Shown here piece after piece: positions 1 through 64,000 of a DNA stretch of 64,000 bases. This stretch comes from Chlorokybus atmophyticus. Its lineage: Eukaryota > Plantae > Mesostigma and Chlorokybus algae. How positions within the stretch are numbered: the stretch's first letter is position 1; each line of letters begins with the position of its first letter. The notes beneath the pieces are model-generated. The model searched no databases, was not told the DNA's origin, and worked only from the letters and a program-made list of their open reading frames with translations. The stretch spans positions 455,116 through 519,115 of the forward strand of contig RHPI01003642.1 of NCBI GenBank assembly GCA_009103225.1. Reading direction: 5' to 3'. Both the position numbers and the translations under genes were made by a program.

Positions 1-1636
1 AGACGATGCAGTATTTGTGCATGCGTGTGCACGCACCACAAAGCGCCTGCTGGCCACCTTGTGTCATCAGCAGATCGACATGGTTGCCATTGTACGTGTT
101 GTTGCTTATCATATTTCTCCCTGCAACAGGTTGCACTCTTGAGCGTTTTGTGCGGTTCAATCGATGCATCTCCCATCACCATGTCCTGTAGGTGGTGGAC
201 CTTCTGCTGGACTACTCATTTATTTGTCAATGGAGTGGTGCACTCTCAAAGGATGCAAGTGCGAACCGTAAACCAAGCACGCGCTACAGTTTGGCTGCTT
301 TTGCGCTCGACTGTTATGGCCGTCTGGTAGCTCCCGAGGAGCTGCATGCAGCGAGCCTGGCCAACCCCGCTGTGTCATTGCTGCAGCAGAACAGACGGCG
401 ATTTGCCGGTAAGCTGCGAATAGTGATTGCCGTTATGCCTGTATTGGCAGTGGCAGTCTTTGCTGATACCTTCTGAACAGGTAGCATTCAGCAAGATGCA
501 GTTGTCGGAGAACACAAGCAGAGTGCAAACCTCACGCACAGCAGCATGCTGCCGTGCACAGCACCAGTGGATGAACTTGTGGATGTGGTCAGGTGCTTGT
601 GCTCTGGCATGACTCAGGAGCCCAAGCCAAACTCGACACTCGCTACAGTCGTAACGCTGATAACGACTCGACTGAGCACACCGCATGAGGTCTCGCCCAC
701 CGTTGAACAATACGATGAGGTATCTCGAATTGTGGGGTGGCTGCATGCTGCTCACTGAGCTGCCCTGTAAACACTTGAGTGAGCTAAACAGCTCCCTCTT
801 GCTGGCAGATTCTTCCGAGGCGACCAACCTTTCCACGCCACATGTTCATTGTGGACTGCTTTTCCCGTAACCCGCTCTTGTTTCAACTACTTCAGCTGAT
901 CGCTCAGCAAAGCCCCGTGGACTTGCGGCGCTGCACAGAGCTTCCACTAACATTGCTCGCTGACACAATCGGTATCTGGCACGACCTGGCACGCACCTAT
1001 GCACACAAGTCTTCCCAGGTCTTAAGCAGTGGTTTTTTCAACAAAGCTGTACAACACGGTTGCATTGTACCATGCAGTGCATCTTTGACACTTGACACCT
1101 GTGCGGCCAGGCCCCGACAGATGCAGGCTTGGTTCAACAGACAGTGCGGGTCTTGAACCTTCTCACCGCCGTGGACTGGCTACCACACCCCATATTGCAT
1201 GCGAGTGAGATTGTTGACAAGCTTCCTGCTGCAGACGTGTGCGCTCTCCTGCAGGTTGGTCAGCTGATACGTTGCATGCACTACCATCCATATGCCTTTG
1301 CTCAAAAGCCTGCTGCAGGCGGTGTGGCACTGCTTACGGGATACTGCATCCATGCGCCGAACAATCACTACAACAGCGTCATATTCTGCCACCACTACCT
1401 CCAGCATGGCCGCCCTTTTTACTCAGAGTCCGGCATCTCTCACCCTGACTGCAGGTGCTACAACTAGCGCACCGTCCTCACTACCTGCCAATGCTCCTGC
1501 GCAAGCGCCGAGCTTTGAGACTTTGAGCATGCAAGCTGCTATCCCTCACTGGGAGCTGCAGCTGCAATCCATTTTGCACCGCAACATCGCCAGCATTGGG
1601 CCACAGTTTGCTGCATTCTACAGAGCTGATGATTGA
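1..1636 (+). CDS. INTS5: Integrator complex subunit 5, 3' part (multi-exon, 5' end outside window)
   Basis: Spliced exons give NPLLFQLLQLIAQQSPVDLRRC, WLPHPILHASEIVDKLPAADVCALLQ|AVWHCLRD and LQSILHRNIASIGPQFAAFYRADD*. These parallel, in order, the INTS5 C-terminal blocks as I recall them (NPLLFELLKLVA / [34 protein letters not shown] / LHRNIDRLG). GT-AG introns of ~70-90 nt; TGA at 1634-1636. Confidence 0.8.
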
Positions 1637-2321
1637 GTTGATAAACATGGTTGTGACTCTACAGTGTGCCCTGCATGCATCTGAACGAGACTTCTTGGTG
1701 TCGGTTTGAGGTTGATTGCAAGAAGCAACGGGCAATGATGCGATGATTGTTGTAGTTGAAGTTGTCTCAATCATAAAGCACAAACCTACCAGGCAGCTGC
1801 AGCAAGTCATCTCTGGACATGGCCAACACAAGCTAAGTATAGTACAAGCAAACTGCACCCGCAAGGCAACACATTGCACCTTCTGCGAGTGTTACCTACA
1901 GCATTGCTCAAATCAATGTTGTTATATACATGGTCCAGTTCAAAGCACCATTGGTGCAATTGCTTGAACAGCAAGCCACCTTAATGGATCTCGTTGTTGA
2001 GTGTTACGTGCTTGCGCACATCTAAACAGAACTACCAAGTTGACACCCTCGGCCAAGTTGTAGGATGCTTCATTAAAATTGATTTCACCCCCCACCTTCC
2101 CCTTCCCCCTCAATTGTGTGTGTTTTGCACTCTGATAACGTATTTAAGCACAAGTTGTGATACTTGATACGCGATCACATAATCGTGTTCACATTTTACC
2201 TCGACGCAACTGAACATTGACATTACGTTGTCATATCATGAGTACGACGTAGTTGTCATTATGAAGTTGCAACAAGCAAGTTACTCTTTGCAACTTTATT
2301 ATGACAATCATGACATCATTA

Positions 2322-2323
<2 letters not shown>

Positions 2324-2353
<30 letters not shown>
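2324..2353. repeat. (TA)n microsatellite
   Basis: Perfect TA run read directly. Confidence 0.95.
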
Positions 2354-2356
<3 letters not shown>

Positions 2357-2890
2357 TACGATAATTCATTATGTGATGCCTTATCAGCGTATATTATAAT
2401 GTGGAATAAATTTGCCATGACAGAATAGATCTCATTGCCATGCAGCAGTAGTCATGCTGCATAACAATGTTCGGGTACATCACTACATCACTACTGGTAC
2501 AATTCAAGCATGTGTTGTACTCATCATGTCATGTTCATTTACAACATGATGGCTTTGTTGATGTCATGCAACTACAGGACGCAAAACGGATATGCTGATA
2601 TCGCGGGACAACATGTGACGAACACGCGCCTGGTCCAGCAGCGTTGGCCGCGGCGGCGGCGGCGAAGGCGGTGGAGGTCAGGAGAGCGCCGACGATTGCT
2701 ATAATCAGGTCATTTGTCTTCCGTGTAAAGCTCTTGGATCTAGGCGGTACTCTGGCGGCTAAGGCATAGCACTCTGGCGCACGGGTTTCAGCTGGCGGCG
2801 GCGGCGGCGGTGCCCCGCTGGGCCCTCTTCTCTCCAAGGCTCAGCTCACTCAGGCGCCCCTTGGGTCGACGGGCGGCGTTGCGTCGCGGG

Positions 2891-4955
2891 ATGGCCGTCG
2901 CCGCGTCCATCGCCAGTGACGTGGAGGACAACGCCCCCGGCACTTCGGGCCAGGAGTCGCCGTCGCAGCAACAGCATGCAGCTCAGCAGCAGGAGAAGCC
3001 CGCCGCTGGACTCGCGCTAACGCACAGCGAGCGCGCCTGGGCTCACTTCCGCAAACTGGTATGGCATGCAGGGGATATACAAAGTTAACAGCAACAACTA
3101 GGAATACAATATTATTCAAGACAATGTGATAGCATCAACCTCAACCGCAGAAAGTCGCTCACGAAGAGTAGTTATATTACTTACATACGCGCGAGCAGAT
3201 TAAGCTTTTCCTACACGAGATTCATCAACATTCATTAAGGACTAGGGGGCACTGCGATGGGCATCTTGGTACAGAAGCCTGCTCATACCAACCTGTTATT
3301 CTATACCTGCAATCAAAGCAGAGTGTGTATGTTCGCAAGCTTCAGCCATGCGCTACCCAAGCATAATTAGCGTTGTTGTCAATGCAGTTGTTGTCACGGT
3401 GGTCTACTCATATCTCAAACCTCCTTTCCAAACTGTGCGGACTGCACATCAGTTGCATGCAATACTGTCATTAACAATGCGCCTTAGCAACAGTCTGTCA
3501 TGTTAACTCCACAGCAAAGAATACGATCGCTCTTACACAATAGTGGAGGTCCGTCAGCTGCCCTATGCAAATGGCTAACCTTGGACAGGCAGCGTGTTGT
3601 TGCATGCGCTCTCCAATCTAGTCACTTATTCTCCTGGGCTTGAATAGAGTCAACTATGTGCGTGTATGTTCAGGGCTCGCCAAAGCATCATGTTGCGCCA
3701 ATGGTGGACCAGTCCGAACTGCCGTTCAGGATGCTGTGTCGGAGATATGGTGCGGATGCAGCATACACGCCCATGCTGCACTCGCGGTTGTTCAAGGAGG
3801 GCGCAGCTTACAGGGACGAGCACTTCACCACATGCGCGGAAGACCGACCTTTGTGGGTTCAGTTCTGCGCCAATGACCCGGACGTGCTGCTGGAGGCGGC
3901 GCGATACGTCGAGCCTCATTGCGACTATATTGACATCAATCTTGGCTGCCCACAGGTGCATACAATCATGATTACGAGTGTTGTGTCTGCATGGTTGTCT
4001 GCCAGCTACAAGTGTGTGATTGAGTTGAGTATTATCTACTGTGCCTGCAGAGGATAGCCAAGCGTGGGAGGTATGGAGCGTTTTTGATGGATGACATCCC
4101 TTTGATCTGCCGGATGGTCAACAAGCTGGCCACAAACTTGTCCACACCAGTATCCGTGAAGATCAGGAGGTTCCGTGACATCGAGGAAACAGTGCGTTAC
4201 GCAAAGCAACTTGAAGAAGCTGGTGCTTCGTTGATTGCAGTGCATGGAAGAACAAGAGAAGAGAAGAGCGGAGCCCTGCGCGCAAACTTGGAGGTACGCA
4301 TAGCGCGTGTGTGAAACCCACAACATGAAGTCACGTGCGTTTTTTCATCATATGTACGTCGGGATTGGTCACTTCTGTTGTTGCTGTACAGGTGATTAGG
4401 CGAGTAAAGGAGGCGGTAAGCGTGCCAGTGCTCGGCAATGGCAACATTAGGCACCTGGAGGACGCGCACGAACACATGCGGATTACAGGTGTGGACGGCG
4501 TGTTGTCGGCAGAGTCGTTGCTGGAGAACCCGGCTCTCTTCTCCGGAAGGCTGCTTGCTGGTGAGGGTGAGTTGTGCGCGGACCCCATCGAGCTGTGCCT
4601 GGAGTACCTGGAGCTCTGTCGCACGTACCCAACGGCCATGCGCATGGTTCGCGGCCACGTGCACAAGATGCTGGGGTGCTGGTTCTCCGTCCACCCTGAC
4701 GTGCGGCAAAACCTTAACAACAACTGGAAGCTGACGATCGACTGGCTGGTGGACATGTGCAAAGAGTTGCAGCGACGTAATGCGGCGAATCCGACTCTGC
4801 AACCGGTTCTTAACTCTTCAGGCAGCTCAGATGCTGCCAGTCAGCAGAGTGAGCCTGCTACGTCTGACAGGTTGTTGCAGCTTCGGCAGTTAAAGAAAGC
4901 CAAGGTCGAGGGGGATGGTGCAACCACTGTTGCTTTGGAGGCTGCAACATGTTGA
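2891..4955 (+). CDS. DUS1: tRNA-dihydrouridine synthase 1 (4 exons: ~2891-3058, 3674-3955, 4052-4293, 4391-4955)
   Basis: VAPMVDQSELPFRMLCRRYG, PLWVQFCAND, IDINLGCPQ|RIAKRGRYGAFL, VSVKIR, IAVHGRTRE, PVLGNGNI and DGVLSAESLLENPALF are canonical Dus motifs; splice sites are in frame. Start codon could lie slightly upstream. Confidence 0.93.
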
Positions 4956-7343
4956 CATTTCCTTGATGTTAACACTGTTGCCGGTAGCTAAGTCAATTCC
5001 AGTCAGTGCCATGAACATGTGGTGCGAAGTAAAGCGCATAGTGAAATGCTGTTGAAGCAAGCAGTTAGCACTGTTGAGAGTAGTATTCGTAGCTAATGAC
5101 GCACACGGCAATAGTGAGTTGTAGTGCGGTTGTGTTCACAATGATTGCTCAAGTAGTTGACTGCGGTGATTATTATGTACTACACGTTCAGCGGTATCTT
5201 ATGGTCACCATTTGCTGATGAATTGCCATGCCAATTGATTCATCAAACAATACCTGGTACTATTATGTGCACAGCCGACGTTACCATGTACAAAACGCAG
5301 TCATCAATTAGACGCAAAAGTTGCGAGTAAGCACAGCCATCCTTTGATACAATCGGCGCACTTGTTCCAAATGAATTCAAACATTGCATGTAGCCCGCTG
5401 CTTGCGTGTCAAAACTGCAAAATCTGTGTGGTAAAGCGAGCCGGAAACCAGATCTTCACATCATGCTATATCGTGCATAATGCGCGCAATCAATTTCACA
5501 GGCTTTTCCAACCAGCCATATGTGCTCCTCAATACTATCTAGGCGTGCAATAAGAGCTGCATATCCGTTGTCCATGCACAGCACCCACCATTCCAAGCAA
5601 TATACCTGCATTCGACAGCCAACACCACCGGGCACAGCCATTTGCCTATATGTCTACTACCAGCTACCCCAGTCTCCATGGTCACACAAACACCTGTCTC
5701 TTAGGTAACGACCAGCACAAAAGTGCATCAGCTCGCCCTGCTGCTCGCGCTCATGCTCGCAAGGTCGCAGGAGTTGTTATAACCGTAACATCACGCATCA
5801 TTGCGTCGCATCCCGGCTTGGGTTGCGCCCCACATGTCGAGCCATCTCTGCGGCGTGCTCTTGCTCTCAAGATCACAAATGTCGCAACATAACTTCACGC
5901 GTCGTCGCATTGCGCATCTTTGCCCGGGTTGGGTGCCACATGTCGATCCGTCGCCAAGGGTTTCAACCTACAACAACAGTATCACGGGGCGTAATTGGCG
6001 CCTGAGACAGTAAGCAATCATTATTTGCCATGATGCCTGCATGCCTAGGTGATGAAGCTGATCCAGACTGCACCCGGAACACTGGCATCAAGAGAGACAA
6101 CGCGGCCTCTACATTGAAATACTGGCCTTTGATGACTGATAATTACCACAGGCGAACAAGTCTCAGAAAGTGTGAGTGTGAGTATGAGTGACTGTTACAT
6201 AGCTCAGCTATCGAGTTTTGATGGGTGACTGGCGTGAGATCTGTAGTGAGCTGGTATACTTGGACACTTTCAGTGCTCGTTGAACTCTGGGACGCACTGG
6301 CCTTATGTACGCTGTGAGAGCACACCACATGCAAGTTAAAACTGGCGCAGATACGAGCTTGTCTTCAATCTATCAAGGCGTCCCGGCATGCTCTGCAACA
6401 CAATCACGGCGATGCGCGCCGTTGAATGCATTGCAAATCTTACACGTTGCTCAAGCATGGCTGATTGTTGGCCATGCCACAGGTGGGTGCACAGCATGAC
6501 ACCAAGTCAGGCGAATGCAGAAGGCCTGCAATTTGCTGGCGTTGTACACTCAGATAATGACACAGACGTTGGTGACTCCCTGCTGCATCAGGGAGGCAAG
6601 CCAAAGGCCATAAGCAGTGGCCAGCGCGCAGTTTGAGGCCATACAGTGCCCCGCACACCGTCTCCTGCATGGGAGTCCTGAAAGCGTTTAGTGCAGCAAC
6701 TGGCGATGAGCTGCTAACAAGCTGCCTGCCACCCCTGAACATATCCGGAAATCCTCAATAGGTGATTGACCTGAGGTCAGGGCCATGCATGGAAGCGCAA
6801 CTACCGTAACTTTAACACAATTCTAGAGATGGTTTGCGAACTCGCAGACCAGGCATACAGAGCACAGGACACAAGCAGGTTTTACAACCAACTTCATGAA
6901 TCCATGCCTAACGCGATGCACCCAGCCTGCCTCACCTCTTGGACTTGGGCGCCTATGTTCCTGACAACCTTCTGGGCCTGCACACGGGCTCGTTGGCCTA
7001 CAAAGCCAGCCAGCAACCAGCCAGCATTGCAGCAAGAGCTACAAGTTCCGCAATTTACAGGACTACACCCTGGTACCTAACGTATCAAGATAGTCTAGAA
7101 CGCAAGGCAGCACTGGTGCAACCACGGAACAATGGCCAGCAGAGCAAGGACAGATCCAAAGCAGATACATGGCAGCTGCTTGCATACTTCAACACCATGC
7201 AGCGGGACGGATAGCCACAAGCAAAAGCAGAAGGCAAGACGCAATGGCATCGCATCGCAATGACCCACCACTTGGCACATCTCCAAAATCAACTGAGGCA
7301 TAGGACACCACGTGACTGCGCACAGCAGAACAATCACACCGGC

Positions 7344-9652
7344 TCATGATGCTCCAGGAGCAGGCTGATCGGTGCCAGGTGCAGCTTGTGTGCCAGGAGC
7401 TGGCTGTTGGTAATAACCCTGCTGAGAGTAATCGTAACCTTGGTAATAGCCTTGCCCTCCATAACCAGGGTAAGCTTGCTGAGCACCATATCCCTGCTGT
7501 GCATATCTGCAACACGGACGCCATGAGCCATGCATGACAACAACAAACCTTTAATGCATATGGCTTTGCTCGCTTGCATACATACCCGGCATAAGGGTCT
7601 GTTGCAGGTGCTTGACCTGCTGGAGCTGCGGCAGCTGTCTGCCCCTGTGGCTGTGCTTGTGCTTGTGCTTGAGGTTGCTGATAGTAATTGTACGCCTGCA
7701 TTACAAAAATTCCTCTCAGCACTGGAGACCCCCGTGAAATGTTTTATTGCTTCAGATACCTGTTGATCGTAGCCGGTCTGGTAAGGCTGCTGATAACCAC
7801 CATACTGGGCATACCCAGCGTATTGCGGGTACCCGCCATACTGGGGAGCAGCTGCCGCAGGGTAGCCACCAGCACCAGTAGGTGATGTGGACGCCCTGTA
7901 GCCACCACCACCACCACCACCACCAGTTCTGGGCCCCTCACCAGCACATACTTCACGGACAAGCTGTTCTGCTATGTCCGTAGCATACTTAGGGCCAATC
8001 AATGTTACTACACGCTCTGTTGCCCCAGGCTCCGTCTCGCGATCACTTTGCACCTGTTACAAGTTCGCCAGATTGTGCACATGGTAAACTAAGGGACATG
8101 GGTGCAGCAGATCAAAGACTGTACCTGGATGCGAGCACCAGAGCGATTTTGCAAATTTTTGATTGTCTCTCCCGCTTTGCCGATAATCAACCCCACCTGC
8201 CATGCAAACTGAGGTTAGAAGTAGTTCTAAAGCTGAGTAGTTCAAGCTCTTGCGGGCAAGAGTCACCTTGCTGTTTGGCACTTTGATCTGGACCTGTTCT
8301 TGGCCCTGGCCCTGGCCCTGGCCCTGGCCAGCCTGCTGCATTGGAGCGCGCGGAGCACCAGGCGATAACCCCATTGCTGCCTGCTAGTAGTGCGACCAGT
8401 TAGCAACCACCATGGCAAGTACAGCACTGAGCCTAGACAAAGCATGTAACGACCAGCACAAACTGACCCCATCTATCACTTCTCGAATCAAGCGTTCGGC
8501 CCTGTCGATCTGATCATAAGTGCCAGTCAGCTCAATCTGCCTGTCTGTTGCAGATGGATCGCTTTCTGCATCGCGCTGCACTTGAATTCGCGCGCCTGAC
8601 TGGTTTTGCAAGTACTTGATGGTCTCACCGCCTTTGCCAATGACAAGGCCAACCTGTCCAAGGTAGCACATGTTATAACTTGAAGTGGCTAGCAAAACGA
8701 CCACAACCAAGCAACTCAGGTTACTGCGCACCTTGGCATTGGGGATCATGATGTGACGAGATGTGGGTGCACCGAAGGAACCGCCGCCCGCAGGAGCAGG
8801 TGGTTGGTAGCCAGGAGGCGGACCTTGAAAGGCCTGCTGGTAATGTGCCCCTGGATCATCTGCACAATCAAGTCATTGGTCAGAAAGCGCTGCGGTGTAA
8901 GTGTCATGTAGTTGAGCCCAGTCGCACACCTCGCAATGTGCCATTTATCTCTGCAACGTGTCGCAACTGATCCTGCTTGACTTGATTCCGTTTTTCATCA
9001 TCAAAGAGCAACTCTTTAACCATGTTTGCGGCGATGCTCACACTATCCGGGTCATCACCCGTCACCAGAACATGCAAGTCGTCATCCCCGTCCTCATCAT
9101 CTTGCCCAGTCTGACAAGGTAGCGGTGTTCATGTCCTATGGCTGACACGGTACAAGTGTGCTGCATGCAGGTTGCCCAAAGACAAGCTCACATACCTTGG
9201 ATGAGCCTCTGCCACGAATCAAAATCTTAGCACCGGACTCGGCCTCCATCTTCTTCTGCTGACTGCCTCGCGGGCCGATGATCAAACCTGGAAAAGACAA
9301 AACATGTCATGAGACCCACACACCATGCAACGGCTCAAGCATACAAGTCATGCACCGCTGTCTCACCAATGAAGTTGAAGTCTGGATGCTCCTTGACAGG
9401 AATGTAGATCTTTTCTTCAAACTTATGTTCTCTGAGCCTTTTGGCTTCTGGGGCACCGGCCGTGAGGCGGGCGGCTATTTCTGCGGCCTTCCGCTTGGCG
9501 AGGTCGAAGTCACTCGCAGGAGGAGGAACGCTGTGGTAACCTCCTCCAGGCATGTCGTCTAAGGGCCGCTTGCTGCCGGCCAAGCCAGCGCCATTTTCAT
9601 CGCCGGAGGCTGCAGCAGGCTGCCCGGCGTAAGCACCACCGTCGTCAGCCAT
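7344..9652 (-). CDS. KH-domain RNA-binding protein: SF1/BBP-type KH-QUA2 followed by two FUBP-type KH domains and a Y/Q/G-rich tail
   Basis: [17 protein letters not shown]|[30 protein letters not shown] ... [13 protein letters not shown] (KH-QUA2). Then VPNSK|[26 protein letters not shown] and a second IPNAK-type KH. ATG 9652, TGA 7344-7346. Confidence 0.88.
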
Positions 9653-10111
9653 GCTTGGAGCACAATGCCTCCACGGACAACAGCACGACAACAACCACTA
9701 CAGCTACCACCACTCAGCCGCAACCGACACAGCCGACGTTCCCCGCCACCCAGCTGCCGCCCCCGCCGCCGTTACCGCCCTGCTGCACGTTGCTGAGGCG
9801 GACATGCGCTAGGGTTACAGCGACGCGCGCTCCTCACCCATGGCAAAACACCGCGCCCGGGCATTCCTCCAACGCAATTTTTGCGCATGGCTGGTGCCAA
9901 TCGGGCTTACCCTTCCTGGTCAACTCAGCCGGTTGATGCAGTATGTTTCGCCTGCAGCCGCTGGCCATGATAACAAGACAAGACCAACAGCGGACGCTGC
10001 GATATACATGTGGCGGGCAACGTTGGCGACATAGTTCTGCGCGTTGCCGGCGTGGGCGGTGGGTTCTGCGGCTACGGGACAAGCTCGCCGTGGCTGTTGT
10101 CCAGCGTAGAA
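9653..10111. promoter_or_regulatory. Probable bidirectional promoter between the KH gene and the SCL gene
   Basis: 459 bp between divergent ATGs; GC-rich; telo-box-like TAGGGTTA at ~9810. Confidence 0.55.
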
Positions 10112-11994
10112 ATGGGTCGGAGCCGCTCCTACAGTCCGCCTCCGCGGGACCGTGATTACAGGGACAGCTACCGGAGCGGGCATGGCGGTGGTGACGGGCA
10201 CTACCGTGGGGGCGGCGGAGGCGGAGGCGGCGGAGGCGGAGGCGGAGGCGGAGGTGGAGGTGGAGGTGGAGGCTACTCTAGGGACCGTGGTTCGGCGCCC
10301 AAGAGTACTACCAGTCTGCTTGTCCGCAACATTGCACGGGATCTGCGGTGAGTTTCTTTGTAATGCACGGAAGCATGTTCTGCGTACGTGACAGCGAAGC
10401 GACCTGCTGCCTTTATCTCGCCGTGTTAAATCTGTTCGTTTTACAGGAGCTCGGAAGAACTTCGGGGCCACTTTGAGCGCTACGGTCCTGTGAAGGACGT
10501 ATACTTGCCGAAAGGTGCGTAGGAGGCTGCAGAATGCAGTCCTTGTAAAGTGTTTCCCAGTGTTTTGTGCTACGAAAGCGTTACGCTGATACCACGGCTG
10601 TGTTGTCGTGCAGATTACTACAGCGGGTGAGCAGCTCACTGGCGCTGTCGGGTCATGTTGTTTATGCACACGTGACGACGTCGTGTTTATTGCATATACT
10701 ATGGCATCACGAGTTACCCGGTCAAGGTTTGATGGTCATGGTCCCTTTTTGCAATAGTCACGCCTGGCAATCCGCCGCAAAGGATGCGGCATGCTTGGTG
10801 GCCGTGGTCAAGTAGAGGCAGAAGTTGAGTTGAGACCAAGTGAAAGCAACTGATGTTCATGAAGCATGCCCCCGGGGCGAATTGTTGCCAAGTCTCCTTG
10901 CTGCACCATGGCTTTGAAGAGTTCATGTCACAAGTCAAGTTTAGAAAGAATCAAGCATGTCGTTGAAGTGTACCTGTGAAGCATGTCTTAAAGAAGCTGC
11001 ATGGGAGGTAAGCCTCGCACAGGGGCTGCTCAGGCGTTCGGTCTTGAGTCATTTCTTGCTCGGAAGTTGAGGACCCATTGTTCTGACATGCTTTTCTACA
11101 GAGAAATGCGCGGGTTTGGTTTCGTGCAATTCATCAATCCTGAAGACGCGTCAGACGCGCAGTATAATCTGGATCGGAGCGTCATTGCAGGCCGTGAAGT
11201 GACAGTGGTATTTGCAGAAGAGTCCCGGAAAACACCTCAGGAGATGCGGTCGAAGGAGCGTACAGGGTACGCATCATTGCAAGGCTGTCGCACATGTTGG
11301 CTAGTAACAGACCCCAAACAAGTATTGTCCTTGCAGGCCACGTAGCTCCGGGGGTCGTCGCGGACGGTCTCCTCCTCGACACAGTCGCAGATGTAAGTTG
11401 AGAGATATGTGTGGTATTTTATATTTCTGTGATGTAAAACTCATTGACGTTATGTTGATTTTGTAGCCCGCTCCCGGTCTCCATACAGAGCAAGAGATAG
11501 GTCACGCTCTCCTTACGAGAGACGCCGCTCTCCACATGATCGCCGCCGGTCGCCATCACCATATGAGCGCCGGCGCTCTCGGCCGCAGTCACCTACTCCA
11601 CCTCCTCGAGGGACATCCAGGTGTGGTTCACTTGCAAATGCCGCTATGCCTCGTGTGCATGGTAGTCATGTGTGTGAGAGCCCAGACTTAGAGACTTGAC
11701 TGAAACACTTTGCGTCGCAGGTCACCTTCCCCTCCTCCACGGGACAGATCCCATTCTCCAAGGCGTGCAGCTCCAGAGGATCGCGATGATCGCGATTACG
11801 CTCCCGCCAGTGCAGACCGATCTCCGCCACCCAAGGACAGGTACATAATGTGCTCACGCTATGACAGCATAGCCTATAGCTTGCATCTCAAGACTTGAAG
11901 CAAGGCAGCAGGTTGATTCTTGCGTTGATTCAGATCGCCTCCTCCACGGTCCCCTCCTCCACGCTCGCCTTCTCCACGCTCAGGGGACGAGTAG
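10112..11994 (+). CDS. SC35-like (SCL subfamily) SR splicing factor
   Basis: N-terminal RS/SP extension, RRM TSLLVRNIARDL..FERYGPVKDVYLPK|DYYS|GEMRGFGFVQF..REVTVVFAEESRKTPQEMR, then an RS/SP-rich tail ending GDE* (TAG 11992-11994). Includes a 13-nt micro-exon at 10614-10626. Matches plant SCL28/30/30a/33 architecture. Confidence 0.9.
10758..11007 (+). other. Candidate poison (PTC-containing) alternative exon in the long RRM intron of the SCL gene
   Basis: Acceptor ccctttttgcaatAG (10757), strong donor GAG|GTAAGC (11008), in-frame stop at 10813-10815, six GAAG motifs between 10821 and 10996. Confidence 0.6.
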
Positions 11995-13348
11995 CACCAT
12001 CAGCTGTGCTGGAGCTGAATTCGGACTACCTGCCGCCCGTTGGTAGTGAGGATTGTGTTGTCATGTATGTGTACGGTTTCAATACGCATGTTTGTGTTGG
12101 ACTTGTGTATTTAAGGTGGCCCTTCAGCTGCGCAATTGTGGTGTTGTTGTGGTCATGTAGTGCGTGTCCTGCAGCATAACACCACTGGCTGCCGGTTTAA
12201 ACCCTTTGCTTACCCAGCTTTGGTTGCTGTTAGTGAACTAAGTCACAGCTTCCCTTTGCATAGCTTTGGCCGAGGTTTAAGCTCATGACAAGGTTTCCTG
12301 TGTTGCTCTTGTTCCTTCGGGTGATGGTACAAGTTGAGAGCGGGAAGAAGTTCACAGTTGCAGCTGTTGTCATGCACGTGTGGACAGCCGCTCCAGGCGC
12401 CTCTGTCCAGCCTGCTGTTCTCCCTTGCTAGTCACACATGAGTGAGTTTGCATGGTGATTGCTATAATCACTGCATACTCTACACATATGCCATTCCGCT
12501 CAACCTGTTCAATGTGACGCGTGCAGCCAATTTGCACATGCTCCGAGTAAAAGATTTTGAGGCACCATTCAAAGCATGCAATGAATGCTTCGCACAGGTA
12601 ATCAACCAACAGTGCGCATGTATGCATGCCCAACGGGGAGGTCTAGAGTAGGGTAGTGTGGTAGGTAAACAGGCAGTCAATATAGCCCGGTGGTGGTATA
12701 TGTGACTGTGTTTGCATGCTGGTTGGTATGCGATGCTGCTGTGACGTCATGCATGTCGCCAATTGTCTCGCGCATATCCTGTACACACATGCTGGACAAG
12801 CATGCATGGGTCGATGGCTTGCTTGTTGGCTTGTTGTGTTACTTGCTGTGTCACTATCAGTTGTGCTTATGCATCAGCACTTGCTGCACATGCGGCCGCT
12901 GAGATCTATGTGTACGTATCTCAGGCAGACCGCCTGTATACGCTGTTAAGGTGTGCTTTTGTAGTGGGTTGTTGTAACCACCTCAACTGAGCTGCACATG
13001 CACGGCTCCATATGGCCTGGCTATACAAGGGTCTGTTATGCATACACATATGCAAAGCATGTGAACCGTACTCACTCTGCTTGCAACACAACCAACTGCG
13101 CAAGGCAGCAGCAAATTCAACACCATGCTCATGATTAACCACAACCCCAGTTTCTGATGTTGCTCGCACCAAAAGACATTGTATAACTTATATATAATGT
13201 GTGAGATAAAGAATAAATACTGGGACAGCCATACATCAATAACGCTGCTAAAGGAAGTGTCGCAATGTCAACCAAGTGTGTGACGGCACTTACCCTGCAA
13301 TGCGCTAACACTCACGAACACGTCGTGTGTGAAGATCAGAACTTCCTG

Positions 13349-15300
13349 CTAAGCTGAATTCAATGCAACTTGTGGCTCCAACGCTACGGACTGCATGCTG
13401 TGGCTGAGCTGCCATTTCCTGAAGGCCTCCAACGGGTCAAACTTCTCAATGGGGTCTGCCTTTGGGTCACGCTCCTCCAGTGCCACAGTTGCCTACGACA
13501 GGCGCAAGTATATATGAATGGACTGAATTCCATCGGATAATGACAAACCAAGAGTGCAGTATGGTACCTCTACATATGATTCGTGATGGTAAACGTAAGG
13601 GTTGTCACCATTAAAGCGCTCTTTTTCCAACTCTTTCATGTCAAAGTATTCCGCTAGGACCTCTCGTGTCTTACTTGGCTGCACAGTGAAAGAATATGTA
13701 TATGCAGTGCGACTTGCAACAACAAGTGACTGCACAAGCGCGCACAAGCGCCTACCTCGACAAAGATGATCTTCTTCTTGGTCTGCTCATCAATAAACGG
13801 GTAGACGGCCTTCCACGCAGTTCTGAACACGAATGGCGCATCCACCAAGTAACAGCGAGCCAACCTTTCCACGTAATGGCTCTGCAAGACAAACCAATAC
13901 AAATCAATTCAGCAGCACGCAATCCCGCATTGCATAACTGAGCAGTTGACGAGGTGACATTTTGCCCTCAATCCAGGCAGCAGAGAAGCAACATGGTGTA
14001 CCTGCAAGCAATTGAGGAGGTCAAGGGTGAAGCGTACGTCCCCATTGTACTTGCTGTTGTACCCAGCCAACGACGACACCCAGGTCATCTTGTGGATGCC
14101 TTTACTTGTATCCATGGCCTTGATTGCCATCTCTAGCTGATATATCATGAATAGCAACCTCTCCCTATGCACGCAACATGAATTCATAAACATTTACCCA
14201 ATGCATAAGTACCAAGGTATACGCTGCATGCAAGCAGGCAGAACCTGCTGGAATGCGGGTCCAATTGGACGTGTACTCCGGTCATGATTGCAGGATGCCC
14301 ATTCTTGTCGGTGCCATGCAAATACATCTTGCCCAAAGCCAGGCAGGAGTTAATAAACCCGGTTCGCGCGGACAGCTTGTCTATCTGCTCCGCTACCCGC
14401 CACTGCAGGGTCCCTCTCAGCGCCTGCGAAGCCTTTTTCAGCTTGAAATCTCTCGCCCGCAGATACCGCACGAGGCAGATATCATCGCAATACTCCTTGT
14501 CCTGTGCGCAAATCAACATCATTATGACATACTGTCAATACTCGCTCGGCTGCATGTGCATGAAGGACACAACTCACCCTATCGGACAGGATGTAGGGAG
14601 GTGTCTTCTCGCTTGCACCAGATTTGTTTCTGCCAGTCAGGCGGTCTTTCAGCGAGCGCTTTCGCTTCTCAACCTGTGCATCTGTTGCATCTACCCCAGC
14701 ATTGCTTTCCTCACCCTCTCCCCCTCCTTCACTTGCTACTTCCCCGTCGCCCAACCTTCCGCTGTCGACTAAACGCCTGAAGTCGGCAAACACTTGACGC
14801 TGCTCCTCGGTCAACTCTGCATGGTGACAAGCAGATGTAGCCACGAGCAAGCTCCTTTACTACAACCAGTTGCTGCTTGGTAGGCAGTTGTGCAAAGAAC
14901 TTGGCCTAGAATGACATATTACTTCCAGTTTGCTACCAGATCCCAGTGACGGTATTGCTGGTGCACCCAACGTAACAGGTGCCATTGCACTATATATCAC
15001 TGTAAGCTAAACTCATACTGTGATCCTCGCGCCAGCATCATCAAGGTTAGGGGTGACAGCACACCTAAACAGGCCTTCTGGTGCCCCATGTCAGGCCTTA
15101 CTTGACACTGAACTAGTTGCGCAAGGCATCAAGGCAAACAATGGTAATAACTGCTTAAAGGGAGTAGCACCGTCGTCAAACTCTCGCGGTCGCTTCTACA
15201 ACTAATGTAGACATACATACATACATACCAGGCTGCACATACACAGCGAACCAGCACAACAACCTTTGAGAATGTCGTACGGCGCAATCGCCACGGCCAT
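13349..15300 (-). CDS. CRAL-TRIO (Sec14-like) lipid-binding protein, multi-exon; first exon uncertain
   Basis: DDICLVRYLRARDFKLKKA, GKMYLHGTDKNGHP, HYVERLARCYLVDAPFVFRTAWKAVYPFIDEQTKKKIIFV; TAG 13349-13351. Start assigned tentatively to ATG 15300 (phase-compatible short exon). Confidence 0.85.
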
Positions 15301-16151
15301 CGCCTCGCCTCGCCTCGCCTCGTCTTGCTCCGCTGGTGCTATCCCTCAACCCCTATAAGCGGCAACCTTGCGCGGAGGGCGGACTGTTTAAGGCCCACCA
15401 AGAGGAGTGACTTAGGCAACAGCGGGCGTTACACTCAACGACTGAGTCAGCGCAACCTTCAGCAGGTGCTGTGTGCGCTCAGTACACCACAAGAAACAGA
15501 GTCTCCTCTGGTCTGTGACCATGCATAGCCCTCTCACCCGTCCACACCCACAACACCGCCCTCACCGCCGCCCGCCGTGAGAGAGCTTTGCAGCACGCTC
15601 AGCCGGGTCTTGTGTCGCCTCACGACACGCCTTTGCGCTGCGGCTGGGGAACACCAATGCAGTCCAGCGGGGAACGAATCAATCTCGTTCACCGTTCACT
15701 GTACGAGTCAAAGGAGCCGTGCTGACGTACCCAGCCAACATCCGTATCAGTATGCCAGTGGTACTCTGCAATATAGAGCACGATGTCTAGTTTATTGTTC
15801 ATGATGTATCGATAGTATGTACCAAGTTAATGCTTGATGCTATTATATGTACATGTACGCTCTGGTATTATGTAAACTATTATTCATACTATGTACATTG
15901 GCTCCTAATAGTTATCATAGCATTAACGTAAGCGTTTTATCTGATTGTGCGCGTAAAGCGCATGTTAGGGGTGGAAAAGCATGCGCGCTTCGCTGTAGCA
16001 CGTCATACATGTTTCGATGCATTTAATTCACTATCATATTGTTCAATAACAATTAGATACTAAAAAGCGATGTGTGCTGGTATTACACATGCATCAAGCT
16101 GCTTACATACGAACATGTGGTCTTGTTGTGATATGTTACGTATAACTTATA

Positions 16152-18703
16152 CTAGTGTGTGGGACCCGTGGTATGTCGTATTTATTTATGTGCATGAGCA
16201 TGACGATTAATGCATCGACATAATGCATCACAGCATGCATAGCAATATTTGTTGTCAAGTCAGACGTAAGTGTAACACAGCATGCAATGTTCATACTATC
16301 GGTCAAAACTTCTTTATACACAACATTCCTCGTGTACACGACGCGCTGTCCTTCCTCCTCTTGTTGGTTGCTCAACGCGAGCACACGCACGCCTGCCCGG
16401 CTGCCAACGCGTGACATGGCCACGTACAATTGGCCATGTGTGAAGACAGGCTCCGGCAGATACAGGCCCACCTTGCGAAGTGTCTTGCCTTGAGACTTGT
16501 TGATCGTCATTGCAAATGCTGATCTGATCGGGAACTGCCGTCGTCTTAACGTAAACGGCATGCGCTCGACATCGGAAGGGGTAATAGTAAGGCGGGGGAT
16601 GAACACTCGTTCTCCTTTAGCTGGTCCCGTAGCAACTTGCGCATCAATGACACGCTGCCCCAATGTCTTGCAGATGAGATGGGTGCCGTTGGCAAGGCCA
16701 CCAGTCATGTTACGCAGTAGCATGATCGGGCTCCCGACCTTAAGTCTTATCTCATGAGGGGGCAATCCGGACACCATAATGCTATTCAGGTACTCGATTG
16801 GATAATTGTCAACCTGCTCGTCATCTGCTACAAAGTCTGCGCTGCGATACACCAACTCGCCAACTCTGCACATTTATATTGGCCTTCAGCATGTTAGGTC
16901 AAATTTATGGTCACGCAGGCTTGAATGATAAAATTATCATATTGTGTTTAACTCACCTGGGTGAAATTTTGCCATCATGCGAGCGTTGATCTCGTTCACT
17001 GCTACATTCTTGGGGGTGAGGATAGCTCTCTCAATGACATAATCAGTCACGGCTTCAGGGGTTCTGTGTTGATGCAGGTCGCCATAGATGTCATCAATGA
17101 GCCCTTCAATGCTGTCAGCCGTGCATCACATGTCCGCGGGCACGCGCACCATCTCTTCTCCAATTTGAAAATGTTGTGGCTCAATGCCATCACCTATACC
17201 CTGCAAGTATTCGGAGAAAGCCTGCTGTGCGTCGCCGTTCTCACCAGCTGCTCGCATTGTCTGCACTCGCATGTTGATGTGCAGCTTCATTACTTTAATC
17301 CGCGGCCACAATTCGGAGCACTTAAAGCTGGCCTCGGCAATGTCGCTGCGTGTGCCGCGAGGCACAACAGGCAGGATTTGCCTGAAGTCGCCTCCCAACA
17401 CGACGACCTTGCCACCAAACAGCAATTTCTCAGCCTTTGGGTGCTCTGTGCTCATGATGTCTCGGGGAGATTTGTCCACCGCTTCAAAGCAGTGCTTGTT
17501 CATCATGGGCGCCTCATCCCATACAATGAGCTTGGTAGCAACGATCAGCTTGGCAAGAGAAGACCCTCGCGAAATGTTTCACGTCGAATCCCCACTGAGT
17601 GCAGCAACGGGTATCTCGAAGCGCGAGTGAGCTATTCTGCCACCTGTGCGAACATGGGTATGATATCGAATAGGGATAACATGTGTGTGGCGTGCATGCC
17701 ATCATTGTAGTAACCGTTACCTTTCAGTAACAAAGCCGCAATACCGGAAGAGGCGACGGCGAGCGCAATCTGCGACAGCCCCCTCACATGCGACAATAAT
17801 GTATTGTACACAAATGTCTTGCCAGTGCCTCCCAAACCATCAATAAAAAATGCGCGATCGGCAGGGGTGTCGTTGGCGATCGCCGCTACAACCTGATCAT
17901 ATATCCCTCGTTGCTGCGCGTTAAAAAGGGGAACATTATCTTGCTCGACTTGTTGCATGGCGTCAACATCGTGTCCTCCCAACTCCTCTTTTACCAAAGG
18001 CGAATCGTTGTCCATTGGATCGGATTGTGGTAATAGCAAGTTGAAGTCGCTCAAACTCTTGCCGTGAGTCATCTATTGGCGCAAAAGATCGTGCAAAGCT
18101 TGATTAATGACGTTATGATCAAGCAGGGCTTCTGGATTCTCCTGCGTGCATGCACACGCATCATTATCGTATTGTTGTAGGATATCAGTACGGCATTTGA
18201 ATCGCGCACGTACCATGAGGCGCTTGTGCATGATGTCATCTGTAAAGAATTGGAAGAACTTATCCCATATTGCTTTCGGGTCGTGCACTTCTTTCAACAG
18301 CAATATCACAGCAAACATTGCACGAAGTTGCCATCCTAACTGATGCTGCGACATGCACGCAATTGTCAGTATTAAGTTCCAATATGTATACACTTTCATG
18401 TGCATTGTGAACACCGACTTACCAACGATGCTTCTGGGATGGCAAGCTCCCACTCGTTGTCCGCTTGCAGCAACCCTTGTGCCATGTACGCCTTTTTGAA
18501 TGTCTCGTGCACAGCGGGAACAGGGCCATTATATGTCGTGCGCAGATGCTCCCAACTGCACGCGCCAGGCACATTGTACAACAGCATCCGTAGATAAAAC
18601 TTCTCCCCTGCATTGCTCTTCACGTAATGCATGCGCCCAACAGCTGGAAATTGCATGTTGTTTTTGTAAATTTGCTATTCCGTCGCGGCATATGGAAACC
18701 TCG
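16152..18703 (-). mobile_element. Helitron, 3' half (PIF1 helicase and end of Rep), degenerate
   Basis: VGRMHYVKSNAGEKFYLRMLL, Walker [55 protein letters not shown]. Minus-strand 3' end CACGGG-N9-CTAG|T at 16152 (hairpin imperfect). Stops and frameshifts present. Confidence 0.9.
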
Positions 18704-19110
18704 CAACGTCGCAAAAGTTTCCCCTGCCGGCCGACTGAATTTTGGCAACGGCCGTGCACCTGAGGATACGCATTTTGATTGTCGACCTTCAGTCTATCGG
18801 CGATCTTGATATAGGGACTTGAGCATAGCGGCCGTCACCATTGGTTGGCGGCCGTCTGCATAAAGGGACCGACTTTAATTAATAGGCACCTGTCAGGTAC
18901 TCAACAGTTAAGCAAAGTGGACTTGACCCAACTAACAAATAACTGACCGGTACCTATCAGTTAGGTACCGGCGACTGTACGCTAACTAAGCAAAATTGTC
19001 AGGTACCTTAAGGTACCTTGGCTTAATGATGTGTACCTTTAAAGGTACTTGCTGGTACCGCTCAGTCATGATTAGGTGTCACACGTGATTGTCGTCAGCT
19101 GTGCAAGAAT
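18704..19110 (+). repeat. E1 left terminal/subterminal inverted repeat
   Basis: Reverse complement aligns with 41690-42090 (e.g. gtatcctcaRgtgcacggccgttgccaa; exact cacagctgacgacaatcac). Five GGTACC copies between 18948 and 19060. Confidence 0.85.
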
Positions 19111-19599
19111 GCGTGACAAATAATAAAAACAAAAATAAATAAATCACAATGTTATATACTGAGCTACTACTACTGCTAGTACAACTAGACTACCACTACT
19201 GCTACCACTACCACTACTGCTACTACTACCTTAGGTACTGCTGCTAGCACTACCCTTGTACTGAGCTGCGGCTCCTGCACCGCCCGCTCCTTCTCCGCCG
19301 CCGCCGTTCCTTCTCCGCCGCCGCTGCCGCCGCCTGGCCTGGTCTGGCCTAGCCTAGCCTGGCCTGGCCTGGCCGCCCTAAGGCAAGGAGGGTGGTTAGC
19401 TGGCATGCGGTGTTGCGCGTAGTACAACGCCAGATAGCAACCAAGCTCACCTACTGTTAGCTGTTGCCGCCGCCGCCGCCGCCGCCCACAACGCTCTGTT
19501 CAACTTGAAGCCGTTGAGCGTTTGAATAACTTGAGCAGCCCAAGTTATTGCGGAGTTACACGGTGCTTGTCACACATGTATATTCATAACCTTCATCAG

Positions 19600-19810
19600 T
19601 TTCATGCCACAGATGTGAGTGAACATTCAACACCAATCTAAAACTACGCAATACGATTCACACCAAGTCCTAGCTTTGAGTGAATTTTCAACACCATTCC
19701 AATACCAAGCAACACGTTTTGCACTAACTCCTAGCTGTGAGTAGATATTCAACCCCACACGAATAAACATATACTCTCATTTTGGCCAAGTCCCGAATGT
19801 GATTGAAAAC
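19600..19810. repeat. Degenerate ~60-bp tandem repeat (gtgagtgaa...ttcaacacc)
   Basis: Three to four recognisable copies read by eye. Confidence 0.5.
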
Positions 19811-21338
19811 CAAGTAGATTGCACTGCTAATTATAATATACAGTCTAGTATGTGTCAAAGCCAGAGTTGCTCAGCAATTCCACACAGCTGGTTTGAGTTG
19901 ATGGTGGGGGACAGCTCTGATATGGACTACAGCATTGCTATGCTACACACCACCTGCTACTAGCTCAACTCATGTCTTTGCTGTGCTAACATATTGTCCA
20001 TGAGTGTTCGCAATCGTCTTCTCAACCTGTCTGCCACTTGAGGATGAAACCAACTCCTTTGCATCTGCACACAACCACACAGCAATAACATGTGGTTACT
20101 AAGCACGTGTCGGCCTACACGACAGTGCTATTGAAGCACCTTCCACTTGTAAACATTGCAGTGCACATGCATGAACTGTACCTATTGAAATATCCGTGCG
20201 TTTGGGTCAATTGGACCAGCTTGTACCCCATCTATAAACTTGTCAAGATAAAGCATGACAAACAACCCGCACGCAACTCCATCCTTCTGCTGAGGGATCT
20301 GCACAAACATGTGTCAATGCTTGCAAACCAAATGCATGTGCATGCATTCAATCGTGCTTGTGACAATGCATGCAAACTCATCACTAGTACAATGCAACGT
20401 GTGCTACCTGTGGTACAAGAAGCTGTACATTTTCGGGAGAGAAGCGTCGTTGTGAGTCACTTCCATGCTTCCTGCCCCACATGTAGTAGTCAAGGTAAGC
20501 GCGCATAGGTCCATCAGCGTTGCGATGCAGGCCAAGGGAGTCGAGATGGACGAGAAAAGGCGGCGTGTCACTTCTAAGTTGGCCTCCAGGATTGCACACA
20601 AGCAGCAGACTCCAGTGAGTCCCGTGCACACAATCAAAATAATTTCAGTCTGCAAATACAGCAGCAATTCAGCAAGATATTCTTGGCGCTTATTCTCACC
20701 GCGTGTCTGGGTTGACAATCACTCCCAGCAAGTCCTTAGCAAACGGATCACTCTCCCACCTGTCTATCATGTGATTCCCGTGTGCCAGGCATTTTATCTA
20801 TGGCAGCGCACGATCTTGGTGTAGAAATGCGGGTGGAACAGCTTCACCAAAATGCCATCTGCTGAGCCTAAGATTTCCTCTTCCTTGTATCTGCATGTGC
20901 ATCCCATGTACATATGAGATACACGAATAACACAAACGCAACAAATCACATACCTGCAAAAGAAGTGGAGGATGGTGTCATTGAGCTCTTGTCTGCCATC
21001 CAGCAACCTCCTGTCCGTTTCAAGCACTGGCAACGCATCACGTGCACTTGCAGTAGGGTAAATGAACAGTGGCTGCGGTGTTGACGGCTGCGGGTTGCTG
21101 ACTGGATCGTCCAGCACCATGATATCATTATCGCTGCCCACGAGGTCCACAGCTGCCGCAGCCGTCGTGGATTGCTGATTACAACCCTCTTCGTCTTCAT
21201 CGTCAACTTCCATCGTGACTGCCTCTGCAGCCATAAATAGTTCAATTGGGCAAGGACCACAACGCAAATCAACAAGCTCAAGCACACAGCAGCTTACCAT
21301 TGTTAGCCTCATCCCCAATCTCTTCAACGTGTTGAACC

Positions 21339-21763
21339 TGTTGAAGGACTAGCATGCACATGTACTTAAGGCAAGCATAGACACACAGAGACAGAGCTAC
21401 CGCCACCAGAGCATACACAAGTTACATCACATTCATCTATTACAAGTTGTCCGCTGGTTCTTATACCAGCCAGTTACACACACGTCTACGTTTGCAAGCA
21501 CTGCGTAAGCTATACTCAGCCTTTTGACGCGCTCTAAGCTGTGTTGTCTTTCTTACAACCAGAGCTTTCCAGCAAGCTCTTACACGCCTAATATGAGTAA
21601 GTGTACGCGGAGATACGAAGCAGTTAGTAAGGCTCTAGTCTGGCGTCCGGAGTCTGGTCCGACGACGCCATCTTGCTAAGTCCGGACCTAGTGCTCATCC
21701 TTACGACCTTCTACTCCTGTGTGGAGGGTCGATGCTGATCGTATGTAGGAATGACTCTTAACA
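21339..21763 (-). repeat. Copia 3' LTR
   Basis: 13 substitutions versus the 5' LTR over 425 bp by manual count (~97% identical). Confidence 0.95.
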
Positions 21764-21805
21764 CTCCCACGCGAGCAGCTTGACCTCCAACACTTGCTCC
21801 TGTAG

Positions 21806-24800
21806 TCAAACACAGATGCCAAGTCCTGCGCAACAAGTCTTGAACTTGAGCGGTGACAATGGCTTTGTCATGAAGTCCGCCAGCATGCCCTCAGTGTTGC
21901 AGTACTGGAACTCCACCTCCTTCCTTGTGACTCTGTCACGCACAAAGTGATGCATAACATCAATGTGCTTCGTCCTTGCCGAGGCGATAGGGTGCTTCAA
22001 CAACTTGATGGCTCCTTGATTGTCATAGTTGATGACGATGCACGCCATGGGGTGCTCCAAATCTGCCATGAGCTTGCGAAGCCAGAGTGCCTCCTTCACT
22101 GCTGCTGCCGCTGCCATGTACTCAGCCTCTGATGTAGATGCTGCTGTTGTTGGCTGCAGCCTGCTATTCCAGCTCACCACGCCTCCGTTCAGCTTGAAGA
22201 CGTAGCCTGTAGTGGACCTCCTGCTGTTGGGGTCACCGGCAAAGTCCGAGTTGCAGTAGCCCTCCAACTCAGTGCTCCCGCTCCCAAACTTGATGCCAAC
22301 TGTTGCGCTCCCAGCAACATAGCGTAGTACTCCCTTTGCTGCTCTCCAGTGCTCCATGCTCGGTGCAGACATGTAGCGAGCAAGTACTCCCACAGCATGT
22401 GCAACATCGGGACGTGTGCACACTGCCATATAGAGCATGCTGCCTACCAGCTCACCATATGGATACTGAGACTTGTCGAGTACCTCCTCGTCCTTTGCCT
22501 TGACGAGGGCAGTGCCAAGTGCCAACGGTGTGGTCTTGGTCTTCGCTTCAATGAGCCCAAACTTGGTGACGAGTCTTCTCACCATCTGCTCCTGACTGAT
22601 CTTGATTGTGCGAGCCGCCCTGTCGCGCTCAATCACCATGCCAAGGAACCACTTGGCCTCTCCAAGATCACGAACTGAGAATGCTTGCTGCAAAGCAAGT
22701 TTCGTCTCCTGCAGGTGGTGCACCTGCCTGGCGGTGATGATGATATCATCAACATACACGAGCAGCCAGACCTTGTTGTCTGCATGGATGAAGAGCCCAG
22801 GGTCTGCAGAGGATGCGGTGAAGCCAAGTGCCTCCAGCTCCTTGGTGAGCTTGATGTGCCACATACGCGGTGCCTGTCGCAGCCCGTACAGTGCCTTGAT
22901 CAGCTTGCACGCTGTGCCTCTCTCCCCTTCTTCATATCCAGGTGGTTGCTCGATGAAGATCTCCTCCTCCAGCTCTCCGTAGAGGAAGGCAGTCTTCACA
23001 TCCAGGTAATACAGCTCTAGGTCTTCAGCAGCAACCATAGCTAGCAGTGCACGGAAGGTGGTATGCTTACTTGCAGGTGCAAACACTTCGTTGAAGTCAA
23101 AGGGCTTCCTGCTGCAAGAAGCCCTTTGCCACCAGTCTTGCCTTGTAGCGCTCAATGTTGCCCTGACCATCACGCTTCACCTTGAAGACTCATTTCACTG
23201 GAATGGTCTACACTCCTTGCGGTAACTGCTCCAGTGACCAAGTGTTGTTGGCATGGAGTGACGCAATCTCCTTGTCCATAGCACGCTGCCATTGCTCCGC
23301 ATCTGGTGCTAACAATGCCTCCTCGTAGGTGCTTGGCTCCTCATTGTGCACACTGACGACGTGTGCCTTGTGTAAGAAGTCAGGTGCCTTTCTCTCCCTC
23401 ATTGGGTATCTCCGAGCTGCGTACTCCTGCTGCAGGTGCGACTGCTTGTCTGCTACAGTAGAGTCCTGCTCACCCTTATCGTCGATGATGGCCTTGCCTG
23501 CAACTCCCCCTTTCATAGGAAGTTCCTCCGGCTTTGCTTCATCTTCATCTCGAGGAAAGAAGCCTGCTTCTGGTTATGTTAATCCCTCGTGGAAAACCAC
23601 CTCTGTGCTCACGATGATGTTCTGAGTGTCCTCGAGCAAGATCCTGTAAGCCTTGGAACCCGGTTCATAGCCAACGAAGATGCCCTTCTTGCTGACTGGC
23701 TCTAGCTTGTGCCTGAGCTGTTTAGGCACTAGTGCATATGCCGTGCATCCAAACACACGCATACCACTCACATCTGGTGTGGCTCCATAGAAGTGCTCCC
23801 ACGGAGTCTTCTGCTCTGAGCTCACCGGAGACCTGTTGCGGATGTAGTTAGCAGTGAGTACCGCCTCCTTCCACAAACTGTCTTCCATCTTTGTGTCGTT
23901 GAGCATGGCTCGAACACGCTCCAAGAGTGTCCTGTTGAGGCGTTCAGCTGCTCCATTCTGCTGCGGGGTGTAGGGTGCCGTTGTCTCGTGGCGTATGCCT
24001 TTGCTGGTGAAGAACTCCTTCAACTCCTTATTGATGTACTCCCCTCCTCGATCACTCCTCATTGCCTTCATCTTGTTGCCAGACTGGGTCTCCAACAAGT
24101 CCACAATTGTGCGCACAGCTCCAGCAACTTCTGACTTCAGTGTCAATGGAAAGATGACGGATAGCTTGCTGCAGTCGTCGAGGAATGTAGCAAAGTACCC
24201 GACCCCTCCCTTCGCCACAATGCGCATAGGGCCACAGACATCCATGTGCACAAGCTCGCAAGGATGCTGACTGCTAGAAGAGGATGATGGGAATGGCATA
24301 GCATGCTGCTTTGCAACTAGGCATGGTTCACAAATTGCACCTGATGCATTCTTGAGTTCTTCTGTGCTTAGATGGATGCCCTTGACCATCTTCTCAGCGA
24401 TAAGGCGAGTGAGGTTGTTGTAGCTGAGATGCCCGAACCTTCGATGCCACAATGTTGGCGACTCCTTGTCCTTCACCATCATGGCTTGAATGTCAATGTC
24501 CTGTAGGTGCTGCTCCACGTGGTAGAGCCCTCCCGGATCAGCGATTCCAACCATGTGTACGACCCCATCAAGGTTGACTGTGCAGCCACCCTTCCAAAAT
24601 AGGATCTCCGCGCCTAAGCGCTCCGCAACCCTCACAGAGAACAGACTCGCAATAGCCTTAGGGACATGCAGAACGTTGCGTAACAACACCTCGCGTAGTG
24701 TGTTACCAACCTTGCAATGGAGTCGTACGTTGCCAGCTCCCTCAGCCACCAGTACTTCACCACCGAAGCCCGCCACTTTGATTGTGGACGTCAGCTTCTT

Positions 24801-25706
24801 GTAGCCCTCCATCACCTCCTTGTTTGGTGTGAGATGACGATTGCAGCCAGAGTCCACCACCCAGAAAGCTGTGCCCGCCCTCGGATTGGATGCAGTGAAG
24901 GCGACATGTTTCTCCTTGTGTTGGTGCTCGTTGCCGCTGTTGCTGGTGCTTGCTCTAGGTTGCCCCTGTTGTTTCTTCCTACAGTCCTTAACAATGTGCC
25001 CCTTCCAACCACACCAATGGCATGTGAGGTCTTTGTGACGAGGATTGCCTGGCTTGTTGCCCTTGTACTTTTCTTCATGGTTGCTCTTTTTGGCGTGCTT
25101 GCCGGTGTAGAAGGCGACGGCATCCGCTTGCTCGTCCTTCTTCACAACCCTCTGCTCCACGGTGAGCAGCTTCGGTAGCACATCGTCCAACGTCAACTCC
25201 GATGATGACGTCTCCAGCAGGGTTGCGACGACCTCGTACTCTGCTGGTAGCCCTGCAACAATGGCCAGCACTACCTCCGTCTCCCCCATGTCGTGGCCGA
25301 CGTTGATAAGGTCCGCCCATAGCTCTCTCGCGCGTGCAACATACTTTGTGATGGGTTCTGCTGCCTCCTTTCTGAGTGCGCTGAGCTGCTTGCGTAGATG
25401 CAACTTTCTGGCATTGTTCTTGGCTCTGAAAACGGCTGATAGCTTTTCCCAAGCTTGTCTACCATCTTCACATGCAGTGAGCATGGGAAAGTGATGCGGT
25501 TTGCTGTTCAACACAAGCATAGAGTGTGCTTTTGCTGAATGCTCTGACCACACAGTGTTCGCTCCTGGTGTTGGTGGTGGTGCCTTCGGATCAACGTACT
25601 TCCACACCTTCTTGTGGATGAGCAAGGCCTTCATCTCCACGCACCATGTGTTGTAGTTGTCGGTGTCCAGCTTTGCAATCTGCCCCTTGTCGTAGGTCGC
25701 CTCCAT
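21806..25706 (-). pseudogene. Copia gag-pol (gag with CCHC, protease, integrase, RT, RNase H)
   Basis: CHWCGWKGHIVKDC; WVVDSGC; LWHRRFGH..CEPC; DVCGP / SDRGGEY / NGAAERLN; LLVYVDD; RNase H GYCNSDFAG with D>N. Stops and frameshifts near 23574 and 23100-23210. Confidence 0.93.
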
Positions 25707-25817
25707 TTCTGTCGAGCCTGCCTTTCTTGCAGTTGACACCCAAGGCTCTGCTACCAACAAGCTACCGTAGTGTAGAACTACTATGCACACAAGCTAGTCT
25801 CACACTCCTCAAGCGTA

Positions 25818-25833
25818 GTGTGGGCCCATAACC
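25818..25833 (-). promoter_or_regulatory. Primer-binding site GGTTATGGGCCC (half-tRNA-iMet type)
   Basis: Immediately follows the 5' LTR on the minus strand; same type as Drosophila copia and Volvox Osser. Confidence 0.88.
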
Positions 25834-26258
25834 TGTTGAAGGACTAGCATGCACATGTAGTTGAGGCAAGCATAGACACACAGAGACAGAGCTACCGCCA
25901 CCAGAGCATACACAAGTCACATCACATTCATCTATTACAAGTTGTCCGCTGGTTCTTATATCAGCCAGTTACACACACGTCTACGTTTGCAAGCACTGCG
26001 TAAGCTATACTCAGCCTTTTGACGCTCTCTAAGCTGTGTTGTCTTTCTTACAACCAGAGCTTTCCAACAAGCTCTTACACGCCTACTATGAGTAAGTATA
26101 CGCGGAGATACGGAGCAGTTGGTAAGGCTCCAGTCTGGAGTCCGGAGTCTGGTCCGACGACGCCATCTTGCTAAGTCCGGACCTAGTGCTCATCCTTACG
26201 ACCTTCTACTCCTGTGTGGAGGGTCGATGCTGATCGTATGTAGGAATGACTCTCAACA
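25834..26258 (-). repeat. Copia 5' LTR
   Basis: Direct repeat of 21339-21763. Confidence 0.95.
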
Positions 26259-26836
26259 GAACCCCACTCTGCACAGGTTGTGAAACCCTACCGCAACTGC
26301 CCGGCAGAGAACGACGAGCAAGCATCGCCCTTGATAGCTGCGCTGGAGCACCACCTTCTTCGTACGCAGCGCATTGCAAGCACGTAACCTCAACCATGCT
26401 ACCCACAGCATGCCGTCGACAGAGGCTGTTTAGACACGTCGCGCAGACTTGAAAAGCTGCTTCGTTGCAGTTCTTCACATGGCACCTGTGTTTTGGTTCA
26501 ATACAAGTGATGATGGTTCTAGGAGTGAAGTTCCTCACAACAAGATGCCAAGCATTTGCTGCAATAAAGTCCACTTACTCATGCCTTGGGCACTCCCAAT
26601 ATTTATCCTCCACAGGTGGCATAGAGACACAGTGCGCGTGGTAGCTTTTCCAGCAACCTTCCACATCGCAGCAAGATATGGTGCCCCCATCCTTGCAGAC
26701 AAAGCAGTAGTCTTCATGTTCCCGATGTTCCAACGCATCCAGCTCCAGTCTCGGTCTCATCCTGTGAACAAAGGTTCAGTGGCCAGGTCTACAGTCTCAC
26801 AGTAGGGATATGAGGCATCACAATCGCAAACAGTAC

Positions 26837-29800
26837 CTCTTGTACTCAAAATGCCAGTCGCGGCGTGTGGTCCATGACACCTCGCTCGAGGCGCTATTGG
26901 TTTCGCTTTGGGCACCCTGCACCAAGTACACAAGATGGTTATATGTGATGCCAAAACCCAGGATATATGAGGACATCCAGATTCTAATGGACAACACTGT
27001 TAACTCTCCTCTTACCGGAGTGTCCCAGTGCATGCCTCGATGCATGAGACTGCGCCTGTCTTTAACAAGCGCTACTGTTACTTTGTTGTCATGGGGATCA
27101 ATTCCCTCAAACCACTGGCCCTTGACCTGCCAGCAAGAAGGGATATTCATCAGCCATTTTCATACTACTAAAATTTACTATCATCACATCAAGCACACGC
27201 AAAAACGATTGCAACACAGCCACTTACCAGGTTGCAATCAAGGTAGGTTTGTTCTGCAAAGCGGGGCTTGTCTTTTCTTGGGGATTTCTTGGGGATTGCA
27301 AATCCTCCACTGTGCTGGACTTGGTTGCTCATGTATCACCTAGCTCTGAGCAGCTGGTGCTCCCGACCAGCTATCACCACAACATCAAAAGATTGCACCC
27401 TGCCATACCAATGGATCTTCTTGGTTGGGTCATGTGAGTCACGCCCACCGGTAAACACGCCACAGTCCACGGTGCGGAGTTTCTTCTCCATTTCCTCTGC
27501 TCTGAACTAACCGATGTCCTTATAGCGTGCTCTGAAGTATCGCTTGATGTACTTTGGAAAGATTGGACCGCTCAACAGCTCCATCTCATGCTTTGTAAGC
27601 TCCCTAGCAGGTCCACGCCAGTGATGCAGCTCATTCATATGCTCCATGTCCTTTGCCACGACATGTCCTTGTTTTTGAGCCCTTTCCCTTGCCATCCTGC
27701 GTTTGTTCACCTCCCGATTGAACTCTCTGTGTAGCAGCAACCCATAAAATAAATCATACTGTCTGCCCGTTGGACATTACGTTAAAAAATAGCAACTCCC
27801 AAAGCAACTTACTCTTTTAACAGCCTGTATTCATCGTCATTTTCAGCCAACCACCACTCGAGCTCCTGCCTTGTCTTACTATCTTTATCCCCAACCTCAA
27901 TACGGTGTCTCCGTCCGCAGAGCACATAGTCGTCATCATCTCGTTGCTTGCCCGATTGCAAACTGATGTCGGAGAAAAGTCGCTTCAAGGTGTCCATGTA
28001 AGTGTTCAGCATGAGCTGGATAAAGTATCTGCAGATGCAACTGGCACTTGAACAAGGCAAACAATGTGGAAAGTTTGCACGTAACTCTCAGTGGGCTCAC
28101 ACAAAACTTGCCTTTTGTAGATGCTTGCTTCCACATGCTGCCTTGCAATATCATGCGCTTCACCCACTGCATAAAGCGTTCATGTGCCCACTCCCAGTGG
28201 TCACGCGTCGGACCAAGCCACATGCACTGCTCTGGTAGATAGCCAAGGAGGTGCAGCATCATTGTGAGAGAAGTTCGCGGGAAGAACAGCTCCACTTCAA
28301 ACTGTGCCTCATGCATCAGCACCTGCACTAAGTAATAAGCTATGCATGCCATATGAGCTGGGCATGCAGAGTGAAGTGTTATTAAAGCCAACCTTCAATT
28401 CGTCGAGGTGTGACTGCTTTACTTCCAATGCAGTCAGCCTTTGATAGATGTCGCATAGTTTGAAGATGGTTCTCTTCTGATCTTCTCCAATGTCGTGTGC
28501 AGAGCGCAGCACGTACTGAAAAACGACCGACCATAAGTCGTGCTTGTCGTGCGATTTCATCGAGCCTGCATGCTCCATGTCAAAAGTTCCATGCATGGAG
28601 AACCATTGCTTTAGCGTAAACACAAAACATATAACGACTATCTCACCTAAATGCTTTGTGAAAGACTACAGTTTCGAGCCGAAAGTGCTTGAAACCCTCT
28701 TGCCGGAGAGCAATTGCTCAACCAGTCCTACATCTGTAATTGTCCATGGAGCCTGCGGTTTTACCTTGACTGCGACTTCCTTTCCATCCTTCATCTTCAT
28801 CTCTGTCTGCAGCACATAGGTTCAAGTCCTTGGTTAAATCCAACTATGGCACATGTCAACGAGGCCGACTATATACGTACCTCTAGCCAGAGTTTAGGCA
28901 TGCGGCCTTGCTGTTGCAGATCTTCTCGTGACTCGATGCTGTCGCGCAAGCCAGCTAGGAGATTTGCAAAGTTGGTTGCCAGGTTGGCAAAAATGTGCAT
29001 AGGGCCAACCACATGACCTTTGACAAATTTTTGTAACGGTAGCCAATATGGAAGGTCGTGGAAACAGCTCAGTCCAAGGATGCCGGAGGACTTTGAAGGA
29101 TGTCTCTTGGAGTGCAGTGGACGCTTGCTGTTGCGAGATGTCATAGCATACCTGATCACATGGCATCCATTGCTGACATACCTATGTTCTGCAACCGAAT
29201 GCGCAATCAACTGAGATTGCTCACCTGTACACGCTCTCTGCAGTCCGCATGGGTGGTGGAGGTCTGTGTTCTGGTTGCGGCCAATGCTCATCAACTCTGT
29301 AAGGATGGTCATCCGGTAGGTACCGGCGGTGGCCTTGATAGATCACCTTTTTGAGAAGTTCCACATGTTCTCCACTGCACTCGCGCTTTGAACAGCCAAA
29401 GATGGCTCCATGCGCCATCTGCAAGGCAGCTTTTGCCGGAGCTGCGCAACCAACATGATGTACTTCAGTAGCCACAACCATGGTTGCAAGGACAGTCCGA
29501 TATACAGTCAGACACTGATAACAGTAAGTGCAAACACCGACACCGAGGTCTTACATGCCGCCTCAGCGCCACGCCGACACACAAACAAACACAGGCAAAG
29601 AAACCGAGGTCTTACATGCCGCCTCAGCGCCACGAACACAAAAGCACAAGGCACGGACACCGAGGGCTTACATTGGACTGCCCCAGCCGCTCACCAACAC
29701 AATCATGCACACAGCCGTGCCTCATTTACCACTGAACTTGGCAATGTTACCGTGTATAATTCGCATAATCCCATCCTGACTTCGATTTGTGTGCGCCACC

Positions 29801-31320
29801 ATCTCCGTAGCAACACTAGGTTTTAGGTACAGAGCCCTCAGCGCAGCAGGCACGTCAAAGTAACGCCCAATCTTCCATGCAACTTGTCTACCTCCTATGT
29901 TGCGGTAGCGAGGGGCCTTGCAGACTGCATAAGCAAGTCGTATGCTGATGGGACATGCTAATCAAATCCCATTGTAGTGAACATTTGCAACAATTGCTCA
30001 CCTTTGCAAAGTATCCTGTTGGCATGTCAGCCACAATACAACATGTGATCACAGCGACATGCATCGTATATGTGGAAGCCCATGTTGAGGCCTTCAAGGC
30101 ATTTCAATAGCTCGTGCATGCTGCCTAGCATCTTATTCTCCGTAGGCAAGAGGATGCCACGCAACAACCTGGCACACAAAAACACATCAGTTTTGAACAG
30201 GCTGATGTTTCAGCAGTCAGCAGTATAATTTACCCACCAACCTGAGCAGTTTATTCATGAAATTGAATGGTATTCGATGTAGCTGCGCCAGAACCAATAG
30301 CAGCATGGAAATGCCTAGAGGGATTGTACGAGAGCCGAAAACAACAGGGTTGCTTGCATTAACCAGCAACGCAGCATTCACCTTGTAAAGTAGCATGGCA
30401 AATCAACGCATTTAGCCTCGTCCGGTTGCGATTCCACATCGGTTTCATAGTCTTGGTCTTCGCCGGCAACATCACCTTGCTCCGCAACACCTTGCTCCGC
30501 ATTGACTTGCTCAGCAGTGGAGGTGCAGTGCACTGGCGTCTCAGGCTCTACTTGTCATTTGTGGATTTGGTTCTGGCACCTTGATGCTCTTGCAATGTAG
30601 CATTCTCAATTCCACAAAATGCTGGGTGAGATCCGCGTTGTTCTCCATAAGCACATTGTCCTTCATGAGCACACGGATTACAAACTGCCAGCTGCAATGA
30701 GTCTAATGGCACATGAACAATGAGAGGCACAGCATCAGCAATGTCAACATGCCACGCAAGTCAGATCGTACCTGCTGGTTGCAAGTTTAATGCAACAATG
30801 AAAGGAGATTCAACACTCGGTTGCAACGGCGTGCCTGTGTCAACATGTTCAGTAGCATCGTTCCCAACTAGCAATTGTTCGGTGTCATGGAGAGCTTCAC
30901 CTGGGGCAAGCCAGATCAATGATCAAACAGCCTGTTGTATAGATTCACAGCTGTAGAGAAGTTGCTCTTGTACCTGACGACTTGTGTAAGGATGCAGCAG
31001 CAACAGCAGCATCAGCTTCTTCAAGTTCATGGGGTTGTAGCTATAGTCGATCACGGTATTCAGGAGCAACGGCTTCTGGAGTGCCACACCACATGTTTTT
31101 GCCAAAGTTTTCATGATATTCAGCCCTTTTAATGTGGTTGTGCGTGAACACTTTGCTCCCTTTGCGCGGCAAAAACACCTGCGAAAGTAGCTCATGCTAC
31201 AAACATCAAAAGCAGTCAGCCAACATACTGCAAGCAACTTCCAATCAACTTCCATACAGCCAAAGCAAAGACCTGCAGGCACGCTGCCGCCGCTGACACC
31301 GCCGCCGTCGCCGCCGTCAT
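26837..31320 (-). pseudogene. EnSpm/CACTA TnpD-like transposase, multi-exon, disrupted
   Basis: LLPTENKM..FHIYDAC..HMLY; KKVIYQGHRRYLPDDHPYR; DLPYW..PMHIFAN; MKSHDKHDL; ELFFPRTSLTMMLHL..LGPTRDHWEWAHERFMQWVK (DUF4218-like); WYGRVQ and DEYPFLLAGQ (DUF4216-like). Several stops and frameshifts; first-Asp core segment not found; start approximate. Confidence 0.87.
29542..29690. repeat. ~60-bp tandem repeat (accgaggtcttacatgccgcctcagcgccacg), 2.5 copies, intronic in TnpD
   Basis: Copies at 29542, 29603 and a partial copy at 29659. Confidence 0.85.
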
Positions 31321-31484
31321 GACTGCCTACCGTAAATTAGGGTTTAGGACACATCCAATCCCGATTCAAAACAAGCCGGAAAGTCAATCCGGATATGCTC
31401 CACAATTTGCGTACGTGCTCCTTTTCTTCTTCCGTCCAGTGCATTAGCTTCTAGGGTTTGTGTGCCAGGCAGCGTGGCGCCAGC
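31321..31484. promoter_or_regulatory. Divergent promoter between TnpD and the methyltransferase, with telo-box motifs
   Basis: TTAGGGTTTAGG at ~31337 and CTAGGGTTT at ~31451. Confidence 0.55.
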
Positions 31485-33110
31485 ATGCGCGGCGTCAAAG
31501 TGTGTAGCTTCTGCAAAGCATACTTGGTTAGGAATGGCAACAACATACGTCTGCAACAGCATAAAGAGAAGTGCAAGCTGTACAGTGAGCAGTATGGCTT
31601 CTATGAAGCCTGCTGGCACCACAAGGCAAGGGGGGACAATGTGAGGCAATGCAGACTGCTGCCACAATGCATGAGGCTAGATTTCTTTTGGGAGGAGTGC
31701 ACTTGCCTTCAGTGCTCGCTTTCCAAGTTTGAGTGGGACGGCGAGCCCATGAATCACCTGCCTTGGGCACGGCCTGAAGCATATCACGATGGGCAGATGT
31801 GCAATGCGGTTCGACGTCAGCTCGTGCGCAACGGTCGCGGCAAGTCCACTGTAATCGAAGACGATGCCAACAACAGGGTGAGTTGAACTGTCCTTGCAAA
31901 CAGCAAAACAGCGTTTGCATGCATGACCAACTTACTCTTGAATGCCAAAGGGGAACGCGGTTGTCGACGATGTCGCGACACTGGCTGCTTGGCGGAAGGA
32001 GATTGTTGATGAGGGGCAGTCTTTGGTAGCAAGCCGCGTTGTGGTGTACTGGCCAGGAATGAGCTCCTGGTATGCAGGCCACATCATCACTTTTTATGCC
32101 AACAGGTATACTGCAGAGTATTTACATGCGCACGCTCATGCAAGCACCGGCTCAGGCAAACATGTGGCTCAGGAAAACATACCATCAAGTATGACGATTT
32201 CGTTGAGGACCCACGGCTGCACCACATCTTGATAAAAAACTGGAACATGGCAGCTGTGCGTGAGGGTTACGACGTAATGGTTCGTGTTGGTGGTCAAAGC
32301 TGTCTGAAACTGCAAGACTTGCCTGGTCGAGAGCTCGATCGGTGGCCCAAGCCCCCACCCCTTCTGATCACTCGCACACCAATAGACTCAAACGGAAGAC
32401 GTTGCAGGCCGCGCGCACTGGATCTCTTTTGCGGCGCTGGTGGTGTAGCCATGGGTCTGTACAGGGCAGGGTTTGATGTTGAGGGCATCAACAACCAGCC
32501 ACAACCGTCATACCCATTCAAGTTCTGCCAGATGGATGCAATGGACGCTGACCCGACAGCATACGATGCGGTGTGGGCAAGTCCTCCATGCCAAGCTCTA
32601 AGTGGGGCCATTCCCACTACACTGCGCTCTGCGTACGGCAATCGATGGGAGCACGTCAACCTGATTGACCCCATAAGAGCCAAGTTGCAGTTGAGCGGCA
32701 AGCCATGGGTGATAGAGAATGTCGCAGGCGCATCAGGACACATGAAAACTCACCTGAAGCTGTGTGGCACCATGTTCAAGTTGGATGTGTATCGTCATCG
32801 CATTTTCGAGACAAACCCTCCACTGCACTCAGACTTGAAATGCAACCACACTGGTTGTGCACTTGGAGAGCTGGCCACCCACCCGGAGCAGCGCCGGCAG
32901 TTGCTACCTGGGGAGAGGAAAATTTACCCGGTGTACGGCCAAGCATCATGCCGTGGCACGATTGTAGGGTGGTAGTTTGCCATGCAGGTGGAGTGGACGG
33001 ATGCGGAATCGGAAGTCAAGAATGCCATTCCACCAGCTTACTCTGAACATGTAGGCAGGCTGTTGCTGGAAGCAATAGGCTTTACTGTTGATTACCCTCC
33101 TTTTTACTGA
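31485..33110 (+). pseudogene. C5-cytosine DNA methyltransferase A: Cys/His-rich N-domain, Tudor-like domain, bacterial/phage-type catalytic domain; one premature TAG
   Basis: Three in-frame exons. Tudor-like LVASRVVVYWPGMSSWYAGHI..KHTIKYDD. Motifs I ALDLFCGAGG, IV WASPPCQ, VI IENV, VIII RHRIFE, X NAIPPAYSEHVG. TAG at 32973-32975 where the paralog has Gln; final TGA 33108-33110. Confidence 0.9.
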
Positions 33111-33170
33111 AAGGTAGAGTAGCTCTTGATTGCTGGCCACTTTGTTAGCCTGAACTCAAACCCAACAACA

Positions 33171-34330
33171 GAATGAGCGACCCAATAAAGTCAGCAAGAG
33201 GTCTTAATCACGAGGATGCCTCTGTTTGCCAGCACGGGAAAGACTGACCTGCTGGGCAGGGTCTCTTCCAGAGCACCTTCATGCCCTATTGCGCCGTCCG
33301 CCCACCCGAGATTAGACCTCCTGCGGGTTCACTGCGAACGCAGGGTATGGTCCAACCAAAGCTGACTCGCGAAAGTCATGAACCAGAGGCTCTGAGCATG
33401 TGCACAAAGTCTACAGTACGTGACTTGCGCGAGACGGCTCTGCAAGACCACATCCTGTGTTCGCGGTAAACCCGCAGGAGGTTTTGTGTCGGGTGGGTGG
33501 GCGGAGAAGGAGAACTTCTAGGTTGCTGTGCGCATGCCTTTGGTTGCGTGCAATCTTTGGACACATGCCCGGTTTCAGCGGTTGCCGGGGCCAGTACGAG
33601 GGCGTGCCAGTACGAGGGCGGCATGTCAACAGCAGCAAGAGAATTTCTCTCGGGTGGGTGGGGGGAGAAGGACTGCCAGCCTGAGTTGCCATATCACAAA
33701 CAGCAACCCAACCCCAGCGGCAGGTACAACCGCCGTCCATCCAACAGCCCTGGAGCAGATCGCGACCAACAAGGCGGTGCGTTCGCAGTGAACCCGCGTG
33801 CAGTCGGGATGATCCTAAGCATACAAGGACAGGCAGATGTGGGTGATTGCATTTTGCTGCAATTCTTCAACACACACAGACAGGCAGCTAAAGCTAACAC
33901 ACTGGTTGTATACTCTGCCAACATTACACACCCCATGTCTAAGGCTGAGTCACCATATCCGCTGACATGTACACCTCGGGATTGCACAAAGATCTTGGAA
34001 TTGTATTTCCTCTATCCTGTACAAAGACCACGAAATTGTCTTTCCTCTATCCTGTCATGTCAAGCTCCTGTCATGTCACCTGGAAGAACACCTCCACTTC
34101 TTGCTGGTTAGCAGCGAAAGCAGGTGGCACAGGCAAGAAGGGGGCAAGAAAGTGAGCAAGAAGGGGGCTTAATCACAGGGTGATGCCCCTACGCTCTGCA
34201 TACAAAGACAGAATGAGCAAGCAGAGGGCTTATTCATGAGGATGCCTCTGCATTCAGCATGAGCTCAGACCCGAATCGGGAATGAGAAAACAGAGGGCTA
34301 AATCTAGAAGATGCCTCTGTGTTCAGCTTG
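33171..34330. repeat. Dispersed ~65-70-bp degenerate repeat (gaatgagc...gaggatgcctctg): one copy at 33171, three tandem copies at 34150-34330
   Basis: Read by eye. Confidence 0.55.
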
Positions 34331-37300
34331 AATTAATATATACACTTACACATGAGGTTGGCCCTACGCTGCGAGAACGATAGATGTTCGTTCTTAACAA
34401 GCTCTTTGATTTTGCACAGGCATGGTGAGGTAGCAGAGGCTCCTGCAAACACAACAAGCAGCAGATAGGTGTCCATGCGTGTTCCAACCTGCAAAGCTGG
34501 TAGTCGTGAAGTGAACAACCTCGAGGTTGCTGTTACAGCTACCTCTGCTGCTGCGGCTGCGGCTGCTGCTGTGTTTCCTCCTGCTCCCGCCGCTGCTTCC
34601 ACTGCTCCTCTCCCTGCTGAGCCATTCGCTTTATCTGTTGGCGCTCCTCCTCCTTCTGCCGTTTCAGCTGCTTATGCAGCTGCTCCTGCTGCTCAAGGGT
34701 CTCCTGTGCAACTATCATCTCCTGCTCACGCTGATATGCAGCTTGATGTGCCAGCTTCTTCCCCTCCCGACGACTGGTGATTTGTTCCAGTCGTTCCAAT
34801 TTCTGCAACCTGCTTGGCCTTGCTTTGCCGAACTCAAACTTTGAACGATCTAGGAGGTGTGCTTGCTGTTTAACAAGCAAGGTCCGTTCATAATCCTTGG
34901 CAGCCGACACAAGCAAATCGAACTGATCAGCATTCCAATCTTGGTTGCAAGGACCCTTGGGCACGCCAATGCGCACTACTTCCTGAGTCCCTGGAGAAAC
35001 AGTTGTAGTTTCAGGGCCTTATGCACCAGCTCAACGCAGGTGTTTGCCACCCCGCACAATTGTGCAAACTGCGCGTGATATTCGTCCACGGTGCGCTCCC
35101 CCTGTTGCACACGATGCAGCTTCTGGAAAGCACCAGAAGGCGTGTTGTCTCTTTGCAAAGCAGCTCGCTGTTGGCGGCGTGACGGGCGGCGTCTGCGTGT
35201 CTCATCCTGCTTGGCCTTGGCCTTCGCCTCCTGCCTCTGCTTGGCCTCGGCCTCCTCCTGCCGCTGCTTGGCATTGTCCTCATCCAGCTTGGCCTTGGCC
35301 TCCGCCTCCTGCCGCTGCATGGCATTGTCCTCATCCAGCTTGGCCTTGGCCTCCGCCTCTTGCCGCTGCTTGGCATTGTCCTCATTTAGCTTGGCCTTGG
35401 CCTTGGCCTCCGCCTCCTACCGCTGCTTGGCCTTGGCAACAGCCTTCTGCCTCTGCTTGGCCTCGGCCTCCTCCTTCTGCTTGGCCTCGGCCTCCTGCTT
35501 CTTGTGTTGCTCCTTGGCATTGGCCTCATCTTGCTTAGCCTTGGCCTTGGCATCCACTGGTCTCGGCATCCATTTTTGTGCCCTACAGACCTTAACCTGT
35601 GTCTCAACTTTCTGCTTAGGGGCCGCCTCGGCTTCCGAATGGGCCTCCGCATCAGCTTGCTGCTTGGCCTCGGCATCAGCTTGCTGCTTGGGCTGGGGCT
35701 CGGCTTGCTGCTTGGGCTGGGGCTGGGGCTGCGGCTCGGGCTCGGGCTGGGCTTGCTGCTGGGGCTCGGGCTGGGGCTCGGGCTGGGGCTGGGGCTCGGG
35801 CTCGGCATCTGCAGGGTACATGCAGCGCAGGACTTCTGGTGGCATGTCGGTGCGCTGCCAAGAGAGTATACCATTTGCATCATTAACAGACATGTAATGC
35901 GCGCTGGGCTTGCTTGGATCAATGTTGCTAACGATTATATGGCTAGCCACATCGATAACATCCTCGCCAATCACCACTACAGGTTTGACGGAATGCTTCT
36001 CTCCCTTGGCATCCACTGTGTAGTACCTCCCGTCATCGCCTTCGATGAGGCCGCCCTTGTGCTCTGCTTCCCAGCAGTTCTGCTTCTCGTCGGCAACCTC
36101 AGCGAGCTGCACAGTACCGATGTGAATGCCAAGAGCGTGCGCCATGATCGCCACTTGCAGTTGATCGGCATAAACGCTCTCTTCAGCGATCAACCTCTGC
36201 AGAGCCTCTACAGCGTTGTCTTCATCTTGCTTAGTTTTGAGTTGCTTTTTGTTAAGTGCCCTGGTTACGCCATATTTCCTGGCCATCTTTTTGTAATCCT
36301 GGCCCATGTCACCACAGGCCCCGTAGTTGCGATACTCCAGAAACCAATAAAGGTTGACCTGCTCAGCACAGAGCTTCCGAAGCTTTTGCGCTTGCTCTCT
36401 TGTTGGCAGCTGTTTGCCATTATCCAGCACAATGCTTCGCCAGAAAAACCCGTTGTCCGCTGCATTTGCGCGTGTCAAGCACGCAGCGTTTACGCGAGGG
36501 CGCGACTGGGCAAGGCAGGCATAGAAGCAATTCCCATCTGCATAGCTATAGGCGTACCTATAGGCAACGAAAAGCCGAAGCCGGTGTTTATCATGCAACA
36601 GCCCAACCAGCTCTAACTCGCCCTCCGTTTCTGCTGGAGGTAGACCGTCTTCTGGTTCAACAGCAGAAGCAGAGGTACCGGCTTCAGGTCGAGGCCCTTT
36701 CTGCTTTTGTGCAGTCTGGGACTTGGGTGGGGCCTTAGCTTTGTGCTTGGCCTCCGCCTAAGCTTTCTGGTGGGCCTCCGCATCGGCTTGCTGCTTGGCC
36801 TCAGCATCCGCTTGCTGCTTGGCTTGATCCTCCGCTTGCTGCTTGGCCTCCGCGTCGGCTTGCTGCTTGGCTTGGGCCTCCACTTGCTGCTTGGCCTCCA
36901 CGTCGGCTTGCTGCTTGGCTTGGGCCTCCACTTGCTGCTTGGGCGCCTCTGCTTCGTAGTCAAGACTGTATTCCCCGATGTCGATGCCCATAGCAGCTGC
37001 CTCTGGATCACATAGCCTTAGCTCTTCCTCCACATACTGCCGTAGCTTGAGCCTCCATTCTCGATTGAGGGAAGCCAAGTCTGGTTTGCACAGCGCTTTC
37101 TTGATAAAGACCACCAGCTCACCCCATGACATGAGGTTCTTGCTCTTCGCCTTCGCTTTCCTCCAGTCAGAGAATTTCTTTCCCCACTTTCTCTTCGTTT
37201 TCTTCATGGATGTCATTATCGGTAACAACATCTTCAAGGCCAAAATGCCCGAGGTCCATACCCCTAGCAGCTGCCTCCGGATCACAAAGCCTGAGCTGGT

Positions 37301-37690
37301 CCACCACGAACTTCCGTAGGCAGATCTGCAAGTTCTTGTCGAGCTCAAGCAAGCGAGGATCTTCATTCAGGTTCTTCTGCATTACTTCAACCATGACATC
37401 CCAACTATATTCTGTGGACATTTCGCCTTCCCAGCCTTCTCCTCCTCCCTTAGTTTCCGCCAATTATTGAACCCCTCCAGCAACTGAGCCTTTGTGGTGT
37501 CAAAAAGGTCTGCAATAGACAATGTTATTGCAACAATGGTGGCAAACAACCGCAGTGAGCATGCGTTAGTATGGTCAGCTTGAACAGCGCTACATTACTT
37601 GATTTCTTGCAGGGTTTCTGCGAGACAGCTGCCTTCTTAGCAGGTTCCTTCTTGTGCGCTAGACCCTTGTGCTTCTTGTTTGTGTGCATG
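33540..37690 (-). pseudogene. Composite ORF: duplicated unknown N-domain, EAKQQA repeats, OTU-like peptidase, EP/coiled-coil repeats, retrotransposon gag-like domain, possible CCHC remnant
   Basis: YADGNCFYACLAQ..VYADQLQVAIMAHALGIHIG..AHYM (OTU C/H). FQKLHRVQQGERTVDEYHAQFAQL..LFLQGLR (gag-like). GHVSKDC at ~33550-33575. Stops at 36758, 35417, 34976 plus frameshifts. Linkage of the CCHC part is uncertain. Confidence 0.7.
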
Positions 37691-37950
37691 ACCAGCGTTA
37701 CCACATGTTAACAATAATCATGCTGAACATCGAATACATTACTTATTACCTGCAGGCTTAAACTGGCCGAGGGGAACGAGCTTTCGCTTGGACAAAATGA
37801 ACGACCTGAGGAAAGCCTCACAGCCAAAAACAAGCACACATAGTTGAGCAACATGAGCACTTGAGCATGCACACTCACACACGGCTGCCTATTTGAGCAT
37901 GCAGACAAGCCTGAGCATGCACACTTTAGCCTCAGCCACAATGAAAACTG

Positions 37951-38200
37951 CATGCTCAAATAAAACAGCTTGGAAACTGAGCAACAGGTGGTTTTACGCA
38001 CGAGGCCGCCCCTCTGGTTAGCATCAAGTGGTGGCTAACAAGAGTGCATGCTCAAATAAAACAGCTTGGCAACTGAGCAAGAGGTGGTCTTACGCACGAG
38101 GCCGCCCCTCTGGTTAGCATCAAGTGGTGGCTAACAAGAGTGCATGCTCAAATAAAACAGCTTGGAAACTGAGCAACAGGTGGTCTTACACACGAGGCCG
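37951..38200. repeat. 96-bp tandem repeat, 2.6 copies
   Basis: catgctcaaataaaacagcttgg... starts at 37951, 38047 and 38143; internal GTTAGC..GCTAAC stem. Lies between the divergent OTU/gag and TnpA genes. Confidence 0.93.
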
Positions 38201-38234
38201 TCGTTGTATACTCTATCTACAGGAGGGCATCATC

Positions 38235-40738
38235 ATGTCAGGCACCACGTCGGGTGGGCGGTCCAGCAACTGCAGCGAAGGATGGGAGAATTTTGACGAA
38301 GAGATATGGGGGAAGAATGCTGGTGGTCCTTCTGATGAGCAGCTGCAACATGAGTGGGAAATCAGTGAGGCGACCGTTCACCTGCGTGATCTTGAGACCA
38401 CAGCAATGGTCTCCTTAAAAGTGAGCTTATGCATCAAGCATCCGCAATCAATGTCAGACCTTGCTGCCGAAGTCTGTTTCATCCCATGTTGTACTAGTGC
38501 ACCAATGTAAACTATGCAGGCACTGCAGGTCCTACATTGGCGTGGGAAGCATCATGCCCGTGATCGTCGCAAGGTCACCAAGCTGGCCGACAAAGGCCGG
38601 ATTTGCTACGAGTACTGTCGCATGATGCCGGGGAAGACTCAAACGCAGCAGGACCCATTCAAGTTCGCTCTTACAACCAAATGCTGGCATCTGCTGAATC
38701 CAGAGCTCTCCTATCAAATGGTTGGCAATTTCCCACAGTTACATGAGCCGTCACGCAATATGGCAGCATTGTCTGTGCTGGGAGGAGTTTGCTTTGCATG
38801 TGTTGGCCTTCACAACTTCTTCATTGGTGGGTAGGCGCGTTTGAAGATTCAACAGTATCTGGGCAACAAAAAGGGATACAGCAACCCCAAGCACAAAGAG
38901 AAGCAGAAAGAACAGAGTCGGAAGCGTTACAAGGAGATGATGGAGAAGGCTTTCGCGAGGGGCTTTGTGCCAAGGCGCAGGGGAGGGCCTAGCGACAAGA
39001 ACAACAAGGTGTGTGTCATGTAGTGTCTAAGGTGTTTGTGCGATGTGCATGTCTTGAGTGCCTTTGCCATGTGCTTGATAGAAAGCCAACAAGAAGAAGC
39101 CCAAGAAGTAAAAAGAAGTGCAATCTGCCAGCGACGACGAGGATGCCACCTCAGAGGGTGACCTACAGTTTGCACAAAGTTGGCTTTGTCAATGTCGTGT
39201 TGAGAACGATGCTTTGTGTTTGATGGTGCCTTATGTATGCAGGTTGTGTGGTGTGTATGATGACCCCTTGTAATTGCACGGCGCCCACGCGTTCACATCC
39301 CGCCAGCGACGCCAGCGACGACAGAAATGGCACCTCGCAGCGTGAGCCGCGTCTTGCGCGCGCAGGCAGCTGCCGGAGTATTGTGTGTATATGCAGGCTT
39401 TTGTGATCGGTGCCTTGTGTATGTGATAGGTAACAAGGAAAGCACTGCACCACAACCCTCAAGTTCTCCTGCTACCGCTTCACAGGTCAGATGCCGCTCC
39501 TGCTTGTACTTTGCTAAACATGTGTTCATGATCGTTCATGACTGTGTTCAGGCACGTGCCAAGCAGGGTGCTGATGTGCATGACAGCAGCTCAGGGAAGT
39601 GCAAAGTGTCTGGTGAGGTACGCAGCATTGGACTTGATAGAGCGGCAATGCACTGAGTTGTGGCTCACCATCTGACTTCATGCTGTTGGCAGGAGGATGA
39701 GGTGTCAAGCCCCCCCCAAAAGAAAACAAACAAAACTGTTCGCTCGATACCAGCTCCCTACAAGTCTCAGGAGGCAGGCCACTCGACTGGCAAGCAGGAG
39801 ACGGTTTTGGAGAAGAAGAGCGGCAAGCAAAAGGAGGTATGAAAGCACCATGTACTTGATCTTATGGGCTTCTTGCGTTCTTCTGGCTGCACACAAACTG
39901 TCACCTGCGGCAGGCACGCATTCGTTGCGTGACGGTTGTAAGCTTGTTAATACGTCGTGTCACCTTGTCGCGCAGAATGAGCCAACGTATTCAGAAATGC
40001 CCGAGACAGATAGAAGCGAGAACAGCGGTGAAGACGGCGCCCCGGACAGCGCCCCGGACAGCGAGGGGGACAGCCCCAACAACAGCGACAACGACTCGTA
40101 GAAGGCAGGTCGCTTCGCAAGCGCTGTATGAGAGATCACATCTGTGTATGTGTGTACCTCTTGATGTGTTTGTCACTTGCATGCGTTGGAAGAGCTGAGC
40201 GACAAGGACGACACCGCACCAACGATGAAGGTTGGCAGTGAAGTCCAACTGTTCATTAACGGGCGCAGAGAACCAGTAGGGGAGGCGCACGTAAGCGACA
40301 TCAATCCTGTCAACAAGGTTCATGGCAAGAAGATTGGAGAGGGCAACATGGTGGTCCAGTTCAGCCGCAGTCTTCCCATCACTAGGACCAGACGTCCCGG
40401 ACCAGGGGAAGAAGAGGTTGTGCCTCTGCCTGTCAGCTTCAAGCGTGACGGGGTTGGAGTGCAAGTGACCCACTTGAAAGGTGAACGCGTTTGTGTGCAT
40501 GCGATTGCATGAACAGTTTCAACATTGTGCAAGTTTGCTGAGTTCATGTGTGGTTGATGTATGCGCAGAGTGCGAGCCGGGTTTGTTGCTACTTTGGCCT
40601 GTTGGGTTGCTGAAGAGTATCAAGGTGAGGGAGCCAGCAAAGGAAGGCACAACCACACATCGCGGGAGGGGCCGTGGGAAGGGCAGCCGGGGTGGGCGGG
40701 GTGGGCGCGGTAGGCGTGGTCGAGGCAGCAAGAAGTAG
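38235..40738 (+). CDS. TnpA-like (Tnp1/En/Spm-type C-terminal domain) accessory protein, multi-exon
   Basis: EPVGEAHVSDINPVNKVHGKKIGEGNMVVQF..LLWPVGLLK resembles the Transposase_23-type domain; RGG-rich basic tail. Middle exons not fully resolved. Confidence 0.65.
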
Positions 40739-40899
40739 GTAGCAGAGATACATTGTAGACATCAGTGAATTTGTTGTTCGAGTCAGCTGCCATTCAGCTG
40801 ACATTGCTGTCCAAATTCACCGGCTGGACTGATTGCTATGTGCTATGTCACAGCTATGCTATGTCACAGCTGTTGACGATAGCAAGATGCAGTGATTAT

Positions 40900-41360
40900 T
40901 CAACTAAACTGTGAGTGAATAACCACTTATATGTAGGACTATGTGTGTGAGCAGAAGTGCTGCATTATTCAATTATAATTCGCGTGAAAATCAACTAAAG
41001 GCAGCAGTGATTGCTCAACCATACTATGGGTGAATAACCACTCATATATAGGACTGTGTGAGAGCATATATGCTGTATTATTCAATCGCAAATCGTATGA
41101 ATAATCACTCGCTAGTATGGTACATGTGCTGTTGAAACAGCTTTAGTATGTGTCAACATTAAGCCAATATGCGTGTGAATAATTACCTATAAAGAGGACC
41201 TAGTGTGAGAGCAGGCGCTGTAAATATTCACGCACACAAAGTATGAATAATCACTTGGTGCCATGGTACAAGTCTGGGACCATGTATACCTAAGAAGACT
41301 GAATATGCAGTTCTGTTGCGAGTGAATAACTACTCACATGTAGGAGGTTGTGTGCGAGAT
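40900..41360. repeat. Degenerate tandem repeat, ~120-140 bp period (gtgaataacYact...aggac..gtgtgaga)
   Basis: About four recognisable units inside the right end of E1. Confidence 0.55.
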
Positions 41361-41689
41361 GGACAACTACAATTATTCATGACCAAAACGTGTGGATATC
41401 CATTGCTTGTATTCAGGGCATTTGGCCCGAATAATCAGCAATCGTAACAGCGACCTCTGCAGCCACGCAAGTGGCGAGTTAACACATAAAGCAGATGAGT
41501 ATTCAAGGCAAATTAGCTGAACTTTCAGAATTTCGGGGGGTCCAAAATTACCGGTGAGTAGTAGTAGTAGTTGCTCAATGTAGCTTTCATTGTAGCGTAG
41601 CAATATGTTATTGTTATTATACTATATTATATATTTGTGAATCAATCAACTTATTATATTATATTATATATTTGTGACTCGCCGTCTCT

Positions 41690-42277
41690 CACAGCTGACG
41701 ACAATCACATGCAGTACTTGCTCGTGACTGAATGGTACCGATAGGTATTGGGGACAGTGACATCAAGTACCTTGAAGGTATCATAAGGTACCCCAAAGGT
41801 ACCTGATAGTTGGGTACCTTCGAGGTACAATCGCTGGTACCTAATTGTTGGGTACCGGTTAGTTAGGTCAAGTCCCCTTCACTTGACTGATGGGTATTTA
41901 ACAGGTACCTGTCAGTCTAGGTCAGTCCCTTCATCAAAACGGCCGCCGCCTGATGGTGACGTCCGTTGTATCCAGGTCTTTGTATCGAGATTACAGGTGG
42001 ACTGAAGTACGACAGTCTAAATGAGTATCCTCAAGTGCACGGCCGTTGCCAATATTTCATCGGCCGGCAGGGAAAACAATTTGCGACGAGGCAGGCCACC
42101 GTCGATTGTACTTATCGGTCGACCGCTTGCCGTTGGTATATGTTGCTTGATAGTAACGGCCGTCCTAAAAAGTCCCTTTATGGACCAATCCGTTACGTCA
42201 GGTAGGGTTAGGCAGGGTCAGGCACCCGTCAGTCCCTCAGTCCCTTGTCGGTCACCGTGTAAAATTTGCGACGAATG
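41690..42277 (-). repeat. E1 right terminal/subterminal inverted repeat
   Basis: Inverted match to 18704-19110, plus an extra ~190-bp terminal block. Seven GGTACC copies between 41730 and 41910; TTTGCGACG occurs twice. Confidence 0.85.
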
Positions 42278-45200
42278 CGGGGGCAGTCTTGATACAACAA
42301 ACCCAACGCCTCGGGCTTGGGTGTGTCGGGGTTGGCTTGCAGGTCTAGCCGCCACTGCAATTCAAGTTGACAATTGAACTCCATCCAACCGGTGAGCTTT
42401 GTTCCTTTGTGTCTGATTATCACGTTGCGCGCTCGCTCTCTCTCATTGTAATACACGGTTTGCTGTTCCGGTTTATGAACTGGCAAGCGCTCAACCTTCG
42501 GTGCCTCACGGTGGATCTCAAACCGCAGCAACCGCCATGCGGCTTCACTGGAAGATACATAGCGTCCCTCTAAAAATGTGCTGCACTCATCAACACCCAC
42601 TATCTGGTTTGCAGCATTTTCCTCCGCATTACCTTGCGCATTAGCTCGCTGGAGCTTATAAATGGCTCAGTCGTGACCCTTATACACGTATTTATATATT
42701 TACTTTATGGAAGACACGAAAGAGCAGGCCTTGACATTGATGTGCGCGTTGTACTTCAATAAGAGCATAGGATTATACGGAACGACATCGCAATTGTTCA
42801 TGGCAACAATGTCTTGTCCAACCTTTTTATCAAAAGTGCGTTCGTCTGAACGACGTCGGTTTACCAGATATGAGCCTGTGCTGTCTGTCGTAATTAGTTG
42901 CCACTGTTTCGAATATCTTTTGGTGCAAGTCTTCTTCGTCGCTCATACACGGGCTGTTTTTATTGCGCTCGCCGCACAGTCCATGTTCCATGCTGCTTGT
43001 AATGATCTGATACAGATTTGAGTCTTTATCCTTATCCGGCAACCCCGCGCACACAATATGGTTGTACTCGTCAACCGTTTTGAGCCTGTCATCCGGCGTC
43101 AATACAGCCAATATGTGCACGTGCGGTAGCCCCCTGTTGTTGCAAACGTGTGAGCTATGCATTTCGAGATGCGTAATGAAACGGCAATCCGGCAGGTGGC
43201 GCACGAAAACACGGAACAATAATGTACCTTTTTTGCCACTCGATTGTGTAAATCATGCCGGTCAGCTTGCCGAATATCTGGTTTTTCATGAGATCTTCTT
43301 TGAGCTCGTGAAGCTTGAGGTGGAATACACGCGCGACGATATCCGGTCGATCAGATGCAGTTTGGTTAGAGAGGAGCGCATCTTTAATTTTCGTCCAATT
43401 GGGGTTGCAGGTAAATGTAATAAACAGGTTAGGTGTGCCCATCTTTCTAACAATTGCCATAGCATCCTGATACAGCTGTGTCATATGTCGCGGGGTGCCT
43501 ATCACAGACGACGGCAGCACGATGCGTTGCCCAATCTCCCCCGCCGCTTGATTATCGTCGTCCGCAACGGAATCAACCAAGCAGCACCAAGCAGCAATCA
43601 TTGGTCAACATTTCACTTCTTATGACATGGACAATCGTAATACATTACACATATCTTTGTACAGCTCCGCTCGTATGGTTTTTTGATTGCGTCGCACCCA
43701 ATCAAAACGCTGCGACTCGACCTTACACCACAAAGCCACTATGAACTCTTTTGTCAGTTTTTTGCCTCGTGTAAACATCGCACTGCAGTATTCAGGATCA
43801 CGATCCTGTGTTACAACTCATAAACATGCGCAATAGTGTTGTGAGCATCACACGTCACTCCGCGTACCTGCATCATGTATGCCGCGTACTTGCGCGCGCA
43901 GTGACACGGTTGTGTTCAACACCAGTAGCTGGCCCTTCCTCGTCATTGTTGTCTTCACATATATCCTACTTCGTTGCATGCGCGCGCGATGTCGTTGCTG
44001 CATTGTCCGCAATGTAGTATATCGGCATGCCATCCTGATTGCCCATATGGATAGAACATGATGTGCAGAGGGTCGTATGCCGCATTAAGGTCACTGACGC
44101 GATTGAGGCTCCTTCATGCCAACAGCATCGCATTGGTACTGCCGCTGCGTACATAGCATACATGGATCAGTGTAAGGTCGACGCATACCCGGCGTTTAAT
44201 CAAGATCTCTCGCGAGCCCGGCACCGCCTCACCACCACCAGGCACGAATGCCGCCAGACTTTCGTTTGCTGTTGGAGCGTTGTAGCGCCGCTTGTCGCAT
44301 TCGCAATCAGCGCGAATCACTAAATGATACGCCTCCACCTCGCTTTCGGGTGTCTCCATGAAAGTGACAAACTCTTTCACGAAATGGTTGTGTGTCAGAA
44401 ACATATGATAAAGCTCGTTTATCAACTCAGGCTTATAGTTGGTGTTGCTATACGTCAGCCTTGTGCAATAGTTGTGTCGATATTGCCAGCTAACGCAAGA
44501 GCGCGCCTCTCGATTGCATCCGCTGGGTCAATAATGTAAGGCTGTGCCGATTTTGGCTGCGCTCCTTCTCGCGGTTGCAAAGGACCCACTTGATGAAACA
44601 ACACGCCTTCCACTGTAAACATCTGCGGGCCACCTCTGACGTTGACATGAGCAGGTACCTGCAAGTAAGCAGTAATGCAGTCAATAGCACGAACGTATAC
44701 GGAAGCATAAATCATATGCATCCGTCGTATATTGTATTTGGTGGAGGCCATGGACAGGTTGCCATTGTATTTGCGGATATTCTATAAGACGTGCGCGTCG
44801 TCTCGGTGCGTCCCGAGCATCAATGAGCGCAATGGCTCGAGAAATGGCTCGTCGTGAGGGAAATGCGACGCAAGGTCCACCTTATCAACCATGCAGCATA
44901 TAGCGTAGCCACCTTGTCGCCTTTTTTGCTTTCTAGACGGCAGCGTGGCAGTGTGGACACACAGCCCGTTTGCCAATGTTACTACGTCGCGAGGGGGGTA
45001 AATTGGAGTCGTGAAAATCGTCTTTCCTAGCACAGCCGTGTGACGCAGGTTTTCGGAATTGCGTTTGCCTCATATTTTCCGTCGCTGATGCTCTTCGTAT
45101 CCTTTGTGTATTTGAAGTCATATTCTCGCGATGTGCTGCTGTGGTTGTCCAATTGGCTTCCTGACGCCTGCTCGCCATGTTTGGCGTTTCTTGCGCGCGC

Positions 45201-45543
45201 AACGCCGCGATGCGTGATGCCTAGCTTTGCTGCTGTTGCAAGTCTATTTCATGTTGTTGCCGCTGTTCTTCATGTTATTTAAGATGGATTTCGTCTGCCA
45301 TGCGTAGTTGATGCTCGACGTGCTGTTGTTGTCGCTCTGTGCCTTGAGGATGTTGTCGACGCTCTTCAACTTGTTTTTACCGCAGCTCACATCTACGTGT
45401 AGCTTGCGCTTCTTGCCTTTGCTGTCTTTGTGAATTCGTCTGAGCTGCTCGCCAATCACGCGTTCTTTGTGCTGCTGCCACGGCCGCTCATTGCTTCGTA
45501 GCCGGCGACATTGCCCTCCTAGCACGTTGTAAAGCAGCTGCAC
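42278..45543 (-). pseudogene. Helitron Rep (HUH endonuclease) 5' half, degenerate
   Basis: CPHC zinc site; FHQVGPL; RRYNAPT; VLPSSVIGTPRHMTQLYQDAMAIVRKMGTPNLFITFTCNPNW; EWQKR..GLPHVHIL; EGRYVSSSEAAWR. The Helitron 5' TC end was not located. Confidence 0.9.
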
Positions 45544-45772
45544 GTGCTCGCCGTGCAGCCTCTCTGTCCGTATTGGAGGGGCCAGGATCGTCCATGTTTA
45601 CACGGCCCCACTCACAATAGGTTCCGTAATATATAAAGGGTATTGGATATCACAATCGCGTAAAACGTGAATCAATTGCACTCCAAGTAGACATGGATAC
45701 ATATATACCTACATCTATCAAGTACATCTCAAGTATAACAACCCTACCCATTTGTATCAACAATTTGCTCGT

Positions 45773-46358
45773 TCATCCCTCTCTTTTGGATGCAAGTTTC
45801 TACAATTGTCTCCAAAACGGCAATTGTTGAGCAAAGCCATCCAACACACCCTCATATGTTTCGATGCGTCTACCTCACACTCATTTGCCTAATTTGCCAA
45901 TTGCTGCGTATGCCAATATTCATCGAGCATCTCTTTCTTGATGACGACTGCAAAGCGGCTCTTTGTGTGGAATGTACGCAACAACCCATTCATGCAGTGC
46001 TCACTTGCGTGCTTGACCGATTTGACTGCTAACTCTCTGCGCATTACTCGGCAGTCATCCTCCAACTCCGTGACTCGCTTTGGTGAGAAATGCAGTTGAG
46101 ACTTGGCATGTGCGAGGGCAACATCCAATGCTTGGTAGCGTGCTTTGTACTGCTCTTATTTTGTGAACATGACGTCATAACTGCTTTCGTCAACTTTGCG
46201 GTGTACCTGCAACCGAACATGCGTAAGTCAACATGCCCTGTCTTTGCTCATCATTGCAATCAGCTCAGCGCGCATACCTTGCGTGCGGATGGGGGTGGTG
46301 GTGAGGGTGTATCCTCGTCACTGTCTGAACCGAAGATGTTTTCCAGAGTCACAGGCAT
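45773..46358 (-). pseudogene. Small two-exon gene with a C-terminal CCCH zinc finger, upstream of Helitron Rep (possible cargo)
   Basis: MPVTLENIFGSDSDED..RK|VHRK.. ends VCWMALLNNCRFGDNCRNLHPKEG* (C-x7-C-x5-C-x3-H); two premature stops. Confidence 0.6.
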
Positions 46359-46439
46359 CTGCAAGCAATGACATCAATATGAGAGAGAGAGATGCGCACA
46401 CAACTTCTCCGCCTACTACTTCTCAGGCACACGCATGCA

Positions 46440-46734
46440 CAGAAGACGGACTTCACACACACAACACATGCACACAACCACAACCACAACCACAACATGC
46501 ACTGACTTCAACACATGTCATCAACAACAGCAGCAACACACACATGTGTGGGCTGGAGGGGGGGCTGCGTCACTGCCTGGCTTAGCCGTTGGGCGGGCGC
46601 AGCTTGCAAGTACAAGTGGCATTGAAAGGCTAACTGGCTGGTGGGGGGGCACAACAACAACAACATCAACACACAGAACTCATCAACAACAACAACTACT
46701 CCACACAAAATAACAGCAGCAACACACACAACAA
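46440..46734. repeat. CA/CAA-rich low-complexity tract
   Basis: Read directly; ends exactly at the E2 terminus. Confidence 0.75.
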
Positions 46735-47200
46735 CAACGTCGCAAACTTTACACGCTGACTGACTAAGGACTGAGGGATTGACTGGTGCCTGAGCCTGCC
46801 TGAGCCTGCCTGTCACTGCCTGAAATATAACTTGTGGACTGTTGGGTTTGCCGTTGGCTTAAATGGACTGACGCAGATGGCCGCGGGCCGAAAGTGGTTG
46901 TCAGTGGCACTAACCGGCCGAGAGTTGTCAACCAGTTACCCTTTGGTCGATGTGCACAGACGGCCGTTAGCCGGTAGTTACGGACAGCAAGCAGCAATAG
47001 CCGGCAGTTTCTTTACCGTTACACTGCTGTTAATACGTGACCCTTGCCGTTTGACAACAGTTGGCAATTCTTGCCGTAAGCCAACACTAACATGCCATGC
47101 AGCTTGTACAAACCTTGTACTGATTGTTTGGTCTTGCACCTATAAGCCCACAATATATACAATGTACCGGCAGTGGTGAGAGTATGTCCACTTGCAACTG
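46735..47200 (+). mobile_element. E2 left terminus, related to the E1 ends
   Basis: caacgtcgcaaactttacacgctgactgactaaggactgagggattgactggtgcctgagcctgcctg aligns over ~70 bp with the reverse complement of the E1 right end (cattcgtcgcaaattttacacggtgaccgacaagggactgagggactgacgggtgcctgaccctgccta). No matching right end in the window. Confidence 0.75.
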
Positions 47201-47300
47201 AGCAGCCGACTTGCGCATGAAACTACCCTATAACATTGAGTCTAACTGTCGGACTCATGCGCAGCTTGTCAACCCATGGTGCCTGCCTCAGAACTCCTCC

Positions 47301-48200
47301 TCAAACCCCCTCCTCCTGTTCCTCCTCCGACAAGTCTTCTGCTTCAACGCCGGAGTCATCTTCATCCGCTGCCTGGCTCGCTAACAGTACAGCGGCTACT
47401 TCGTTTTTCAGCTTGAATGTCAGCGCCTCGCCGTGCACGCGCATGCGCTTGATGGTTGCTTTGAGAGTGACCACCTGCAGTTGGTAATGCTGTAAGAGTG
47501 GCGTTACGGTAACTGAGGACTAGCCCATCAGCATACACATGCTTACCTCGTCTTCCGCTTTGTTGCACTCCGCCAGGCAGACAGTCAGCCTGTCGCGATG
47601 CTCTCGGTTCACTCTGACCAACATGGCAATCTGCAAGCATACTGCTTAATTATCGCTGATCACATCAAACTAGGTCATGGATTACCCGTTCGTGGTACTC
47701 CGCAGCTTCTCTTTTGCGACTTGTGAGCTCCCGCAAGTAGAAATAGGCTGTGCATTTGCGAAATTGGTCATGCTGTTCATGTGCATGACACTGGAGGTTG
47801 TGCATGAGGGTGTGCATGTGGTATTGACAGTGTATGTCAAGTGCAAGTTACTTGAGGCTGTGCATGTGTAAGATAAAAGAACCCTAGCATGTGGCATTGA
47901 CAATGCATCGTAACCCACCTTGGTTATGCCAGTCTTGTTTGATCCCTTTAATCATGTCGTCGTGGTCGCAGCTGCTGGTGGGTCGGATTTTCTTAGAGGC
48001 AGTATTGTGGTGTGCCTTTGCCCACTCGGAGGGGGAGCATTGTAAGATATCGCCCAAATCACTGTTGTCATTGGCTGTGCCCTTGGTAGGCATGGTGGGA
48101 TTTGACACCGAGGACAGCCCTCCGGCACCCTGCCCGCCCTGTGCGAACATGGAATTCATCCCGGACCTCGACCACAATGCCCACTACGCCCCTGGCAGCG
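47301..48200 (-). CDS. Unknown multi-exon gene with acidic C-terminus, divergent from the Plavaka transposase
   Basis: In-frame spliced last exons (..GRR|VTVTPLLQHYQLQVVTLKATIKR..DEDDSGVEAEDLSEEEQEEGV*). No recognisable family; start uncertain. Confidence 0.35.
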
Positions 48201-48413
48201 CCGCCAACGATCCTCCAAACGCCACATACCCTCGGCATCACGCCCCTGTAAGGGCATAGCTTGGCGGAGCTATCAATGGTGTTTTCATGCGCAGGGGGAC
48301 TGACATTGCCAGAGTTGTCAATGGTACGAACTGCCATTGCCACTGTACAAAAGTACCATTTCAATGGTACCTTTTGGCAAAGGCATCTTCGTACCATTGA
48401 AACGGTTCAATCA

Positions 48414-48580
48414 GTATATATATATATATATATATATTTTATATACTATATACTATATATATACTATATATATACTATATATATATACTATATATATACT
48501 ATATACTATATACTATATACTATATATATGTACTATATATATACTATATATATATTATATATATATATATATATATATTT
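48414..48580. repeat. Compound (TA)n/(TATAC)n microsatellite
   Basis: Read directly. Confidence 0.93.
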
Positions 48581-48777
48581 ATCCAGAGACTCACCCTGGA
48601 CGTGCAATGGCTCGATCGTACTATAATAATGGTACGACGGAGCCAGTGAATGGCGGCCAAGTTTCCCGCCTCTGGCATGCAAGGTAGCGGTGGCGGCGGC
48701 GGCGGCTGGCTTGTGCGTGTTGCTGGATATGATGCAGGTTGCATTGGCAACACCTGTGTCGACGCTAGTAGTGAGAT

Positions 48778-51700
48778 ATGGGAGTCCTTTGTCTGTATTG
48801 CCACATGCGCTTCGCCACACGTAGCTCGGCCTACATGCACATTATTAGCAGCAGGGTGTGCAAGCAGATCAAGCTGTATGTCGGCCAGCGTCCATTACAG
48901 TACGATGCGGGTCATGTTGAACCGGGGAGTTCGATCCAGGATGCGCACATGCTTGATGTTGAAGGATTCTTCCAGGAGACACACGCACAGCAGCAACGGG
49001 AGGAGGAAGTGAACGAGGGCTTTCGATGTGTGCGTATGCCTGAGAAACCTGTGGCACGCTTACATGGAAGTGGAGGCGTCCCTTCGCACGCGTTGGAATC
49101 CAGGTGGTATGGCTTGGAGCATGCTCTTGCAGTGGCATTCGTGCAGTGCAACAATGGCCAAGGCCTTTCGGCCTCCGACATGGGGCGGATCATCAAGTGC
49201 ATCCGAAATGCACATTTCTTGACGGAAGAGCTCCAGTGGGAGACTGGTGTGCATGTGGCCAGCTACCTCCGGACAACAATTGCTTTCTCTCAGTCTGAGG
49301 TGTGCTCACGGTGTGCGGTGCATGTGCTTCAACCATCAGAGCCATGTCACATATGCACATGCGAGTGTGCTGCCGTATCAGAACTACGTGACGGCTGACC
49401 TGCGCAAGCCTGGAGACCCTGAGGATTATGACATCAGCGTCACATATATGCCGGCCAAGGTCTGTGAAATGCAGTACCTAATGCAATATCGATGCAGTAT
49501 CTATTCTGAGGCCAGCATAGTAAGTAATGCTCTTGGTCGGAGCAGGTATGGCTCGCGCGGTTGTATGGCAATCCACATGCCGCCAATGGCTTCAATCTCC
49601 AGTACAGTGGTGACGAGCACAGCTTTGGCCATCCTTCCACGAGCGATTGGTGGAAGGATGTGGAGGTGGATTTGAGGAGAGAGGTGGGGGAAGCGTCCTA
49701 CTTGGCGCCTGCCATTCTGTACAGTGACAAGACCACGCTGTACAGCGCGCGCAAGCGCTCTGGCTACCCTTTGATGGCATCGCTTGCCAACTACAGTTGG
49801 GACATGTATGCTAGCAACATGGGGGTTGTTATGATAGCGCTTCTGCCGATGGTTCACGCAGTGGCCGGGCATCCCACCTGGGCGCAGGGCAAGGAATCGT
49901 TCTCCATTCAAAAACGTGAGGTTTTTTATGACGCTTTGAATGTAGTGTTAGGGGATGTGAAGCGGGCGAGTTGGGAAGGTCTGCAGCTCATCGACCCGAA
50001 TGGCATCGAGCGTCGTGTGTTTCCCCCGCTTGCCAACTACATCAGCGATTTGCAGGTAGTGGGCATGAATGGTTGTACCTAGATGCAGCCTGCCAGCAAA
50101 CAGTGCATGGAGGATGTTGTCAGTAGAACATCTGAGTTTGTCGTGTTATAGGAGACTGCCACACTCGCACGCACTGTGTCCGGCAACCAAACACGACATC
50201 TTTGCGATGTTTGTCTCGTCACCAAATCAAATCTGTTGGAGATGGTTGAGGACCGGGAATTGAGAACCGAGGCCTTCTACACACCAAGAATACGTCAGCT
50301 GCGGGCGGACCTCCATAGCGGTGTTAGGAATGCACGCCAGGCAGCTAAGGCTTTCAAAGAGCAGCACTCCATGCATGTCGAGGAGGTAATGATCAAATTA
50401 TCGGCATTCGTGAGGATGAATGGCTTTCCGTAAAACCAGGCAATGTGGTTTGGCAACAGGATGCACTGTGGGATTGGCGACAGTCGCGGGTGCCGGGAGC
50501 TGACTGCTACTCTCGTCTTGCCCCTGACGCAATGCATGTGCTGGGAGGCATCATTGACCACCTGCTTGCTGCTGTGTACGACGCCGCGAAGGAACGAATA
50601 CGTCCATCCACGAGACAAATTCTGCAGGCCAGGCACGTCTTTGGTGTTGCTTTTGTGTTGAACACAAAAGCCAACGACACGTGCTCACAAGCAGATGTGC
50701 ACAGGCTGAATGCATGCAAGGCGACTCTGCGGGTTTCGCACTTTAAGGCACCCACAAGCAGTAGATTTCTTCCTGTCCAACCACTCCTTTCAGGTGGTGG
50801 AGAAAGTGGCGGTGCTGCAGCTGCTGCCGGTCCTCGCAGACGGTTTGCTGCTCGACGGTGAGGGCAACGATTTCTTCACCATTGCTGCCGCATCGCTTGC
50901 CCAGTGGAACAAGAAGTTGCTCAAGTTGCTCAAGGCCCATGAATACACAAGAGAGACCCTGACCACAGCCGACAACGAGCTGGCTGCCTTCAAAGCTGCA
51001 GTGTTGCATCCGCTACTGTCGTCATATTCTGCACAGAAGTCAGGTTGGATGATCGAGATGCATCAGCTCACTCATGTTGGGCCGGCAATTGTCAGCAGTG
51101 GACACCCAGATTGGTTCAGCGCCAACCGCATGGAGCAGACGCACGCCCAAAATATCATATGGTGGGCGCGTGGTGGCAACCGGGACTACCAGGCACGTAT
51201 CCTGAAGGCTTGGAGCTGTGCGGGATATGTGAGAGAGGATGGCATGGTCGTGGTTCCCGAGATGCGCTCGGTCATGGCGCAGGCGCGGCAGCAGTGCTGC
51301 AATGTCATGGAGAAGACGGACAAGTTGTTACGGATGGATGTGCTGACAAGGAGGGAGTCCAGCCCGTACTGGAGCGGATATGCGCGTAGCCGCCAAGTCG
51401 CCTTGAAGACTCCATTTGCCGACAAGTTGCCTGCCACCTTGGACAACTGGTTGAGGAGGGAACAACTGGAGTTCGCCGACGGGTGGCGTGCTGTTCGCGT
51501 GGTGAACGGAGGCGCAGCGGTGTACATGACATCAGGAGTCAGCATGGCGCGCGCAACTGGGATGTTCCATGGGCCTTGGTTCTCTACACTTGAGTTGGAA
51601 GGTGATGAGGACGGTGTGAACGTGACGTGGTGGGCTCAGGCACTCTTTTTTCTGTGCGTGGTGGTGTGGGGTGGTAGCGGCGAGCGCGTGTGGAAGGAGG

Positions 51701-51915
51701 TCGTGTTTATCCGCTGGTACACGAAGCTGGATGTGACGAGCGACACAAAGTGCATCGCTCTGGATTGGGAAAAGCGTCGAGGCGGTCCACATCTCGATGT
51801 CGTGACTCTGGAGCAAGTAAAAGACATTGTCCAGCTGCTCCCCATGTTTGACAAGGACAGCGCCCGTGTACAAAAGGGCAAGTATTGGGTGAACGTTCAA
51901 TGCACTTCAACGTGA
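48778..51915 (+). CDS. Plavaka-family (CMC-related) transposase, multi-exon, apparently intact or nearly so
   Basis: N-terminal CLYC..H..C zinc finger; DWWKDV..APAILYSDKTTL..YPLMASLAN; GLQLIDPNGIERRVFPPLANYISDLQE; CDVC; PDAMH; MHQLTH..FSANRMEQTH; C-terminal VFIRWY. One junction at ~50630-50720 needs a GC donor or has a 4-bp frameshift. Confidence 0.82.
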
Positions 51916-52118
51916 CACATGTACTTGTCTCACTACTCTGAGTTTGGAGCATTTCAGTCAGTTAGGCATTGCTAATCGTATGCTAAGACTTTTGCATGTG
52001 GACGTGTACAATACCGGGCAGCTGGCACTGCACAACTGTCACCACAATTGAATGTGCCATGCAACATTCAACAATCAATCCGCCGTGTGGCATTAAGCAT
52101 CAATACAGTGCACCACAT

Positions 52119-53841
52119 CTAAGCCTCATAGTTCCATGACACAGGAGGGTAGTCACAGCGCATATCCATTGTTTCAAGCATGAGACGCCCTATGCACTCC
52201 GCCATTGCGGGAGGAACTGCATTCGCTATGGAAACGGCCGAGGTCATCCATGGCACTCCCAGCGCTGTTTGCCACGCAGCAATGCCGCCCCTGGTGCTTG
52301 GAAGGCCATAGACCGGGTACATTTGCTGTGGCGCGTTTGATGTCACGATTGTCTTCTTCGCGCTAGCGGACAGGTGCGGCGATAGCAGTCCAACTGCCTT
52401 GCCCGCGTGCGAGCAGTGTGCTGGTGGGGTAGCTACGACTGGCTGTGTCTCAAACAGACGGTGTCGGAAAGTTGATAGGCCAAACATCGTGCCACAAAGG
52501 GACTGATTGGGTCTGAATGAGGAAGCTGCTCCTGGCACATTCTCAATCACAAACTTGACCTGACTTGCAAGCAGCAGACGTCGGATGAGCGGTATCATAT
52601 CCTGGTGTCTCCAGGATGTGTCATGTGCCGCCCGTTGAGGTGCCGGGATAGCACCTGAATAGGCCTGGCATGGTGGACTGGCCTAGATGAGCTCGTACTC
52701 GCTCAGCTCTCCTGCACTCAGGGTGCATACATCGCGGTGTATGAAGGGCAGCGGGTACTCAAAGGAGGGACTTATGTCCATCCCGGTCACGTCAAAGCCT
52801 GCGTGGTATAGACCGCCACTGGCACCGCCACCGCCGCAGAATAACTCGAGTGCCCTTGGTCTGCGTGTGCGTCCAAGCTTGTTGTCAAATGGCGTGTGTG
52901 TGGTCAAGGCTGGCCGTGGTGCTGGCCAGGGACTAACAATGATGCCGTTCGGGCTTACTTTGCGACTGACGTTCTCCCCTCCAGCGCGCAGAACATGGCG
53001 TGCCCCGTCAACTGATGTGAACGCGAATGCGTTGTGCCCTTTGAAGTTGATGGTTTGTGGTCGATCACCGTCATCGAATACTATATGGTGCTGCCCTGCA
53101 AAGACATTTTTCATTGCACCATGCATATATGATGCGTCCTCAATCTCGCACGCCAGGAAGCGATGCTGACTTGACGCTTGCTTGAATGATTCCACAACGC
53201 CCGCATACCATTCCCCATCCAGCGGCCAATGCACCACGACACTCATACCGATCAGCTGCTCGCATCCCAACTTAATTGCATTCCGCAGCCGATTCAGTGC
53301 GCTGTCCAATGGTCGATGGTCTGCCTCCTCTACAGCGGCCAGGGGATGGAACCGCCCACGCCCACACCGTGGAAGACTGCTCTGAATGCGACAACAGCTT
53401 CGGCATGCATGAAATAAGCATACGCCCAACATAACATGCAGTGATACGTCGCGGTCCACTCAGCCGAATTACCTCCACAGCATCCACCACCTGTCCACTA
53501 ACCACATGTCCCGGTGTTGTCCATGTGAAGAAGCGCATGGGTTCCCCTCGCCACTCGAAGCATGAGCGCGATTCGCACACGCACTGCACGCAATGGAAAA
53601 ACTCGGGTTCCTTGCACAGCACGTGGCCGAGGCGGCAGCAAAACACGTCGACATTGTGTGTGGTGTGATGCCAGCAATCAGCACTAACACCGTGGCACAC
53701 CGTCTGCACTCGCTGGCATTCGGTCAAGTGTGCTCGCATCTGCTGCCTACGGCCATTGGCACATACGTACGCATTGCATTGTGGGCACACCAAGCATGGT
53801 CTCCTAGGTGAGGGGGATTCAACTGCTGCCGCCGACATCAT
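52119..53841 (-). pseudogene. C5-cytosine DNA methyltransferase B, same Cys/His-Tudor-MTase architecture as copy A; one premature TAG
   Basis: CPQC..H..C..CWHH..CVQCVC..FEWRGEPM; Tudor-like LIGMSVVVHWPLDGEWYAGVV..HHIVFDDG; ALELFCGGGG, *ASPPCQ (TGG>TAG at 52683-52685), IENV, LCGTMF, RHRLFE, NAVPPAMAECIG. Confidence 0.9.
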
Positions 53842-53879
53842 GCAAAATAGGAATCGGCACGGCTGCCCACAAACTGAGC

Positions 53880-54065
53880 GAGACTTTAGGGTATGGGCAT
53901 CAATTTAGGGTTGCCAGCTTACGAACCCTAAATGGGTCAAACTTCAAGTGAAGCACGACTGTACCTTATACGCTATTGCAGTACCATGCATGGTACTACA
54001 TCAACATGAATGGTACTCTATCTGTTAATGGTACTACAGTACAAGGATACTCGCATACTACCACG
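53880..54065 (-). promoter_or_regulatory. Upstream region of methyltransferase B: telo-box-like motifs plus ATGGTAC cluster
   Basis: TTTAGGGT twice and AACCCTAAA once (53884-53932); four ATGGTAC/GTACCAT copies (53980-54036). Confidence 0.5.
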
Positions 54066-54324
54066 ATCGTAGAGTAATATTGTGCTGTCATGCTATGGAA
54101 CCCAGAGCGCTGTCCGAGTTTGTTGCTGTCAACCACGCTCTAAACCAGCGAGGTATGCAAGCCATGCACTGACTCATGCGCCGGGCAGTCATTATACACA
54201 TGTACAGCCAATGCTTCTGACAACAGCAGATCTTTGGTGCACCATGCACCATGCTGCGACTATACATGTACCTACATGGTTCACAGGAAGCCAACACAAA
54301 ACTACAATACATGCACAATTGGCA

Positions 54325-55335
54325 TCAAGGCGGGGGCCAAATCACCGCCGACACGTTGGCGTCTTGCATCAGGCGTGGCGACCAAAACGGGTGAGGTTGC
54401 TTGCAGAATGGACACGCTTGTAGATTCTTTGATTTATTTGCCACAGTCTTCTGATGTGCTATGATGCAGACATGGCACATCGCTTTCTTGCAACAGGGCG
54501 TCTCCCCATCCGCTGGGGGGGGTGGCTCTTCAATGCGACAGATCAGCACACATGGTGCACGCGGGTGTGCAAGCTGCCTCTGCCACCAAACTCTGTTATC
54601 GCGTTGCAGGCGTAGCGACTCCCATCTGAATGGCGCAGCAAAACGCTCCACTGCCTGCTTGATCACCTGTTGCCCATCTGCCGCCATACACCACCTGCTG
54701 GTCTTGGTAGTCTCGTCCAGCATGCGTTCATCCAGGCCCTCGACATAGCTGTCGTCACTCGTGTACTCCCCCGCATCATCATTTTCTTCGAGCTTCCACA
54801 GAATCAGCTCGACGTGCCGTATGACATACAGCCCCTGCCAGCCAAAGCATGCCAAGTACAGCTCGAATGGTTTTACTTGCCACCCAGTATGTTTGCTCAG
54901 GTCGTGGCACACATCTCGACCCGCATTAGTCGACATCGACAGGTACATCTGCTGCAGCAGGTCGAAGTTCTGCTCCGCAGATAGCTCTTGCACATTGCCG
55001 GGTTGCTGCGGCAGCAACAACACCATTATATCAAGGACGGCGAGGGGCAACAACGTACTACGGATGGCCATATCGTGTATGGGTTCCAACCACGGCCAAT
55101 CCCCAGAGGTCTGTTTAGACCGCACTTTCCGCGTTTGCTCCCACTTATTGCATACTTTCGTCACCCACCTCGAGGCATGCCGCATGCGGTGATGCAGCGC
55201 GTCTTGGGCGTATTGTAGGGTGATCAACTCCTTTGCACTACGAGTTAGCCCCTCAAAGCGTCTGCGCGTCGGTGCTTTGAGCTTAGGCAGCTCGTGCCGC
55301 ACCGGCTGTCTCTCTGGACGATGCTGAGCAGCCAC
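54325..55335 (-). CDS. 336-aa single-exon protein with a C-terminal RING-like Cys cluster
   Basis: PCVLIC..TPCCKKAMCHVCI..ACPFCKQP; open reading frame; N-terminal part unrecognised. Confidence 0.6.
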   Translation of the reverse strand: MAAQHRPERQPVRHELPKLKAPTRRRFEGLTRSAKELITLQYAQDALHHRMRHASRWVTKVCNKWEQTRKVRSKQTSGDWPWLEPIHDMAIRSTLLPLAVLDIMVLLLPQQPGNVQELSAEQNFDLLQQMYLSMSTNAGRDVCHDLSKHTGWQVKPFELYLACFGWQGLYVIRHVELILWKLEENDDAGEYTSDDSYVEGLDERMLDETTKTSRWCMAADGQQVIKQAVERFAAPFRWESLRLQRDNRVWWQRQLAHPRAPCVLICRIEEPPPPADGETPCCKKAMCHVCIIAHQKTVANKSKNLQACPFCKQPHPFWSPRLMQDANVSAVIWPPP

Positions 55336-55393
55336 TTGACGCTGTAAACCCGCCTGTGCCTACTCAGGACACACAGTCAGCCCCAGTGAGGCT

Positions 55394-58340
55394 TCAAGGC
55401 GCTGTGCTTCTTCTATTGTTGTAACGATGCCACACCTTTCCTTTTTTTGGCCTGTCAGCGTCCTTTGTTCCAATAACCTTCTTCTTTTTTTTTGGGTCAC
55501 CATGCACATCCTGGCAGGCGCTCTCCGTGGCACTGTCACTCAGAGGAGGTAAGGCGTTATCTTCTTGCTCTACAGCCTTGCGCTTGTTGGTTGCCTCCTG
55601 TTCCTCCACGACCTCATGTTGCTTCATGAGGTCGAGCATGAAGCCTTTGTCTTTCAGCGCAGCTTTCAAGACACCTCGATTAATCTCTTTACCAACAAGA
55701 CAGGCTGGGATCAATGTGGCAAGCTTAGAGGGAGAGGGCGAGCTACAGCTGCTTCTTGATGGAGATGCCTCCGGATGGTCAGAGTGGGGTGGCAAGTGAG
55801 TCTCCGCGGCAGGAAGGGAGGGTGCTGAATTGGGATTGCGAGCATGTGGCTGTGGTTGAGGGGAGGCAGGATGTGCAGAACACTCGGCTACTTCTTGCCC
55901 AGCACACGAAGGCGAGGCCTGAGGCGTTGGCGCAGCACTCTGGGTCACAGCCGGTGGTAGCGGGGAATTGGCAACGCCATTCCGCCACTCTCCGATTAGG
56001 TGTGTTACCTCCGGTGGCAATTCATGCATAGGCCACGACCACTGTTCGGTGCTTGTAGGCTTGAAGAGCCAAAAGTGTGCTTCTGGCTCATCAGGAGCAG
56101 TGTTGCCCACCACCAGGACTGAGTTGGGGGCTTCTTTATTTCCAACCCAAACTGCGCTGCCGGGCCGTGGCACCCACTCCCCATGCTCGCGCCGAACGGT
56201 CACGCAGCCAATCAACAAGCCCAGCTTGTTGGCAAACATGGTCATCTGCAGGTGCTTGACGTACACATCTTTTCTCCGCACAATCTGTTGCACCTTGGCC
56301 ATGGCTAGGTCAATGTTGCAATTGACATCAGCCAACATGGTCGCAGGCAGTTTGTCGTAATACTGCGCCATCTCTCCCGTGGCACCAGTGGCTCTGCAGA
56401 AGTCTAGGATTCTGCTCGCCACGCCTGCATCAACAGCCTTGGCGGTGATTTTGCGGAGAGTGTGCCCCCTGCCATCGTCGTCCATGGTGTCCAGCATGGC
56501 CCAAAATCTGCTCGAGCTGGGGCACTTGTGATCATCCATGACACTTTGCGCTATGGATGGCCTTGCGCGAAATGCACAATGGTAGAAGCAATTACCATCC
56601 GCTGGCGCATTGAAGTGGTCCATTGAGGCGAGCTGGCCACCTAGCATGACTGATGGCCGTATGCGTGTTGCGGCCAGCTCCTCTGATGACTCATTGGCAG
56701 GTGGTGACCCCTGCTGCATGCGCATACAGCACTCAAATGGTGTGTCCAATTGTGGACGGCAAGAGTCACAGTGACTGATAAAGTACCTTAGTTTCGGGCA
56801 GACTGCAGGCTTCAACTTGCAGCGGGTGGGGTAAGGTAGGTGCAGAAGCCACATCGGTTGTTGCATTGTGCTGTGGTCTCGCCGGAAGCGGCAAGAAGGA
56901 TTGTTGCCCCGCAATTACCGGTGCTGCTCGTGGAGGAGATGGCAGTGCATGAAGGACTGGTGCCGCGGAAGATGGTTGCGCTCTGGCTGCGAGGGGAGCA
57001 AGAGCGGCAGGTGAGACCACTTGTGCATGCAGCAAGGGGGGCTGTATACAGGACCCAGGATAAGATGGCTCACAATGTTGCAAAGGACGAATATAAGCTT
57101 ATGCAGTGCCTGCCGCATTGTTACCAAGGCACGAGCATAAAAGACAGCGACTTACCTCAATGGCCCGTGGGCTGCATGGAGCAGGGGAAGCCATGGGGGC
57201 TGACAAGGTGATATTGGGTGCACTCTCCCCGCCACCCTCGATCGCAGACTCGTCACGGAGCTCGTGAGCCATGGGCACATCATGCGCCACTGCCCCAATG
57301 GACATGTCGGGATTCAACAAGCCAACATGCATGTTAAACTGATGCCGCATTGCCGCCGCGCCCATCAGCAAGTGGGATTGAAGGACCAGTTGATTGGATT
57401 GAATCCAGGCTTGCATAGGAGCTCCAATATGACCTAGTGCACTGTGGTGCTGTCAAACAATCACATGTGGGTTAGCTGCATGCTTGCGACACTGCAAATG
57501 CAGCAGTCAACTGCGTCACACCGTCAACAGTTGGTTGCTTCGAACAGTCACCTGCGGCATTGCTGGTTGATGCACGAATGATTGCATGGACTGCGTCATC
57601 TGTGGTTGATGCACTATTGGTTGAATGCCGGACGAATGGCCACGCGTTTCTGTGCTCAAACCCAGCCTACTTCGTTCGGCACGCGCACGCGATTTTGCAC
57701 GCTCACGCACAACCTAGCATGCAAAGGTAGGCATGCATTGGAGGTGCATGCAGTCAACATGCACAGCGAGATTGACAACAACATACCGCCGCCCAGCTCT
57801 GTCTATCTGCTCTGGCTTCCGCAATGTCGGCTTGACTGTAGGGTGGGTATGGGTGAATAGTGGAGGCCTGCAGCCATGCTACATATATCACATGGACTGC
57901 GCTAAAAAACAAATTGCTCTTGCAAGGAAATGCATGTGACTGTTGAGCGTACCTCTGCATTCCTTTGTGCTTGTTCCCACAGCCGCAATTGGTCCCGCAT
58001 GGTTCTGACAAGGGGCTTCAAGGACTGCAGCTCCTGATCCACTCCTTGTTGCAGAAAGCGAGCCACCAAGCAGCTCTCTGTGTGAAGATGGTCTTTAATG
58101 GCTTGCCTGCTGGTTTGTCCAATGTTGGTGATGCATGTTGGACAGCCCCATTGCTGACGCCTGCCATGATCCATCACGTGGCGACCGGTAGTAGCTGGCT
58201 TCGCTGCTTGAACTCTTACGACCACAACTTCTCGCAAGATGTGCCACGCCGCCGCCGCTGCCGCCGCCTCCTCCGACTCCTGGTCGAACCCAAGCCCATC
58301 AAGCCTGACATTCGACCCGTCATCGACCTTGTGCCCCTGC
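55394..58340 (-). CDS. OTU-like peptidase gene (multi-exon); upstream exons include a CPTC..H..C zinc-finger-like segment
   Basis: APADGNCFYHCAFRARP..DVYVKHLQMTMFANKLGLLIGCV..GNTAPDEPEAHFW in ORF 55394-56914. Joining of the upstream exons (57.0-58.3 kb) is inferred, not resolved. Confidence 0.68.
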
Positions 58341-58424
58341 GTGCCATCATCCGGCCATCAATGAAGCGTGTTTGGGTGAGTGTACGCTAACTCCCATTTG
58401 GGCTGATCGAGCAATGCCTCTGTC

Positions 58425-59050
58425 GTACCATGGATGTCGTACCATGGATGGTACGACAGAGCCATTGTACGGCAATGGCTGGGGTTGGACGAGAGATGCC
58501 TCTGTCGTACCATAAATGTTACGACACAACCATTGTTACGAATGGTTGTACGAAGCATGGATGGCACGAATGCATAAGTCGTACCATTAACCATAAGAGC
58601 AAGGACGCACTACAAGTGCGACTCTAGTGCGGGACTCTAGACGTTCAAAACCGCCTCATTTTCGTTTTCGCGCCTCGTACATTCGGGCGGGCCAACCGGC
58701 GGCGGCAGCGTTGGAGGCGGCAGCGCCACTATCAGCTAAACAGGCGGCACCCAACTATCACACCGCCGTTTTTGGACCATGAATGGTCCGTACCCTCAGA
58801 CCGGGATTTCCCCCTGCTAAATGAAATTGGTGGACCTTGCATGGTCTGTTTTTCATCGACAGCCGGACCATTCATGGTCCAAATTTCACGTGAATGGTAC
58901 CATTGTCCCTTGGTACGGACCATTTAAGGTCCGGCATCAGGACCAGGTATGGTCCGGCCATCGGACCAGGGACTAAATCATATCACTACAATATTTCAAT
59001 TATAATTGGTCCGGCCAGCGAACCATGGAGCGAATTATATTGTGGACCAA
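58425..59050. repeat. Arrays of short inverted motifs: GTACCAT/ATGGTAC (58425-58590) then GGACCAT/ATGGTCC (58770-59050)
   Basis: At least five copies of each motif, many arranged as short hairpins. Confidence 0.75.
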
Positions 59051-59179
59051 TGTAAATATGAGTGCAAATGCAGTAAAGTTGAGACATCTTTGCCGGCGGC
59101 ACCGGCCACGCCCAACCTGCGGCGGACGAGGCCGCGGCCAGCTCCGCGGCGTTAGTGGAATGATTTGTCAAGAACACAC

Positions 59180-59236
59180 GCATCGACCGGATTCGAACCC
59201 AGAACCTTCAGCATATCTAAGCGCCCTAACCACTAA
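59180..59236 (-). pseudogene. tRNA-like sequence (A-box/B-box) split by the Harbinger; its 5' 11 nt lie at 62349-62359
   Basis: Empty site on minus strand: GCACTTG TAGCTTAGTGGTTAGGGCG cttagatatgctgaaggtt CTGGGTTCGAATCC GGTCGATGC. D-arm and T-loop are recognisable; anticodon arm is short and unpaired. Confidence 0.6.
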
Positions 59237-59261
59237 GGCCGGGTTCGCACTGGGGTGTTAG

Positions 59262-60157
59262 TTGGCGAGCTAGTAAGAAGAAGGCCTGCGAAGAAGGTGA
59301 TGAAGAGGCCAAGCCGAAGCGTGAGCGCGAGCCAGAATGGACACTCGAGGAGACCAATCACCTCATCCAATGTTGGCACAATGTGAACACAAGGATCAGC
59401 AACGGTGGTGCGTATCAGAAAAATAAGAATGAGAATTGCCGCTTTGGTGAGGTGTACTCTGAGTGCCTGCTGTATCCGGGGTTCCCCAACTGGAGCCGAG
59501 GCGAGAAGGCCTGCAAGAACAGGTAACTAGTGCTGCGCATGCAAGGTTCTGCATCATTGTCTGCTTGTACTCTTGAAGTGCATGCATTGCAGCGCTGCAC
59601 CTCGTCACACACAGTGCACGCACACCAATGTTGTACACGCGAGTATGTTGATTGGCTGATTGGTACACAGGTGGTTTGCATTGCGAGCTCAATACATGAC
59701 TGTACGGGGGTACATGAAGGAGAGTGGGAAGCCTTGTTACTTCAAAACAACACCCGCGCAGAGAGCAGAGTACGGCTAGAAGTCTCCACTCCTTATGAAC
59801 GAGTCCACTTTGTTTTATAGACTGCATGACATCCTAGGTGACTCGCACGCTGCTGACCCTGTTGCCAAGTACGATTCTGGTGATGTGGATGATGAGGAAG
59901 AAGGTGACCAGCGCATTCCCTCAACCGGCAAGCGGCGTAAGGTGCGAGGTGAGGTTACCTGGAATGAGGCACTCAAGCAAGACAGTCAGAGGCAGTTTGA
60001 GATGCAGCAACATCTGCAAGAAGGAGAGCAGACATGGGCGAGCAAAGAGAGCGCCCTTGATCGCAGCAGCTTCAAAGACACCATGCTGCAATTGGCAACT
60101 GTCTTTGGTAACGCAATTGCAGGTCTGAATTGTGCACCAGATACAGGTGCTACATAG
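59262..60157 (+). pseudogene. Harbinger Myb/SANT (trihelix)-like protein, 5'-truncated
   Basis: EWTLEETNHLIQCW..WSRGEKACKNR. No ATG or promoter between the TIR and the reading frame. Confidence 0.7.
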
Positions 60158-60198
60158 AGTAGTCAAGACAGAGTTAGTGCCTTGACAATGAGCAATTG

Positions 60199-61685
60199 CT
60201 AGACACCGCCCATTGTAAAAGTGTCAGCTAACAAGTCTCGCACAAAGTTTTCTGTGTTATCAAAGCCTTCATCGTTGAGGACTTCTGGTTCGTCACCCTC
60301 TTCAATATCGATGTTGGGGTCTGGCTCGTTGCAATCCAACAGGAAATTGTGTAGCACTATAGCCGCAACAACGGTTGTGGTTACGAACACGATGGATGTT
60401 GCTTGCGGGTGTGCAAGTATACGCCAACGACTTTTCAAGATGCCAAAAGCTTGCTCAATGCACATGCGCGCGGACGAGTGCTTGAAGTTGAATGTAGCCT
60501 TGCGTCGTGGCATGCGACCATGCCCACGAGAGCCAGGGTAAGGCGTAATGAGGTGAGGAGAGCTTGGATATCCAGCATCGCCAATGATGTATGGCTTGAT
60601 TTCATCCCCTGCATGTGGTGTCAGTGCGTGCGCGTGCATGTGCGCATGCGCACCCGCGAGTGCGTGCAGCACCATCATTCACATCACATACAGCCAGCAT
60701 GACTCAATGCACATACACGCAACAATGGCAATAGTGTTGCACTCACCTATGGGAAGTGTTGAACATGGGGCTTGAAGAACCTCACCATCACGTATGCGCC
60801 TGCAAAAGGTCGATCTAGCATACACACGAGCATCGTGAACACTCCCCGGAAAGCCAGCAGATATGTCGAGGAAGCGTTTATTCATGTCCACAATGGCCTA
60901 TGAGACAATCAACATTAGTGTACAAGAAGACCTTTATGCTGACACCAGCATGCAAAGAAGAATCAACTTACTTGCACATTGATACTGTGAAAGCCTTTAC
61001 GATTGTAGTACTCCGCCGCTTGTGGGATTCGAGGTTTTGCAATTGGAATGTGAGTGCCATCATCAATGGCACCGCAGCAACCGATCATGCCTTTTCAAAC
61101 TTGGAATCGTGTCATCACCACCCGGAGACGCTCGCCAGTAGGCCAAGTGATAGCGGTGCGCTCACGCCGAGCTAGTGTACCAAACATGTCACACTATATC
61201 TACAATTGTGCTAACACCTACTCCAAACAATTCAGCAAGTGTACGATAGGCTGTGCCGTGTCCAAGCCTATACAACCCTATAGCAACTCGCTTTTGCAGT
61301 GGTATGGCTTTTGCAATCGCGTGTCCTCGCGCTCAAGACATGTCAGCGAACGCACCAAAGAGTCAAATGTGGACTTGCCCATCCGAAAGTGAGTAACCCA
61401 GAGGTTATCCGACCATACACCTGTCACAAACCTCTCAAACCACACATCTTGTCGTGGAAATACATACCACAGAGACTGTTTTGTCTGCCTCCTCATGCTA
61501 AGCATGAATATTAGCCTGCGTCTAGAACGCCGCCTCTATGCCGCCATGTGTCGCTTGAATCGCAGTTGAGCTCGCCTCTGAAACTGCTGAAGTGATGCCT
61601 GCCAGCGATACACAGCTACAGCGACAACGACAAGGAAGAGCTGCATCACCACCACCCTGGCAGCTGCAAGCTCTTGTGGACTCAT
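60199..61685 (-). pseudogene. Harbinger DDE transposase (DDE_Tnp_4-type)
   Basis: HFRMGKSTF, GAIDGTHIP, YYNRKGFHSINVQ, PGSVHDARV, IIGDAGYP, ARMCIEQAFGILKSRWRIL; premature stop and frameshifts in the N-terminal half. Confidence 0.92.
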
Positions 61686-62399
61686 GTTGCCAGGCATGAG
61701 CACTACCTGAACAGAGACATATGTTCAGTTGTAAGCATGCAAAGTGCCTGTGACGCCGTTGTCAGCGTAGCATCATCACCTCATGCGCACTCATGCATTG
61801 AGTGATGCGTGCATGCTGACAATGCATGCATGTGCGCTATGTTGTAGTGCGTGTATGTGCATACGTGTGCATATGTGTTCGCATGATTATGGGTACACAA
61901 GTACGTGCGCTTGGATGTCGTTGCATGTGCTGCAGCTCATCAGCTCACGCAGGGCAACACGGCTGATCTGCAAGCCACTGGCAGCAAGTCGTCATACCTG
62001 GCCTGGCAAGAAGCTTAGCTTGTAGCCCACCACCTTCCCTGCGTTAAGCTATCAACGTATCACCTCATCAACTACGGTATCATGGCATAGCTGATGCCGC
62101 CGGCGCCGCCGCCACCGTCACCGTCGTCGCCGCCGCCGCCAAGGCCGACCCGACACCGCCTGGAGCAAGCACGTGTCACGTTTTGATTGCGCTTGTGTAG
62201 ACGGCAGTTAGCGCCAATCGTAGCAGTTGCCGACTAACAGCACAAGTCCGAACGGCGACTTAGGTCAGCGTTTGTGTTAGCCCTAAAACCGAGTGTTAAG
62301 GCGGCGCTAACACCCCAACCCTAACACCCCAGTGCGAACCGGGCCTAAGCTACAAGTGCACGTACCGGTAGGGTCGCATGGCAACCTATATCATATAGT

Positions 62400-63197
62400 G
62401 TATTGCATGCGCCGCTTGGCGACTGTTGGCTGGCGGCAGTAATTGCCGATGGACAGTCGGAGATTGTCACTTTGATAGGCCCATAGGCTGCCCATGCAAC
62501 TGTAGCATTCATAGGCTGTACCAGTTACATGGACGGTGGTAAACTACATACCAATAGCCGCGAACTCGGCGGTTGTCAATACGCCAGTACAATTGTTAGG
62601 GGCTGTCATTGTGACAATGCTTAGCGATAGTAGCCAAATTGCGACTGTCAATGCAGCCAGTGTACCTTATCGGGCTGTCGATGATTCTGTGGTCGCATGA
62701 GGCTTTTCTAGGCCATTACTGAGGTTATACAAGTAAGGCTATAAGTCATAACATCTGACATTGCTTTCGTTTCATATAAATCATTAAATTAAACATACTA
62801 TAAACTACGCTTAATAATGCAACATACGAACAGCATCAACATATGTATTCATGGTATGATATTAACGGTTGTGAACATTATGATAATGTGATGACTAACA
62901 AACTATATATTATGTAATAAACACGCGCTACGCATGGATGTAAATTCGATATTAGTATTTACACTAATTTTATTATAGATAATTATGATACTTTTTACAT
63001 TCATGTTGTTATACATTACTTCAGACGTATGCAATTTTGCATATGAAAGGTCTAAATGCACATGTGTATGCGCATTAATATACTTACAACGATGTATGTA
63101 CATGAAATTATAGATATGAAGTAATTGCACGACTGCAAAATGCGGCTGCAACACGTCGACAATTTTTGCTTGTAAATGCCTTAAGCCTAAACACATG

Positions 63198-63240
<43 letters not shown>

Positions 63241-63480
63241 ATGTATATATATGCATATATACATATATATATATATATGTGTATATATACACATATATTT
63301 ATATGTATACACATATCCATATATACATATATAGACCACAAGTGGACAGCCGCAACTGGTCGGCGGCTGTCAAGTGAAATTGTACATGGACAGCCGGCTG
63401 TCAATACATACATTGACAGCCGCCGACCATTTGCGACTGTCCACTTTATGGTAAGTGGCGACAGTCGGTGCGGCCTGTCA
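62400..63480. repeat. Putative non-autonomous fold-back element: GACAG(C/T)CG-type repeats on both sides of an AT-rich core with a (CA)/(TA) microsatellite (63196-63332)
   Basis: Shared motifs at 62420-62690 and 63342-63475; 32-bp inverted arms at 63342-63373 and 63413-63444. Exact termini and TSD not found. Confidence 0.5.
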
Positions 63481-63589
63481 TTTTTATGATACACACTATG
63501 TACACTGTACCTATGTACAATCATACTTGTACTAACAATACTTTAGTCATGGTACACGTGTAGCGCGCCTTGCAGGGGCCGCTAACCAG

Positions 63590-63940
63590 CAACATTGCTG
63601 GTCCATGCCGCCCCATACATGGTGCGGCACGGAAATGTACGGTTCGCGGCTGCCGGGCCGCTGAGCCGCGGGCCCGCTCCTGGTCCGCATCCTGGAACCA
63701 GCGTAGAGTAATGGTCCGTGCCGCACCATACAAGGTGCGGCACGGACCATGTGTGGTGCGCGACTGCGCGCCAGATATTGGGGCCCCAAAATAACCATGG
63801 ACGGTCCGTCCCTCGCGGACCAGACACTCGTGGTCCGCGGGGACGGACCATGGGGTCCGTGGAAGGACCATGCATGGCCCTTGAACGTCAGCCGTGTGTA
63901 TCAGTTCGAGAGATGCCTCGTGGTCCATCCGTAAGTGCAC
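63590..63940. repeat. Second GGACCAT/ATGGTCC palindromic array
   Basis: Perfect 17-bp stem at 63711-63750; 9-bp stem cgcggacca..tggtccgcg at ~63813-63839. Confidence 0.8.
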
Positions 63941-64000
63941 CTCGTCGTGGAGGTCGGCACCAGTTGTCCACATTGTCCAGTGTTCAACCAGGCAACCGTC

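Follow-up and report, generated by a model that had tools for sequence, protein, structure and literature searches.

Two large cut-and-paste transposons in Chlorokybus atmophyticus probably carry diverged copies of the same DNA-methyltransferase and OTU-peptidase genes

Two pairs of genes, each consisting of a C5 DNA-methyltransferase (MTase) gene and an OTU-like peptidase gene, lie beside two different transposase genes in a 64,000-nucleotide stretch of DNA (the window), which raises the question whether they are passengers of the transposons or merely their neighbors. The window, from a repeat-rich algal-type genome, is crowded with transposons. With a probability of roughly two in three, we read it as containing two large cut-and-paste transposons, E1 and E2, each with a diverged copy of the same two genes. 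The passengers would be a ZnF-Tudor-C5-methyltransferase gene and an OTU-peptidase gene, accessory to two related lineages of the EnSpm superfamily, whose transposases are of the TnpD type in E1 and of the Plavaka type in E2.

Table 1. Features of the window, in order of position.
Feature	Position	Strand	Evidence or remarks
Helitron RepHel gene, 3′ half (PIF1 helicase part)	16139-18706	-	PIF1 E 1.7e-18, Pif1_2B E 9e-15
E1 block, single insertion, 23,567 bp	18707-42273	.	2-bp AA duplication; inward-facing CGTCGCAAA termini at 18707 (+) and 42273 (-)
E1 left TIR	18707-19054	+	72% identity over 353 bp to 42088-41761, E 9e-46
Ulp1/C48-like peptidase fragment, downstream of E1 transposase	20387-20644	-	Peptidase_C48 E 0.026, weak; HWSLLLV-type motif in translation
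Copia LTR retrotransposon nested in E1, later insertion	21335-26258	-	RVT_2, gag and rve domains
NSD-type PHD and C5HCH zinc fingers, same strand as E1 transposase	26389-26775	-	PHD_NSD E 9.5e-6, zf-HC5HC2H E 2.5e-6, C5HCH E 7e-4
E1 transposase core, TnpD type (EnSpm/CACTA), in pieces	27939-29550	-	Transposase_21 and DUF4218
MTase A (Cys/His domain, Tudor-like region, small C5 DNA methyltransferase), pseudogene	31455-33107	+	DNA_methylase (PF00145) E 8e-5
OTU A gene	35420-37366, core 35798-36580	-	Low-complexity repeats at both ends; one stop at 36758-36760
E1's own right TIR	41761-42088	-	Now 185 bp inside the inserted block
Plavaka-family-type right end, outer right terminus of E1 block	42089-42273	-	Starts with CGTCGCAAA
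Helitron RepHel gene, 5′ half of the same gene	42274-45600, upper bound approximate	-	Helitron_like_N E 1.4e-43 at 43158-43604
E2 left terminus, Plavaka-family TIR	46738-46812	+	Starts with CGTCGCAAA; 85% identical, inverted, to 42199-42273
E2 Plavaka transposase gene, several frames	48775-51912	+	401-aa C-terminal ORF with MHQLTH..G..E-type motif
MTase B (Cys/His domain, Tudor, C5 methyltransferase)	52122-53904	-	Homology to MTase A; motifs
344-aa ORF between OTU B and MTase B	54328-55359	-	Link to both neighbors kept in multicopy contigs
OTU B, open 506-codon ORF	55397-56914, core 55880-56632	-	Homology to OTU A; Cys and His boxes
PIF/Harbinger transposase fragment, right of the E2 genes	60202-60678	-	DDE_Tnp_4 E 1.8e-15

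Both gene pairs were found where the original prediction had placed them, and blastp confirmed that they are homologous. The stop-free pieces of MTase A (31455-31883, 32013-32972 and 32976-33107, plus strand) match pieces of MTase B in the same order (53275-53904, 52686-53459 and 52122-52682, minus strand), with identities of 34%, 38-43% and 44% and E values of 3e-14 to 1e-30. As had been claimed for all MTase motifs, motifs I (FCGxGG), IV (SPPCQ), VI (ENV) and VIII (RHRxFE) as well as AIPPAY are collinear in the two proteins, and they align with those of database MTases; both also have the C-terminal target-recognition/motif X region. Among 7400 homologs the best are ~210-aa phage or metagenome C5 MTases with 45-55% identity to MTase A, and the Tudor part of MTase B matches PDB entry 7de9_A (E 1.4e-4). 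In the tree, MTase A and MTase B form one clade with support 98/81, sister to P0002, on long branches of 1.1 (A) and 1.5 (B). This clade and the common N-terminal Cys/His and Tudor parts indicate that both MTases share one origin. No DNA-level similarity was found between the MTase A/OTU A and MTase B/OTU B regions, so the pairs do not derive from a recent duplication. The MTases are 34-44% identical, and the predicted strong divergence stands.

The OTU genes, OTU A (35420-36757) and OTU B (55397-56914), both on the minus strand, share 25% identity over 297 aa (blastp, E 1.6e-13) and 25-31% overall. Common to both are the blocks ADGNCFYxC..RP, VY..LQ..A..LG..IG.V and P..P.AH[YF], and the Cys box ADGNCFY and the C-terminal His box AH[YF] are invariant, in order and at the usual spacing. 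None of the databases searched returned a significant OTU sequence match: Pfam OTU (PF02338) was hit by OTU A only (E 0.12), and the best matches of OTU B in a PDB profile search were nairovirus OTU domains (E 0.13). Of the named ESM Atlas neighbors, 81/100 for OTU A (best score 0.93) and 79/100 for OTU B (best score 0.92) are OTU proteins; the predicted OTU structure was unusable (pLDDT 38.8). From the conserved boxes and the ESM Atlas neighbors, both proteins look like OTU peptidases. In the only run that seems RNA-like, a label that is a guess, coverage was limited to the 3′ half of OTU B.

Positional evidence comes from a Helitron that is split by E1. Positions 18399-18674 align to residues 860-931 of Helraiser (7lcc; E 3e-6) and positions 42277-42666 to residues 746-824 (E 6e-9), which places the E1 block between the two halves of one Helitron gene. 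No stop interrupts the Helitron ORF as far as 42274, and its register is regained at 18704 after removal of one AA. Within the block lie the TnpD-type transposase, the PHD/C5HCH fingers, the Ulp1-like part, MTase A, OTU A, and the nested Copia element, whose LTRs (21335-21763 and 25830-26258) are 97% identical. As the block represents one precise insertion splitting RepHel, MTase A, OTU A and the TnpD gene moved as one unit. Counted against our reading were the chances of a 2-bp duplication (1/16) and of frame restoration (1/3). The proposal that MTase and OTU are transposon passengers is supported by this exactly bounded insertion and by the multicopy nature of the E2 genes.

The two elements differ in their transposases. 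In the E1 core, Transposase_21 (29224-29550, E 2.9e-5) and DUF4218 (27939-28394, E 1e-5) occur in the expected order, both below the Pfam gathering scores, and Pfam gave no Plavaka match there. TnpA had also been predicted for E1, but Transposase_24 was not found in Pfam scans of the window. Moreover, E1 lacks the CACTA/CAC termini and a 3-bp target duplication; its ends are CGTCGCAAA, and 2 bp are duplicated where it joins the Helitron. In E2, Plavaka (PF18759) matches positions 49528-50079 with E 1.9e-20 and 73.8 bits versus a cut-off of 26.3.

An end of E2 at 58340, as originally proposed, is unsupported, with no matching right end within the window up to 64000; the PIF/Harbinger fragment either interrupts E2 or sits beyond it. 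Because the window holds no E2 right end, the cargo status of the E2 genes rests on read contigs, which came from three public DNA runs. These contigs, many and diverged, tile the E2 stretch in the same order of transposase 3′ end, MTase, 344-aa ORF and OTU. Contig pieces numbered 101 and 259 at 90-99+% identity; some bridge MTase, ORF and OTU, and contigs continue into the transposase 3′ end. The stretch from the transposase 3′ end to the OTU gene is a multicopy family with conserved linkage. For the 344-aa ORF, called RING-like at first reading, no Pfam family was found. The idea of a fixed MTase-OTU module had to be given up, as order, orientation and intervening genes differ between E1 and E2 and there is no collinear cassette: MTase (plus strand) and OTU (minus strand) are convergent in E1, whereas in E2 the minus strand carries both genes, OTU lying upstream of MTase.

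The 9-mer CGTCGCAAA occurs exactly four times in the window versus 0.5 expected, every time at an element end. Both E1 TIR arms and the E2 left end begin with it, and the element termini hold two CpGs. The inserted E1 block has one E1-type end and one Plavaka-family-type end, although this 185-bp outer end may have belonged to the E1 family all along and not been captured. The common CGTCGCAAA start together with this outer end indicates that E1 and E2 are related or cross-compatible. Thus, the original view of two different transposons holds for the transposase families, which differ and have no blastp similarity, but the elements are not independent, given their common 9-mer and the hybrid-ended block.

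Such ends might also be expected from a single cargo lineage, with E1 being a Plavaka-type cargo element that Plavaka transposase moves in trans and that acquired its TnpD-PHD-Ulp1 gene from a nested CACTA element with decayed ends. Besides the terminal 9-mer common to E1 and E2 and the Plavaka-family type of the outer right end, the 2-bp duplication points in this direction, as duplications are 2-3 bp for Plavaka and 3 bp for EnSpm (PMC12730594). However, E1 owns a 350-bp TIR pair that is unlike Plavaka-family ends past the first 9-13 bases. Neither nested TIRs around the TnpD gene nor inverted repeats flanking the TnpD-Ulp1 stretch were found, and the E1 cargo is only 25-44% identical to that of E2, so that E1 is no recent Plavaka derivative. 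We consider a single lineage unlikely.

Far less probable still is that MTase and OTU are remnants of giant-virus-like insertions, or host genes, that came to lie near transposases merely through the repeat nest. The nearest MTase relatives are phage or virus-like, P0002 adjoins a 2OG-oxygenase-like ORF on a compact contig, the nearest ESM Atlas OTU clusters come from Nucleocytoviricota and haptophytes, and the region is indeed densely packed with transposons. Yet MTase A, OTU A and a transposase share one exactly bounded insertion, the multicopy E2 genes keep their linkage to the transposase 3′ end, and the Pfam scans of the window turned up no other viral hallmark gene. Capture of these genes from a virus would still be compatible with two cargo-carrying transposons. 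That the OTU genes are Helitron genes, on the grounds that OTU recurs as a Helitron domain upstream of RepHel (PMC11417382) and that OTU B lies upstream of the minus-strand Helitron on the same strand, is highly improbable, as OTU A sits within the Helitron-interrupting E1 block, 5.2-16.7 kb from its ends, OTU B has MTase B, the Plavaka gene and the E2 left end between itself and RepHel, and multicopy contigs tie OTU B to the 344-aa ORF and MTase B.

The copies in the window are no longer functional. MTase A carries an in-frame stop at 32973-32975 and changes frame in the Tudor region, and MTase B carries one at 52683-52685, just ahead of motif IV; with a nonsense mutation in each, both are pseudogenes. 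Base 52684 is C in all DNA runs, giving a TGG codon, and the MTase B stop is private to this copy. The decay signature comprises T>C 40 and A>G 21 versus C>T 11 and G>A 9, and the copies here show an excess of C-to-T decay, with 13 of 18 listed sites in CG or CHG context. The nonsense mutations in both MTases, the nested Copia element and this decay indicate that the copies are dead.

Transposons that carry chromatin genes are already known as a kind, with TET/JBP (PMC12730594), SET and N6-MTase cargo (bioRxiv 10.1101/2025.02.11.637652) and DNMTs inside retrotransposons (PMC5890265) as precedents; what is new is the cargo. The claim that the combination is undescribed therefore stands for this exact cargo. 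It does not extend to one epigenetic cargo being spread over several lineages of DNA transposons, which is known for TET/JBP and for the red-algal Plavaka-associated genes, and a C5-MTase is known from a Mariner element of an algal giant virus (PMC3627910). The giant Plavaka transposons (17-19 kb) of Bostrychia moritziana with Plavaka-associated genes PAG1-3 (bioRxiv 10.1101/2025.02.11.637652) are likewise large EnSpm-superfamily elements of an alga with several chromatin- or DNA-modifying accessory genes and mostly degenerate copies, and their PAGs are found in further transposon families as well (Mutator, Zisupton and Fanzor elements). Their cargo, however, consists of an N6-adenine methylase-SET fusion and a ParB-2OG oxygenase fusion, whereas E1 and E2 carry an OTU peptidase and a C5 cytosine methyltransferase linked to Tudor. 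The host lineage is another one, and in the window an EnSpm element of TnpD type, whose terminal 9-mer is the same, serves as second carrier.

Fungal TET/JBP dioxygenase genes, carried by Plavaka, KDZ, hAT7, IS3EU, PHISTA and EnSpm (PMC12730594), similarly place one DNA-methylation enzyme in heterogeneous cut-and-paste lineages including Plavaka and EnSpm. They encode a 5mC oxidase (eraser) in contrast to a 5mC writer plus peptidase, and their termini are TGT..ACA, CATCA..TGATG or CAC..GTG in place of CGTCGCAAA. The retrotransposons of Symbiodinium and Klebsormidium (PMC5890265) also encode their own C5 cytosine methyltransferase, even in a streptophyte alga, but are LINE, DIRS and LTR elements with eukaryotic Dnmt3-type or related domains, whereas here DNA transposons carry a ~200-aa phage/virus-type MTase fused to Tudor. 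Mariner-1_OLpv of an algal giant virus, with transposase, EcoRII-like nuclease and C5 DNA methylase (PMC3627910), is a cut-and-paste transposon with a prokaryotic/viral-type C5 methyltransferase as well. It is, however, a Tc/mariner element in a virus genome with a restriction-modification-like pair, has neither histone reader nor OTU, and does not form a family that resides in a eukaryotic genome. Captured OTU and Ulp1 genes in Helitrons (PMC11417382) show that OTU-type cysteine peptidases recur in eukaryotic DNA transposons, there in rolling-circle elements upstream of RepHel and here in DDE-transposase elements beside a DNA methyltransferase.

In the history we propose, each pair of homologs would descend from one ancestral gene, the lineages would have parted long ago, as the protein identity of 25-44% suggests, and gene order would have been reshuffled. 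Both lineages would use ends starting with CGTCGCAAA, and one transposition into the Helitron would have combined a left end of E1 type with a right end of Plavaka-family type, yielding the 2-bp duplication. In intact copies, Tudor may guide the small methyltransferase of viral/phage type to chromatin that bears marks, and the element would thereby place 5mC on itself or nearby. The OTU protein may strip chromatin or element proteins of ubiquitin or a ubiquitin-like modifier, and jointly the two could adjust when the element is active and which chromatin state it adopts. The originally suggested self-methylation or anti-silencing by the cargo is pure conjecture. Tentatively, Tudor-C5-methyltransferase and OTU might even form a working, selected set that is exchanged between TnpD-type and Plavaka-type elements with interchangeable CGTCGCAAA ends, of which the hybrid-ended insertion would be an example, a possibility that we hold to be somewhat doubtful. 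If true, this would be the first case, in a plant-lineage genome, of DNA transposons that write 5mC on their own, with a histone reader to aim it, and that also edit ubiquitin marks.

The MTase and OTU genes in this region are well supported as transposon passengers, and a single origin is likewise well supported for each of the two gene pairs. The pairs are MTase A/MTase B and OTU A/OTU B: the A copies belong to the element E1 with its TnpD-type transposase, and the B copies to the element E2 with its Plavaka transposase.

Positions of the passenger genes and of neighbouring mobile-element features in the window
Feature	Position	Strand	Basis or remark
MTase A	31455-33107	+	six-frame self-comparison of window
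MTase B	52122-53904	-	six-frame self-comparison of window
OTU A	35420-36757	-	self-comparison match to OTU B
OTU B	55397-56914	-	self-comparison match to OTU A
Helitron RepHel gene, two halves	16139-18706 and 42274-~45600	-	split by 23.6-kb E1 block
Helitron_like_N	43158-43604	-	E 1.4e-43
PIF1 helicase domains	16139-18072	-	profile matches
PIF/Harbinger transposase fragment	60202-60678	-	DDE_Tnp_4, E 1.8e-15; right of E2 genes

In the six-frame self-comparison of the window, MTase A and MTase B align collinearly over three pieces. The N-terminal one is rich in Cys/His (34% identity, E 3e-14), the middle one spans a Tudor-like region plus motif I (38%, E 3e-17), and the third is catalytic (43-44%, E 1e-30 and 2e-9). 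An alignment with database relatives revealed that motifs I, IV (SPPCQ), VI (ENV), VIII (RHRxFE) and AIPPAY are kept in both copies, and the Tudor part of MTase B matches a Tudor domain of known structure, 7de9_A (E 1.4e-4). Maximum-likelihood analysis of 72 sequences groups the two genes, both on long branches, in a clade (support 98/81) that is sister to the database protein P0002. The matching pieces and the clade thus bear out the original prediction of homologous methyltransferases with collinear motifs.

The catalytic domain is 45-55% identical to metagenomic C5 methyltransferases of ~210 aa. The top, longer database matches, P0001 and P0006, have phage or prokaryotic gene neighbours in the two contexts read, and no transposon relatives were gained from these contexts. 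The closest relative, P0002 (54% identity), has a lineage-specific insertion and a C-terminal DYPP tail in common with the transposon MTases. P0002 is encoded at L001:2-1568 on a compact 1.65-kb Logan contig of SRR24908243, has a precomputed MBD (PF01429) match, and is preceded, across a 65-bp gap, by a 2OG-Fe(II)-oxygenase-like ORF; the two may represent another reader/writer pairing in a virus-like context.

OTU A and OTU B align over 297 residues with 25% identity (E 1.6e-13; 31% over the core) and have a Cys box (ADGNCFY) and a His box (AH[YF]) in common, which establishes them as homologs, as had been proposed. Profile matches to known OTU domains are weak, with E 0.12 for the Pfam OTU profile (OTU A only) and E 0.13 for the best PDB matches, which are nairovirus OTU domains. 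Sequence relatives were found neither among 5.8 billion proteins nor, with a profile, among 1.84 billion representatives, nor in IMG/VR or JGI metagenomes, a result valid only for the eukaryotic genomes present in these four collections. An AlphaFold2 model of the core, built from a two-sequence alignment, was unusable (pLDDT 38.8). Independent support comes from language-model features: among the 100 nearest named ESM Atlas clusters of each protein, 79-81 are OTU (best scores 0.92-0.93, 173-187 features in common), and those ranked highest come from Nucleocytoviricota and haptophytes. The assignment to the OTU peptidases is therefore probable, but not proven.

The boundaries of E1 are defined by a Helitron. 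Sequences on either side of the E1 block match consecutive parts of Helraiser (42277-42666 to residues 746-824, E 6e-9; 18399-18674 to residues 860-931, E 3e-6), indicating that the halves of one RepHel gene abut the block; the split gene provides an exact "empty site". The Helitron frame is open to 42274 and, minus one copy of a flanking AA, is in register with the downstream Helitron frame. Moreover, the halves are alike in composition (GC 0.49, CpG o/e about 1.0), against a CpG o/e of 0.59-0.70 for E1. Thus, the block is one insertion of 23,567 bp (18707-42273) that left a 2-bp duplication. Within it lie the TnpD-type gene and both MTase A and OTU A, in support of the latter two as transposon cargo. 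Palindromes cluster at 33275-33800 just downstream of MTase A, including 78-nt arms (33275-33352 / 33446-33523) and a perfect 20-nt inverted repeat (33323-33342 / 33778-33797), and a 96-bp unit is repeated three times in tandem (95% and 77% identity) at 37944-38231, between OTU A and the right terminal inverted repeat (TIR) of E1. Just one probable host gene was noticed in the window, represented by a dihydrouridine synthase (Dus) exon at 4329-4952 (+) (E 1.4e-14).

The 64 kb contain exactly four occurrences of the 9-mer CGTCGCAAA (0.5 expected). Two occurrences, at 18707 (+) and 42088 (-), start a 350-bp inverted repeat of 72-80% identity, the E1 TIR pair. The others, at 42273 (-) and 46738 (+), start a second type of sequence, 75 bp long and 85% identical between these sites, and are a Plavaka-family right end and left end that face outward from each other. 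A 4.6-kb TIR-bounded element at 42199-46812 was rejected because its ends carry the conserved 9-mer on their inner sides (42273 and 46738) and so face apart, and because the DNA between them is the Helitron 5′ half. The outer right terminus of the inserted unit is a 185-bp end of Plavaka-family type (42089-42273), and E1's own right TIR lies 185 bp inward. The simplest reading is that an E1-type end and a neighbouring Plavaka-type end, which have the terminal 9-mer in common, may have been mobilized together in a composite transposition. The 2-bp duplication fits Plavaka (target duplications of 2-3 bp) better than EnSpm (3 bp) (PMC12730594). Alternatively, the extra 185-bp right end could be native to the E1 family.

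No right partner for the E2 left end was detected up to 64000 in searches with the 9-mer, the 8-mer (one mismatch), a 23-mer (three mismatches) and blastn at word size 7; candidates at 57491, 60507, 62646 and 63438 were dropped, as their similarity stops at the 8-mer. Together with the Harbinger fragment, this leaves E2 open on the right, and the proposed end at 58340 is unsupported. Farther along, hairpin-like inverted repeats with a MITE-like look (63340-63446 and 63599-63749; 34 nt at 94%, 66 nt at 71%) adjoin an AT/AC microsatellite.

For E2, the linkage of cargo and transposase is seen in other copies. Contigs of three public DNA runs with two organism codes fully tile 51900-57100 (101, 259 and 10 pieces; identity 90 to over 99%). 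Bridging pieces connect MTase B to the 344-codon ORF and this ORF to OTU B, and contigs overrun the left edge into the end of the Plavaka ORF (27 of 30 bases match just before 51901). A multicopy family is thus characterized by the gene order transposase 3′ end, MTase, ORF, OTU, in agreement with the predicted cargo status of MTase B and OTU B. The OTU B 3′ half is matched by a contig of 647 nt from a single run guessed to be RNA, which was not counted as expression. Position 52684 is C in every run, which turns the MTase B stop into Trp, so that the break is private to the window copy. Over 51900-57100, T>C (40) and A>G (21) dominate the differences from window to contigs, C>T numbering 11 and G>A 9; the window copy thus has a strong C-to-T plus G-to-A excess of 61 vs 20, and 13 of the 18 listed difference sites are in CG or CHG context. 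This excess is expected if the element DNA was cytosine-methylated, and suggests deamination of methylated cytosines in this E2 copy.

In E2, the Plavaka domain is clear (E 1.9e-20), and a C-terminal ORF of 401 codons comes after it. On the minus strand of E1, Transposase_21 (E 2.9e-5) lies upstream of DUF4218 (E 1e-5), with NSD-type PHD and C5HCH fingers and a weak Ulp1 match downstream; the TnpA (Transposase_24) originally reported for E1 was not found in the window. Nested TIRs around the TnpD-Ulp1 stretch were searched for and none were seen. An apparently intact Copia LTR retrotransposon (21335-26258; gag, integrase and RT in long ORFs, LTRs 97% identical) sits between the Ulp1-like and PHD/C5HCH parts of the transposase gene, and its insertion is later than that of E1. 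Neither transposase matches the other's Pfam family and blastp detects no similarity between them, although the EnSpm/CACTA superfamily includes both families (bioRxiv 10.1101/2025.02.11.637652; PMC12730594). The view of two different transposons therefore holds for the transposases, but the first nine bases of their ends are common and one insertion has mixed ends.

Beyond the MTase and OTU pairs, blastp at E up to 1 detected no gene that the E1 and E2 regions have in common. The MTase and OTU genes do not form a fixed module: in E1, MTase and OTU converge on a 2.3-kb spacer with palindromes and an ORF, whereas in E2 they are in tandem with the 344-codon ORF between them, and cargo and transposase are head-to-head in E1 and tail-to-tail in E2. 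The cargo may have moved between lineages, the transposase may have been swapped, or the genes may have been inherited from a common ancestor. Judging from domain content, the MTase would mediate reader-guided methylation of its own element and the predicted OTU would edit ubiquitin.

The concept of chromatin-gene cargo in transposons has precedents. In red algae, giant Plavaka elements have an N6-methylase/SET gene and a ParB/2OG gene as cargo, and Mutator, Zisupton and Fanzor elements contain these genes as well (bioRxiv 10.1101/2025.02.11.637652); many fungal DNA-transposon lineages hold TET/JBP genes (PMC12730594). C5 DNMTs are present in Symbiodinium and Klebsormidium retrotransposons (PMC5890265), a C5 methylase in a Mariner element of an algal giant virus (PMC3627910), and eukaryotic genomes contain scattered orphan DNMTs of virus-like type (PMC12344493); Helitrons recurrently carry OTU and Ulp1 domains (PMC11417382). 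The literature search yielded no account of EnSpm/Plavaka elements that combine a Tudor-linked C5 methyltransferase with an OTU peptidase. New from this window are the Helitron-defined boundaries, the common terminal 9-mer, the hybrid-ended insertion, the language-model support for OTU, the MTase clade, and the read-based evidence for linkage and decay.

Cytosine methylation is normally a host weapon against transposons. If cut-and-paste elements have indeed retained a reader-guided 5mC writer across a deep divergence into two transposase lineages, this would mean that the writer benefits the element, possibly by self-limitation, by reshaping nearby chromatin, or by coupling transposition to replication via hemimethylated CpG-containing ends. 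The hybrid-ended insertion offers a concrete handle on which transposase mobilises which ends. Together with the red-algal and fungal cases, chromatin enzymes would then form a toolkit that recurs in giant EnSpm/Plavaka elements and is exchangeable.

Follow-up and report, generated by a model that had tools for sequence, protein, structure and literature searches.

A probable DNA-transposon cargo gene that joins a Tudor-like domain to a phage-type C5 methyltransferase in the alga Chlorokybus atmophyticus

Introduction

Transposons are usually viewed as the targets of DNA methylation. A retrotransposon of the charophytes reportedly encodes a DNMT of its own, and the bdelloid rotifers are said to possess, in N4CMT, a prokaryote-type DNA methyltransferase combined with a histone-mark reader. 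Among the eukaryotes, orphan DNMTs that were acquired laterally have been described; dinoflagellate LINEs and endogenous giant viruses both provide examples (PMC12344493). The dinoflagellate SymbioLINEs are retrotransposons that encode DNMTs (de Mendoza et al. 2018, cited after PMC12344493). The elements so far known to bring a methylase of their own are retrotransposons, and what DNA transposons are known to bring is the opposing enzyme, TET. TET/JBP dioxygenases travel as cargo in the KDZ/Plavaka elements of fungi and in other DNA transposons (PMC12730594), and TET cargo is also found in the DNA transposons of Chlamydomonas, among whose TETs one from a giant virus is nested (PMC13692296).

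Here, we examine a gene of Chlorokybus atmophyticus that appears to bring several of these features together. The window, by which we mean the whole stretch of 64,000 nucleotides that was analysed (assembly GCA_009103225.1, contig RHPI01003642.1, positions 455,116 to 519,115 of the forward strand), contains at 31485-33110 (+) a gene of three exons, hereafter copy 1, in which a conserved Cys/His module and a Tudor domain precede a C5 DNA methyltransferase of compact type. A preliminary description of the locus had proposed that a bacterial or phage enzyme was acquired horizontally and then gained a reader of histone marks. Our own best explanation, to which we give odds of roughly two in three, is that copy 1 is a recently inactivated cargo gene of large cut-and-paste transposons in this green-lineage alga, and that it couples a eukaryotic front to a phage-type methylase whose nearest kin lie on giant-virus-like DNA. 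Mobile elements with epigenetic enzymes are already known; a Tudor-C5 methylase as cargo of a DNA transposon would appear to be new, and our search of the literature found no description of one.

Results

Anatomy of the gene and of its paralogue

Exon 1 of copy 1 (31485-31877, +), delimited from the sequence, encodes the Cys/His N-module of 131 aa. Exon 2 (31951-32105, +) contributes a linker and the first half of the Tudor domain and carries a 2-nt deletion after 32101, and exon 3 (32173-33110, +) supplies the second half of the Tudor domain, a further linker and the entire, intron-less C5 methyltransferase domain. Intron 1 (31878-31950, +) has 73 nt (GT31878..AG31950) and is of phase 0, and across it exon 2 continues the frame of exon 1 without a stop. 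Intron 2 (32106-32172, +) has 67 nt (GT32106..AG32172) and is of phase 1 in the intact allele; its position and phase are identical to those of a 75-nt intron in the paralogue (53170-53096). We infer the splicing of copy 1 from the GT-AG sites, the reading frames and this matching intron of the paralogue. The spliceosomal introns of the preliminary description are therefore retained as two predicted GT..AG introns, one of them matched in position and phase.

The motifs which that description had quoted (WASPPCQ, IENV, LCGTMF, RHRxFE, AIPPAY and the N-terminal set) all lie where it had placed them. Those of the N-module are CSFC (31503-14), HKEKC (31560-74), CWHH (31611-22), CTCLQC (31698-715) and FEWDGEPM (31728-51). 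The module itself was correctly recognized, but one detail of its cysteine pattern was not: copy 1 has the form CxCxxC, and the CxxCxC that had been given is the form of the paralogue.

This paralogue, copy 2, lies on the opposite strand of the window at 52119-53841 (-), with exons at 53841-53473, 53327-53171 and 53095-52119. It is 37% identical to copy 1 and collinear with it over the full length, beginning with the first CxxC and ending with DYPP at the C-terminus. The match between the two has an E-value of 3e-92 within the window, and the possibility that copy 1 is a chance open reading frame or an artefact is ruled out by the E-values and by the collinear paralogue. Since identity is as low as 37%, the copies represent old lineages and not a local duplicate. 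Synonymous divergence between them is saturated (pS 0.74-0.93), and pN amounts to 0.41-0.50 in each of the three parts (N-module, Tudor domain and methylase); hence selection maintained the three-part architecture over a long period that preceded the death of either copy. Almost every residue with at least 85% conservation in the family is retained, and copy 1 departs from the family-invariant columns at the Asp of motif II alone, where it has Asn. Neither copy has an intron in its methylase part, the introns being confined to the eukaryotic front, an arrangement that fits a viral or prokaryotic origin of the methylase.

The Cys/His module and the Tudor domain

In the N-module, 11 positions are invariant between the two copies (C7, C10, H26, C30, C43, H45, H46, C56, C62, C74 and C77), and FEWxGEPM is likewise common to both. 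A Pfam search gave no match to it even at E 10, a word-index search gave no candidates, and a feature search of the ESM Atlas gave no usable match. The description of this part as an unknown Cys/His domain thus holds: it is conserved between the copies and matches no known family, and we regard it as a putative zinc-type Cys/His domain. A structural model built from the two-row alignment reached a pLDDT of 36.9, too poor for an assessment of the fold. The first 37 residues of that model form a hairpin and a helix, and their arrangement of C7/C10 and H26/C30 recalls a C2HC finger; at a pLDDT of about 50 this is a hint only. Kinship with the C5HCH-bearing open reading frame of the surrounding transposon (E1, see below) was considered and rejected, the BLASTP result being a match of only 18 residues (E 0.007) and meaningless.

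The Tudor-like unit, which contains the motifs VVVYWP (32038-55), WYAG (32068-79) and KYDDF (32187-201) in copy 1, can be related to a solved structure. In searches of the PDB, the Tudor region of copy 2 matched the Tudor structure of RDM15/PDS5C from Arabidopsis (7DE9; E 2.3e-5), and exon 2 of copy 1 matched the same structure at E 0.023. A profile of the two copies found 7DE9 at E 1.8e-7, the next matches being the 53BP1 Tudors at E 0.15-1, so that the Tudor-like unit claimed earlier is supported at the level of sequence. The second half of the domain, searched alone against the PDB, gave zero matches for either copy. An AlphaFold2 model of the Tudor region of copy 2, which included 25 residues of read-through intron, had a pLDDT of 46.4, too poor for a test of the fold.

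RDM15 reads H3K4me1 by means of a cage formed by W616, Y623 and Y641, together with D643 and D645 (PMC8184781). The corresponding residues are W, Y, F, D and D in copy 2 and W, Y, Y, D and V in copy 1, where W616 and Y623 were located from HMMER alignments and the second half was placed by eye with the residue numbers of PMC8184781. Copy 1 has Val where RDM15 has Asp645, with the aromatic residues of the cage kept. The Tudor type of PDS5 and MSH6 is a feature of the plant lineage (bioRxiv 10.1101/2025.05.08.652912), and for this reason the front of the gene looks host-derived. The Tudor domain of the window appears to be of the PDS5C/RDM15/MSH6 type and is a candidate reader of an H3K4me1-like mark.

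Relatives of the methyltransferase

The catalytic domain of copy 1 presents motifs I (LFCGAGG, 32424-44), IV (SPPCQ, 32580-94), VI (IENV, 32712-23), VIII (RHRIFE, 32793-810) and X (AIPPAY, 33024-41) in canonical order, with LCGTMF at 32760-77. Its sole Pfam match is PF00145, to which the piece that precedes the TAG scores 22.4 bits, marginally over the cut-off of 22; two of its relatives, P0203 and P0190, score 30-34 bits. The phage profile phrog_363 matches copy 1 at E 5e-23. HMMER, run exhaustively on 1.8 billion representatives, returned 3740 relatives (best E 2e-54), and tblastn found DNA methyltransferases of about 40% identity in 310 phage records, mostly of actinophages, 151 of which cover at least 80% of the query. 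Compared by phmmer with every chain of the PDB, the catalytic part gave no match of the DNMT1, DNMT3 or M.HhaI type at E<=0.01. The earlier assignment of the enzyme to a compact phage or bacterial type, and not to DNMT1, DNMT3, CMT or DRM, is in good agreement with the phrog_363 match, the 310 phage records and the lack of a DNMT match in the PDB.

Such a domain could conceivably have moved beyond DNA methylation, the family now making m5C in RNA or serving, without catalysis, as a scaffold that only reads chromatin. The marginal Pfam score would be in keeping with this, as would the compactness of the relatives, which have no obvious target-recognition domain. We nonetheless judge it decidedly unlikely: both copies retain motifs I, IV (PPC), VI (ENV), VIII (RHRxFE) and X, nearly all the residues conserved at 85% or more in the family are kept, the annotated phage relatives are DNA methyltransferases, and the virus-like relatives bear an MBD, a domain that binds 5mC in DNA.

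A maximum-likelihood tree (IQ-TREE; 71 rows and 213 columns, unrooted inside the clade) places copy 1, copy 2, 13 MBD-bearing methylases, P0005 and P0203 in one clade with a support of 100/97. Within it copies 1 and 2 pair together (90/84) as one of several unresolved lineages, and the actinophage enzymes fall outside this virus/transposon clade. In the methylases closest to the gene of the window, an MBD (PF01429) is inserted between motifs VIII and IX. Both of our copies are without this insert; the clade is common to them, but the architecture is not. Several of these relatives lie on dense, intron-less contigs with characteristic giant-virus genes: a D5-type primase-helicase, topoisomerase II, an mRNA capping enzyme and triphosphatase, TBP, YqaJ, a ribonucleotide reductase (RNR) small subunit and an aquaporin. 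P0005 also lies on a giant-virus-like contig. The label of giant virus was given to the related contigs on the basis of these Pfam gene sets, among which no capsid gene was seen.

That the nearest methylases lie on giant-virus-like contigs, one of which comes from a Chromochloris zofingiensis run, raises the question of whether the locus is the remnant of part of an endogenized giant virus (GEVE), with introns acquired afterwards and with transposons that later invaded it. We consider this very improbable. The two introns and the eukaryotic Tudor front are absent from the virus-like relatives, which have the MBD insert instead, and the neighbouring genes that were examined are a transposase, a Copia element and other transposon genes, with no viral hallmark gene among them. 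The viral subclades, moreover, exclude the window pair (90/84), though the pair may still nest among viral lineages. Under our preferred reading as transposon cargo, the compact type that had suggested a bacterial or phage source is upheld, but the direct bacterial route is not, the nearest relatives being giant-virus-like and MBD-bearing. The methylase probably travelled through giant viruses and/or transposons and not directly from bacteria; the exchange between virus and transposon may have run in either direction.

Lesions of the two copies and an intact variant

For comparison, DNA contigs from two public runs (X1 and X2), each of a further study, were aligned to 30800-34300; most of the aligned X1 contigs are at least 95% alike to this segment. 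The X1/X2 contigs are about 98% alike to copy 1 and are intact at three sites where, as it reads, copy 1 is dead: a TAG, a 2-nt deletion at the end of exon 2 and a change of Asp to Asn in motif II. The in-frame TAG (32973-32975, +) stands ahead of motifs IX/X; X1/X2 have CAG here (C for T at 32973), and the paralogue has Gln. The motif II codon AAC (32490-32492, +; Asn) is GAC in X1/X2 (G for A at 32490), which encodes Asp, the residue found in 99% of the 69 other aligned members of the family. After 32101, X1/X2 have an additional AC that restores the frame across the 67-nt intron (FYANTG joining to KHTIKYDD). In copy 1 the canonical intron 2 is out of frame, and the frame is kept solely by an alternative acceptor at AG32154-55. 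The preliminary description had attributed the damage to the TAG; this lesion is real, but it is not the sole one, the deletion and the motif II Asn being present besides.

Copy 2 is evidently dead too, by a single in-frame TAG (52685-52683) that stands in place of the Trp of (V/I)WASPPCQ. An intron at this break ahead of ASPPCQ was ruled out, as the sequence has a plain in-frame TAG.

The integrity of X1/X2 at all three sites indicates that an intact-looking variant exists, whether in different isolates or as a further copy of the element; the contigs could represent another transposon copy instead of an allele. Between copy 1 and X1/X2 there are 9 synonymous and 19 nonsynonymous coding differences in a list that is incomplete, and the resulting pN/pS of about 0.6 would be compatible with relaxed constraint on at least one side. 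Differences of the T>C and A>G kinds exceed the reverse (27 vs 14 in X1), a bias consistent with more C>T/G>A change in copy 1, its direction not being polarised by an outgroup. The intact and nearly identical variant of these public runs could serve in expression tests.

Transposon context

Copy 1 lies within E1 (18707-42088), a cut-and-paste DNA transposon of 23.4 kb whose inverted ends of about 275 nt (18707-18980 and 41825-42088) are 74% alike. The terminal motif CGTCGCAAA occurs at 18707(+) and 42088(-), and termini that begin CGTCGCAAA are not CACTA-like. No clean target-site duplication was seen for E1, the flanks of which read CAA and AGG. Together with copy 1, these terminal inverted repeats enclose a multi-exon transposase gene of tnp2/EnSpm type (26206-31320, -; the outer limit of 31320 comes from the first sequence reading). 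It lies 165 nt upstream of copy 1 on the opposite strand, so that the two genes are head-to-head, and has matches to Transposase_21/tnp2 (29221-29481), DUF4218 (27936-28391) and C5HCH (26206-26574), each slightly below the Pfam cut-off. Nested in the transposase region is a Copia LTR retrotransposon (21335-26129, -) with 300-nt LTRs that are 97% alike and with RVT_2, copia-type gag, rve and Pol_BBD domains; to judge from this insertion, which splits the transposase region, E1 is itself dead.

Copy 2 lies downstream of the left end (46738-46812, +) of a second element, E2; this end bears the terminal motif of E1, and a right end was not found within the window. It adjoins a Plavaka-type transposase exon (49561-50082, +; PF18759, E 2e-20), to which it is tail-to-tail. 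Copy 2 can be called candidate transposon cargo only.

The comparison of the two elements bears on whether the gene is cargo at all. It might instead belong to a host family, domesticated for DNA methylation guided by chromatin, that happens to reside in a transposon-rich region where the transposases are bystanders. The methyltransferase gene is the sole coding similarity between E1 and E2, and indeed the only sequence common to both; its orientation to the transposase differs, being head-to-head in E1 and tail-to-tail in E2; the target-site duplication was not found, and the right end of E2 is absent from the window. Long purifying selection on all three parts is also what a host gene would be expected to display. 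Against this, copy 1 stands between matching inverted ends of 275 nt, and a search for further inverted ends nested around it inside E1 found none. Both copies of the window, moreover, adjoin transposase genes and are dead, as decaying transposon copies would be, and at 37% identity they are old lineages instead of the products of a local duplication. A host gene thus seems to us an unlikely explanation, and we retain that of transposon cargo. The horizontal acquisition and subsequent gain of a reader proposed in the preliminary description should be modified accordingly: a prokaryote-type methylase with a reader is indeed found, but its position between terminal inverted repeats and the presence of a second copy do not correspond to a simple acquisition by the host.

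Discussion

If copy 1 is a former cargo gene, the function of its intact counterparts can be sketched from the three domains. The Tudor cage would dock on a methylated lysine of histone H3 (H3K4me1-like), the Cys/His module may supply additional contacts with DNA or chromatin, and the methylase, supposing that it is catalytically active, would then write 5mC at short motifs in the DNA wrapped there. The place of the target-recognition domain is occupied by only about 60 residues. By such means a mobile element might set the methylation on itself or on its neighbourhood, to its presumed benefit.

A broader proposal, which we offer tentatively and hold to be rather doubtful, is that a mobile reader-writer module (Cys/His, H3K4me1-type Tudor and viral-type C5 methylase) circulates among the giant viruses and several superfamilies of DNA transposons of green-lineage algae and, where intact, would place 5mC wherever a particular histone mark sits. 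Were this true, transposons as well as their host would shape the algal methylome, and the module would be the writer counterpart of the TET erasers borne by transposons and viruses. A transposon gene that joins a histone reader to a viral-type writer of 5mC would constitute a compact natural "epigenome editor". Such a fusion connects phages, giant viruses and transposons, and would provide a case in which mobile DNA manipulates chromatin.

The described systems that the gene most resembles can now be compared with it part by part. For the methylase, the closest are the giant-virus-like MBD methyltransferases (P0003, P0167-P0174, P0004/P0168, P0009 and the Chromochloris-associated P0007), which are 46-55% identical to the window copies and share with them the C-terminal traits (F/Y)PVYG...RGT...W and an ending in (T)V(D/N)YPP. 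Unlike the window genes, they are intron-less, bear an MBD and have neither the Tudor nor the Cys/His front. The actinophage methyltransferases (phrog_363, for example gp80 of Mycobacterium phage Kimona) belong to the same compact fold family, have the same order of motifs and are about 40% identical to the window gene over the whole catalytic domain, but they are single-domain prokaryotic proteins of about 220 aa. For the front, the Tudor domain of RDM15/PDS5C (7DE9) is the best solved match, the plant MSH6 Tudor being of the same type, and its aromatic cage is kept in both copies; in RDM15/PDS5C and MSH6, however, the Tudor is attached to proteins of cohesin regulation or mismatch repair, and in the window genes to a methyltransferase.

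As regards the whole gene, the retrotransposon DNMTs offer the likeness of a mobile element with a C5 cytosine methyltransferase of its own. In these elements the methylase lies within the coding region of the retrotransposon and is of another lineage, whereas the gene of the window is a separate, presumably spliced gene in a cut-and-paste element and is fused to Tudor and Cys/His domains. The TET/JBP cargo is comparable in that an enzyme acting on 5mC rides on large cut-and-paste transposons, Plavaka relatives included, with signs of exchange with giant viruses; the TET/JBP enzymes are erasers that oxidise or remove 5mC, however, and the window enzyme would write it and has a putative reader of histones besides. 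The preliminary description had drawn its analogy with N4CMT. The architecture justifies this, both being prokaryote-type DNA methyltransferases fused to a eukaryotic reader, but the analogy does not extend to the chemistry, the type of reader or the status of the gene: N4CMT is an N4-cytosine enzyme with a chromodomain and is a host gene, whereas the gene of the window is of the C5 type, has a Tudor domain and was, in our preferred reading, the cargo of a transposon.

Transposon Termini and Repeats

The 9-mer CGTCGCAAA occurs four times in the window, where 0.5 occurrences would be expected, and all four lie at element ends. Two of these are the ends of E1, the 23.4-kb DNA transposon that surrounds the first methyltransferase gene (18707–18715 and 42080–42088); the third belongs to a solitary piece resembling a right end (42199–42273, with the motif at 42265–42273), and the fourth to the element bearing the Plavaka transposase, at its left end (46738–46746); over 75 nt, this left end is 85% alike to the solitary piece. 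A single terminal motif is common to elements that have different transposases.

The transposase region of E1 is interrupted by a Copia LTR retrotransposon on the reverse strand (21335–26129), whose 300-nt LTRs are 97% alike and whose long ORFs encode gag-integrase and reverse transcriptase. Also inside E1, a 96-nt unit is repeated three times in tandem (37944–38231; copies 95% and 77% alike). Directly downstream of methyltransferase copy 1, within 33275–33523, there is a 78-nt inverted repeat with arms that are 74% complementary and 93 nt apart; the motif underlying it, GGGTGGGTGG/CCCACCC, is found again at 33635–33661. This repeat may be an insert of the MITE type or else a hairpin resembling a terminator.

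Nature of the Lesions

The near-identical contigs from two other public DNA studies (X1 and X2) both skip 108 nt of the window at 33901–34010, so that these copies differ from the window here by an indel. The nonsense mutations of both methyltransferase copies are transitions at C in a CAG/CTG (CHG) context: CAG to TAG at 32973 in copy 1, and TGG to TAG at 52684 in copy 2, the latter being a C to T change on the opposite strand. Between 30800 and 34300, positions with T/A in the window and C/G in X1 are about twice as frequent as the reverse. Such a pattern, albeit in small counts, would fit deamination of methylated cytosines.

Domain Architecture of the Related Methylases

The top-scoring matches of the library search (P0001, P0002, and P0077) consist of two compact C5 methyltransferase domains in tandem. 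The gene for P0001 (L008:779–2140) is adjoined by a gene for ThyX; the contig that carries both is short, its genes overlap, and it has the look of phage or bacterial DNA.

On giant-virus-like contigs, compact C5 methyltransferases carry a methyl-CpG-binding domain (MBD, PF01429) inserted at the would-be site of the target-recognition domain (L001:9239–10534, L003:8803–9858, L006:2028–3050, and L007:2874–3716); in L001 and L002, there are two ORFs instead of one gene, the methylase first and the MBD second. We found no description in the literature of MBD-inserted compact C5 methyltransferases from giant-virus-like contigs. The MBD-methylase fusion is a built-in reader-writer of 5mC and could work in a manner similar to that of a maintenance enzyme.
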